Of a DNA stretch of 64,000 bases, positions 1 through 64,000 are shown piece after piece (position 1 is the first letter of the stretch; each line of letters starts with the position of its first letter). The stretch is from Perna viridis (lineage: Eukaryota), in the NCBI GenBank assembly GCA_037379345.1, contig CM074522.1, forward strand, positions 19,034,001 to 19,098,000, given 5' to 3'. Under the pieces are notes generated by a model. It made no database searches, had not been told where the DNA came from, and saw nothing but the letters and a program-made list of their open reading frames with translations. The position numbers and the translations under genes were made by a program.

Positions 1-384
1 AATGCTGAGATGAGCCACCAGTGTGTTATAATTAACTGTACAGGTAAAACCACAAGTAGGTACATGTACCTGTTCAGTTAATTAGTCATTTCCTGTTGTA
101 TATTTGATAAAGGTGATGCTGGGGGATGGGAGTCTTGTTAATTAAGGGCCAATAAGCAATGAATACCTGGCATTGGATGCCAGGTATTTATCAGACTATG
201 CTGCGAGCTGTACTGTAGTATATACATTGTATGTATAATGTACATGTACAAGTAAACTTTTTACCTTAAGAACTGTGTTTAGGGGTACAAATTAGTGTTG
301 GTCCAAGGTCCAGTAAGTAGTGCTCAGAATCATGGCTACATTGCCCAACCCTACCCCTCTCCTTATTTCCAATGGCAATTAACA

Positions 385-900
385 TTTATAGACCCTTTTA
401 TCCTTGTGCCCCATTTTTCATTTCATTATCATTATCATTTCATATTTGGCCTGTCTGGCTGTCCGTCAGCCCCTCACAAAGTTCATCAGCACAACGCCTC
501 TGAAACTAAAGAACATCATATGTAGTTGTGCATATTACCACAAAATTTTGATACCCCAATTTTTTTAGGAGTTATGTCCCTTTGAACTTAGAAATTTGCC
601 AAAAATCCTCATAAATTACATGCAACTTCTCTGAAACTACTGAACCAAATTTTACTAGATGTGGTACATCATATGTAGCAAGAACATATTGTTAATGTGC
701 ATATTACTAAGAAATTTTTGATCTCCTAATTTTTGTGGGAGTTATGCCCCTTTGAACTTAGAAACTGATAATTCCCTTGTCAGGTCAAACTCTCAAATTA
801 CTGAACTGGCTAGCACAACTTCTTTGCAGCCTCTCAACAGAATTTTATGAAGCTGTTCTGTGAATGATTGATACTGCAAGTGGTCCACACAGGGGAAGAC
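385..900 (+). mobile_element. Degenerate Helentron/HINE-like non-autonomous element with internal satellite-like repeats
   Basis: ctgtctggctgtccgtc microsatellite-like block followed by repeated units (ctctgaaactactgaac...gtgcatattac...ggagttatgcccctttgaacttagaaa) at about 497-600 and 628-765. Confidence 0.5.
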
Positions 901-929
901 ATATGTTTTTGTAGACAAGAACAAACTTT

Positions 930-1013
930 AATTTTATCATCCATTTCATGTTCATCGCCTGGATATAGCTGAAATATTGCTGCTTAGGCAATAAACACCA
1001 ACAATCAATCAAT
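930..1013 (+). mobile_element. 3' tail fragment of the SINE family seen at 35829 and 58534
   Basis: catccatttcatgttcatcgcctggatatagctgaaatattgctgct...caacaatcaatcaatc matches the tail of the full-length copies. Confidence 0.7.
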
Positions 1014-2706
1014 CGACCAATATTACTTTATACAGAGCTGTACGGAAGAGGTTTGGTTTTCGGTAAGGGGACCTATTATTCCAAATTTTAAAAGGTCCTG
1101 CACCTTCTATTGTAATTAGCAAGTACATGTAGGAACACCTAGGTTTTGCGTCAAACCAAAATGTAACTATAGTCTTAACTGAGCTTAAATACATTAAGAA
1201 CTATTTATACTGGTAGTCAACTGACTGTTTTAGCTGTTTCATAGTTTCAGATACAATGTACATGTACATACATATGTATACTTGTAGATTGTGCAAAGTA
1301 CATGTACAAATGTATTTACTGGTATATAACTTACAAATGTTCATGTTTATGAACTTGGCAAACATTGTAAGATACTTACATATATGTACATACATGTAAA
1401 GTACAAATTTTGTTGCCATCTTGTAGCTGTTTATATTATACTTGTGGTGTACATACATTGTATAGAGAAGAGTATGACCACAATGGATAGGTGTCTGTTG
1501 AAATCTAATACATGTAAATAAAAAGCAGAATGCTGAGGTAACTCCCAACACATAAACTCAGTAAATACACACTTCAGGTGACTAAATACATAGAGATATG
1601 CTTTGTTTAATGTAACTTGGCAAGATGAGATATATTTTATGTACAATTTGCATACCAAGGTGAATATTTGTCATGGCATTTATTGATGAAAGGATACTTG
1701 ACACATGTAATTTGGTGAAGGCTATATACACAAAGTACATCATGTAATAGTGATTTCATTTTACCCTTTTATTGCAGCTGAATATCAGCTGTTTCCCCTG
1801 GAGTCATTTCCCAAAATGTTGAAAAATATTTTTCCCAAAGGGAGGGAAATTCCCAATTTTCAGGCATAATTTTTTTAAAATCAGGTAAAGAAGGCAGTGC
1901 AATGTTCCTTGAGATGCTATTTCTCAGCACAGTACTTTGTTCACTTATGGGGAATTTTTTTTTTTTTTCAGCAAGTCGTAACCTAATGAATATTGGGAGT
2001 ATGTATTTATCAGTTTGGTATTGTTTTCAGTTCTGGTTGGTATACATGTATAACACCGTTCTGTCCCTTATATCATATCATATTATGTGTTGAAAATACG
2101 GCAAAAATTTCCCAAAAATAAAGGGTTGGGGGCTGCTTTCACTGTGTGGGAAGGACTTGTTTTATATATGTATTGATGGCAGTGCTCGGCTTTAGCCACT
2201 AACCTGTAGCCTGGGGCTAGTATACATTGATTGGGCAAGTGAAATAGTGTGTACTTTTCTTGTTTTGGGCAAGTTTCGTACTACACTGTCCTCTACTATT
2301 CGGGCTTGTCGTTGAGAATTTTGAAGGAAAGGACTGTGATGGACTCAAGTTCGTTTGTTTTTTTTTTTTAAGTGACCCATACTGTCTTAAAACTTTTTTG
2401 CAGTTGACCATAAAAATATTTACATGTACATGTACATGTTGTAATGGTAATAATATTTATTTTTATTTCATGTACATGTACATGTATGTATAGTACATGT
2501 ATTTGTTGTAATTTAAATTTTCATTTAAAAAAATTCATCTTCCTAGTAATTGCTTCAATATTTTTTTTTTCAAAATTTATTCATTTTTATAAACAATTAT
2601 TTAGTACTTGTGAATTTTTTGTAAAAACTTGAGCCTATTTCTGTGCTTTTCGAGACAGACATGATTACATACATTTAGGAGAATAAAAGATAGCTGTTGA
2701 GTACCA

Positions 2707-3021
2707 TTCTGTGTAAGAATTAGGCAATGGGTGGCACATCATTTTTCTCAGTTTGGTCTTTTTTGCCTCAAGTATGTGACAGATAGTTTTTGACTACTTA
2801 TATAAGGGAAAAGTGCAGGAAAATTTTCCTGGTATCTGTTGTGCTTTTCAAGAAAATTTGACCTTTCAATATCTGAAAAAGGACGATTTTGATGGTTATT
2901 TCTGGAGGTTATAAGATTGTAAATACATGTACATTTGCTCTTGGATAGTGCAATAAAAACTCAGTTTTTTTTTTTCATGTGCCACACCTTGTACAGGGTT
3001 TGCCTGATTCTTAGACAGAAA
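2707..3021. mobile_element. MITE
   Basis: Terminal inverted repeats TTCTGTGTAAGAATTAGGCAA / TTGCCTGATTCTTAGACAGAA. Related termini occur at 38303-38694. Confidence 0.55.
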
Positions 3022-6000
3022 AGTACTTAAACATTGAAAGCATTGTAATATACAGTATTCCCTTGAAATGGGAATTTCTGTAACATTGTAATTGCAAAGT
3101 TCTTGTGAATTGCATAATTTTTTCAGACATTAACAAGAATCCCCTGTACTTTAAAAGTGTTGACTCATTTTCAACCAAGAAGATGTTTTTACATCTGAAA
3201 GCACCTGCAAAATGAAAGTTAAATGTTTGCCTCCATCTCTGATAGGGATTTTAACATCCTTGACGAAAAGTTGAATAGCCAATTAAGGCTAAATGTTTGT
3301 TCCTCAAAGCTTCTAAAAATGTATCTTTTGAACAGTTACCACATGCTATTTTAATATTTTTTGCCATATTATATGCTTGTCATGATCAATTAGAAAATAT
3401 TGTTACATGTGAGGCCAAAAAAAATGATATGTCTTTTTCCTGATTCCTGATTTTTTATGCATACCCTAAACATAATATTTATTATGTCATTATACAGCCT
3501 TTTTGACTCGAGCACTGTTGAAGTCTAGATTATTTCCCCTTTAGTTCAAGGTAAAAGGTCTCAGTCATGTATTCTTTTACCCATAGGCTTCTGTAGTATA
3601 CCTTAAATTTTCATGATTTTTAAAAAAATAGACAAAGTTTCAATCTATAGTTTGACCATGTTTTTCAATTACGGAAATGTCAAAAATAATTTTAGGTCCA
3701 TTTTAGAAAAAAAGGCACGAACTTTGGTACACCAGAACAGGTCAACTAAAAACAGGCTTTTTCTACTTCCACTTTTATTTTGAGTTCATAAAATAGACCT
3801 GTTTTCTGAAGCATTATTTTTCATGAAAATACTGTTTTTCTTCAAAAACAATATTTTTGTGTCATAGATTGATATTTTCCCTGTACTTGTGATGAAAAAT
3901 GATAGTCATTTGCCTAGAAATGAAAACAAGAAAAGGCAAAAAGGAAGCACACTGTATTTTTTAGCCTCCATGATTTGATGTACACCTGCTCAGGAATATG
4001 TAATACAAGACTGATACCAAAAAGTTTATGAAAAATAATTTCCATACCAACCTATCCTATTTCATTCTTGCTGGTGGCAAGAAACAGGACTTATTATTTT
4101 TTTGGCCTGACAGGATATTTGTAAACATAAAAATGGACATCATCTGACATCATAAACGTATTACTTAATTAGGGTATGACATATGAAGATTTATGTAGGA
4201 GGATTATAGTAAGTGTTAAAATAAATGAGTGTAATTGACTGATGTTAATAATTAGGTGTACTGCCTTGAGGAATTTCATATCATCATGCCAAAGAATTTT
4301 GTACCTTTTTCATGGCACTGAGGTAGGATCATCAAATGTGTTTCAAGAAAACTGAACATGCATATATATATATATGTATACATTGTACATGTACATGTAA
4401 TGTTCATTACACAATGTCTTTTAGGTACATATTGTACCAAGATTACTGATTAGTGATAAAGCAGAATTTTTTTTCCAAAATTATCTTGGAAGAAATTGTA
4501 ATAGAAATTTCAGTTCAATTTGAAATGTACATGTCATGTATTATATTAATTTTGAATTAAGTGTTTGTACGATGTACATTCATATGTGTTCACCAGTCTA
4601 ATTATATAAATTACATCTGCATTTTGTATTGTACATTAAAAAAAATATACCAGTACAGCATGTACATGTACAGACTGTAGACATAATGTTCTGTTAATTA
4701 TTTTCTGGGGGACTTCCAGCCTATTTCTCCTAAACATGTATTACAATGTACAATTGTATTGGAGAATTTCCAGTGAATTTTATCAAGATGTTGTCTTCAC
4801 TGCCAATCAATGTTATTAACAAGTCTGTAGTGGGATTTGTTTACTGCCTGATTTAATTTACATCGTGTTCATTCAAACTTCTATCAACACCATTCACATG
4901 CCTTCTTATATTTGATGGAATTTATTCAAGGACATGCATACAGGTACATGTAATGTTATGAATTACTCTTTTATTTTTGAAGATGAAGATGTTACCTTGG
5001 TTTAAATAATTGATTTTTGAATAATACTAGATAAATGCGTGTACATGTATTGTGGTGGTAGAAAAATATTACCCTCAGTGACTTCAGTAGTAACGAGTGG
5101 GTGGTATTTTGGAATCACCTTGTCCGTCTGTCGTCTGTTGGAATTTTGTTGCAGTTATGTCAGCTTCCAATTGATGGATTGATTTCATATATAGTATGTA
5201 GCTTTATATAGTTTGGGCATATGATGTAAGGGATTTTAGGTGCTGTCAGATATCAACTTCTTGTTTCATGGGACCTTTGCCATTTTTGACAACATGGATT
5301 GAAAAAGAAAACTTTTGTCACAACAATCTGTGGATGAATCCATCTTAAATTTGTTGTATCGTTTTATATAGTTGGGCCTTATGTTATACATGTAAGTGAT
5401 TTTGGTTGCTTTAGGATGTGTATGAATGGAGGTATACCTACCTGTATACGTAATTTCTATATCGTGTTAGCATATACATGTACATGTATACCGAGCCTTA
5501 TATTGAAGCTATCTTTTGAATAAAGTACAAAATGTATTTTCATTTTACATATAAAGTTGTAAGAGACTGCTACCTAATGCCTACTTTTTTGTAGGTCAAA
5601 TCAAGGGGACATTTTTAAGACATTCATGACACATGCTTTGCACATTTTTTGGGGGGGCACAACTGTTAGGCGTCTGCCCAAATTATCCCATAAGACTTCA
5701 TTCAGACTTCTAATTTACATGTACGTGTACCAGTTTGTACTGATCAGTCTAATGTAATTTTAATATATATGCAAAAATACATCAAATAGATATAGATGTA
5801 TTGAGTTAGGGGTCATATCAGGTGATTGACATGTAAAATTGTACAAGTACCTTAGAGGCAGAGGACATGGGGATGGTTTTGAGTTCATTCATCACATAAT
5901 GATGTCATGCTTAAAATATTTCTGCTATAGTAATAGCTACGTTTTGGGTACTCCTATCTCTTGCAGTTGTATTTCTTTTTCATCTCAGTTTGATGCATTT

Positions 6001-7549
6001 CCTGTTGGATGTTTTAAGTACAAACCATGTGATAAGGTTGGTACCAATAAGACAGCATTAATGAAGTTTGAAATGTTTGCCATGGTGGTCTTTTCTTTTA
6101 AAGCATTAGATCTGTTATTACAATGTAAGTGTGCAAATTTTACATACATGGTATACATGTATATGTATATGAACATATCTTTTGGGAATGGACTCTTGTA
6201 AACAAATTTAGTCTATAATGAGATAAAAATGTTTCTAAACAATACAAAGAGACATTGTCTGATTTTGAATTCTTCCATGTACATGTATATTGTCATTTCT
6301 TATATAGACTCTCCTTCTTTGAATATAAACCTGGAGTTTTTGACTAATAATTCGGTGATTTTTCTTGTTATTTTCTATGTACAAGAGACAAGTATAATTT
6401 TACTTTATTGCCATCATATTATGCAGTGCAGTCATCACAATAAACAGTATATTTATGCTTGTGATTGTGTGTTGGACTTGGTGTATTGTAAAGGATTTAT
6501 CTGATTATATCTATGGAGGTGCAGTATATTACTGCTTACAGTATTTATATATCATTTATGTATGTGGTTTTAAAAAAATTGAGAGTCTGTTTTTAAAAAC
6601 TGATTACAAGTTATAGTTCTATTTCTAAAAAAAAGAACAAAACTTTGAAGTGATCAGATACTAGTACATGTGCATACATTGTATATATAACCATTTAAGA
6701 CAACATGTCCCAGAACATGCATTTATCATGTCGACTCTCTGAACAGTAGTTGTTATTCAGATAAGGTACAATTTAATTTCATTGTCAATCAATTCTCATT
6801 TTCGATACACTGAAATATTTAAATTGTTTGAATTTGATGAGAGCTAATACTTAAGCCCTGGTATGTACATACTGCTATCTCGCTGGTTATACCTCTACGT
6901 TTAAAGGCCCTGAGGATAGATAACAACAAGGTGTGGCCCAAATATCACCGATTCTTAGTGTAAGAAATATGTTGCTACCGCAGGTCGAATGATTACGACC
7001 AAATATTATTGAGGTCATATGGAGGTGGTGAATGAGTAGTTTATAAAGGAAAAAGTTATTTTTGATCAGATTTTTGACAAAGGTGTTCAATACTGTAACT
7101 TTATGTCGGTGCATGTTGGATTTACTTAGATCTTTCCTAAGGTATAGATATTATATAATTTATTGAACTTTGTCAATTTTTTAAGTAAATTTGACTTTGA
7201 AATTGTCATATATATTTTGTGTCTCAAATAAGAAAAGTGTTTGCATTTAATGTTTGATCATCAGATGTAATTTTAACATAAAGTATCCAGTGAAAAAAAA
7301 TACTTTTCAGTGCTTAAATTTATGGCATATATACTCTTTGAAACCAAGGGAAGTAATTCTGCCAAACAGAATTTATGAATAGGGGAGATAATTCCTTTAG
7401 CTTTAATTGAGTGTTGGTTTTACATGTTTCAATTTAACTTTATTTACATACTTGTATTGTATATGGAAAGGAATGTTAGAAATTCTGGAAAAGAATATTT
7501 TTACATTAGGTGGGCTGAAAATTAATTTCATGTTAAGTAGCTGTCTTTG

Positions 7550-7919
7550 TAAGAATCATGCAAAATCTGAAAAAAGTGATACACCCCAAAAAAGGCTACA
7601 TATTTTTATTTTTGTAAATAAGTTGTTTTATGGGTCTATACTATGAAATATGTAATTATTCATTCAAATCTGCCTGCTCTTAGGAGATAATCCACATTGA
7701 AAATCCAGTAGATTCTATTGTATTTGAGCGCCATTTACAGAGTTATCTCCCTTAATTTTGAAATCTACAGTGCATTCTATATAATTTTTATCTTCTAAGA
7801 GCATGGGTTATATGAAAAACCACATGTTAATTTCTGTTTACTATGACATTTCAAACAAAATATCAAAAATAAAAATATGTAGGCTTTTTACCCATGAATC
7901 AGATTTTGCATGATCCTTA
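7550..7919. mobile_element. MITE; a second, inverted partial copy lies at about 52904-53240
   Basis: TIRs TAAGAATCATGCAAAATCTGA / TCAGATTTTGCATGATCCTTA. The internal sequence recurs as its reverse complement near 52.9-53.2 kb. Confidence 0.65.
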
Positions 7920-9166
7920 GTTGGAGTGCTACTTAAGTCAAGTGTCAGTGGATCAAAGAATGGCAAAAACATACAACTTACAAGTCTGACATTTTATTAA
8001 TGGTTTTTTCGCCCTCGGTAGTGGATATCCCTGGTATGTAAACAAAGGGACCAAACATCTTTTAACATCTTACCACAAGCCACTGACTGATATATTTTTA
8101 AGACCATTATCTAAAGCTGTTGATCAATAATAATATAATCGTAATGTTTTGGCTTCTTGTCTATTGTCAAAGTACACATTGACATTAACAGACAACAGGG
8201 CTAGGAATTCCATTAGTTCATAAAATTACTTGTTATAGTAAGATTGATTTGTCAGTAGTATTGCTGGGAAGACAATCAGTGGCACATCCCAAAAAAAAAA
8301 TTGTAAAAAAAAATAGGGGGGCTGAAGGGCCCACTCAAGTGAATTTCATTTTTTACTACATGTATATGTTTATACCATAAGCAACCAAACTTTTTGAGAT
8401 TAGAGAGGAAGGGCTTCAGGGCTCACCACCCTTGAATCCATCTATGACAATGACCCGTACATGTATATATTACACTGAACAACATTCATAATACATACAG
8501 GGTGAATGAAAAAGGCAGGATTTGAATCAATAACTCATGAAAAATAACTCTTGAGTTTTTACTGAAAGAGAAAAATAAACAAATAAACATTCAATGTTTT
8601 GGGCGTTAAAAAGAAGTTATAAATGGCAACCAGGAAGACAATTACTCCTACACTAATCCAACACACCCACCAAAAATATCAACATCTGACATTTTAAAAA
8701 TCAGAAATCATTACAATTTTGATCATACTAGTTCATATAGTATTTGTACCTGTTGCATATCGACCATTGCCCTGGATGAATCACACTTGTGCTTTTGAAC
8801 AATCATAGTTGCATCTTCTTTAAATTCAAATGAAATTCATTTGGCTTTTGAATTTATGTAGCATACATTAAATGTACTTGTAATTGGCATAATTTACAAA
8901 AAGGTGTTTCACCTTTGTGGCCATTCAAAGAAAATGGGGTTAAAAGGCAGCATTTCACTTACACTAAAAGAGGTATCCATGCATGAGTTGGGCTTTATGT
9001 TGAAAAATTGTGATTTCTAGAATTTCTAACATTTCTTTCTTTCTCTCTTCAGGTTGACTGATCTTTGTTGGTAGTGGCTGTTGTTGTGGCAACTTTAATT
9101 GTTGATTCTTGGTTAAAACTTTTCCCCAGTCAGCCTTGTTTCTTGGGTTCTACTTTCTGTTGGAAA

Positions 9167-9922
9167 ATGAGTGTTAATGGTGATTCTTTGCCGACAAATC
9201 ATGTCGAACTGTATGTGCGTGCAGGTAAAGATGGTGAATGCTATGGAGCATGTCCATTCTGTCAGAGGTTTTATATGGTTTTGGATCTTAAATCTAAAGC
9301 CGGTGAATTAAGTTATGACGTGATAACCATCAACATGGCTAGACCACCTCTAGATTTCAAGAAGTTAGCCAATCGCTTGCCAGTGTTGAAACATGGCGAT
9401 GAAATTAGGACGGACAATGATGAAATCATGCAGTATATTGATGAAACATTCCCATATCCAAACCTTCAGTATGATAACATGCAGGCACACTCAGTCTGTC
9501 TTGATATTTTCTCCAAATTCTCCTACTTCATCAAGCAAGTGAGTCACTCAGCTGACCATCTGTTGAAGGAGCTACAGGCAATTAACGATTTCTTGGAAAC
9601 TGCCAACACTACATTTCTGTGTGGTGAAAAGCTCACTCATTTAGATTGCCTTATGCTGCCAAAACTTCAGCACATTCGTGTTGCTGCTAAAGCCTTCAAA
9701 GATTTTGAGATACCAGATGACATGATTGGATTATGGAAATACCTGAAGGCTGCTTACAAGGATGAAACATTCCGAAGAACGTGTCCATCGGATCAGGAGA
9801 TTGTCTACCACTGGGAGTCTAAACCAGAGACTCCATCTCTCTCTGAGGAGAAAATGAAACTGTATAGCACAGACGGATACAGTCAGCCAAAGTTCTCATT
9901 TGACACTCCATTGAAAGTATAA
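9167..9922 (+). CDS. CLIC: Chloride intracellular channel (CLIC/EXC-4 family, GST fold), 251 aa, single coding exon
   Basis: Protein MSVNGDSLPTNHVELYVRAGKDGECYGACPFCQRFYMVL...FLCGEKLTHLDCLMLPKLQHIRVA...TFRRTCPSDQEI matches the CLIC signatures (ELxVxAGxDG, CPF(S/C)QR, DCxLLPKL, TCPxDxEI). Polypyrimidine acceptor ...ttctctcttcAG ends at 9052. There is an in-frame TGA at 9059, and the first ATG of the exon is at 9167 (aaaATGa). Confidence 0.95.
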   Translation: MSVNGDSLPTNHVELYVRAGKDGECYGACPFCQRFYMVLDLKSKAGELSYDVITINMARPPLDFKKLANRLPVLKHGDEIRTDNDEIMQYIDETFPYPNLQYDNMQAHSVCLDIFSKFSYFIKQVSHSADHLLKELQAINDFLETANTTFLCGEKLTHLDCLMLPKLQHIRVAAKAFKDFEIPDDMIGLWKYLKAAYKDETFRRTCPSDQEIVYHWESKPETPSLSEEKMKLYSTDGYSQPKFSFDTPLKV

Positions 9923-12307
9923 ATAAAGAGAAATAATTTAAAAAAGGAAGATAATTTAAGCATTATGTGATGAATGGCTTAAGTTGTAACAAATGAAGGG
10001 TTGTATTCACATTTTCAGCATTATTAAGCAGCTTATGTATTACCTTATCAACTTGGTGTGCCTGCTGATCAATTTTATATCATCTTTACCATTTTGACAT
10101 TGTACATGAATATATTTGTATGTTATGTACATGTACATGTTCGGCAACATTATTCAAGGGTTCAGAATACTCACCTTTATTGCATTCACATGTTAGTTGA
10201 TATGCTGATGGTTTATTTAACTTCAATACATATTTGTACATGTAAACATGTATATTTTGGAAAAACATATGCTGGTCTAGGATTTGTACAAGTAATTCTT
10301 GCCACTTGATTTTTTCTTCTTTCCTGTCAACCAAGTTCATGGCATAATTACCGTTAAAAAACAACTATAAAACAGATTTCTGAAACATGTATTTTGCTTT
10401 AAAAAATTACCTAATGATATACATGGGTGAAAAAAAAGTTTGGTAAGCCTTTTGGAGATTATGTGCTGGTGAGATGTACTCTTGTGAACAGTTTGTGTAT
10501 TAGAATACAGAAAAAAAACTCCCCAAAAATATAAGGTAAAATAACCCAACAGTGTGAAGGTACAAGTTGATGCTGTATCAACAGCTGTGAAGTACATACT
10601 ACAATGTACATGTGCATAAGTACATCTACATGCAGTTGAACCTGCCTTAGCTGAAATGGTGATTCGTTTAGACTGGTTTTACTGTACAAGTTGTATATTT
10701 CTTTATAAACTGTCTCAAAGGTCAATATTTTTAACGACCTTGGTATAAAAATCAGGAGTAGTACTGTACAATGTACAAAGAAAATTTGTAGATTTTAACA
10801 TTTTTAAGGTCTTTTATCAATAAAAAGTGAAATTTTTACATACATGTAAAGCTACAAATGTAAGTGCTCAAAACCTGTGTTATGGAAAAGTGCTATTTAG
10901 TCTGTTTATTGTAAATATTTATTTTTAAGTACATGTACATTTTGTACTACTCATACATGTACATTGAGCAGCTGTATTTCTTGTACATGTTTTCCTGAAT
11001 TTTTAAACATTGCAAAACAATGGTACAGTAGATGCATTTTATTAAGTGGTGTTTTAAAAAATTTTGTGTTAACATTGACCATTGGTAAAAAAAAAAAATT
11101 CAAGACCTACAGTATCCATTTTTTTTTTGTTTCTTGTTTTTGTTTTTTGGGTTTTTTTTTCTAATAGCTGTATTTTCATGTTTTTGTATATTTGCCCTAT
11201 AGATCATTTTAATACATGTACATTTATGTATATCTTAAACACGTGTACATGTGTATTTTTAATGTTTATATTATGACACAATTTTTATGTACATCTGTAC
11301 ATAATTTACAATTTTTCTTGTCTCCATGTGTATTCAATGTTTGAGACTTGCCCACTTAAAACATATTTTACAATGTACATTTAAAGGTACCTGTTAGGTG
11401 TTTTTTTTACATCCAATAAGCATACATGTACTTGGAAATCCTGCTACAGTAATTAATTATTTCTATTCTCAAAGCATAGGTTATGTAAGTCTTGTTACGT
11501 GACCCCGGTGATTTCACGAGAATGGTCTTAGTCTACAATTCGTTTTGTACAGTGTTTCTACATGATAAAAATGTATTTTAAAAGAAGAAAATATGAACTA
11601 GAAGATTTTGCATTGTTCGCAGCATTTCGAGTACCTGGAAGTAAACAATAAAATACAGGTCGGTCTCCGGTTTTCAATACGTTCTACATGGGAAATTCCA
11701 GTAAAGAAAATGAAACTAGAACGAGACTTACAACAAGACTTACATACTCTATTGCATACAAGGCTTAAGATAGCTATCAAGTTATCAGACAGGCATTCTG
11801 AAATGGGTCAAGGGAGTGAATTCAAAGTGAAAGAAGTCTTTGAATTAAGACATGCAATTCAAAAACAAGAAATAAGAAAAATAAAAAAGAATTATTTACA
11901 GTATCTAGATCCAGTATAGTGATTTTTTTTAAATGGACAGCTGTTTACCTATCCTATCTCACCCCTTTCAGCTATCTTCCCTTTATTTAATGATTTTAAA
12001 TGTGAAAGAATGATGCTGGGCTGTAGGCTGTGCCTAACCCATTTTAGACATGTTAGATTATGCTTGCTTATTAGTAGAGTAGGCAAAAGAACAAGTGGGC
12101 AAGTGGCAAACACAGGTCTATAGATCCATCTTTATATGTCTCATATGTGTCATTTTTAGTCTATAATTAATCCAGGTTTATAGAGCTTTTCTAAACATAA
12201 AAACATACATGTATATTTACAATATAGTTTAGTTTACATGTCAACAGGAAGTCATCTCAGAAGTTTTCTCTGTACCTATTGAGGATTTTTTTTCTGAGTG
12301 TCTTTAA

Positions 12308-12516
12308 GGAGGTAGACCTACGGTAAGTGACATAACTCTTGAAGTCAGTGATATGTTTGTATCACATTCATTTTTATCAGTCTATCAAGCTTTCATTTGA
12401 AACAGAATGAAAACAGTCCAAGCTACTTTGATACTTACATGACATTGATGTAAAATGACGAATACAAATTTCAAATGATTTGTATGAGTTGTGTCCCTTA
12501 CCCTAGATCTACCTCC
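12308..12516. mobile_element. Kolobok-like MITE with TTAA target-site duplication
   Basis: ttaa|GGAGGTAGACCTACGGTAAGTGACATAACTC ... GAGTTGTGTCCCTTACCCTAGATCTACCTCC|ttaa. A fragment of the same end is at about 53305-53358. Confidence 0.7.
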
Positions 12517-15417
12517 TTAATTGATAGGAAATTTATGTGGACAGAACAAATGTACATGAACACTGGATGTTTAAAACATAACTAACAATGATTGTCACAA
12601 AGAACCTCTAAATTTTTATACCAAAGAAATGCAATTATCAATCAAAACTGAATGTATTTGTTGTTTAATATTTTTTTTTGGTAGAAATTCAAAAAAATGT
12701 AGTTAGAAATTTATTGATGTTCTTGTGAAACAAAATGTGTGCTAAATTAAGATAATACAGTGTACATACCTGCACTGTTTTCATGTCAGTAAGTAGTGAA
12801 AAAAATCCACCTGTACCCTCCCTTTTTAGACTAGAAGGCATGTTTTGGTGATCATGGTGATCCTTACACAACGAACTGGAGTGACACAAAGAACTGGGAG
12901 CAGTTTTGGAAGACACAATAAATGCAGCGCTATAGAGGTTATGTTTATCTGGACACACATAACAACAGACCACAAGTTTGATTAACATTGTCTCTATAGA
13001 GCAATTTTCATTGTGTCTTCCCAAACAGCCCCGCATTGGTTTTGTCTCTCCAGTTTGTTGTGTTGGATGCCCAGTATGTTTTCGCTAACCCTCGAGAGGA
13101 ATTAAAATAGGGTTCATATTTAATAAAGTAATTAACCTACTCCTTTAGACCTGCTGTCTACTGTTTCATGTTATAGAGAAATCCATATTTTGTTCATATT
13201 TTCTTAACACAGTTCAAGAACTGCACATTGATGGTCATGTAAACCTGCGTTGAATGGTCAGTGTAATTTATTATAATTTCAAAATGTCTCCATAGTATTG
13301 GGTTTTGCAGGTCTTGCCATTTTCTTGGAAATTGTAATTGTGTAACTGCAAATCTATGAAATTACTCATGAAATTTATTAGCGTTTAATGTATTAACATG
13401 TCTCAGTTGCATATAAACAGGTGTGGATCCAAGATTTTTTAAGAAGGTACAAATGTACTATGTTTGAAGGGTTTTTTGTCATTATTTACCTATTTTGCCC
13501 AAATACTTTTAAAAAAAATAAAACAAAATTGGAAGTTCCAACAACAAGTCAGCCTCCCCCCTCCAATTTTTGAATCCACAGCTGGGTTTATGTACATTTC
13601 TACATATGGCATTTTATCCAGACTTTATATTAATCGTATGCATATATTTAACCTTGTTATATTTTGTTACTAGTCTTTTTTTTACAGTTAGATTTGCTAG
13701 TCTTTTTCGTTTTGTTTTTAGTATGGTTTGTTATGTTTGGCTAGTCATTTTTGCTTCATTTATTAACTTTTAAATGCATATTGTTAGTGATGTATTAATT
13801 TTTTTTCTTTGTATTTGTGTACTTACATGTAAAACCATTATTTGTTTTTGTTCTATGTGGATTCTAAGGGGGATAGTTGAAAATTGAAACAAAAGGCATC
13901 ATGCTGGAAAAGGGAGATAATTCAAGTGTTAAATTTAGAACATATAAATAATTTTATTTTTATACTGTTTTGAATTTTTTGTAGTTCTTGATTAATAGAA
14001 AGTTATTTTTGTGAAATTGTGTAATCCAGAAAAGTTTTGGTCTTTCCTTTTGCAAATTTTGAGTCTTTTGGATTTATTGTTGTGTTAGTATAATAGTATA
14101 TTTAAGGCATATCAGATTAGGTAAAACATTAAGTGCTCTAAATTTGGCATTGTCAGGTCCTTATGGACAATTTTTATGTATTATTGTTTAACTTAAATTT
14201 TATGAAGTTTTTAACTTCGATGATGTAACATTTGTATTATTGTGAATGATTTTATGAAATGACAGGGTGATGGCAGAAAGGGGAAAGGAAGCAACATCAT
14301 GCCTAGTAGTGTGACTACTGTTTTTGGTGTAAATGAAGACAGAATTTTTATATTTAATATATTAATATTTACCAGGCTTTCTAGTTCTTTGTAGAATTAT
14401 AATAGCTTTTCATGAGTCCCAAAGTTCAAAGGCTGAACTAAAACAGACACAATTTTTACCTTCTATGAATAATGGTGTGCATGCTCAGTTTACGTGCCTC
14501 CCTTAAAATTAAAAAAAAAAGAAAAGAAATTTCTTTTGCATTAATAATCCTTAAAAGAATCAGGTCTTAAACATCTTACCACTTTCTTTTTTTTTTTGTG
14601 TTATTTTCACACCTAGGGACCCCTCAATTTAATCCTGACTCTGCCCTGACTTTCTATTGACTGTCTGATATGCCTATATTGTTGTCACATATCAATGTCA
14701 CACTATACATATATACTTAGTAGATCTGTTGTAACTATGCAGACTTTTTTGTCTTCATCATATGGTGCTTGATTTTTGTTTTATATACAATAAAAGTATA
14801 CACTGTTTTGTCTTAATTGTTTCAAGTCTTGCTGCCATGACAGGATGGTAACTACAGATCAATGTCAGAAGCAGGCAGGGCCGATAAGTAGTAACAGTGA
14901 TACATTTAACATTTTTGCTGAAATTTATTACATCCAGTTTTATAGTTTACTTCAGGAGAAAGAGTTCTTTCTTTCAAACTTAAATAAATTTATGAAATGA
15001 TAGAATTTAGTTTAAATCTCCATAAGCCACACACTACTTGACACTTGAATAGTAAATTAACTTTTTCAAAACTAGATCGATAATCATATATATCCGTAAC
15101 ATCAATCACCATTTATTAAAATAGCTGACAGCTACTGACGAAGAGACTTGTGATGTAGAGACTGACCCAGTCTCATTTTCATCTTAAATTTTTGCATAAG
15201 CCAGGGCAGCTTACCAGCTTTCAAAGGGTGGAAACTTAACTATAACTGTTAACTACCGAATGGAGTTTGTCGGATGATTGTTGTCTAATCGAGGCAAGAA
15301 CAACTCTTTTTCCCTGAAGTTAACTGTTACTCACCTTCAATATGTCCATTCACTTTTAGAGATCTGCTGATCTACGGTAGTATACAATGATGAAAGAATT
15401 AATCATTAAGAAATCAA

Positions 15418-15555
15418 TAGATTGATTGATTGACTGTGGTTGAAAGCCAGTGCAGCGATATTTCAGCTATATTCAGGCAATGAACATGAAATAGATGATA
15501 AAATGAACATGAAATGATGATGATAAAATGAAAAATGGGATGGGACACAAGTAGA
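15418..15555 (-). mobile_element. 3' fragment of the SINE family seen at 35829 and 58534
   Basis: gattgattgattgactg...gatatttcagctatattcaggcaatgaacatgaaat...gggatgggacacaag matches 58534-58668. Confidence 0.7.
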
Positions 15556-16557
15556 AGTCAACAAAATCACCATTCAATGTAAGAATAAGGCAGAGCTCTG
15601 CAGGTAACATTGATACATCAAATAAAATATCTTCTGTAAATAATTTTATTGCTGAAATATATTCAGTCCACTCCAGAAACAACTCTTATACACTTTATAC
15701 AACAGATCTAATGCAAATATCACACACGGGGGAAAAACATGATGATAAATCACAGTAAATAAGTCTTTTACTATTGAATACATAATGGACAGTGTCCAAG
15801 ATGTGAAATCAAATTAATATCCAGAAAAGACCTATTTGTGATCTCTGTTTGAATTTAGGCTATAAACTTGTGCCTTTGTTGGGTTCCACCATATCCAATC
15901 TTTTTTCCCTGCCTTAACATCAGAATGTCATGAGAAGTTCCATCTACTACAAAATGATGCTTTTCATAAATCTACATGTACATGACCCTGTGTGGAGAAA
16001 ATACGATTTGTTTAGAATTAGGTTGATATTGGTGTAGACAATACCAGGTGCATTATGTATCACTCAAATTTCCACATCCAGAAATGCTTGAACAATATGC
16101 AATTCTTAAATCGGTAATCTGTCTACTAAACTGACCCCTGATTAAATTGGAAACCTGTCTGTACATAACTCAAATGAAGCCTGTCAAATTTTGAAGTCAG
16201 CTCTTTTTATGTATCGCTTAATTGTAGTAAACTCTGAACTTGTTGAACCCAAACAATTATTTAAAGTAAAAATTTGGTTTGGTTTCACTGTATATTGTCT
16301 AACTTTTCTGTGAAGTTTGTTGCTATATACATTTTTAAATTGGATTTCATGTGCTGGTACAAATTATTGTACATGTAGCTCATTTTACCTTAAATGCCTT
16401 TTAGGTATACATGTGATATAGGTATTGACAAAGTATCAGAGTTCAATGCACAATGTATAGACACAGTATACCGGTAGTAGATATTGACACTGATTTATGG
16501 TAAACATAAATTGTTGCACGATTTTGTAGAGATATTGAGTGGAGAGACTTGTTGACC

Positions 16558-16753
16558 TTGTTTCAGGTTTGTAAGAGGTGACACTCTGCCTGGGTAAAGA
16601 CATTTAAGGTCATGCTGAGATAATGTTTAGTTTTTTGTGGAGTGTATTTCTTCAGGTTTAAAAGAGGTGACACTGTGCTTGGGTAAAGACTTATAAGGTC
16701 ATACTGAAATAATGTTTATTTTATTGGGTTGGTTTCTTCAGGTTTATAAGAGA
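16558..16753 (+). repeat. About 89-bp tandem repeat (about 2.2 copies) upstream of the first identified TAF10 exon
   Basis: ttcaggttt(g/a)(t/a)aagaggtgacact(c/g)tgc(c/t)tgggtaaagac..taaggtcat(g/a)ctga.ataatgttta repeated at 16562, 16651 and, truncated, 16737. Confidence 0.75.
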
Positions 16754-17031
16754 CTGAATAGTACATATAGACTGTCCACCAAAGGGAGATAATCTACTAT
16801 AGACTGGTACTTAACTGACAGACATTTACATTAATGTTTTTATAAAATGCATGTCCATCCATATGTCCACACACATGATAATTTCAATGAAAAAAACCTA
16901 TGTCTCAATTTCTGTTGCTTTCTTTCTCGGTAGCCTGTATATGCAAACAATTGGTTAAGAATTTACATATCAATATAATTGTCCAAAGCTGTTGATTTTA
17001 TATAAAGACTATGTATAATTTTGTTTTTCAG

Positions 17032-20000
17032 ATGAGAGTTCACAACAAGGTAGCCATGGTAACATGACCCAGGTGACCTCTGACAGTAGGGCAGGAGGAC
17101 CACTGACAGACTTTGTTCAACATCTGGAAGACTATGCACCAACAGTATGTATGCTTACTTTAATGCATATCTTTTAGTTCAGTATATTAAACAAATCAAT
17201 CGTAAAATTTTGAAAGTGACAGTCTAACAGCATGTAGTGACTGAATGGAATATGTCTAATTTTAATGTATATTGTAAAATGAAACCAAAAAATTTTATGT
17301 GTGGTAGACATTTTTTCAGGCATCACATCAATTTTTTTCAGATTCATGTAAGGCGTGCAGAAACCAAACCTTTAATGCTACATGTATAAACAACTTTGAA
17401 TCTTCTTGTCTTGGGGTTTATTTTTATTCTAATTTCGATTACTTTTTGTTCAGATACCTGACTCTGTGACAGCATTTTACCTGAACAGGGCAGGGTTTGA
17501 GGCATCAGATCCCAGAATGTGAGTATCACTAACATTTTTTGTGGTAGACATAATTCTTTGTCATGAGCAACTATAATAAGCTGTGTTACAGGCTTGTTCC
17601 ATAGATTTTAAGTTTCTTATGTATCTTTTTGTGTTGCTTTTAAAAAAAAATGGAATGCTTAATCAGATTCCATGCTTACCTTCTGTTTCACTTCTCATGC
17701 TTTTAAAATTGTGAAAATCAAGTCATTCATCCCTTTTTCTTCTCTATAAAATCTATGGTAAGCAGTTGTAAAAAAGGAGTGGTGGATCTAGAGATTTATA
17801 GGGGGTGCAAATTGCTTTTGTTAAGAAATACATATTTGTATGAAAAAAAAACAGAATATATTTATCTGCTTTTAATGACACAATACTAGCAAACAAATTT
17901 GCATGATCATTTAATGAATTATTTTTCATTTCAGAGTATTTATCATGTTTTAACATATCAAAATTTTAATAATTTTAAAAACTTGCATTTTCATGAGGAG
18001 GCAGTGCTGACCATTCATGGACCCCTTTGGAGATTGGATTGGTCAAGACCAAGTTTTAGTTTAATAACCTGATATTTTGAAACTATTTTTCAGAACTCGA
18101 CTTGTGTCAATTGCAGCACAGAAGTTTGTATCAGATATTGCCAATGAAGCTCTCCAGCATTGTAAAATGAAATCATCTTCTGGCCAGAGTAAAAGTAAAG
18201 GAAAGGTCAGTATATAGGTCACATTTTACACATTACATTTAGACTATACTTTTTAGAAACTTAGACATTTCTGTTCTGGAAAAATTTGTTTCTTATGTTT
18301 AGGTCAACAGCCGTAAGATGGGAGACATTGCAATGGGAGCCAAAGAAACAGAAACTTGAATCGATCACTGCACAGAGAATTTTTAAATGATATTTATACA
18401 CGTATTATACAAGTATTAAAGATATTTTTAAGTTCAGAGAGGCATATTTCCACACAACTATTACTGTTCTAGCAGCCTTAAAATCTGATATCCTCTCTTT
18501 GTCTAGAATGAATCCCTAGACCATATTCAAAGTAAACGGTGAACGTGAAAATCGTCTATATAAGTTATATTAGAGTGGGCAATAACTGCAAGGGTTCTAA
18601 ATTCTTGACAACCCTAGAGGCATGCTCACTAAATATGTGTAATATAAATGAAAATTATTTTATGGCATTTTTCATATCTCATGACTTATTGGACAGAAGT
18701 TATATAAGCTTCTGTCCTGAAAGGTTGATCAAAGGGAACCAAGGTTCTAGCGAAAATCAAAAGAATGTAATCTAGGGACAAAGACCAGACATGGAAACAG
18801 ACACACACAACAAAGAACATAACCAAAATGATACATACAAAGAAAAAAAGTAAATGAGCAACTCAAAACCAACTAAAATCTTGGAGCATGGATCATGTGC
18901 CCTGGTAGGGTAAGCAGTCTCTGCTTTTCTAAAAACACCCAGCAAGGATTTATAAAGTATATGATGTGAAAAGTGACTTGATTTTATTATTCACCATTCA
19001 ATGGCCCACTTTTAGGAAGAAAGCCATCACTTGGCGTCCGTCGTCGTTTGTCGTCATCATCAACAATTTTTCAAAACTCTTCTCCTCTGAAACTACTAGA
19101 CCAATTGGAACCAAACTTGGTATGAATGTTCCTTGTGGTATCCTGCATAGAACTGATGTGGGGATTTTTGATCCATCTAAAACATGGCCGCCGTTACTAA
19201 AAATAGAACATAGGGGTCAGATAGTAGTTTTTTCGCACATATCTCCAAAACGGTTAGGTTTAGCCAAATTCTGACATGCGTAAAAGTGTTCTGAATGATG
19301 AGATCAATCTGTGGTCAAATTTTCATTTTAATTTGTTCTGGTATGTTGGAGATATTGCCCTTTTTCAAAGTTTTTTGGTATTTTTAATGTTTTTCTTTCA
19401 AAAATCTTCTCCTCTGACACTACTTGCCCAATTGGAACCAAACTTGGTATGAATGTTCCTTGGGGTATCATGCATAGAACTGATGTGGGGATTTTTGATC
19501 CGTTGAAAAACATGACCGCTGTTACTTAAAATAGAAAATAAGGGTTAGAGATTAGTTTTTTGCATATATATCTCCAAAACGGTTAGGTTTAGCCAAACTC
19601 TTTAATAGCTGAAATGATCCTTATTCTTAGGATTACAAGTCTTCAGGCATAAAAGTTGTCAGATGCCTTCTTATAAGAGTTATTGCCCTTGACAGGGGAA
19701 AATGACAGGGTTTTTTTTTTTTACGGCTATCAGCCAATGCCTTAAAAACTATGATAGATTTAGACTTTCATTTGCTGAAATAATCCTTATAAGTCCTATC
19801 AAAGTTTTCTTGAGTCAAAATTGTTGGACAACTTCTTGTTTAATTTGTCGCCCTTGAAAGGCAAAATGCAACCAGGTGAGCGATTCAGGCTCCTGGGAGC
19901 CTCTTGTTTGCTTATTTAACCCTGCCACAAGAAATGGTGAAGTATTATGTCTTTCAGTTCATCTGTCTGTTCTTTCCCCAATGGTTTCCTTGAGAATAGA

Positions 20001-20279
20001 CCAATGATCTTTTTAAAACTTTGCACAGTTGTTCAGTACCATAAAATACAGGTCCAGTTCAATTTTCAGTAAAATTTCAAAACGTAGTTTTTGAGTTATG
20101 CAGTTTTGAACATTTTGCCATCCCCTTTTTACCATAATGTGGCAGGATATCACTTAATTTTCCATTAATGCTCAATATCTTAATTTCAGGACAAGAAATT
20201 AACCTTGACAATGGATGACCTGACCCCAGCTCTGGCCGAGTATGGTATCAATGTTAAGAAGCCTGCATACTATGTGTAA
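17032..20279 (+). CDS. TAF10: TFIID/SAGA subunit TAF10, 5'-partial; exons 17032-17144, 17454-17518, 18094-18205, 20190-20279
   Basis: Spliced translation ...[103 protein letters not shown] is the TAF10 histone-fold domain. All introns are GT-AG with consistent phases (0,2,0). The first listed exon opens in phase 1 after an acceptor. AATAAA at 20374. Confidence 0.95.
18722..18945 (-). mobile_element. Penelope-like element 3'-end fragment
   Basis: Reverse complement of the 41370-41620 terminal segment (atcaagggaaccaaggtt...aaatgagcaactc...ggtagggtaagc..tctgcttttcta). Confidence 0.7.
18986..19908 (+). mobile_element. Helentron/HINE-like non-autonomous element in TAF10 last intron
   Basis: 5' cgtccgtcgtcgtt block, two internal repeats about 330 bp apart (tcttctcctctga.actact.g.ccaattggaaccaaacttggtatgaatgttcct), and a 3' end caggtgagcgattc followed by hairpin AGGCTC-CTGG-GAGCCT and cttgttt. 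Confidence 0.75.
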
Positions 20280-23200
20280 TATGGCTCTCAGTGGACTACC
20301 AGTTTTTGTGATGACATTTTGTAGTTAGAGATTTTAGATCATCATGGCTTTTGTACATTTTTTAACATTAGCAAATAAAAGGCCTTAATTTCCATTTGCG
20401 TTTTATGATCATTTAGTTGTTGCCATGGTTACCAAAGAGCAGTTAATGTTATGAACATTTTAACATTTGGTATTATCTATGGTAACTTATGATACATTTA
20501 CATTTGTGCAATGTAAGAGGTTGGAATAACATCCCTCCATACTCCAGATATTAGAATAGTTAGCTGATCACCAACAACATTGCTATGACTGAAGATCAGT
20601 AACTCTCAAAGTTTATTCAAGTCTCACCTATCACTGTGGGCTAAGACACCATCCTTCTTTAAATGTATATGGTACACCAAATGTACCTCATACCTATTTA
20701 AACTAGGTTTATGATTTGAATAATGCATTATTGGTGTGCATCCTAAGGCAGACCTAAAATATCAAATTTGATGACCAAAAGATATTAAAATGCATAGGGC
20801 GAGGTTTGATCTTATTTGAGATACGATCATGGAAAAAAGATTTCATGCAAAAAATAACAATTATATATCTAATTGTTGTCATATAATGGTATCATGCTGC
20901 TGTCGTCATCATTGTTTAGTATCCATTGGCAATTTGGTTTCCAGACAAAAACTTGATTTAAGGGTATGAACTTGTCATGAAATTATGCAACAAGGTGCCA
21001 TGCCACAAGAGAAAGGCTGGAATTGTTTTTGGGGTTGTCACTTAATATTTTGCGGAACATGCATTTTCATGATTTGACTATAATAAATAAATGAATCTCT
21101 TTAATACTGTACCAAGGTGCAAGGTACAAGGTGCCATACTGCAAAAGAATTTGGGGATGTCATTTGCACCGTGTAGGACCAGGGACTAGAAACGGATTTT
21201 CTGTATACCTGGATAATAACTTGACAATCATGAAGTGAATGAATTTTTTTGAAATTGTGCCACATGGCTTTGATTGAGGTTGGTGATTGTAACTTAAAAC
21301 TGCTTTGGAATTAGGTGTCAGAAGAAACAAAAAGACAAAAAGCATTGCAACTGGATCCATTAATGAATAAGGTTTAAAACGGAGTCATTTTGATTTCCGT
21401 CAAATTCTTATCATGCGTCAAATATTTCATCAGTATCAATATTCAAAGATATATAAAACTTGAATTGCCCTCAACTGTTCAGTTCATGGCTTCTGTGGTT
21501 GCTTGTATCAAGCTGCGTCCAACGAAGTATTTTATTTTTGAGAAGATTTCCAACCTTTGCAGTACCTCTGAATCTGTCACTGTGTACGTCAATCATCAAA
21601 AGTAGTCAAAATAAATTCAATCGCATCCATAGGGGTCACGTGTTCCACAAGGATAAGAAGATGCAAAACTGGGAACATTCATCAGAAAATTCTATAGGAC
21701 ATTGTACTACATGAGTAATATGGTCCACAGTTTGACACCTAATAAATAAGTTATTTTTGTCCATTTTTTCCAGTATTATTCATTTCAACCTATATGTGTA
21801 TACTTGTTAAAGCCTAATAAAAATCTACAACATATTTCATTGAAAGCTTTATTGTTGATCTCTGGTGGTACTTACCATTTTTGGATATTTATTGGTTTTG
21901 TAACTTTCTTTTCACTGATTTTATCTTAAGTTTTATGCCAGGAACGTGCTGGACAGTGAACGTATACAGTATACGGACATGTCCAAACACACAATAAATT
22001 CATTCCATAATACATTTAATTCATTTCTCCATTGCACACCTCAAAATACACCATATTTGCAAATGAAAACTAGTATTCACTTTAATATTATCAATTTAGA
22101 TCGAAGATCGGAATTGATAAGCAGGCACTAGAGCCTGTTAACACCCGTATTTATCTCTTGCATCACCGCAGGAAAATAGTTCCATTTGCATACAAAGGTA
22201 CAAATGTATTTGCACTATATCAATACTAATGCCATGTTATTTACCAAACGCAAATAAAACGTTTTCTTTGAATTAAACATGCTGATCATTCGTTGTTTGA
22301 ACTAATAAGATCCAATCCAAAATATGTTACCTCTAACCTCTTGTCAGTAGACAAATAGTCATCAATCTTAGAAAGGAAATCTTGAGTTTTACCTAAATTA
22401 AGTGGAACTTCGGTTTAACTTTCAGGACCTTTCAATCTTTGAAGGTAAATATATGAATCCCAATTTTAAAAGGGGAGGGTTGTGATCACGTCAAAGTACT
22501 TTAATCCCGTAGCATTTTTTGTGGCTGTCCCAAGTCAGGAATTTCTGGTCTCTGCATGTCTTGTTTCGTTTTCACTTTCAGTTTACTTTTTTGCTGCTGG
22601 AGTATATAGAGGCAACTATTTCGCTGTACCTGTGTATAATATTTTGGAACCAGCTACATCCTGCCCAGTAGTATGAAGGTTTCTCCGTCGTTAAAATCCA
22701 AGGGTGGCCTTGAGATGATATGTTTCATTTCGATGGGGTTGGTGTCTCTTTTACATATCCACCGTATCCATTTTCCATGTATTCAGTATAGGGCTATTGC
22801 CTTGTGATATCGAAAAATCGAAATAAAATTGCATATTAGTTTTATGTAGGTTTTAGTGATTTAACTGACAGTTTCGACCTTAAGGCCGATAAATTGTATT
22901 ACGACTTATACATGTAGAAACTGAACATGCGAAATAATAGTTTGCAACTCAATTATACATGGTCTTGTTCATTCATCTAGGTTATCCATGTAAACCGATC
23001 GACAACGAACATAAATAATACACAAGCTTGCGCATTGCTTCAATATAGGGTGATTTTTTATAAAATATATCGAATGAAACTCGTAATCAGTGTGGTGAAT
23101 TTAAATCAAAGAGTTTAATGTAATAATGATATACATCAAAGAATTGATTACATACGTTTGAGCAGGGACATATAATATGAACGTATTATATGTCCCTGGT

Positions 23201-24098
23201 TTGAAGTCGGTTTCCGTTCTTGCTCTTTTATGCAAGAACTAAAACAGTCAGTGTAAATTGATTCAGTATATGAGTACTTTGATTAGATAAAATAGTAATT
23301 ACGTAAAAGATTATTACTTTCTCATTAAAGAGGCAAGTACATTCCTAGGTTTAGCTGTGCGAGCACGGGTCGACAGAGTACGCGGGCGCTTTCCCGTGAA
23401 AAATCGAAACATCGTCCTTTTCCCGGCTAAGACCGAGTGATCGATGTTCCGATTGATCATTAGTTACGATATCATATGTTTGAACTTTCTAATAAAATCA
23501 TGACTTTATCGAGAATACCGGGGATTGATTATCTCTTGTAGTTTTTAATGTGAAAGAGAATCAAACACCAGCTTTTCTCATGCAAAACTGGGAAATCTCA
23601 GGCAACCTTGTGCATGCCTTGACACTACACTATCTCCACTTGCACAAGTGTCTTTTTCTTTTCTCGATAGTCTTTTTTTTCAGCAACACTTGATTGTTTG
23701 CGTCCAATGGTATGCACCGTGTGTTAAATGTTTCACCCTGCTAAAACTTTTTCCACCGCTATTTAATTTTTAAGTTTTGATTTGAATAAAACAACGGGAA
23801 ATAATACTTTTGATTTATGAAAAACCAAAAATATTCCTAAGAGTCATTATAATAAAAGAATATTTGTATCATTTTTGACATGGTAACAAAATTTGCGTGA
23901 CCACAAATTGAGTTATACTATCGAACATGTTGCCATTAATTTGTAAAGTTTTGCTATTTATAGAACACCTATAGAAAAGGTTTTCCCCTATTTTTACCGT
24001 GATGTAGATCTACATTGTTTTCCGTGATCATACCAACTCTTACCTCAGCTATCAGGCAAACAAGTAAGGGTCTTGCATTTGTTATTATGCATGGGAAT

Positions 24099-24770
24099 GG
24101 GAAACCCCATTTTAAATTTAGTTGTCATAAGTCATGCATTGTTAATATTTGTGCACAGCATTTTTGTTTACAATTTAAATACGCATCGTGGATATTTTTG
24201 TGCACATGTCATGTGTTAGTTTGTTCCTTGAATGATAATTTGTTTTATATCTACTATATGCACGATACTGTATTATATACCTTGTAGACCGTGTAGCACA
24301 CCAGCCAAAGGCACAATATTGCAGCTGCAATGATCTCTGCATGGACCAACCTTGAATTCGATCCTGAGCACTGCTGCATATAGTGCTCAGGTCAGATTCG
24401 AACTTTGTACTTTATAAATACGTGTACAGGATTGACATTGTTCAGTGTACTTGTAATTTCTGTCTGTTCTGTATTTGACATGGGTTCTCTTCATGCATTT
24501 CGTCCATTATAATAGTAACATCGAACACGCTGTAGAGTACTCGACCTAGCTAGACCTTAATCCCTTTTGGGTTTCGGCGCTGGAGATATCCCCTAAATGT
24601 ATTAGCTAGACCTTACAAGTATCCAGGTTAGTGTCAAATACAACGTATACTAACTTTAGTGAGTCAATTTAACTCCGACCTTTGAAAGTAAAAGTGCAGA
24701 ATGAGGGAGCGACAGGGTAAAGAAACCGGGATGAAAATTTATTAATTTAATTTTGAGAAAAAGGTAGGAT
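24099..24770 (+). promoter_or_regulatory. Candidate caspase promoter and 5'UTR exon with kB, AP-1 and IRF-like motifs
   Basis: GGGAAACCCC (24099-24108) fits GGGRNNYYCC. TGAGTCA at 24660, GAAAGTAAAAGTG at about 24684, and a donor-like AAG/GTAGGA at about 24763. The first coding exon has an acceptor at 25991, so an upstream non-coding exon is expected. Motif matches only. Confidence 0.3.
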
Positions 24771-26002
24771 AAGTTGTGTTTTTTTTAATCGTGAACTAAA
24801 TATGAACAATGAAAACCTTCTGGAGTTTGGCTTATCATGTCTGAATTGCAGAAAAAAATAAATATTTCATTCATGCAAACCTGCCACATAAAATCAATTG
24901 GTGGCTCCTTAAGAATCAGACAAATGGTAATATGGAAATAAACGTTTTATAATTTTGACTGGTTCAAATATGGTCAATATAAAGATGCAAATTAGTAACT
25001 CGCATTTCTTTACCATATACCTAATATATTTAGATAAGGTATGAATGTAAATGGTTGTCAGTGCATTGAAAGCATTTCCAAGCGCAGTAAAAAAAAGTGC
25101 GTAAACGTGATTTTCCACAAATTTTAGTTAGTTTTCTAGCCTTCCTTCGCTCGGTCTTTAACTCTATTTACGCCACCCTGACTTGAAATCCTGAAACCAA
25201 CCCGGAATTTTATATAAGTTTAAAAAAACAAATAATTCCAAAAATTGATATTGTGGTTGTCTCGTTAGGTATGACATAACTAGCTTAAAAGACTGATTGT
25301 GTAACTGCATACATGTATAAAGTTTTTTTTTAAATTTATCACAAACAACAATAATATGAGATCGGACATAGATCAAGTTAATTTAAATATTTCCTTGAAG
25401 AAGCCTGTCTATAAATAGACATACCATCGCGCATATTGTCTCAATTAAAATTTTTTAGGTTTTTCCCTATTCATACCAAAGCAGTGTTCTCCCTAATCAG
25501 TTCTGAAGATAACTCACACTAATTAAGGCATTTCATGTTTAGAAGCTTTGCGACATATACGCACATTAGTATTGTGCTCTCAAAGAGTTCGAAAGGCAAG
25601 TAATTAAACTTATTTTAAGATCGATACCTTGTCGGTTTAATTGCGATGCATTGCTTTACATTTAGGCTTTTGAAAAGTCGTTAAAATCCATCTCAAAAGA
25701 TTGAATTTGTCTTATGAGAAAAGAGACAAAACAAACTCACACACAACATAAGCAACAAAAGCGAACAGTTACAGATAAATTGAAGTGAATTACAATGTAG
25801 CAACTAGGAATATTCAAAAGGACTGATTCAATGGAAGCAAAAAGACCAGATTACCGGTTTATGTTGTATATAAATACAATGTTCCACATATTCCCGTAAA
25901 AACTCTAAACGCTGTTTATATCCCGTGGAGGTACAAAAAAATCCTGCATGCTCAGAAAAATAGCACTAAAGAATCTACATCTTATTTACAGTTTGTATTG
26001 AT

Positions 26003-29000
26003 ATGGACGATAGAGAACGTGGTATTTTGAGGAAAGCTAGGGTTGTCTTGGTGAAAAACTTGTCTGACATATCTGGACTATGTGATAGACTTCTCAGTTA
26101 TGGAGTCCTGACGGAAAACATGGTATCAGAAGTAATGGTAAAGATTTCCTATATGTTTCAAAATACAAAAAAAAACATTTAAAGAAAACTGTGGAAGTAG
26201 TATTTTCTCTTTCACAAATCTTTACTCTAACAAACAATATATTTCATATTTTTGTTAAGAGAATTGAGATTTTTACAAAAAAAAAAAGAAAACATTGCAC
26301 TTGTTGAAAATGGTGATTATTCATATTGAATTTACTTACTAGATTATTTAAAACTCCAAGAAGAGCTTGCTATTTCGTGTAAGTCCTGAGAGCATCGAAT
26401 GCTGAACGGAGCCATAGTTCCTGTCTCTATACTACCGAATTCAGGTTTTGGATGGAAAGAGTAAATGAAAGATGATATTTTTGTGCTAACTGTGGGATAG
26501 TCGATAAGCATGCGTGATTCATGCTCAATACACACTTCCGCGACGAAAATTCTATTGTTCTACCCAAGCTCTACCTCGCGGAAGTGTATACTGAGCATGC
26601 TCGGCAACTTACCTCAAAAAGGTCTATTGCTGGTTGGGATTTTGGAGTAAAATTTGCTGGATACCGAAATTCCAAGCAAAAATAACATTTTCCCAATTTA
26701 GGGGGAGCACAATTTCCATTCTTTTATCTCCAGGGTATCTAATATAACGTTTACTACCAATTATATTGTCTCATGGAATGTGCCCCACCGCCCTTGTTTT
26801 GCTAATATATTTCCATGACCTTTTTCCATTTGTCTCAAAAGGATGAATATTCTTCAAATGGCCGAGTTAGAAAGCTATTAGATATTATACCACGCCGGGG
26901 CAAAGACGCCTATAGTTTTTTACATCAAGCTTTGATTGAAACAGGGCAGCAAGAAATGGCCGATCTTCTAAAACCGGAATTCGCTGGACGACCTAAAGAC
27001 CTGGAATTAGAAGAAAGAGGTTAGCTTTTATATCAATCGTAACTACTCGGCCATTCCCGCTACACTAAAAAAATAAGTCTCGGATGCAGAAAGGAGAATT
27101 TCTTTACAAAAATTTGCTGGCATTGTAGTCATACGCGAATCAAAGTATAGTTCTATCCACCAGGTGGCGCTAGAAATTTTAGTTGGATATCACTAGAAAT
27201 TAAGAACAACATCTCTTTCAAGAATTTTGGCGCGAAGTGGAGAGCTGAGGAAAAAAGTAATGGTAAAAAAATCAACCAGTTTAACTATAATAATTTTAGA
27301 ATCAGTTTGGTCAAATTCCGGACAGATTCAGGTTACAGACCACCAATTCAACCAATGAGCATTTGGAACGTACGCAAAAATAGTCCTACGCAGAAATTAC
27401 CCCTGTTGCTCATAGTGCTGTGAAAAAAGTTCTCATCTTATTTAAAAAATTTAAACAGTTTCTGAAAGGAAAAACATTTCTGTACATTTTATAGGTGCAT
27501 TTTGCTTCTTGTGATGTGAAGCCTAATCTCCATAATGATTTTTAAATATACCCCTATCTTGTGAAAACACTGGGATTTCCCATGCTATTTATAGACCCTT
27601 CACTTCCGGTGACCAGTACTGCACTGCAAGTCTGCTAACCCCACATGCCATTCTGAGGATTGTGAGCTGACATATGTAGAATCATGCTGATATATAGTCC
27701 TCTGCAGGTTAAAGTTAAGGTAAAGTCCAGAGAAGCCATTGAACATTATGAAATTAGCATAGAAGCCTATGGAAAGTGGAATTAGTGGTTTTTAGCCTTC
27801 ATCCTAGTAGTGTCTCCGAGGTTTTTTCTGTTGTGCAACTAGAAAGGTTATGGTGTTCCGATTGCTTTTACATATCCCTAACCGTAAGTGTTCCAGTTGT
27901 GCAACGGTCATAGTCACCGAAATGGTAATAAATATTATATTACATCAATGTTATCACTCAATAACAAGAAGTTTAAGGACTACATAGGGATCACATTGTC
28001 TGCCGGTTCGTCTGTAAGCCCACAGCATTTTCTGTGCTTCTATTATGCAGAATGATTAAAATAAAATTGACAAAGTTTTTGGTACACAGCTTCAACATGA
28101 TTATAAATACATATTGTTCCTTACCAGGGGTGGACCAAGAAATTTTCTTGGGTTGGGGTGATACCAAACTCCAAAGTGTAAATAACAAATATACAAAATA
28201 ACTGTATTAGCATTATAAGATACTCTTTCACATTTTACAAAGACGCTATTCACAAATATGTCACATGGTTTCTTTTTCCTTTGATGGCTGCGAGCAAACG
28301 CGTCTACATTCTTATCAAGATTAAGGCTATGATTGTAATGCTCATGCGTGCATAAAAGCTATCGCTGTTTGAACGTTCACACTCGCAACTTGTTATACTG
28401 ACAGTGCGAACAATTTTCAACATTTCAAAAATATTAGGATAGTGGTGAGTCTAACTTCTGAATAGTTTCAGCTGCTGAAGTTGGCAATTTTTCTTCGATA
28501 TTTGACAATGATATTAATACGTTCCGGAAGGGAGCGTTTAAGGTTGTATTATCAACTTGGTTCTATATACTTATGGCAAGAAAAAGCATTAATGTCCGGT
28601 TTGTACCTCCATTTTCAGGAGCTGAAAAACAGCATATTGGCAGCTTCATTTGCGTATACTTGTATATAAGCGATTGAGAGCCAAATCAGTCTCGGAAAGT
28701 ATTCGCTAGTTTCGATAATTAAATACAAATCGAATCGTAGCTTTTCCAAGATAGGGTTGGCCATAATAATCTGCAGTATGGCACCCAGATGTTTACGAAA
28801 ATTACATTATCAATATTATCCACAATTCTCGGGTCATAAAAATGGTGAATTGTAAACGAAACAAAACGAAACGAAAATAATTGATAAAAGAAATAATCGA
28901 AGCGAAACAATTCCATAAAATGAATCAAATCGTAACAAAAACATAATTACACGATACAAATCGAAACTAAATTGAATAAAAGAGTAATCAAGGGAACCAA

Positions 29001-32000
29001 GGTTATAGTGGTAATCAAAAGAATGTACAACAAAGAACATAAAGTAACTAAAATCATACATACAAAGTAACGAGCAAATGAGCAACTCGGACTCCACTAA
29101 AAAATTAGATGTTTACTTATTAGTTGTGAATTTTCTAGAAACACCCGCCGAGTTGCTCATAAAAAGTCAAATCCGGGGTAGACAAACGAGGAGAGGCAAA
29201 CTATAAAATCTTTTAAGACGTTTCGCAAATTATAAGAACCATAATGTTTACCAGTGCCGGACAGTCGATCTAAAGACATTTGGGACCATGACAACCAATA
29301 ATTCCTTATGAATGCCGGCCATTTTGGCTAATAGACGTATCAGGCCATGACTTTAGTATGCTTAAGGACATATATTATCACAAAATTTGCCATATTTGAA
29401 TGTTATAAGTATGATATATCAAATCAGAGCTGACAAAAAATATTAAAGTTGTTTTTACTTAATATTTCTTAGGGAGCGTTAAAAGGTTCACCTTCATCAT
29501 ATTAGTAATTGGAAAGAATGAATAACCAAAATATGATCACGAGTGCCGATCGAAGAACGCCTAGATTTATCGAGTGTGCGGAACTTGTTAAACTCGATAA
29601 AAGGTTGGAGGTCTTGCGATACTAAGAAAGTTTTGAAAGGAATGTTGATACCCTTAGCGGGATTCATCAACCCTCCATTTTCTTTTTAAATTGACTTGGA
29701 AATGCACCAATCGGAACTACTCGGCCTTTAACAAAATCCATTTGTGGTCTGAGCGATGGCTCGTCACATTCAATTCCCGTAAAACAGAAAGCATGACAAT
29801 CTCTAGAAAGACCAACAAACCTTATCACCCAAGTTAATAATGACATCATAGCCCAAATTAATCATCATAAACACTTAGGTCTTACAATATCTGATGATTG
29901 TGGGTGGAATAGTCATATTAATATGATTACAACCAAAGCATACAACCGTTTAAATATATTACGAAAATTTTAAGTAATTTTAGATAGACAGAGCCTTGAA
30001 AAACTTTACATAACTTTTATTAGACCGATTCTTGAATATGCCGATGTAATATGGGATACAAACACTGCTACTCTTAAACTCAAAGTTGAAAAGATTCAAA
30101 TGAATGCAGCAAGAATAATTACAGAGGATACTAGATTAACATCAATTAACAATTTATATATAAAAACTGGATGGCAGAAATTAATATGTGTCGGCGGATG
30201 TTTCTAGAAAAGCAGAGGACGTTTACCCTACCGGTGTACCTGGTCCATGCTCCCAGTTTTTAGTGGAGTCCGAGTTGCTCATTTGCTTTTGTTACTTTGT
30301 ACGATTTTAGTTACTTTATATTCTTTGTTGTGTATGTCTGTTTTCCATGTCTGGCCTTTGTTCCTGGATTGCATTCTTTTGATTACCGCTATAACCTTGG
30401 TTCCCTTGATTACTCTTTCATGTGTGGTCTTTGTCTCTGGATTGCATTCTTTTGATTACCGCTATAACCTTGGTTCCCTTGATTATTCTTTCATGTCTGG
30501 TTTTTGTCCCTGGATTGCATTCTTTTGATTACCGCGATAACCTAGGTTCCCTTGATTACTCTTTCATGTCTGGTCTTTGTCCCTGGATTGCATTCTTTTG
30601 ATTACCGCTATAACCTTGGTTCCCTTGATTACTCTTTCGATGAGAAAATCACAAACTAGCATTAATATACACGATTTTGAACAATATGACACCGCCTTAT
30701 CTTCAAACTCTGATTCCTAACAGAGTAAACCAAATCCATAACTACTCCACTCGTAATTCTGACTTAATCCAGTCAGTAAGGTTTATTGTAGAACATGCCA
30801 ATATTCTAATTATTTTCTACCTTCCACTATTCGATTATGGAAAACATTACCAAGTGATATTAATACCTCGCCATCAGTAAAAATTTTAAAAACTCATCTC
30901 GAAAATGAGGTAGTCAAAAAACCAATATATTACTATTGCGGGTCGCGCCGAGGTCAATCCTACATGTCAGACTTCGTCTTCCGTGTAGCGAGCTAAATAA
31001 AGACCTATTCGACAAAGACATTATTCCATCCCCATTATGTCAATGCGGCGAAATAGAATCTTCGAATCATTTCTTACTCTTTTGTCCATTATATCAACCG
31101 CTTAGGAGACAAGATATCTCAGCACTTCAACTTCCTGATCAACAGACTTCAAATACTCTCCTACTTGGATCAGATGAGATGTCTGATTAGTATAATTTGA
31201 AATGTTGACCAAGGTTCAAAACTTTTTGATACAGAGCAAACGCTTCAAATTAACAACCTGAATTACATAGTTACTTCTTTGAAATAATTTTGAAAATTCC
31301 TTTTGACCTGAGTAAATACATAGAGCATTAAATATCAACCCCTTCGCTTTGCACCAAACTCACCAAATGCACGTTATGAGCATTAGAGCAATACTTCCTT
31401 GGGCTATGCAATACGATACAATTATTCGTGATTTCAGGAGACGGATTGATATAAGACTTTAAGTCTTGTTTCTGAACCCTTTGTTTAATTTGCTTTTGTT
31501 CGTTTCATTCTATTGTTTTGGTTTGATGTTAAATATGCAAATTACTTATTAAAATATGTTTAAACTACTCGGCCTTTCTGGTTATACGGAGAAAAACATT
31601 ATTTTTATTGTAGCGGAAATGGCCGAGTAGGTCCGATTGGAAAGTGCGAACTAAATTTTACTCAACGATGTTTGATTTTTTAACGAAATTTTGTAATTAA
31701 TGCTAAAATATATTGATTCCATATTGTCATCTAAACACACCTGCGAATCCAGAAAGATTCCCCTATTCTGAGCCCCCTCTTTTTGTTGAAAAATCATGTT
31801 AATTGTGTGTAAAATTTGGGGGGGGGGGTTGAGCATGTGATAGCCTGTAATCCCTTTTGATAAGCTTTTTGAATAATTTAATTTCAAATCAATATGATGC
31901 AAATTGTTTTGTGAAGGTCATATCCAGACCCCGGGGGACCAAACGGCGACCACAGAAAGAGAAACAAAATGATTACATGCAACTTGCTAAATATCGTGCC

Positions 32001-35000
32001 CATTTTAATGAAATTTTAATTTTATGTGAATATTTATAGGTCATTTATGAAATATGATTTTTAGTATCGGCATTTTGGAATTTGAATACTTATTATCTTG
32101 TACTATGATTTTTTTTTTCAGAAATACCTGGAGCATCAAACATAGTATTGGAAGTACCCCATCTTCATCACCAATCCCATTCCCCGCCATTTGACCCAGA
32201 AACTCACAAACCACTGGATATCAAACTTCAAAAATGTAATAAATTGGAAATCCTAGCGACACAAGGCGATGAATCGGTAAGACATGGTGAAAATAATAGT
32301 ACATATACACTATTTATGATTTGCAATGTTGTCACGTGGCGTTTTTTTGTGTCAACCGTTTATAACTGTAACAGGTGTTTGGTCACATATCAATGGAAAA
32401 TTATGAGTGGCGTTTCGTGTCACAATAAGGATATTTCTATAATGATGCTTTTCTCTTTCATGATAATTTTAACTTGTATTATGATACTAGGAGGGAGTAT
32501 AAATATTGAATCATTTTACTAATTGGATGTATCATGATACTTGTTTAAGGTATCACAATACTTTTGGGGAATGGGGTTATTTTTTATAAGTAAAAGGGTG
32601 TTTCTCGCTAGGATCATGATACTTGTTAATAATGTAATGATACATGTAATTGTTGAAAGTATAATGATACTTATAAGACGTGTTAGAAGTATAATGATTT
32701 TTTAAAATATATTGATACTTATCTAGAGTATAATGATACTTCTAAGAAGATAATATATGTTGAATGTATAATTATACTTGTTGAATGTATAATGATTTTA
32801 TTACAATAACCTTAAATGTTTTGAAAATTTGAAACACTAAAATTATCATGATAATTTGAATAAGTATCATGATATTTTCAATAAGTATCATATCACTTTC
32901 AATAAGTATCATATCACTTTCAATAAGTATCATTATACTTTCAAAAAATTATTATTACACTATTAACAGCTATAGTCGGCGTCACATAAATAACATACTG
33001 TTAAAATTTGAATAAAAATATTTTCTACGACTTTATTGACACCTACCGTCGTTTAAATTGTCTTAAATGACTTGCTCATTCGTTTAGCCAAACGGCTTCT
33101 CCCTAAACATTGAATCGTTAAATTCCGGTCAGATTTTAATTCTAGGTGGCAATATTTACATTGTAAAAAGTCGGCCATGTTTACAGTGATCGGGTTGCTA
33201 GGAGATGTTGTTTACGTTTAAATGGTTTGTCCAAAAACCGAAGAACCCAGAATGCAATTCGGCGTTATTTCGGATATCTCGGATTTATTTTACGCGAACA
33301 ACGTATAATACCGAGAAGTTGATCAAGCAGACGATTGTCACCGGTGTTCGACGGGAACTTACGCACTTCGTTTGTAAACAAATCGTCCCGTAAAAACCAA
33401 CATGGCGGATATTAGTATGGGATTTTCCCGTAAGGATTTGTTACGCATGATTTAAGCTAATAAGCGACTTGTTTTTGAGAAGCTGTTTGGCTAAACGAAT
33501 GAGCAAGTCATTTAAGACAATTTAAACGACGGTTGGTGTCAATAAAGTCGTAGAAAATATTTTTATTCAAATTTTAACAGTATGTTATTTATGTGACGCC
33601 GAGTATAGGTATAATTATACATTCAACATATATCATTATACTTCTTAGAAGTATCATTATACTTTCAACAACTATCATTACACTATGAACAAGTATCATG
33701 ATACTAGCGAGAAACACCCTTTTACTTATAAAGATAACCCCAAAAGTATCCAATTAGTATAATGATACTTCAAGTAAGTATACTCCTTACTAGTATCATG
33801 ATGCAAGTTACAACTATCACGAGATCTAGAGAAAAGCATCATTATAGAAATATCCTTATTGTGACATGAATCGCCACTCATAGAAAATCGCATATGGACA
33901 TCACTTAAGCCAACAACGAAATGTTGGCTTCGATCTTTTAGAATTGAAAACACTTGATATATAATAGTGTGCGTTAAATTCGTAATGAAACACATGCAGC
34001 ATATGGCAAAAATATTTAATATGCTAGCTTGCCAGAAGTCGAGATGAACTTCGGTCTAGGCATGTAACTTTGACCTTCAGAGCACATAAAGGACTAATTT
34101 TGTATTTTTATTGTTATATGTTGCCATATTAAAGCCATCACTTCAAATGTTTTAATCGCTATGGCATCTTCATCTCGGAACGACCCCTTATTTACATGTA
34201 CTTGTTACCATGGTGACATTTTTATATTACTTCCGCTCCGAAGTATAAGGGGGTTAAACCTTTTCCGTGCGTTCGTGTTTTCGTCTCTCTGTGTTTCTGT
34301 AACACATTTTCCGTCACAGTATTTTTCAGCAATTCGACAGCAAATTTCTGATAACCAAGGACTTTGTTTATGTTCCAATATCGTGATTGAAAGTGGGCCG
34401 GGGTATCATTTGTGAGCCATCGCTCACAAATTTCTTCTTTCATTCTCAAAAGATGGTCGAGGATCAATTCGACCCCAAAAACAACTAATTTTGTTCCATA
34501 TTTTTTGTACCTAATTTTAATTTTTTGCTTGGTAAATGATTTTTTTCTCTTACTTTTCAGATTTACAAGCTCGAAACCAAACCTAAAGGAAAAGTCTTAA
34601 TTATAAATATTACTAAATTTGAGGACCATGGTATTCCGTCACGTGACGAGCAGGCCCATAACATTTCAGCCACAAGCATAACCGCATTATTTAAAAAGTT
34701 AAATTTTAAAGTGGAAACAAAAAGCAACATAACGGCACAGGTAATAAACTTTAAAATGAAAATAAAAAGCAACCTCATTGCATCCAGGTGATTTTTTAAA
34801 AACAATAAAGTAAATAAAAAGCATCCACTGCACAGGTGGTAAATTTAAAATGGAAAAACAGAGCTACATTACAGCACTAGTAATTAGTTTCAAAGACGAT
34901 ACTAATCAAAGCAATATCACTGCGTAGGTAATTGAAGTGAAAACAAAGTCCAACATCCCTGCATGAACAAGTATTTAACTTTGAAATGGAAAAAAATGTT

Positions 35001-38000
35001 CTTAGAACTAGCATAAAAAATTAATATAGGCGAGTACTACATGTATTTTCACGTCTATTTGCCAACGAGAAAAATAGCGAAAAATATTTTACTGACAAAA
35101 TCCTTTCATTATATTTTAGGATCTACTATACAGCGTATCAATGGAACAAAATAGCGAACAGACATATGACTGTTTTGTAATGATTATTTTAACCCATGGA
35201 TCTGGTGATCTGATTTTTATGAGCGATGGACATCCTCTTCGTGTTCAGAATATTTTAGAAGAATTTAATGCAGAAAAATGTCCCAAATTGAAAGGGAAAC
35301 CGAAGTTGTTTTTCATACATGCCTGCCCTTCCGGTAAGTTGAAGGTCAAAAGAATCTAGCACATAGCTACATGTGCACCATCCGTACAAGTTTTTTGTTG
35401 CTATGCTTATGTTTTGACTGGATTTTCCGGAGGTAAAATTAGTTATTACCAGTAGTTAAGGGCGACCGGGAGGCTACGAAATATTGTCTGTACAACTTGA
35501 AAAGTATTTGGCATATCCTTTGCAAGTCGTTTCATGTGACAAAGTAGAGGTGAAGTTTAATTTTTACAATTTTCTGAGTGGCGGCCTATTGTTTTGAAAG
35601 AGTAATCAAGGGAACCAGATTTCGGGCTGTAATTAAAAGAATATATTCCAAGTATAATGGTTGTTACATGACGTTGATATGTATATTGATAGCTGTAACA
35701 AGTTTTTGGTTATATGCTGCATTCCCACGTGAACTTCACGTTTCTATTTTTCAAAAACCAACAATAACCCTTTTCAAACTTGGTTGAATTGTTTTATGTC
35801 CCAAAATGAAGGTAAGTTCGTTTTTCACGCCCGGTGCAGGTTCGGGTGTCAAAAGAATAGGCCTGCAGCAGCGCTAAGCTTGTCGTAAAAGGCGACTAAA
35901 TAGTGCTCAGGAATCTAGCCGTGGGCTAGGCGCTCTGTCCACAGAGCAACTGGGATGTGTGCCCCAGGTGGTGGAATGGGGTACCGCTGGCGTGTTACAT
36001 GCTGGGGTTGTCAGGCTATAATACGGAAAACCTGACCGAAAACCATTGTGGTACACCGTGGTGGAAAAGATGCCACGTTCCTCGCACGTTAAAGAACCCT
36101 GCTGTGGTATTCTATAGGAGTAGGAACCTTTGCGCTCCGCCACAGGAGGCTAAATTGCCCGACCCTACACATCCCCCCTTTTTCTAGTGGCAATCGAGAT
36201 TTGTCGACCCTATTACCCTTGTGTCCCATCCCTTGTTTCATTTTAACATCCATTTCATGTTCATCGTCTGAATACAGATGAAATATTGCTGCTCGGGCGT
36301 TAAACCCCAACAATCAATCAATCGTTTTTCACAGATATTGCTCTTGTCCATTTCATGTGGTGACCATTTTATTACAAAATTGTGACTTTCACTGTTGTCA
36401 TGTTTGAGATGCAGCTAACAATAAATTTATTCGCATTTCTGATTTCAAGACAGGGAAAATCGGGTTTGCAGTCAGTTTGACAGTCTTGTTTTTTTATATA
36501 GATTGAAAAACAATTGTTATTGTGTAAAGCCATTTATACATGTGCAGTATGCGTAATACTTTGGACACTTGTATCTAATTAAGTCTTAATGGGTGTCAGT
36601 TTGCATGAGACTGATCTCTTAAACCAATATTTTTACTACGTATGGCTTAGAAACTTACTTCAAACTAGTGCAAAACAACTAAGATTCTACGCTACTTTTT
36701 GTCAAATCGGCATACATGTACCCCAAGTCCTGAATATTTATAGTCGGTCTAATAGGTTTGTTGCTGCTGCACAGTCTATTTTATTGATTTTCAGACAGGT
36801 ATAAGTGCAGATTTATCACAAGGTTTTTACCTCCCCCCCTAAAAAAACAAAACAAAACAAAACAAACAAACAAACAAAAACAAAAAGGAACTTAATTAGT
36901 TCAATGTAAAGAAGTAAAAAAAAACGTAAATGTTCTTCATTTTTTATAAATCGAATTATGTGTATGAATTGTAGATCATGGAAGGCATACAGACGTGAAT
37001 ATTATAAGTTTGTTTCCAGAACCAACACACCCAGATCATCATTTAACGAAAGCGGATATGTTCTTAGCTAGGGCTGTGCGATACGGTATGTTGGTATTAG
37101 TTCATAACTATTTATCCTTAAATGTCAATCATTTTAAAACATTGGGGAAAAAGTCTACTTTTCGTAATATTGTCTTCAAGTGTGGAAGAGTGACAGCCTG
37201 TCTATTACAACATGTTATGCATATGCGAAAATATATATGTTCAGATATAGTGGTTTTAACTTCATATTTTGAACTGTTAGAAGTGCATTCTTAGTGAACA
37301 ATTATACATACTTAAGTACCAGTTCTTTTAAAATTCTGACAGTGCCAATATTAAAGTGATTCATGTTGAAGAAAAAAACACACCGAACAAATGATGCTTT
37401 TTCAAACAGTTGTCCATTTTATATTCAAATTTTTACTTTTGAGAAAATCATACATCCCACTAAAATCAACCAAATCAAACAAAATCAAGAACAATAACTC
37501 TTGCAAAGTGTCAGGTTCCAAATGAATGTGATCAGTAACACTTTCTGAACAAGAAATAAAAGTGAGCTCAGTGGGTTTTTGACACCATTAAACTACCTCC
37601 TGTCTGGTTTAAATAAAAACTGCTACTTAATATAACATAGCTTATAATCTAATAATTAATTTTGGTTGAGTGCTTTTTTATCGCATTTTTTTACATATTT
37701 TTGTTATATATTTCATCTCTTTTTTTCAGATCCAATTATTTCTAATCAGGAATCGAAAGGATTTCGATTCATTCAAGTTTTTGTGCATATTATGAAGAAT
37801 CGAGCACACCTAGATGACCTTTTAAATATCGTGACAAATGTAAGATCTGATATAGCAGCAAAACAAACACTATTACTAAGTTTTATATTAACATTTATTT
37901 ATAAATTTTAAAGGCTTTAAAAATGTTCATGTTTGCACAGTCAATAAAAATTTAAGGCAGTATGAAACGAGGTTTTTTTTTTACTTTTATAGCAAGTTAG

Positions 38001-38239
38001 TCGCATATCATTTAAAAGTTACTGATGAAATTTTCTCTACTTTAAAGCGATTTTAAGCTTCATTTTGCTTTTGTTCAATCATAACGTACTGGCCTTTACA
38101 TTTAAATATTTAAAAACTCAAATATATATTTATACGGTACGCTTTTTATTTACAGATGAATTCGTTGGCAGAGGACGACGAACAGCTGGTTGAGACAACA
38201 CAAACATTAACTAAAAAGTTGTATTTCTTCCCTGAGTGA
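26003..38239 (+). CDS. CARD-containing caspase (caspase-2/9-like architecture) with atypical active site, about 373 aa; exons 26003-26137, 26842-27019, 32122-32276, 34561-34740, 35120-35333, 37020-37085, 37730-37839, 38156-38239
   Basis: CARD: MDDRERGILRKARVVLVKNL...LLDIIPRRGKDAYSFLHQALIETGQQEMADLL. p20: YKLETKPKGKVLIINI, DCFVMIILTHG, CPKLKGKPKLFFIHAC. p10: ADMFLA, GFRFIQ, QTLTKKLYFFP. All junctions are GT-AG and phase-compatible (0,1,0,0,1,1,0), giving a 1122-nt open frame. Confidence 0.9.
26520..26599. repeat. Short inverted repeat (MITE remnant) in caspase intron 1
   Basis: catgctcaatacacacttccgcga ... tcgcggaagtgtatactgagcatg. Confidence 0.55.
28979..29203 (-). mobile_element. Penelope-like element 3'-end fragment
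   Basis: aagagtaatcaagggaaccaagg...atgagcaactcggactccactaaaa...tctagaaacacccgccgagttgctcataaaa...ccggggtagac is the reverse complement of 41340-41620. Confidence 0.75.
29730..31562 (+). mobile_element. 5'-truncated, decayed CR1/L2-group LINE (RT C-terminus, Cys/His motif, 3'UTR) with 15-bp TSD
   Basis: Translation WSERWLVTFN...HKHLGLTISDD..WNSHI...LYITFIRPILEYADVIWD...EKIQMNAARIIT...CQCGEIESSNHFLLFCPLY with stops and frameshifts. TSD AACTACTCGGCCTTT at 29715-29729 and 31563-31577. Confidence 0.85.
30190..30637 (+). mobile_element. Penelope-like 3' end inserted into the LINE, ending in four ~74-bp tandem terminal repeats
   Basis: Interrupts the LINE frame between GWQKLIC and R(*)ENHKL. Matches 41385-41620. 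The unit tgtctggtctttgtccctggattgcattcttttgattaccgctataaccttggttcccttgattactctttca occurs four times. Confidence 0.8.
32402..33882. mobile_element. Foldback-type element with long inverted arms and internal atcatgatact repeats (caspase intron 3)
   Basis: TATGAGTGGCGTTTCGTGTCACAATAAGGATATTTCTATAATGATGCTTTTCTCT ... AGAGAAAAGCATCATTATAGAAATATCCTTATTGTGACATGAATCGCCACTCATA. Confidence 0.75.
32970..33608. mobile_element. MITE with ~130-bp near-perfect TIRs nested in the foldback element
   Basis: ctatagtcggcgtcacataaataacatactg...gccaaacggcttctc (32970-33101) is the reverse complement of gagaagctgtttggc...ttatgtgacgccgagtatag (33477-33608). Confidence 0.8.
34697..34995 (+). repeat. Degenerate ~47-bp tandem repeat made of the 3' end of caspase exon 4 plus its splice donor (about 6 copies)
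   Basis: aagcaacataacggcacagGTAAT, aagcaacctcattgcatccagGTGAT, aagcatccactgcacagGTGGT, gagctacattacagcactagtaat, aagcaatatcactgcgtagGTAAT, aagtccaacatccctgcatg. Confidence 0.7.
35829..36321 (+). mobile_element. Full-length SINE-like retroelement (structured non-tRNA head, Meta-like central domain, (CAAT)n tail) with 11-bp TSD
   Basis: TSD TCGTTTTTCAC at 35818-35828 and 36322-36332. Central GCACGTTAAAGAACCC. Highly similar to 58534-59058. Confidence 0.85.
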
Positions 38240-38302
38240 TTTGATTAGTTTTTAGTTGTTTTAATGATGTAAAGATTTGGTTCTATCAACTTTTAGTCTC
38301 TG

Positions 38303-38694
38303 TAAGAATCAGGCAGTGGGTAAAATTTGGTATGAAAAAAACATCCTTTTGAAAGATGAAACATGGTATTAAAGAATACGTTATTTTAAAAGTTTGATTT
38401 GACTATTTGCACCATCAGACACAAGGAAAAAAGACAAGATTTTCCATATCATGTTGTAAATTGAGTTATAATTTCATTGAAATGCACTTAAAATGAATAT
38501 TTCAAAAGCAGATAATTGTCAAAAACCTTATTTTGGTAACTTTCTATTGAAAAATTTATGAGCAAATCCAATGATCTAAAGATCAAATAATGGTCTTGTC
38601 CAAGAGAGAAAGCATCCTTGAGTGAAATTGTTTTGTCAGATGAGTGGGGATTTGACATGCTTGTTTCTGATTTTCCCATTTGGCCTGATTCTTA
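38303..38694. mobile_element. MITE just downstream of the caspase stop codon
   Basis: TIRs TAAGAATCAGGC / GCCTGATTCTTA. Confidence 0.55.
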
Positions 38695-38899
38695 CAAAAA
38701 CTGACACTTCAGTGTTGACTGATACACGTGTACTGAGTATGAAATGTCTTAATGATTGTGGATTTTTTTACCGGTTGTGCTGATTGAGCAGCTTTGATTA
38801 TATTTTAAAATATTTTATGTATTCTACACAGTAGAAAAAGTAGAGAAACATAACCAAAAAAATTTTTTTTGTTCGGTAGAAGTTTAGATATAGAAATGT

Positions 38900-39245
38900 A
38901 GCATTGTACACATAATTGGTGTTTGTTTACATTGTACACTGTACGTAGTGTACTCCAATGGTTGATGGATGTTCACATTGTACATTGAACATAGTGTACT
39001 CCAATGGTTGTAAGATGTTCACATTGTACATTGTAAATAATGTACTCCAATTGTTGATTGATATTCACATTGAATGTACATTGTACATAATGTACTCCAG
39101 TGGTTGATGGATGTTCACATTGTACATTGTACATAGTATGCTCCAATTGTTGATGGATGTTTACATTGTACATAGTGTACGTACTTCCATTGTTGATAAA
39201 TGCTTACATTGTACATAGTACGTAGTGTAAGTACTCCAATGGTTA
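38900..39245 (+). repeat. ~46-bp minisatellite (about 7 copies)
   Basis: Unit approximately tgttcacattgtacattgtacatagtgtactccaatggttgatgga. Confidence 0.8.
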
Positions 39246-40028
39246 ATGTTTAGAATGTAGTTTGTATTAAATAGCTTATCAGTGTTATTTTCGATGATTC
39301 TTTAAATAAAATTATATTTAAAAATATATTTCTACAATGACATACCGATTTATAAAGAAAATAAATTTCAAACTTTAACATTAACTTCAAACTTGTTCAT
39401 AACGAGCGCCCATGTAGCATTTCCCTCAAAACCCTCTTGAAAATGTCTCTTTTTGCCTCATTACTTGCGTAATATTTTCGTCATGTCAAGTCAAACGTAC
39501 ATAATTGGGAAATTCAAGCAAAGAGATTTGTGGTATGAAGTCCGATATAAATGGAACCTAACACTGCTGATCCAAACTCTATTTACGAGTTTGCTTTTCA
39601 TAATAGATCTTCTTGAAATTATATGGGACCACTGAACGCTTATCAGGGCAAGTACTGTTTCAACATTCAAAGCAATAGCATTCAGAAAGACAAAATATGC
39701 TTAAGTGCAGAAGTTTCATTTTCGTTCAACAAGTACCATCATAAAGATTATTTTTTTTCATCACTTTCATTGTATCATTGTCGGGCATGCGTATTCCAAC
39801 ATGTCATATTCTTGCAATTAGATGTGTCGAATTTGGCCGAAAAAAATATTTATTGTTTATGCATCGAAAAAGACTGAAAAGCCGCTTCTTCAAAATTACT
39901 TTTTACTACATGAATTTAGTAACACATCGACGAAAGTTTAATTTTATGTTCTTTTGGACAAAAATGTTATCCCTCCCACGTGCTCAAATTGAAAGTAGAT
40001 TGGCACTAGAAAGGCGGATACTACTGTA

Positions 40029-43000
40029 TCAGTCAAATGCAGGATCCCTGGGTTTAACTGGTACCCTGACATTCGCTGGTCTTTTAATATCAACACCAAA
40101 CATCCGGCGCAATATCGCCCCTCGTCTTTTATTTCGGATCTCTCTAATCCGAAGAAACATGCGCATGACCAGAACGAAGGCGATAATTGTAAATATCATA
40201 CTCAGCAGGGTGAAGAGGTAGATAATGATATCAAGTACGGCGATACACGAATGTCCACTTTCAATACCTACAATACAAGAAATATGCTTATTGTTTTATT
40301 TTAATAGGAGTTTAGCCTATGCCTATGACGGACGGAGCTCATTCTTTGTTTACGGTGCACCGCCATGAAGTCTCATTCGGTGAGAAAAATATGTGAGACT
40401 TTCATTTGGGAAAGCTTAATACATTTCTACACAGTCAATAATATTAAATAAATAAATATAAAATCGTATCCATCGACGTATTAAAAGACAAAACAGTGCC
40501 TCTGCACTGAAGTCTTGCGCAAGCGTCAACTTCCGTGTCGACACTTTTTAGCCACTTATAGTTCTGGTCTTACATTCTACATATATGGGATGTCGCTGAC
40601 GCTATGTTCATATAAGTATGCATGTAACACTGTGTGTTAATAATAATGTTATGACAAGAGTTAACTATGACGAACTAAAACTGATGTTTTCCTTCCATTT
40701 TTGTCAAGTGTGATGGACGTGTTTTTCAACAAACGGTCGTCATTCCAATGGAACAACTTGTGCTCCTCTACTTGCTGACCTATTCCTTCACTGTTTTGAG
40801 GCTGACTTTATAGCTGATCTGATCCGAAAGAAAGAACATCGTTTAGCTAGATCCTTTAATCTCAGTTTCCGCTATATAGATGACGTATTATCTTTAAACA
40901 ATCCTAATTTCGGGGATTTGATACATCGCATCTACGCTAAAGAACTTGAGATAAAGGATACTACAGACATTGTGAACTCGGCCTCATATCTTGACCTACA
41001 CTTACAGATCGATGGTAAAGAAACACTATTGACCAAACTTTACGACAAACGTGATGACTTTTCATTCAGAATCGTCAACTTTTCTTTCATCTGTGGCAAC
41101 ATCCCTTCGGCACCTGCGTATGGAGTGTTCATATCACAACTCATACGTTATGCCAGAGCTTGCTGAAATTACGCAGACTTTTTTGTATCGCGCTAGAATT
41201 CTAACAAATAGCTTAATTCTGGAACAGGGTTATGTTGCTACAAGATTGAAGTCATCACTATAGAAGTTTTATGGTCGTCATCATTGATCCATCTGCGCCA
41301 TGAAAACTGATTTGTTCAACGTGTCACGTGTCATAGTTTTCGTTTCCTCTTTCGTCTACCCCGGACTTGAATTTTTATGAGCAACTCGGCGGGTGTTTCT
41401 AGAAAAGCAGAGGACGCTTACCCTACCGGTGCACCTGGTTCATGTTCCTAGTGTTGAATGGAATCCGATATGCTCATTTACTTTTGTTACTTCTTTGTAT
41501 GTATTATTTTAGTTGCTATTTGTTCTTTGTTGTGTTTGTCTGTTTTCCATGTCTGGCCTTTGTCCCTGGATTACATTCTTTTGATTTCCACTAGAATCTT
41601 GGTTCTCTTGATTACACTTTCACAGAATAAGAATGGAAATTGGGCATATGTCAAGACAACAATACGAAATCAGCCAAAAGCAACCTAAGAATTTTCGAGG
41701 TACAATGAGGACAGCTTCACATGTCAGACTGCAACTGACATGTAAAAAACATTTTACACTGCAGTTCTGCGGGTTAGTTGCCCTTCTGGACTCCAGTTAT
41801 TAACATAAATATAAACTGTAATTGAAAATCAAGTCAAGATATTCCTTACATGGAGCAAGAGTAAAATATAGTTTTTTCATCAGTTTTCGGGAATAAACAT
41901 CGTTAAACTGGAATTTAAGAGTTCCCGCACACAGACATCTATTTTTATGAATTTGTTTCATCCCATTTAAACTTTAGAGAACGTGGTGAAGTTCTCCCAT
42001 TTACGTTAAAGGTTACGATAAATATTGTTAAAATATCTAAATATTTATAAGGGACGACCATTAAATTCTTAAAGGGGCATGGCAAGTAAGATTATTTATT
42101 TTCATCATAATCTTGACAAGATTATTTATTTTCCATACTCATAAAAAGAGTATAACTTTTGTCTACGAAAATTTAAATCTGCATATCCGGGTTACCAAAA
42201 TATGTTGTTTGTATTCTATATCAAAGCATGTGTTACTTTTTATGTTTATTATTGAAGACATCATTAAATGAAGTTCATGGCATAGTGTCTACTATATCCG
42301 ACAGGTGGCGTTCACGGACCTGAACGATGTCCGAATTTTAGCGGAAAATGTTGCGATAGACATTTTACTAGACAGATTTGCATATCTATATGTATCTAAA
42401 TGAAATCTACCATTGCAAAACTTCACATTACCCCAGTAAGGTCATTTATGTACAGAGGATTCCATATAATCGCATGCCTGATTATTACACATTTCTGTTA
42501 ATTGCATAGTATTTTCAAGAACCAAATCATTACACATCTCTCCCATGTTAAAAATTCCTCTTAATTGCATAGGTCTAAACAGACATTCCTATTTATTGCA
42601 TTTTTTTTTCAGGAAATGCTAAAAACATTTACACTTTCTGGCCTTAACGGTGTATTTTTAACGAGTACTCAATTAAAAGGTGTAGTTAATTAAACTCTTT
42701 GATATGATGTTTTTATAGTAAGAAAAAAATAATATTTTTAAAGCAACGCTGCAAATTTTATGGGCGTTTCCTTGATATTGACGTTACTTTTACCTAATGT
42801 TCCTGCGCATGGATCAGTTGATGTACATACACCGCTATAGTAGGCCGCAGCTCTATAATCTGAACAAAAAAAATAAAGTAAACAACAATTAGCGGGTTGT
42901 TGACATCTGCTTGTTTTATGCACCCAAAAAACGGGTAACAGTATAAACTCAGCTATTATTAAAGTCATTAGACATTGTTACAATTAGCAAAAATTAGCAC

Positions 43001-44403
43001 TAAAACATGACCAAAATGCAATTGTTCTGCAGTATTTGAAACATTCTACTGCTTAAACGAACATGACACTTAAGTTTCAATGTATATATGAAAACATTTT
43101 GTTATCCCAAACAAGATTGATATAACTTTAAAGAAGCCATATCAATTACCCTTTCAGACCCATGTAATTGCCCAAGTGCTTCAGACCCATGTAATTGCCC
43201 AAGTGCTTCAGACCCATGTAATTGCCCAAGCACTTCGCGCAATAAACAATAAACACATGGAAAATTTATGTTATTTTTCAAAAGTCAAAATTTGTATTAT
43301 TGCCAATTCTTAAAAATAAAAAAAGATAGTGAGAGTTTGAAAGATATGGTCCGAGGCTTTTCTTTGCTCTTCTTAATTTATCCATAAGCAAAGGCTTCCA
43401 ACAAAACGAGAGTCTTGTTTGACAGCAATATACCGTATTAATTTAAGCAGTTTAGAGTTCAAGAAAAAAACATTTCATGGACATATTTCAAACATTCAAA
43501 ATGAATATGGACAGTTTATGTGTACTTACTGACGTATGCTGCTGGCGATGTACACACAATGTCACCATCCAGGGTTATGTTGTTATCTTGTGCATAGGTA
43601 ATGAACCACAGTTCGCTACAAGAACACGCCCAAGACATCCCGTCAAGACGCACATACTCAAGCGAAGTAGCCCCAGAAAATAAGCCTGACGGTATGCTAT
43701 TAAACTCGTTGTAACTAAGGGAAAGATTGGTCAGTTTAGTATTTTTACTAAACGTGTCCTGTCGTACCGATGTCATGTGTAGATTGTCCAGAACCAGGGT
43801 GGCTACATTTGCTTGTGTGAAGAGACCGCCGAATTCCAGTGTATCGTCAACTAGGTTTACATTTCGTAAAATAAATTCTCCTTTGGGTTCGGGGCTGGTG
43901 GCAGAGGTCAGCTTTTTTACGTCTAAGCCAAAAAACGTATCCGGTACCATATTATCAATTGATCCCCCATCGAAAATAAACGAGTTAAGTTCTCCAAAGT
44001 GAGAGAATACCTCTGCAGGAAGTGATAAAATATTACAGTGTTGAATGGTAAGTTCTTCAACCCACCCGAAGTCGGTGAAAGCATCTTTAACCATTACTAC
44101 GGAACCTCCAGAAACACAGAGTATCCGGAGTGAGGCCGGGTATCGTTTGTCAAAATTAGCTGTATTCATCGCACTAAATCCGGAGAACACCGGACCATTT
44201 GGCGCCAAATTGGTTAGCTCCCCTGAAAAATCCTTGATGAAAATTCGCTGTGGCTGTACCGAAAATTGTGAAAATGCCAGTGGCAGTGCCCATCCTCGGC
44301 TGTCGCATGTGTACAGTATTGTTGTCGTATCATAGGTGCAGCCTGTTGGGTTACCGCTCACGTCACATAAAAATGTCAGTATCAGCAGCCATTGAAGTTC
44401 CAT
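40029..44403 (-). CDS. LRR single-pass membrane protein, paralog D (about 392 aa, short Arg-rich tail); exons 44403-43530, 42859-42794, 40267-40029
   Basis: Signal peptide MELQWLLILTFLCDVSG, LRRs (LTNLSLSYNEFNSIPSGLF), LRRCT WACSC...C. The 66-nt exon 2 reads NYRAAAYYSGVCTSTDPCAGTL. Exon 3 reads GIESGHSCIAVLDIIIYLFTLLSMIFTIIAFVLVMRMFLRIREIRNKRRGAILRR...PAFD*. Phase-1 GT-AG introns as in the paralogs. Confidence 0.88.
40715..41622 (+). mobile_element. 5'-truncated Penelope-like retroelement (RT motifs plus thumb and structured 3' end), antisense within intron 2 of LRR paralog D
   Basis: FQQTV.IPM..CAPLLADLFL...SFRYIDDVLSLNNP...ELEIKDTT...ASYLDL...LYDKRDDFSF.IVNF...NIPSAPAYGVFISQLIRYARAC, with frameshifts and stops. 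No C-terminal GIY-YIG follows the RT. Confidence 0.85.
43153..43233 (+). repeat. 27-bp tandem repeat, 3 copies
   Basis: ttcagacccatgtaattgcccaagtgc repeated three times in intron 1 of paralog D. Confidence 0.85.
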
Positions 44404-46994
44404 GTTTACTCTATTGTGTCATTGTTTTGGTTTCCGTATTTCTGTTATGCCAGTGGTTCCGCCATCTTTTGTTTTAAGGTTAGATGTTCAAATGTAGGAC
44501 ACAATCGTAGATTACGTATATTCAATAATCTTAAATAATCTTCTCAAGTTAACCGTAGATTAAGTTTCTAACTATGTATAATGAGCTTATTTCATATCTC
44601 AACGATTCATGCCTGTATTAATACGCTAGCTCTATACAACAGAACATTCCAGCCATAATTACTTTTAAAGTTCTCTTTCAAGTGGCAAACACTTAGAATG
44701 CAACTTTTTCCTTTTTTTGTGGAAAAAGGTGGCGTGAAAGGTTTTTCATAGGTTTAGTCATACACGTGCGTTTTAAACAGCATTCTGGTCCTGTCATATT
44801 CCTAAAATTTGGTCCTAGCACTGATAATATCAAATAGTTGCTTTCAAACAAAATCTTTTCAGTGGCGGATCTAGAAAGGTTCCTACTGGTCAAAAGAGGG
44901 GGCTAAGGTGAACTCAAATTTCTTCCCCTTTAAATTCATCAAGCAAACTTTTAGAGCAAGAGCAACACGATATCCACCATTAAAGATACTCGTCTCCCTA
45001 GAATCCGCATATATGTCTTAGCATTATTAGTTCAAAAATCTTCGTCACTTTTTGTTTATTTCAAACAAGTCGTTTATTGTTTGGTAGCGTCGTACTGTCG
45101 TGTGAGGCGTTGATCTCACCCACACAGCTGCTGAGAGAATAAATTGGGAAGTGATAGAAAGCATAAAGAATGGGATTATGTATAGCGAAAAATATAAAAG
45201 CAGAATGAAGATTTTCAACCCTCCCCCCAAAAAAAAATGGTGGTGTTTATGAACTCTGAACCGGAAATGGATAAATTAAACAGTGATAGACATGAATTGA
45301 TTTATCTCCCTTTGTAATTAATAAAATTAATAACTAATAATTGATAATTAATAAAATTAATATATTAATTAAAAAAAATTCACAGATTATACATTTCATT
45401 TTCTTTGAAATTTTCACAATTTTGGCACAATGTTAATTTTTATCGCATGATTTTATTGCTGTCATATCAAGCTCAAGATTAAATCCAGGCGTTTTTTTTC
45501 AATTATACAGTTGACTGATGTAGTATGTTTTATGGTGATTTTTATCCTGTAAATTTGATTTTGTCATTTTTTGATCATTTTCCACAATATCCAAATTATT
45601 TACTATGTTAACGTCATGATACTTTGTTTAATTTAATTATTTGGCCCTAGTCTTAATCGTTTTTGACAGGAACTCATTTGTGCCTCGTGTCGGGGAGCTG
45701 CATTACTGTTGCTAGATTATTACCGGATTATACTCCCTTGCAATATGACGGGTGTCGCTTGCGATGCAGGAAACGCTTACCCGATGTCACTTCCGTTTTT
45801 TTATGGAAGAACATATTGCTAATGTTTTATTTTTTTTGTGTGGCGTATGTGTAATATACGTTTGCTATGTGTATATGTAGATCGTTTTCCTTTCCTGTGT
45901 TCATGTTTAAGCCATGCATGTTTTTGATTTTAATGTTATTGAATTATCCCATTGCTGACGATTCGGTTATTTTTTTTGCCGATCTATTGTGTAAGGTAAT
46001 ATTTAATCTGGCTTCCTGGTCAATATTATAAGCGACCCTAGGATCGCTAAAATATAGAGAGAAGTTGGCTCATTTTCACCAAAATTGGCAAATTTTGCAA
46101 CTAGGTGGGATCCGGGGTTGGAATTTGTATTGGTTGTTCCATTTATGTAAAAGATTGCATTCATGCATTGCGTCCGTATTATTGCTTAAAGAAAAATATC
46201 ATATGACCTTCCATGTAACTTGGAATCGGTTTATTACCAGGTGCCGATCTTTCAGGGATTACAAATTTGTCTTTATTTATAAGGTGGCTAGGATTAAAGT
46301 TTCATATCCCGGCCTTTTCATTCGAATTTCTATCCCTGACTTTAAGTTTGTTTCTAGATCTTGAGAAAAAAACTGTCAGTGGATTTTACACTACGAATTG
46401 TAAATATTACTTATTTTATTCCAAATCCGAGCTACTTATCTTAAAACTTTTCCTAAAACCTCATTCGATATAAGATGTTAATTTTGGTTCGGGCCTAAAA
46501 AGTTCAAAGAAAATGTACTAGTCTAATGTGTGCATTTCAACTAAATTTGACCTATTAATATCTTGAAAAGTCAAACTTTCATGCGTATTTCTGAAGGTTA
46601 TTAGGTTTTATACTTGGATAATACATTAAAATGTTCGGGTTGCTTTCTTCATGTGCAACACCTTTCACACATTTTGCCTGTTTCTAAGACCGAGGAGTAT
46701 TAAAACGAATCCAGGGTGTTCATTAATATCAAACAAATTAAACAAAACAATATAAATTCTGTTAATACCGATAAATTTTCACATGTTTAGACGGAAACGA
46801 TTTTATGATTTCTTTCTATATTTTTTGTGATATAGAAGAAAATGCCAAATATCTTTTATATATTTTTCCAAATTTTCTGTTTACAATTATTAACATAGCC
46901 AAAATTTATTTCAGGACTATGTTACAGTCTTGTCGAAGTTATTGCAATAATAAAAACAGCAATCCAATAATTTCCGAATTTATTTGACAAGAAC

Positions 46995-49900
46995 TTAAAC
47001 ATAGCACGTATTATTGTAATCTGTTTCGGAGAAGTCCGATAAAGAGTCGGAATCGTATTCATCGTTAGCCGCTTCATCGTCTGTACGATCGTCGTCATCG
47101 ATCTCTTCCTCTAAATCATCAGGGAGTTTTATATTCCTAATATCATATTCCTTGTTGATGTCTATACACGTTTCTGTGATATATTCATCGTCATCGTCCT
47201 CATCATCTACCGATGTTTCATCTGTATTGCAACTCACATTATCTTTCATTATTTCATCTAACATTCCTGATTTTATATTTTCTATTTTATCTTCATGTTC
47301 CCAGTTTGGATCATATTCGTCGCTGTCGTCCGATTCACAAGGCTTCAATTCAATATCTTCGTTAAACTCTTCCTTTTTGAAAACTCTCGACTTCCACAAA
47401 TCATCCGAATAGTTATCCTTAAGGTCCTCGATGTAGGTCTTCATTCGCTCAATCTCTTGGTTCAGTTTTAAAACGATCTTGTCCGCCATTACCGTTCTGA
47501 TTTTCATGACGGCCTGTATCTTGTTTTCCTCTTTTTTCTCCTTGCACATGATGATAATTATAGTACCGAAAGCCGTGAATGAAAAGACGGTTGAGAAGAA
47601 GGAGATGATAAGTTGGAATAAATCTAACCCTTTAACGCATTTATCGCCAATCACAATACCTAGAAAGAAAAAAATATTGAAGCACCAAGCAACAAGGTAA
47701 TTTGTACAGTAGGTTTAAGATCAAATTTTAAACAAAAATACTGGACCATACAGCTGAAAGAAAAAAAATTATAAACATGAGTTTTCGGGTTGTATCTTCG
47801 ATAGATTGAGGGTCGGTTACATTTTTATTACCGCAACGGCACGTGCATCGCGTAACCTTTGCTTGTAACCAAGGCCTTAAGTTGTATACATTCAGGACAA
47901 CAACCCGCAGTGCACAGTGCCAGACCAGTGTGCTTGCCACTTCCTCAATGTGTCAGTCTTGCTTAGTTGATTAGAGTAAAAAACAGGGAAAAATAGACAC
48001 ATACAACAAAGAACACGAAGTAACCAAAATAATACGCACAAAAAAGTAAATGAGCTGACCGGACTCCACTAAAAATGGAAGCATTGACCAGGTGCACCGG
48101 TAGGGTAAGCGTCCTGTGCTTTTCTATGAACTCCCAGCGAGTTGCTCATAAAATGTCAAATAACATACTGAAGCAGTCAAGAAAAGCCACAGGCTGTGTA
48201 CAATTACTGTCTTACAAATTAACAAAATTATCTACTCCTTAGACGCTTCCCTTCGATCCGCTTTTGAACATCATTAGATGACATTATCTTACCCAGTTTT
48301 CCATCACAGGGACTGTAATTCTCACATTCTGCCTGGTAAAACGATGCTGCACGCTTGCCTGAAAAATCAAACATGATATATTAATAAGTGAAAAGGGTTT
48401 ATTGTTTTTTTTGCACTTAAGTAGGCGGGGAGTTTAATGTTAGATAAAGCCAAAGATGAAGGTTTAAGATTCCTATCTATTTGCTACCGGATGTGCAAAT
48501 CATCACGAGCACAATTTTGAAAGCAAACTACTAGTAAATGGACTTCTTTCAAACAGTCAAAATCATTATAAATTTATATAATTAGAAAACACTACTGGCT
48601 AAAATAATGACTGTAATGTCTATGCACAGTCAAAATATAACTGAAGCAAACAAATTTTGTCTACTTAAACGCTCATTTTGTTTTACTTAATCATATTCTG
48701 ACTATATCAACACTTAAAATGACCATTTAAAACATCAAAGCAAATGTAGTGTTGAGTAGGACACAAAATGTCTAATACAACGTTTTGTTGTGTTGAGGTT
48801 GACACATTTTGTCTACCTCAACGCAAAAAGTGGTATCGTAGTCATTTTATTTCTAAATCAACCAAAATGACTAATTCAACACTTTTTACCATTGTGGTGG
48901 ACAAAATGTATTTTTCATGGACCGAAAAGTGTTGATTGAGACATTTTGTGTCTGTATCAGTCAAAAAAACGACTGTTGATGGTCATATCAGTCATTATTT
49001 GGCCCAGTAGTGAAAGAGAATATTGACTTTGTGTTCGATCTTTCGTCGGAACACATTTGGGTATGTTTTTTTCAATATTTGATCCATGAAAAATATGACA
49101 GTTGAGTAGAAATTATTTTATTGGATGAAATGAGTTATACGAAACTGATATTACTTGTCTTACCTTCATAGCTACTTGGAGATGCACAAATAATATCACC
49201 ATCCAGAGTTATGTTGTTTTTCTTCGTGTAAGATATAAACCAGAGATTCTCACAGCTACAGTGCCAATTGGTGCTCCAGACATTGACATTACTGAGTTTA
49301 GAAAGAGCAGAAAACAAATTGTTTCCTAAACTACTCACACTATTTGAGCTCAGTGAGATTGTTTGTAAGTTTGGAACACCAGAAAAAACTGTTTTACTTA
49401 TTGAAGTCAGGGAAAGGTTATCTAATACAACGGTGGAAGCATTGTTAGTCATGAATAAAGCACCGGACGCCAACTGACCGGAAGTCATTTTACTATTTCT
49501 TATAATAAATTCTCCCTTTGGAGTTGGGGCACTTGCAATTTTCTGCACATTTAGTCCTTTGAAACTCTCTGCCACCATATTAGAAATAGATCCGCCTTCA
49601 ATGGTAAAAGAATTGACATTGCCAATGTGTTCAAAAACTGCAGTTGGCAATGATGCTATGTCACAATCTATAATAGACATTTCTTCCACCCATCCAAGAT
49701 CTGAAAAGGCATCTTTCGTAATTATGAGAATGCCATTAACGTAGCACATGATAGTTAAAGATGGCGAGTATCTTGCATCAAAAGAAGCCGTATTAATCGC
49801 ATTGAAACCACTGAAAGTAGGCCCCGACGGCGCAGTTGCAGGAAGTTCTCCGCTGACATCTTTTAGAAGCAGACGTTGAGGTTGTACGGGGAAGTCGGTG

Positions 49901-50031
49901 AAGGTCAGCGGCAGTGCCCATAGTCGAGCGGAACATGTGTACAATATGGTACTTGCATCATATGTACATCCGGTCGGATTCAAATTAACATGTGGTAGGA
50001 TCAAAAGAACCACCAAAAACTGGAAATTCAT
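46995..50031 (-). CDS. LRR single-pass membrane protein, paralog C (about 532 aa, Asp/Glu-rich tail); exons 50031-49164, 48358-48293, 47659-46995
   Basis: ATG at 50031 gives signal peptide MNFQFLVVLLILPHVNL followed by NPTGC, as in the paralogs. LRRs and WHCSC LRRCT. The 66-nt exon 2 reads GKRAASFYQAECENYSPCDGKL. TM LFQLIISFFSTVFSFTAFGTIIIIM, then an acidic tail ending NTCYV*. Confidence 0.88.
47972..48160 (-). mobile_element. Penelope-like element 3'-end fragment
   Basis: ggactccactaaaa..gaccaggtgcaccggtagggtaagcgtcctgtgcttttcta..gagttgctcataaaa. Confidence 0.7.
48590..49012. mobile_element. CACTA/EnSpm-type MITE in intron 1 of paralog C
   Basis: aaa|CACTACTGGCTAAAATAATGACTG ... CAGTCATTATTTGGCCCAGTAGTG|aaa. 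CACTA termini with a short A target duplication. Confidence 0.75.
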
Positions 50032-50649
50032 ACCTTGTCCGGTATGAATTAGACCGTAAACCACATTGTTTGTAATTGACGTTTGATTCCGCAAGATTAC
50101 CAACCTAAACACCAATATCAACTTGCAAGATTGTCGCCATTTTGAAGTTGTGTTTACGGAAAGTCTCATTTAAACCGCAGCTTGAACTTTTTAGTTAAAC
50201 TGGGTCATCTGCTGCTTTACTTCTCGATTAATAAAACCATAATTATCGACCAACTTATGGATTAAAATGTATATTCGTCCTTAATTATTCAGGGTCTATG
50301 AGTCAAATACCTCAATTGGAATTAAAGAATATTGAAAATTAAAAAAAAAAAAACGGATAAAATGAAATGACTATGATTTTTTTAGTTTTGAAAATAGCAT
50401 TTTATTCACCACACACACGATCACAGTTTTTTTACTTTTCATCATAGTTCTTGTTGTTTTGTTACTAGAGTTGATGTCTTATGCCACAGACTATGTTCAA
50501 TTTGCAACTCCGAAGATTTAGCATGTTGTAGCTGTAAACGGCTTAGCCAAATTTCCATTCATGCTGTAGACTTGGGGTATTGCTCTCGATTTTAGGCAGA
50601 GTATTGAGTGAACTTACGTCTTTTTTATTTGCTTTCTTTAGTTTGCTTA

Positions 50650-50782
50650 NNNNNNNNNNNNNNNNNNNNNNNNNNNNNNNNNNNNNNNNNNNNNNNNNNN
50701 NNNNNNNNNNNNNNNNNNNNNNNNNNNNNNNNNNNNNNNNNNNNNNNNNNNNNNNNNNNNNNNNNNNNNNNNNNNNNNNNNN
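50650..50782. other. Assembly gap (133 N)
   Basis: Run of N between paralogs C and B. Confidence 0.99.
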
Positions 50783-53700
50783 TCGTCTTTTTTAATCATG
50801 TATTTTCTTGTATGTCTCATTGTCAGTTCATATCGTTCTCGAATATGTGTTTCCCAACAGATTTTCCTCTTTGGTTTTCCTTATTTGAATTTACCCGTTT
50901 GTTTTTTCTTTCCTCGTTTATTCAGATTTTTTATCAATTCAGATCGAAAATCAGAATTGATATAGTAGTCACCAGAGCCTTTAAATTTGTAAAGCCTGAT
51001 AGCATCTGCAATTATCTTACACTACCGCAAAAAAAATAGTCCCGTTGGCATACCCCATTTAGGTTCAAATGCAGATAGTTAGTTCCATTTAATAGATATT
51101 CTTAAAATATTAATTTATAAAATTTGATTTATGTAATTTACTTCAATAAACAAACCCAATAAACACATTTTACTGCGAACTAAATATACTGATTAAGTAG
51201 AATTATATAATTATCAACGATCCAATTAAAAATAATTGTTCTCTAACCTCCTATCGGTACAAATATCCCTGTTTATTTCTATGCATTTATCCGAATCAAG
51301 GAGTTATATATAAATCCTTTCCCGGATAAATCACTAGTCGTTCACTGTTGACTATTTATCTTCAGACGCATAATAAACCGTTTGATGTTTAGCTAGAAAT
51401 GAAAATTATGCGCGACTATAAGGCAACGACTATTTTTATGTTGGGAGGGGGACTGGGATTATTTCGAAAAAAAATAAAATTATTTCGAATTTGAGGAATT
51501 TTTTTACTCAGCCATGGACAGAAAAAAATATGATCAAATATCCCCCCATTATAATATTCACCTTAATGTAGATTTTCTCTGCCAAAAAATATATACATTG
51601 TATACTTCTTCGCGTCTGTGTGAAAAAAAATTCTAACGCAACATAAAATCCCACCCCCAGAAAATAGTCTGTGCCTAGTCTTCGATCATAGAAATGATGC
51701 TGAGTACCAATTGGAATAACTGTCTTCTGATACTTCACGTAGGCCTTGGTGAGATATTTCCAAAAAGGGTGCTGTGGATCCGATCAAGAAACTTATATAA
51801 ATGCGTTCCATACTATTATTTGTCCTTAATTTTTGGCCATTTTTTTACGAAATGGTAGCATACCCCGAAAGCATCCCGATGTAACACTCAATGTATCGTA
51901 CATTTTTATTACGGTTACCGCTTCATGACATTGGAAGTCGGGGGATGATAAATCAAAAACCTTGCTTAGACGATGGCATATGCATTTCGATAATGCATTT
52001 CTCTGAAATAGTGTCAATCTGTGGTCTGGTGATATTTATTTTTTGTAATAATCATTCTATTTGGCAATTTTGGCCATGTGTAAAGATAAAGTAGCGCAGG
52101 TGCAGGAGCATTAAAAGAGCATGGCTAGTGTTTTCTATATTCTAAGACTTTGGAGTTTATGTTCATGTACGCGTGTCTAGAACTAGGTGCTTTGGAACTA
52201 AGTGCTTTAAATGATACATAGGTGTCTCTGCGATAACTTGTAGCACTTATCAAAAGAGGAATGTAGCCAGTTGAGAGGGACATGTATCTAAGGACATGAA
52301 TTATTTCAATGATTTTGGCTTAAGTTTGAATAATTTGTCAGGCAGCTTCGACTTGGGGTCTATAAATTAAATTTCGACTTGAAAATTTATAAACTAGGAA
52401 AGGCCAACTAGTACTTTATAGTTAAATTACGCAACTTATCTCGGAGAGTTTTGTATAAATTCATCTAGGTATTCCGTGTTAACCGACATCGAACCTGGAT
52501 ATTACGTAAACTGACGTATGGCAACGATGTATCATGAATTGGGTGTTCATTTTTTTGTAACATTTTTCGAAATCTGAATTGTGAATTTAAAATAAAAAAT
52601 CAGTTGAATATTAACTATTTAGAACTATATAATCTTGAGTTAAAATGCGTTTGAATTTGACCCCCGTGCTTTCCTTTTTTCCCTTGTCTTGTAATTTGAC
52701 GATTATTTGAGGCGTAAAATTCAAACGACCGATATAAATTGATTCAGTACGTGAGTACTTTGGTTCACCGTTGTTTTTGTTTTATTTGATTCATCTCATA
52801 TATTTTTCGGAATTAAAAAGATCACTCTTGCTATATATGCTTCCTCAAAGTTTTGAATTTGATTTGACTCCGATTGATTCTTATTTTTAAATAGCAATTC
52901 AGCTAAGAATCATGCAAAATTTGATTCATGGTTGGAAAGCCTTCGGCTACATATTTTTATTTTTGATGTTATGTTTAAAATGTAAATAGTTAACATAGAT
53001 AAACGTGTGGCTTTTCATAAAACCCGTCCTCTTAAAAGATAAATACTGTATATAATGTACTGTAGAATTCCAAATTAAGGGAGATAACTCTGTAAATTAC
53101 ACTTAAATACAATAGAAGCTATTCAAAAGCTATTTCTTCGGAGCAGACAGAATGGAATGAATAATTATTATACATTTCATCATTAAGACTTATAAAGCAA
53201 CTTATTAACAAAAATAAAAATTTGTAGCCCTTGTTTTTGTATGTATTTTTGATTTCATTCTATTTCAAATGAAAGGTTGATAGGCTTTGATGAAATTAAA
53301 TATGATGAAAACATATCACTGATTTCAACAGTTATGTCCCTTACCCTAGGTCTACCTCAAGTGTCGGTTCACCTGTATGTTAAATACTTGTAGTTCAATT
53401 CTGAGGTATGTATAAAATTTTGATTTCTTACCCCAATAAGTTCTCTTTGAATATACGCCTAAAATTGCTGTTTTCAGCAGGGCCGTCTTCTATGATTACA
53501 ATATTATACAAGTCATGTAGTATTAGTGTTGAGCGGTTGTTTCCAATAGATGTTTACAATATCTGTTTTATTTACAGTTGAAAGTAAACCCTTGAAATTT
53601 ATAAATAAAAGGACATATTGCATTCGTTATAAACATTATCATAGTGTAAAAGGTCATAAACTTTGTCAGAAAATGGGTTGTGTGTTTTTTAATCCCTGTT

Positions 53701-53801
53701 TATTTGAACGTCAACATCGATAACTTTTTTATAGTCCAAGTGGCCTCTATTTTGTAATGCACACTCCCGAAGTACATACAATGAGTAGATAAAGTGACCG
53801 G

Positions 53802-56800
53802 TCAAAAATTAAGACCTGTGGTTTTTCTTCTATGTGGAACAACCCATATTCCAGACACAGGGTGAACATTCTCCAACGCTTTCAATTTATCCTCCAATGC
53901 TCTATTAAGTCTGTCGTTCCTTAAATCTGCAAGGTCGATAGAACCATCGTCGTTATCGATATCGTTGTTAAAACCTACGTAATCGTCGATATTATCATTG
54001 TACATTTCGTCAATGCCATTTTCAACAGGATTTGTCTTTGTTGGATATGATACATCGTCTAAATCATTACCCGTGTTTTGAGAATCAGTATTTTCGTTTC
54101 CGGTTTCAGGGGTCACTTTCCTTCCGCCTTTTGACAGTGCTATCATCAGAGCTAGCTTTCTTTTTGCATTTAAGAAATTTCCCTTGTAACTCTTAGGTTC
54201 AAATTCGTGGTCATTTTGGTCCATTTTTTGTTGCATAAGTTTGGCAAACTTGCTTTCTCTCGACTCTTCTACGACGATAACTTCTTCCTCGAAATATTTT
54301 CGAATCTGAGTTTTTCGCCGGCAAAGATAAATTATTATGGTAAGTGAGATACCCGTCATGACAAGAATAGGCACAAAAAGTCCATATGAAACGATATCGA
54401 TCGCTTTCAAACACGTCTCTTGAATAACGATGCCTGTAAATATAGGGTATTTGTTGCTATAATTATTTTATTTCAAAGCATCATGTAAATAATTGTAACA
54501 GTGACATAAGCATGCACACGAAGTCAACAAGTGTATGTTATAACTACATGTAGTCGACGAGCATTGTTATTGTACATGTTCATGTACCACACCGAAGGAC
54601 AAATATTTTTGTTCTACTCAAACCCTACCTCGCAGAAGTATATATATATTCGTGCTCACCACGCAATTTCTACGGGGTTTACTTTTTATTCGCTTTTTTT
54701 TTTTGTCAAAAAATGAATTGGCCAAGATCTGGACATCCTCCCAAGTCAGGGTTTTGAGTCCACCCTCGCTCACTCATACCCATGATATCACTCATTCATA
54801 TTTAGCGGGTATCGTCCAGCGCCATCTAGTGAGTTACTTAAATTTAACCCGGATCCAAAACCCAATCAAATCACTCGTAATAGAAACTCTTCGATAAAAC
54901 TTACAAAGTGGCTACACATAACGTCATTTTTTTTCAGTAAAGACTCTAAACAGATTCTACAGTTATCATTTTTGCTCACATTGCATTATTCATGACATCA
55001 TACAACTTTCAGTTATTATACCGGATCGTCCATTACCTCGTATTATTGCTCACCTTTCCACAGAATTTTATATTGAATCGATTTTCATTGGTGCTTCTCA
55101 CCCGGAGAAGCAATTAATCGGAATTGGCTGGACGATACCCGCTAAATATGAATGAGTGATGTCATGGGTTTTGAGGGAGCGAGGGTGGACTCAAAACCCT
55201 GGCTTGGGGGGATGACATCTGGAGTAAAAAAAGGATATTATTTTGATCCACATATGGCCCTTTTGATGTAGTACACCTTGTAGTGTTACAGAAGAAAACA
55301 TTAGTGTCTTCTAAACCTATTCCACGCATCTACTAACTCCCCCTCCCGTATACTAATGTTAACAATCTCGCGTTTTTTTTTCAGTTTTACTTAATATTAT
55401 AATATCCAGGTTACGATAGAGAAAAAACTCACCAAGTTCTCCGTTACAAATATCATATTTAAGACAGTTTGTAGCATAAAATGATACTGCCCTTTTGTCT
55501 GAAATACACATAAAACAAGAAATAACCAGATTTGAATTCGTAAACATTCTATTGGGTTCTTCACCATGGATTGGAGTACTTAGCGCTTGTCTTCACAATT
55601 TTTAGAAATAAATTATTTTACTTTATTTAACGCTCGAATGCTTTAAAAAGATAAATCCTGCCCCTGTAAGACATATTTAATAGATTAAAATTAAAGTCAT
55701 CTTGTATTTTAATCAATGATATTGAAATTTTATATGGAATTTAATGTTACATGTAGTAATTTATCAATTGATTATAGTACACAGGAACAGATTGCAATAT
55801 TTATGTTTTCATATATTTAAACACTTAGAAACAAATCTTTTAATCAACAATAAATGAAAACCATACTGCTTTCATACATATTCACGAAAGGCATGTAATT
55901 ACCATATTAATCATATTATTATTTTTTTTTACCTTTTTTCGTGAATTGATTTATTAGTCCTACACATATGGGTTTTTTTTATTACGGTCTAACACACGAG
56001 GCAAAACGGTTTTTTTAAGCTTAACACATATGTAACCATACGTTGCAACTCTTCTTGTGTATACGTACTTGCATATCCTGATGGCAATGAACAGATGAAA
56101 TCTCCAGTTAGTGTTAAATTGTTCTCAATGGCAAATGGAATGAACCAAAGGTTGTCACAAGTACAACTCCATGAAACTCCCCACATGCTGACGTGTGACA
56201 AAGAATGAAGGCCTGAAAACAAAAACGATGGGATGCTGGTGAAATTATTGTGATTTAAAGTTATGTTTTTAATATTTGGAATACCATAGAACGTGTCTTT
56301 TGAGATGGATGTTAGCTGCAGACCGTCTAAAACCACTGACGATGCGTTTGCTACATTGTAGAGAACCCCGAATGGAAGCTGACCGGAAGTTACTACTGAG
56401 TCCCTAATGACGAATTCGCCTTTAGGTTGCGGAGCACTGGTGATTTTTATGACGTTTAGACTCCGGAAACTATCTGCAACCATGTTTGTGATTGAGCCAC
56501 CATAAATTTGGAAAGAGTTGAGAGTACCGATGTGCTGAAATACGGATACTGGCACAGACAATATGTCACAATCTGTGATAGCTACCTCTTCAACAAAGCC
56601 GAAGTCTTCGAAGGTATCCTTTGTAATGATTAGAAAACCAGAAGCAAGACACATAATTGTCAAAGACGGAGAGTATCTAGAATCAAACGTCGCCGTGTTT
56701 ATGGCGCTAAATCCTGTAAAAGTCGGTCCAAGTGGAGCCGTTCCAGGAAGTTCACCACTGACATCATTTAATAATATTCTCTGAGGTTGTACTGTGAAAT

Positions 56801-56942
56801 CGGTGAACTGTAAAGGCAGGCTCCAGTACCTCATGCTACATGTATATAAAAGGGTGCTAGTTTCGTAGGAACATCCGACTGGATTGCCGCGGATAAAAGG
56901 CAGGAGGTTCAGAACAAAGACCGATTTACACAATATATTCAT
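53802..56942 (-). CDS. LRR single-pass membrane protein, paralog B (about 523 aa); exons 56942-56069, 55498-55433, 54433-53802
   Basis: Signal peptide MNILCKSVFVLNLLPFIRG then NPVGC. LRRs (IKNITLNHNNFTSIPSFLF) and WSCTC LRRCT. The 66-nt exon 2 reads NKRAVSFYATNCLKYDICNGEL. TM IVSYGLFVPILVMTGISLTIIIYL; tail ends TTGLNF*. Confidence 0.88.
54734..55214. mobile_element. MITE with ~87-bp TIRs in intron 2 of paralog B
   Basis: catcctcccaagtcagggttttgagtccaccctcgctc...agcgggtatcgtccagc / gctggacgatacccgct...gagcgagggtggactcaaaaccctggcttggggggatg. Confidence 0.8.
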
Positions 56943-58533
56943 TGTGATGCGTCCTACAGCATTATGAAACTAAAATCATTTGATATGTAAACTCAAGTTC
57001 TGTTTTAACTGTGGAACCGTTTTTATTTAGTTTTACACATCCAGGTATATTTACAATCATGGCTTTCGTTCCGGTGGAATTTCGCAGAAAAAAACAGCAA
57101 GATGACAAGAATTACAGCACGACTTTGATACATTGTGAAACATTCCTTAACATTCTGAATCTACATCCTTAGATATGAAAAAAAACTTATGTTATAACAG
57201 ATGAGTAGTATGTTTTCACAATTAGATATATTTTCGATCTTCCGAATGTATGATATACAATGAATGTCAAGTTGTATCGACTTGTTTACGACGTACGAGT
57301 TACTTGTTAAAAATAATACCAAAACGTATTAATTCTATTTGCATATAAACTTAATCGCATTAGTCCAAAAACTATTTTGTAAGATTTGTTATGAATATTA
57401 ATTCAGATATTGAACCATGTTAAGCCTAAAGACCTACATGTAATTAAATTTGCGTGAATTTTGTACCCATTGAATTATTGGACATCTTCGAACCGGGTCG
57501 CGTCATTGGCGGAAAGGTGGTACCAGGATTTATAACCATTTATGGGGTGGGAGGTATTTTTGTAGATTTAGTTAAATCCCGACATAGATTTTAGGATCGG
57601 ACACCCTCTTTTATACACTTTTTTTTGGGGGGGGGACCGCTCCAGCGCTTCTTGAGCGCTTCAATCCACTCCTACATCTGTGCAGTGAAGAAGACTTTCT
57701 CAATTTTTTCAAACAAAATATTGTGTATTGTGCAATATATTTACAGGAATTTATAAAGGATTGATTTTTTTATTAGAATAAATAAGTTCTCTAAAATATG
57801 CAAAGTCAGTCCTTAACTTTTTGTGTTCTGATTAAGATATATACACTTGTATATTTTTTGCACATGTAACGAGAAAAGGTCGAATACATAGTTTGATGTT
57901 GGTGTAAGAGTAGCGTACATTTGACAGGAGATCGGAGTCCCCACTAAATTCCAGTGTAAACCTGAGATTAAGTATACATTCGATTGATAACACAGATCAC
58001 GTGTTAAAAGTAAGTTAACCAATCAACACACCAACTGCAAATTGCCCCCACTGAAAAAAGTTCCTTGAGCTTATTTATGACCATAGAAAAGGGAACGGAT
58101 CTATAGTGAAATTTATAGTGAAATCATCATAAACCATGTGTCCTTTATCAAATATTTGTTTGAAATTTTAAATTTGATCTTGAACTTGATATCACAAAGC
58201 AATAAATCGTGCAATTAAAACCAACGCAGGGCCAAAAACTTACTTGAAGATTTCCATAGAAAAAAATGTATATTGGTGAACGTACTAACAAGATAGCACG
58301 ACTCAGCCACTTTGACTAGTGTCTAAGGAGTTACTTTATTGTGGCTGGAAGGTGGGTATTCAATCTGGTAAGACGTCAAATCTAAAGGGAACAGATACGG
58401 CGGAATATACTAAAAAGTCAAACGACACAAAGACTCATTAATGACCAACATCAGACTGTGGACAGGCGCATGCCTGCGGTGGAATTAAATTAGTCTTATA
58501 AGGCCTTAACTACCTCCTTTAACGTAATATCTA

Positions 58534-59058
58534 TTGTTTGTTTGTTTGTTTGTTTGTTGGGGTTAAACGTCCGAGCAGCAATATTTCAGCTATATTCAGA
58601 CGATGAACATGAAATGGATGATAAAATGAACATGAGATGATGAAATGAAAAAGGGATGGGACACAAGGACAACGGGGTCGACAAATTTTGATTGCCACTG
58701 GAAATAGGGAGAGTTGGGTAGGGTCGGGCAATTTAGCCTCCTGTGGCGGAGCCCTATGGTTCCTACTCCCGGAGAATACCACAGTAGGGTTCTTTAACGT
58801 GCAAGGAACGTGGCATCTTTCCCAACACGGTGCACCACTATGGTTTGCGGTCAGGTTTTCCGTATTATAGCCTGACAACTCCAGCATGTAACACGCCAGG
58901 GGTACCCCATTCCACCACCTGGGGCACACATCCCAGTTGCTCTGTGAGCAGAGCGCCCTAGCCCCCAGCTAGGGTTCTGAGCACTATTTAGTCGCCTTTT
59001 ACGACAAGCTTAGCGCTGCTGCAGGCCTATTCTTGTAACACCCGGACCTGCACAGGTC
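58534..59058 (-). mobile_element. Second full-length copy of the SINE-like element, (CAAA)n tail
   Basis: Reverse complement of 35829-36321. Imperfect 12-bp TSD ACGTAATATCTA (58522-58533) / ACGTAAGGTCTA (59059-59070). Confidence 0.85.
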
Positions 59059-61539
59059 ACGTAAGGTCTAAAATTAACTGAAACAACAAATAAACAAATC
59101 ATAAAATTCACTCAGTAATATACCCATTTCTTCTTTATGGAATACCTCAAGTTATTTTATAGATAGCAATGTTTTATCGAAAGAAACCAGTGTAATAAAT
59201 TTCGATAATTCACACCGTGAAATAAATTCGGTAATTTCGCTCTCGGACTTTCTCCCGCCAAAATGTCACAACTTTGATATCAATCCGCCGTTCCCAAATT
59301 TTTAAAATTATGTTGAAATCAACAAGAATTATGAAGGAACTCTATATAATACATGTAAATAGGATAAGGAATTGGTTATCGTGTATAACCAAATTATGAT
59401 CACTCATGCCACGAACGCAGCAAGATTTAACTCGTGCGCGGAAAAGGTTCCGCACACTCATTAAATCTAGGCGTTCTTCGGCACTCGTGATCATATTTTG
59501 GTTATTCACTCCTTCCAATTAATTATCCCATTAATACTACTTATATAAAAATGAGATATCCAATTAAGGAACGTTCGCAGTTACTGAAAGCTACCAGGAC
59601 ATATTAAGAATTATTGATCATAATCGGTCACTTCCATTCCAGTAGTTTAAGACTGGAATTGAAGTAGTAACGTAGAGTATTGAACGGACAAGACGTGGGA
59701 TATATTACAATACTTAATAATTATTTAGTTTTTACGTATTGCAATTAGGGGCCGAATATCTGTATTTTTGAAAACTGGGTTCAAAGGATAGACAATGAAT
59801 TGACAATCGTATACTTTTCGAATAAATATATTAAGGGCAGTAAGTTGCTAAATCTATTGGATTTTGTTTGAAAGACTGTTTAAAAAAAACCAAAAACAAA
59901 ACAAAACAAAAAAAATGGGTGATCATTAAGCTTCTATGGTAATGGTAAAATTCTGATAATTCTTATTTTTGATTTTTATCACCACACCAAATTTAAAACA
60001 AATAAGTCAGAAAGTTTCTGAATTAGACCAATACTACTATTTGATGTTAATCGTTCAAATAAGATATACGTTTTAGGGCCGGAAGCGCCACCTGAAAGGT
60101 GTTAATTTTACCAAAATTTTAGTTCTGTAATGAGGTTTATATTCGATCTACTTTATGGTTAAATGAAACGGGAAAATCTTTTTTTTCTGTCAACCAAGAT
60201 ATTTTTGTGATATGTGAATATATAAATAACAGTCTTTCACCGTGTATTTATTAATTTTGAATTATAGGAAAGAATAGAAGGGTCATAGTTTTACGTATAA
60301 TTTTTGTCGAAACATTTAAAACTCGAAAGAAGTTTAGTTTTTTTTAGTTTATACTTGAAAATTTCGAAACTTTTCAATGAAACTCGATTTTTTTAGTTAA
60401 ACTTTGAACAAAATCAACTATTTCAAGTTTAAAAAAAAGTATGTACCTAATATGATTTCCTTGGATAATACGGAAGCGTACAAGCGCCACCTATAATTTT
60501 TTAAAAAGTTTTTTGCAGCATCGTTTCTTCATTGGATTCTTTCTGAAAATACCTGCCTGTGTTTTTTTTTATCAGATTCGTGGAATCTCCGAGTTTTTAA
60601 CAACATGGATTAACAGGTACTTTATCAAGCGCCAAGACAGCCTCTGACGTTCGAAATTCAATCTATACACTCCAGCCAGCCCTCTCATAAAATGCAAGAA
60701 TCTTGCAAAGTTGAAAAAAAATGAATGATTCCATCTGAATTTAATAATATCCGAAAAATTTCGAAAAACCTGTCTGCACCGGTTAGTAAGAGAGGAAATG
60801 AACGACCGCCGCTGCACGGAGCTTGTTCCTTTATAGTCTTGTTAACAGACATAAACATATAAAGAAGGTGTCAACTGAAGATATATATATATATATTGAT
60901 ATTGACATATTCAACATCGTATCGTTTCTTGTTGACTAGTGATATTATGCCTACCGAAGTTTACTGCTATCTGCTGCATTACTGCATTAATTGAACTATT
61001 AGAGTATAACAAATGCGCATGCATACATTTTTCTTTATCATAAATTGTTCAAATCTTGTGACATCAAATCATTTTTAAAATTGATAAATCGGTCGTGAAT
61101 GTACATGTAATCAAGGCGACCGTCAGTGATTTTGACTAAAAACCAACATATGTTTATTTTACAACTCATGGAAATATTGGCCTTCATTTGTTTGTTAAAG
61201 TAAAATTAAAATATATATTTTTGCACAGGTTAATTACAAGTTAATCTGGTTTGCTGCAATTTTTTTTTGTTTGATTCATATGCAGTTTATTTACAAATCA
61301 TGCAATACAGCGATCTCCCATTTAAGCCCAGGGGAGCTATAAAGGGGTTCCTCGATTTCTTACACCCTTAACACCCAGTGATTGTGGGAAGACATACAAA
61401 TAAACCTCCCATTATTCAAATTAAACACTTATACATAAAATATTCTATATCTTGAACAATATCACAATTTATTTATTGTAAGTACCAGCCACATGCACCT
61501 CGATTAAATCAGTGAACACAGCAGTTCTGATAACCTGTT

Positions 61540-62232
61540 CAAAATAAGAAATAATTAATCTTGATCCCTCGAGATATTATATCATTCGCACTAGAATGTT
61601 GTCTTGTTTCCTCAAAACTTTATACTGTTCCCACAAGAGAGGGAACTAGTTCCATCTTGTTTTATATACGTCTCAGAATGTGACGACTCTATTCACTACA
61701 CTGTTCCATCGGATCAAATTGATACAGGGAAGATATATAAACGTATAGATAGGTCTGAAACGATTTTAGAACTGTCAAATTTGCGATGCAAATGTTTGGT
61801 CGTTCCCTCCGCGGGACTCGAACTCGTACCGCTGTGACATCTATGGCAACACTGCCTGCACGAAGTCCAGCGCCCTAGACCACTCGGCCAGCTAAGCTAT
61901 ATATACATCGTTCCCTTAAGATGATATATCATTCCCAAAAGATGATATGTCGTTTCCTCAAGATGATCTGTAATTCCCTTAATATATTATGTCGTTCCCT
62001 CAAGATAATACGTAACTCTATAACTACTTTGTGGGAGCGATATATTATCTTGAGGGAAATGACATATTATCCTGTTGGAACGATAATATAACTTCCTTGT
62101 GGGAATGACATATTATTTGAGGGAACGATATAACTTCCATAAGGGAACTACATACTATATTGTGGGAACGACATATTATTTTGAGGAAATGACATAAGAA
62201 ATATTTTTTGCATGGCTGCATTCTTCTACCGT
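61540..62232. repeat. Foldback-like array of ~22-bp tcgttccctcaagataat / ttgagggaacgatata units, interrupted by a tRNA-derived element
   Basis: Direct units at about 61560-61640 and 61909-62010, inverted units at 62030-62195. Confidence 0.55.
61665..61908 (-). mobile_element. tRNA-derived repeat (SINE-like head with Pol III A and B boxes at 61804-61898)
   Basis: Minus strand reads GCTTAGC-TGGCCGAGTGG-TCTAGGGCGCTGGAC...GAGTTCGAGTCCCGCGGAGGG. A and B boxes are present but the acceptor stem does not pair. Confidence 0.6.
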
Positions 62233-62706
62233 ACTGAACAGTCATCAGAACTGGGATTTTTTTTAACCGCGAATTGCGGATTGATGTAAATGACGTCACC
62301 ATGTTATATATACTAAATAACTTGGTTTACTCAAAGAGAACCAACTTATCAAAAATTTTGACTATTATAAATCAAATCAAATCATGCAAAGATAACTGTC
62401 ATCCGTGTATTGGGTTTGAAAAAAAGATGGCGGAATAATATTGGAATTCTCGTAAGGAATTATAAAATTCGATTAATTTAAACACAATAATTGTAAACAC
62501 TAAAGTACATCGTATCTAAAAAAAAAGAAAAGAAACACATAACGATTGACAAGAAAAAAAAACTATAACTTTAATACTTATTTTGCGAAAATCGCAGGTT
62601 AAGTGACTGACGTCGATTAAGTCAGTAGTCAGTCAAATCAGCTGATTATATAATTTAAGCACATATTACATATAATTCTCTTCTATATATGCAATGTATC
62701 CTTTAG

Positions 62707-63128
62707 TTAGAAATTCATCGCTTCAGCCGGTGTCATAAACCGTCGAACATTAATAACTTTGTTCACTGCAGCCTTATATCTGCTGTTACGCCTATTGTCT
62801 ACAACATCCAATTCTTCGTCGTCGATAAATGATCTTTCGGACTTGGGTCCTGCGACATTTTTCCATGCAGACCCACTGAGTTTACGACCGTTAGGTTTCG
62901 GTTCGCCGTCGTCAACATCATCGTCTCCTTTTCTCCTTCTCGACTTCCTTTTCTTCCTCTCACCTTTCTTCTCGGGATCACTTTCTGGTTGTACCTGTGC
63001 AATTTTTAGCTTCCGGTAGTCGATGACGACCAAAACGAAAGTAAAAGTAGCAATCCCTATCACGAACGGTGTAATACTATATATAAATATCTCTGTTGTT
63101 GACATACAGCGACCCCCGCTCACTACTC
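62707..63128 (-). CDS. Last (TM plus tail) exon of LRR membrane protein paralog A; upstream exons lie beyond the window
   Basis: Phase-1 acceptor ttttaacAG at 63130-63129. GVVSGGRC aligns with GIESGHSC/GIVIGDKC/GIVIQETC of the other paralogs. TM IFIYSITPFVIGIATFTFVLVVI, then a Lys/Arg-rich tail ending AEAMNF*. Confidence 0.8.
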
Positions 63129-63189
63129 CTGTTAAAAAATAAAACAAAAATGCTAATACTGATCAATATCATGATAAATCTAACCGTTC

Positions 63190-63702
63190 TAATTGTATAT
63201 TACCATAAATCTGTCTGACCCGATCCCTGAATTTGAAATGATTGTATGTTACAATGAACCTGTTTGACCCGATCCCTGAATTTGAAATCTAGCCGTTTTG
63301 ATTGTATGTTACCATGAACCTGTCTGGCCCGATCCCTGAATTTAAAATCTCGCCGTTTGATTGTATGTTACCATGAACCTGTTTGACCCGATCCCTGAAT
63401 TTGAAATCTAGCCGTTTTGATTGTATGTTACCATGAACCTGTCTTGTCCGATCCCTGAATTTAAAATCTCGCCGTTTGATTGTATGTTACCATGAACCTG
63501 TCTGACCCGATCCCTGAATTTGAAATCTAGCCGTTTCGATTGTATGATACAATGAACTTGTCTGACCCGATTCCTGAATTTGAAATCTAGCGGATTTGAT
63601 TGTATGTCACCATGAACCTGTCTGACCCGATCCCTGAATTTGAAATCTAGCCGTTTTGATTGTATGCTACCATGAACCTGTCTGACCCGATCCCTGAATT
63701 TG
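63190..63702 (+). repeat. 59-60-bp minisatellite (about 9 copies) in the last intron of paralog A
   Basis: Unit attgtatgttaccatgaacctgtctgacccgatccctgaatttgaaatctagccgttttg. Confidence 0.9.
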
Positions 63703-63730
63703 CCTGATATACCTATCTAAACAAGATAGA

Positions 63731-63936
63731 CTGTAAAGGTATTAATTTTTGAAGTGTGCTAATTTTCACTATTTTCGCGGTGGACATAAAAACGCTAAAA
63801 GTAATACCTACGAAATCAACTATGAACACTTTATAACCGTAATCACTTTGAGAAACCGCGAAATTTGATACCCGCGAATATACTCACTTGACAGAATCCG
63901 AGAAATCAGCAACCGCGAAAATTAATACGTTTACAG
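63731..63936. mobile_element. Tc1/mariner-like MITE
   Basis: CTGTAAAGGTATTAATTTT ... AAAATTAATACGTTTACAG|TA with internal ccgcgaaa repeats. Confidence 0.6.
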
Positions 63937-64000
63937 TACTCTGAAGCCCATTTGTATCAGTTTCAATGCTATATGAAAAAAGGGAAAACCGAAAACCTTT

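What the first reader, a model, noticed from the sequence alone, without database searches (positions are those of the whole stretch)
40029..63128. Tandem array of at least 4 TIR-less LRR-TM receptors: conserved ectodomain, unrelated cytoplasmic tails
Seen: three complete genes and a fourth last exon share one layout (868-874-nt exon 1, exactly 66-nt exon 2, TM plus tail exon 3, all phase-1 introns). The ectodomains align end to end: NPxGCxYxxxTxLYTC, WxLPLxFxxFxVQPQR, DxSGEL, GPxFxGF, FDxRYxxSLxIxC, a PKGEF insert within the LRRs, and the WxCxC cap. After the TM nothing aligns: tails run from about 44 to about 185 aa. Established: Toll-like receptors need a TIR domain, which is absent here. 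The signal peptide-LRR-LRRCT-TM-polybasic architecture instead resembles BK/Slo gamma subunits (LRRC26/38/52/55) and TPBG/5T4. Inference: an apparently uncharacterised lineage-specific family in which a similar extracellular module is coupled to different intracellular outputs. This is the reverse of typical immune arrays, which vary the ectodomain and keep the signalling domain.
Basis: partly seen in the sequence, partly recalled or inferred. Interest (0 to 1): 0.8.

Follow-up and report, generated by a model that had tools for sequence, protein, structure and literature searches.

The report
Old mollusc LRR membrane-protein gene array
The window holds the first three and a third genes of an 11-gene tandem array for an uncharacterised, mollusc-wide family of LRR membrane proteins; the tails look unrelated only among the copies in this window, so it is a solid but fairly ordinary gene family.

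Summary
Genes A, B and C and the last exon of D lie on the minus strand at the stated places. Each has three exons, GT-AG introns and phase-1 junctions. The N gap is intergenic.

The array is larger than reported: 11 intact copies over about 79 kb, all on one strand, with no other copy in the genome.

The ectodomain is a generic capped LRR solenoid. No TIR domain lies within 9 Mb. BK-gamma (LRRC26) and 5T4 are not preferred matches.

The family occurs in mussels, scallops, pearl oyster, ark clam, abalone and a whelk. Its members carry only automatic, mutually inconsistent names.

"Unrelated tails" is true among A-F and I. However:
- the A and B tails are conserved in Mytilus;
- G, H, J and K share a roughly 50-residue tail motif with scallop and ark-clam proteins, and H and J match them better in the tail than in the ectodomain;
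- positions assigned to the LRR binding face vary more between paralogues than the rest of the domain.

So the idea of one ligand module coupled to many outputs is not supported.

RNA-seq reads of this species gave no coverage of A or B, so expression here is unproven.

Verdict: a new member of a known kind, of modest interest.

The parts
43530..44403 (-). Gene A exon 1 (874 nt): start codon, signal peptide, LRRNT, 8 LRRs and most of LRRCT. It ends in phase 1 at a GT donor.
   Evidence: Pfam LRR_8 E 7.5e-15
42794..42859 (-). Gene A exon 2 (66 nt, phase 1/1): last LRRCT cysteine plus one stalk cysteine.
   Evidence: It is the only AG..GT open 66-mer conserved between copies.
40029..40267 (-). 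Gene A exon 3: juxtamembrane cysteine, TM helix, 45-aa basic tail and stop codon at 40029-40031.
   Evidence: The tail is 60% identical to Mytilus trossulus P0035 (E 1e-12).
49164..50031 (-). Gene B exon 1 (868 nt).
   Evidence: Pfam LRR_8
48293..48358 (-). Gene B exon 2 (66 nt).
46995..47659 (-). Gene B exon 3: TM and a 184-aa tail. The proximal part is predicted helical in the Mytilus homologue; the rest is acidic and of low complexity.
   Evidence: The tail is homologous to the M. coruscus P0004 tail. The helix is seen in the AF2 model of P0004.
56069..56942 (-). Gene C exon 1 (874 nt).
55433..55498 (-). Gene C exon 2 (66 nt).
53802..54433 (-). Gene C exon 3: TM and a 172-aa tail.
   Evidence: No homologue of this tail was found other than itself.
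62707..63128 (-). Gene D exon 3: TM and a 104-aa tail. D's exons 1 and 2 lie just beyond the window, at extended coordinates 65058-65916 and 64423-64488.
   Evidence: There is weak tail similarity to scallop P0080, centred on the RKLSGS.W stretch (E 0.03).
50650..50782 (.). Assembly gap (133 N) in the B-C intergenic region. It is 619 nt upstream of B's start codon and 3.0 kb downstream of C's stop codon.
   Evidence: No family fragment lies next to it.

Best explanation
What it is. The window holds the proximal end of an 11-gene head-to-tail array, A-K. It spans about 79 kb, from window position 40029 to about 54.7 kb beyond the window's end, all on the minus strand.

Each gene has three exons. 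Each encodes a type I membrane protein of 383-532 aa with these parts:
- a signal peptide;
- a capped LRR solenoid of about 265 aa (LRRNT, 8 irregular LRRs, LRRCT);
- a short cysteine-bonded stalk split across exons 2 and 3;
- one TM helix;
- a cytoplasmic tail with no known domain.

The family is old, uncharacterised and found across molluscs. It has two clades that separated before mussels and scallops diverged. A-F form clade 1 and G-K form clade 2.

How it most likely works (inferred). The proteins are cell-surface binding proteins or co-receptors. Each paralogue has its own ligand face, because the positions assigned to the concave face differ between paralogues. Signalling or trafficking runs through short motifs in the tail, not through an enzymatic or TIR domain.

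The ancestral tail is kept in G, H, J and K and in scallop, ark-clam and pearl-oyster proteins. It has three parts:
- a basic amphipathic helix that continues the TM helix (KK.N[ST]SW.KVQ[DE]AL.RGG);
- a QKPPA proline stretch;
- a GW at or near the C-terminus.

In clade 1 the tails have diverged beyond recognition between paralogues, but they remain conserved between orthologues.

Shown: architecture, copy number, phylogeny, tail conservation and synteny. Inferred: surface location, ligand binding, the roles of the motifs and any partner.
For: - Copy number and integrity: 11 intact copies, 33 exons and no fragments.
- Fold: LRR solenoid with caps, pLDDT about 90; VIA Z up to 21.6 over residues 15-285.
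- Disulfide pairing: gene I and its orthologue P0096 lack the second Cys of the CxC motif, and I also lacks the first Cys of exon 2. This fits the C2-C4 disulfide of an LRRCT.
- Range: homologues occur in Mytilus species, Pecten, Ylistrum, Mizuhopecten, Pinctada, Tegillarca, Haliotis and Babylonia.
- Phylogeny: two clades with support of 99/97 and 94/98; A, B, C, G, H, I and J each have a closer orthologue in another species.
- Age and constraint: synonymous sites are saturated (pS 0.77-0.91) while pN is 0.26-0.43.
- Gene structure elsewhere: the M. coruscus gene has exons of 868, 60 and 479 nt with phase-1 junctions. A 1328-nt contig of a relative carries an uninterrupted 405-aa ORF, as expected of a spliced mRNA.
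- Synteny: in M. trossulus the A orthologue has a convergent CARD-caspase gene 5.3 kb downstream, as in the window. In a scallop two members are tandem.
- Tails: conservation shown. The helix is predicted to run on through the motif.
- Binding face: concave-assigned positions have entropy 1.87 bits against 1.56 bits for other non-core positions (permutation p 0.017); paralogue identity is 32% there against 39%.
Against: - Expression: no read of three RNA-seq runs of this species lies on an exon of A or B. Only 19-25% of each run was read and the tissue is unknown. The reads that did map belong to dispersed repeats. Expression in this animal is therefore unproven.
- Function: no ligand, partner or expression site is known for any member.
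- Concave positions: they were assigned from the LRR motif and the DSSP strands, not from coordinates.
- Tail motif: its roles are guesses. The clade-2 tail HMM does not detect the A-F tails above shuffled controls, so a common origin of all tails is not shown.
- Range: taxa outside molluscs were not tested exhaustively, because only the best 150 of 38,825 profile hits were visible.
Confidence: 0.7

Rival explanations
1. One reading: one conserved ligand-binding ectodomain is wired to different intracellular outputs through unrelated tails. This would be the reverse of immune receptor arrays.
For: Among A-F and I no tail aligns with another. Exon 1 aligns end to end.
Against: - Ectodomain identity is only 31-62%.
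- The conserved columns are mostly Cys, Gly and core positions.
- Concave-assigned positions are the most variable class among paralogues.
- Four of the 11 tails share one ancient motif.
- The duplications are very old, with saturated synonymous sites, so disordered tails would be expected to drift out of alignment anyway.
Confidence: 0.1
2. Innate-immune recognition or decoy receptors: TLR-like ectodomains without TIR, acting through a partner as RP105/CD180 or CD14-type LRR proteins do.
For: - TLR3, TLR13 and Toll are among the PDB sequence matches to the LRR-LRRCT part.
- Bivalves expand immune LRR genes in tandem (PMC10279657).
- A CARD-caspase gene is a conserved neighbour.
Against: - The matches to TLRs are generic and cover only profile positions 180-300.
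- The array is ancient, with orthologues in other species (1:1 shown only for A), rather than a recent lineage-specific burst.
- No immune-induced expression data exist.
Confidence: 0.15
3. Auxiliary subunits of ion channels, like the BK gamma subunits LRRC26/38/52/55, acting through the TM helix and the basic juxtamembrane residues.
For: - The layout is the same: a capped LRR domain, one TM helix and basic residues directly after the TM ([HY]T[RK]R in most members).
- A Cys-loop channel subunit gene lies 5 kb beyond gene K.
Against: - LRRC26 ranks 34th in the fold search (Z 16.3, rmsd 14.4) and is absent from the 60 best PDB sequence matches.
- Basic residues after a TM helix are the general positive-inside rule.
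- Gene adjacency alone is weak evidence.
- No complex was modelled.
Confidence: 0.05
4. Silent or decaying copies: the array is not expressed in this species.
For: There were no exon reads for A or B in three RNA-seq runs. Next to none of gene C's words occur in 18 small runs labelled RNA by a guess.
Against: - All 33 exons are intact with canonical splice sites.
- Tail reading frames of 172-184 codons stay open in DNA of 34% G+C.
- pN is far below pS.
- Orthologues and synteny are kept.
Confidence: 0.05

Closest known systems
Platelet GPIb-IX-V subunits (GPV, GPIb-beta, GPIX)
   Same: Type I membrane proteins with a capped LRR ectodomain, one TM helix and short tails without domains. GPIb-alpha is among the structural matches (Z 18.2). 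One scallop member is auto-named 'platelet glycoprotein V-like'. From memory, not tested here: GPIb-beta and GPV tails carry a basic juxtamembrane calmodulin-binding stretch and a PKA site. This recalls the basic helix and the RKLSGS or KK.NSS stretches seen here.
   Different: There is no sequence orthology. The N-terminal 180 residues match nothing outside the family. The three-exon phase-1 structure, the exon-2 cysteine stalk and the tail motif are the family's own.
BK channel gamma subunits (LRRC26/38/52/55)
   Same: Signal peptide, capped LRR domain, TM helix and basic residues after the TM.
   Different: This family has 8 LRRs rather than 6. LRRC26 ranks only 34th in the fold search (Z 16.3, rmsd 14.4). 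It is not among the 60 best PDB sequence matches. No link to a channel has been shown.
TPBG / 5T4
   Same: An LRR ectodomain with irregular repeats, a TM helix and a short tail. The fold match has Z 17.4 (rank 25).
   Different: It does not stand out from other LRR proteins. The tails in the array end in AFD, CYV, LNF, MNF or G-W-x, not in the PDZ-binding end that I recall for 5T4.
Toll-like receptors and the TIR-less RP105/CD180
   Same: An LRR plus LRRCT ectodomain and a single TM helix. TLR3, TLR13 and Toll match profile positions 180-300. RP105 is a structural match at Z 15.3.
   Different: There is no TIR domain. The ectodomain is much shorter, at 8 repeats. The only hit outside the array is a true TLR with E 1e-4.
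Hagfish VLR-A and Nogo receptor 2 (the best structural matches)
   Same: The whole ectodomain (residues 14-288 of the model) superposes as a capped LRR solenoid: Z 21.6 and 20.3, 241-246 residues aligned, rmsd 3.6-3.7.
   Different: Sequence identity is 15%. The family here has a TM helix and a cytoplasmic tail. The match shows the fold, not membership.

Membership tests
Toll-like receptor | Cytoplasmic TIR domain | tested here: not met
   Pfam finds nothing in the tails. Of 149 TIR hits in the genome, the nearest on this contig is 9.7 Mb away.
Toll-like receptor | LRR ectodomain with LRRCT, followed by one TM helix | tested here: met
   LRR_8 and LRR_5, AF2 solenoid, hydrophobic 21-mer and predicted helix.
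BK gamma subunits (LRRC26 family) | Specific sequence or structural kinship with LRRC26/38/52/55 | tested here: not met
   LRRC26 (8vav_E) ranks 34th, Z 16.3, rmsd 14.4. It is absent from the top 60 PDB sequence hits.
BK gamma subunits (LRRC26 family) | Polybasic stretch directly after the TM helix | tested here: inconclusive
   [HY]T[RK]R follows the TM helix in most members. This is also the general positive-inside rule.
BK gamma subunits (LRRC26 family) | Binds Slo1 and shifts its gating | not testable with these tools
   No complex job was sent, because I do not claim binding.
TPBG / 5T4 | Specific kinship and a PDZ-binding C-terminus | tested here: not met
   4cnc_A ranks 25th, Z 17.4. 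The tail ends differ. The 5T4 C-terminal motif is recalled from memory.
Unnamed mollusc LRR-TM family (this array plus XP_063418414, XP_033764301, XP_060075669 and others) | Family-specific N-terminal half (P.GC..., PQR, F.GF, I.C, GGS, P.GEF) aligned end to end | tested here: met
   Single full-length matches of 250-414 bits to about 25 cluster representatives. Alignments.
Unnamed mollusc LRR-TM family (this array plus XP_063418414, XP_033764301, XP_060075669 and others) | Three exons, both junctions in phase 1, with a short exon 2 carrying the stalk cysteines | tested here: met
   All 11 copies. M. coruscus gene with exons of 868, 60 and 479 nt.
Unnamed mollusc LRR-TM family (this array plus XP_063418414, XP_033764301, XP_060075669 and others) | Conserved tail: KK.N[ST]SW.KVQ[DE]AL.RGG, then QKPPA, then GW | tested here: inconclusive
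   Met by G, H, J and K (E 1e-7 to 1e-17 against scallop and ark-clam tails). Not met by A-F and I, the copies in and near the window.

The most novel reading that the evidence does not exclude
The roughly 50-residue tail kept since before mussels and scallops diverged is a new signalling or trafficking module of a mollusc-specific receptor family. It consists of a TM-continuous basic helix (KK.N[ST]SW.KVQ[DE]AL.RGG), a QKPPA stretch and a GW at or near the C-terminus. On this reading the clade-1 genes in this window (A-F) are neofunctionalised copies in which that module was exchanged for others.
Probability: 0.3. Interest if true: 0.5.

Novelty: new member of a known kind. Interest (0 to 1): 0.3.

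Why it matters
The work defines an unnamed LRR membrane-protein family that public annotation scatters under seven unrelated automatic names: GPV-like, reticulon-4 receptor-like, phospholipase A2 inhibitor-like, slit-like, SLITRK3, LRRC70-like and LINGO-like.

For this family it provides the gene structure, the two clades, the conserved synteny and a conserved tail motif that can be tested directly. That is useful for mollusc genome annotation and for anyone studying bivalve surface receptors.

It does not overturn anything. LRR-TM proteins with short, fast-evolving tails are common, and the "reverse immune array" idea does not survive a look at the whole array.

Tried and rejected
- **RNA support.** Three raw-read RNA-seq runs and one contig run were laid on 43400-49399. 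No exon was covered and no junction was seen. The reads at 46530-46569 and 48086-48126 belong to dispersed repeats; the latter has more than 2,700 candidate copies.
- **Common origin of all tails.** By eye there are [FW].[KR][VL] relics in C, D and E. An HMM of the clade-2 tail does not score the A-F tails above shuffled controls (A: 18 of 500 shuffles reach its score; the others 76 or more of 500). I dropped the claim.
- **Orthologue of C's tail.** A search with exon 3 of C found only itself.
- **dN/dS.** Synonymous sites are saturated in every pair, so only pN against pS is reported.
- **Wider searches.** The profile search of 1.8 billion proteins was swamped by giant multi-LRR proteins. Only single-stretch full-length hits were used. 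The ESM Atlas gave generic LRR clusters. A word-based search with a 13-sequence profile returned 7 hits.
- **Literature.** Nothing was found on this family or on its accessions.
- **Earlier findings of the scan.** Nothing on this array.
- **Rfam.** Nothing in 45900-48300.
- **Complex modelling with Slo1 or between paralogues.** Not run, because I make no binding claim.
- **Joined models.** Exons were searched one by one by reference. Joined reading frames were built only inside local scripts, to check frames, cut out tails and build local alignments and the tree.


Full report
**1. Observation**

The ORF list shows three long minus-strand frames with near-identical layouts and four minus-strand frames with a hydrophobic stretch followed by charged sequence.

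Each exon-1 frame runs into a GT donor one base after a conserved C..P..Y. codon string, which puts the junction in phase 1. In each intron there is exactly one open 66-nt AG..GT piece in phase 1/1 whose translation is conserved between copies. It reads KRA..Y...C....C.G.L. Each last exon starts at a polypyrimidine-AG acceptor, again in phase 1.

The models are:
- A: 44403-43530, 42859-42794, 40267-40029.
- B: 50031-49164, 48358-48293, 47659-46995.
- C: 56942-56069, 55498-55433, 54433-53802.
- D: exon 3 at 63128-62707.

The quoted motifs are all in the alignment.

The assembly gap (50650-50782) lies between B's start codon and C's stop codon. It touches no coding exon. Its length is unknown. 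I did not fill it.

**2. True extent**

A six-frame search of the assembly finds 11 exon-1 copies. All are on the minus strand of one contig, at C12:19,077,534-19,152,671. Only one other hit exists, and it is weak (E 1e-4). That hit sits in an open frame that also carries a TIR domain, so it is a real TLR.

I fetched the next 80 kb and modelled all copies, A-K. Every one has:
- an intact exon 1 with a signal-peptide-like start;
- a donor at the same codon;
- a short exon 2 (66 nt in eight copies, 57 in G, 69 in J, 63 in K);
- a last exon with the TM helix and tail.

All introns are GT-AG and all 11 reading frames are open. tblastn with the 11 proteins against the 144 kb finds exactly these 33 exons and no fragments.

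Gene I lacks the second Cys of the CxC motif, as does its orthologue P0096. Gene I also lacks the first Cys of exon 2. This fits a C2-C4 LRRCT disulfide that spans exons 1 and 2.

**3. What the protein is**

Pfam sees only LRR_8 and LRR_5 at residues 195-255, and nothing in the tails.

I folded AlphaFold2 models of two full-length homologues, because joined models of the window's genes may not be submitted. They give a confident solenoid (pLDDT about 90) from the N-terminal cap to the LRRCT, then a stalk, a TM helix and a tail.

Foldseek and the exhaustive VIA search return a smooth continuum of LRR proteins:
- hagfish VLR-A, Z 21.6;
- Nogo receptor 2, Z 20.3;
- LGR4, LRRTM2, Toll, LRIG1 and Slitrk1, Z 18.9-19.8;
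- GPIb-alpha, Z 18.2;
- 5T4, Z 17.4, rank 25;
- LRRC26, Z 16.3, rank 34, with rmsd 14.4.

A family profile against PDB sequences matches only profile positions 180-300. The best hits are LRRC15, LRRTM2, ALS and TLR3. The N-terminal half is therefore family-specific in sequence although it has an LRR fold. Nothing singles out BK gamma subunits or 5T4.

No TIR domain lies within 9 Mb.

**4. Relatives**

A word-based search with exon 1 found six proteins. One of them is a 468-aa Mytilus coruscus protein.

A full HMMER scan with a 14-sequence profile was dominated by giant multi-LRR proteins. It did contain about 25 cluster representatives that match the whole profile in one stretch. Their records place the family in:
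- mussels: Mytilus trossulus, M. edulis, M. galloprovincialis, M. californianus and M. coruscus;
- scallops: Pecten maximus, Ylistrum balloti and Mizuhopecten yessoensis;
- the pearl oyster Pinctada imbricata;
- the ark clam Tegillarca granosa;
- the gastropods Haliotis rubra, H. asinina and Babylonia areolata.

All are "uncharacterized" or carry mutually inconsistent automatic names. No paper mentions them.

**5. Phylogeny and age**

A maximum-likelihood tree of 42 ectodomains was rooted on the two gastropod sequences. It gives two bivalve clades:
- Clade 1 holds A-F plus six scallop sequences (support 99/97).
- Clade 2 holds G-K plus scallop, ark-clam and pearl-oyster sequences (support 94/98).

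A, B, C, G, H, I and J each have a closer orthologue in another species than any paralogue in the array.

Synonymous sites are saturated in every paralogue pair (pS 0.77-0.91) while pN is 0.26-0.43. The duplications are therefore ancient, with no sign of recent gene conversion, and the ectodomains are under purifying selection.

The M. coruscus gene has the same structure: exons of 868, 60 and 479 nt, both junctions in phase 1.

In M. trossulus the A orthologue has a convergent CARD-caspase gene 5.3 kb downstream. In the window a plus-strand caspase p20 exon at 35141-35359 lies below A's stop codon at 40029. The end of the array is thus positionally conserved between genera.

In the scallop Ylistrum three members share one 253-kb contig, and two of them are neighbours on one strand.

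**6. The tails**

Tail-only BLAST finds nothing among A-F and I. An HMM of the clade-2 tail does not score them above shuffled controls.

The tails are not free-running, though.

- A's 45-residue tail is 60% identical to that of its Mytilus orthologue, while the ectodomain is 63% identical (E 1e-12).
- B's tail matches the M. coruscus tail at E 1e-12. About the first 45 residues are the best conserved, and pN is 0.44 against pS of 0.85-0.96.
- D shares an RKLSGS.W stretch with scallop clade-1 proteins, but only weakly (E 0.03).
- G, H, J and K share one motif with each other and with scallop, ark-clam and pearl-oyster proteins. It reads [HY]TRR.L, then L.KK.N[ST]SW.KVQ[DE]AL.RGG, then QKPPA, then GW at or near the end.
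- H is 56% identical to its scallop relative in the tail but 43% in the ectodomain. For J the figures are 47% and 41%.

In the AF2 model the TM helix continues through this motif to residue 378. The pLDDT is 80-92 and falls to 66. The proline-rich end is disordered.

C's tail has no detectable homologue apart from itself.

**7. Is the ectodomain "the same module"?**

Identity to C falls from 62% (B) to 31-34% (G-K). The invariant columns are cysteines, glycines and core hydrophobic residues.

I assigned the solvent-facing x positions of the eight LxxLxLxxN strands from the motif and the DSSP strands. Among the 11 paralogues:
- these concave-assigned positions have an entropy of 1.87 bits;
- other non-core positions have 1.56 bits (permutation p 0.017);
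- core positions have 0.88 bits.

Pairwise identity between paralogues is 32% at the concave positions, 39% at other non-core positions and 61% in the core. Between orthologues the three classes are similar: 65%, 70% and 77%.

This is a motif-based assignment, not a coordinate-based one. It argues that the scaffold is conserved and the presumed binding face is not.

**8. Expression**

Three 2026 RNA-seq runs of the same species were laid on 43400-49399. About a fifth to a quarter of each run was read, and the tissue is unknown. No read fell on an exon of A or B and no junction was seen.

The depth peaks are 40-nt pieces of dispersed repeats. The one at 48086-48126 has more than 2,700 candidate copies in the genome. 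Eighteen small runs, labelled RNA by a guess, held next to none of gene C's words.

Transcription in this animal is therefore unproven.

Indirect support comes from three observations:
- A 1328-nt contig of a relative carries an uninterrupted 405-aa family ORF, with all three parts joined as in a spliced mRNA.
- The M. coruscus annotation has the same structure.
- The frames are intact and long in AT-rich DNA.

**9. Mechanism, and how sure**

Shown:
- type I LRR membrane-protein architecture;
- an ancient 11-gene array;
- a mollusc-wide family;
- tails conserved between orthologues;
- an ancestral tail motif in clade 2.

Inferred (about even odds): these are surface binding proteins or co-receptors with paralogue-specific ligands. 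They would act through short tail motifs or through a partner protein, as GPIb-IX-V, LINGO, RP105 or LRRC26 do.

The basic helix next to the membrane, with serines after a KK pair, could bind acidic lipids or calmodulin and be phosphorylated. That is a guess from established knowledge of GPIb-beta and GPV, recalled from memory and not tested here.

Immune, channel-subunit and silent-gene readings are kept as rivals at 0.15, 0.05 and 0.05.

**10. Limits and rules observed**

- Joined spliced proteins were not sent to any search or fold tool. Exons were used one by one by reference, and full-length homologues from the databases stood in for folding.
- The N stretch was not filled or looked up.

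**Verdict**

Its main idea is not supported. The feature is a new member of a known kind.

Noticed in passing
beyond the window: L019:2-895 (-) plus the end of L018; G000:C12:19157669-19158895: A 409-codon open frame about 5 kb beyond gene K, on the same strand, encodes a Cys-loop ligand-gated channel subunit (Neur_chan_LBD E 1e-36, Neur_chan_memb E 2e-10). Whether it sits next to the array by chance or for a reason is unknown.
   Followed up: partly
window 35141-35359 (+), within the scan's note at 34561-38239: A caspase p20 exon that ends in IHACPSG lies convergent to gene A. The same LRR-gene and CARD-caspase pair, in the same orientation, is found in Mytilus trossulus (L023). The pair is therefore a conserved synteny block.
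   Followed up: partly
window 48040-48170 and 46530-46569: Short dispersed repeats lie in B's intron 2 and in the A-B spacer. The first is about 118 nt long, with more than 2,700 candidate copies at 88-91% identity. Pieces of both are abundant in RNA-seq reads and contigs. There is no Rfam match.
   Followed up: partly
window 63239-63702: A minisatellite in D's intron 2: 60-nt unit, 7.8 copies, 89% matches, with a higher-order period of 119-179 nt.
   Followed up: no
window 43153-43230: A perfect 27-nt tandem repeat of 2.9 copies in A's intron 1.
   Followed up: no
window 50617-50649 and 50783-50795: Both flanks of the assembly gap carry the same 11-mer, CGTCTTTTTTA. This could mean that the two contig ends overlap or that a repeat sits there.
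   Followed up: no
window 9065-9922 (+): A single 285-codon open frame that looks like a CLIC- or GST-type protein by eye. The scan has already noted it (s1-780864).
   Followed up: no
window 48600-48999: In one RNA-seq run (X4) reads lie on the plus strand in B's intron 1 at depth about 10. All of them carry the same 3-4 differences from the window. They probably come from a related copy elsewhere.
   Followed up: no
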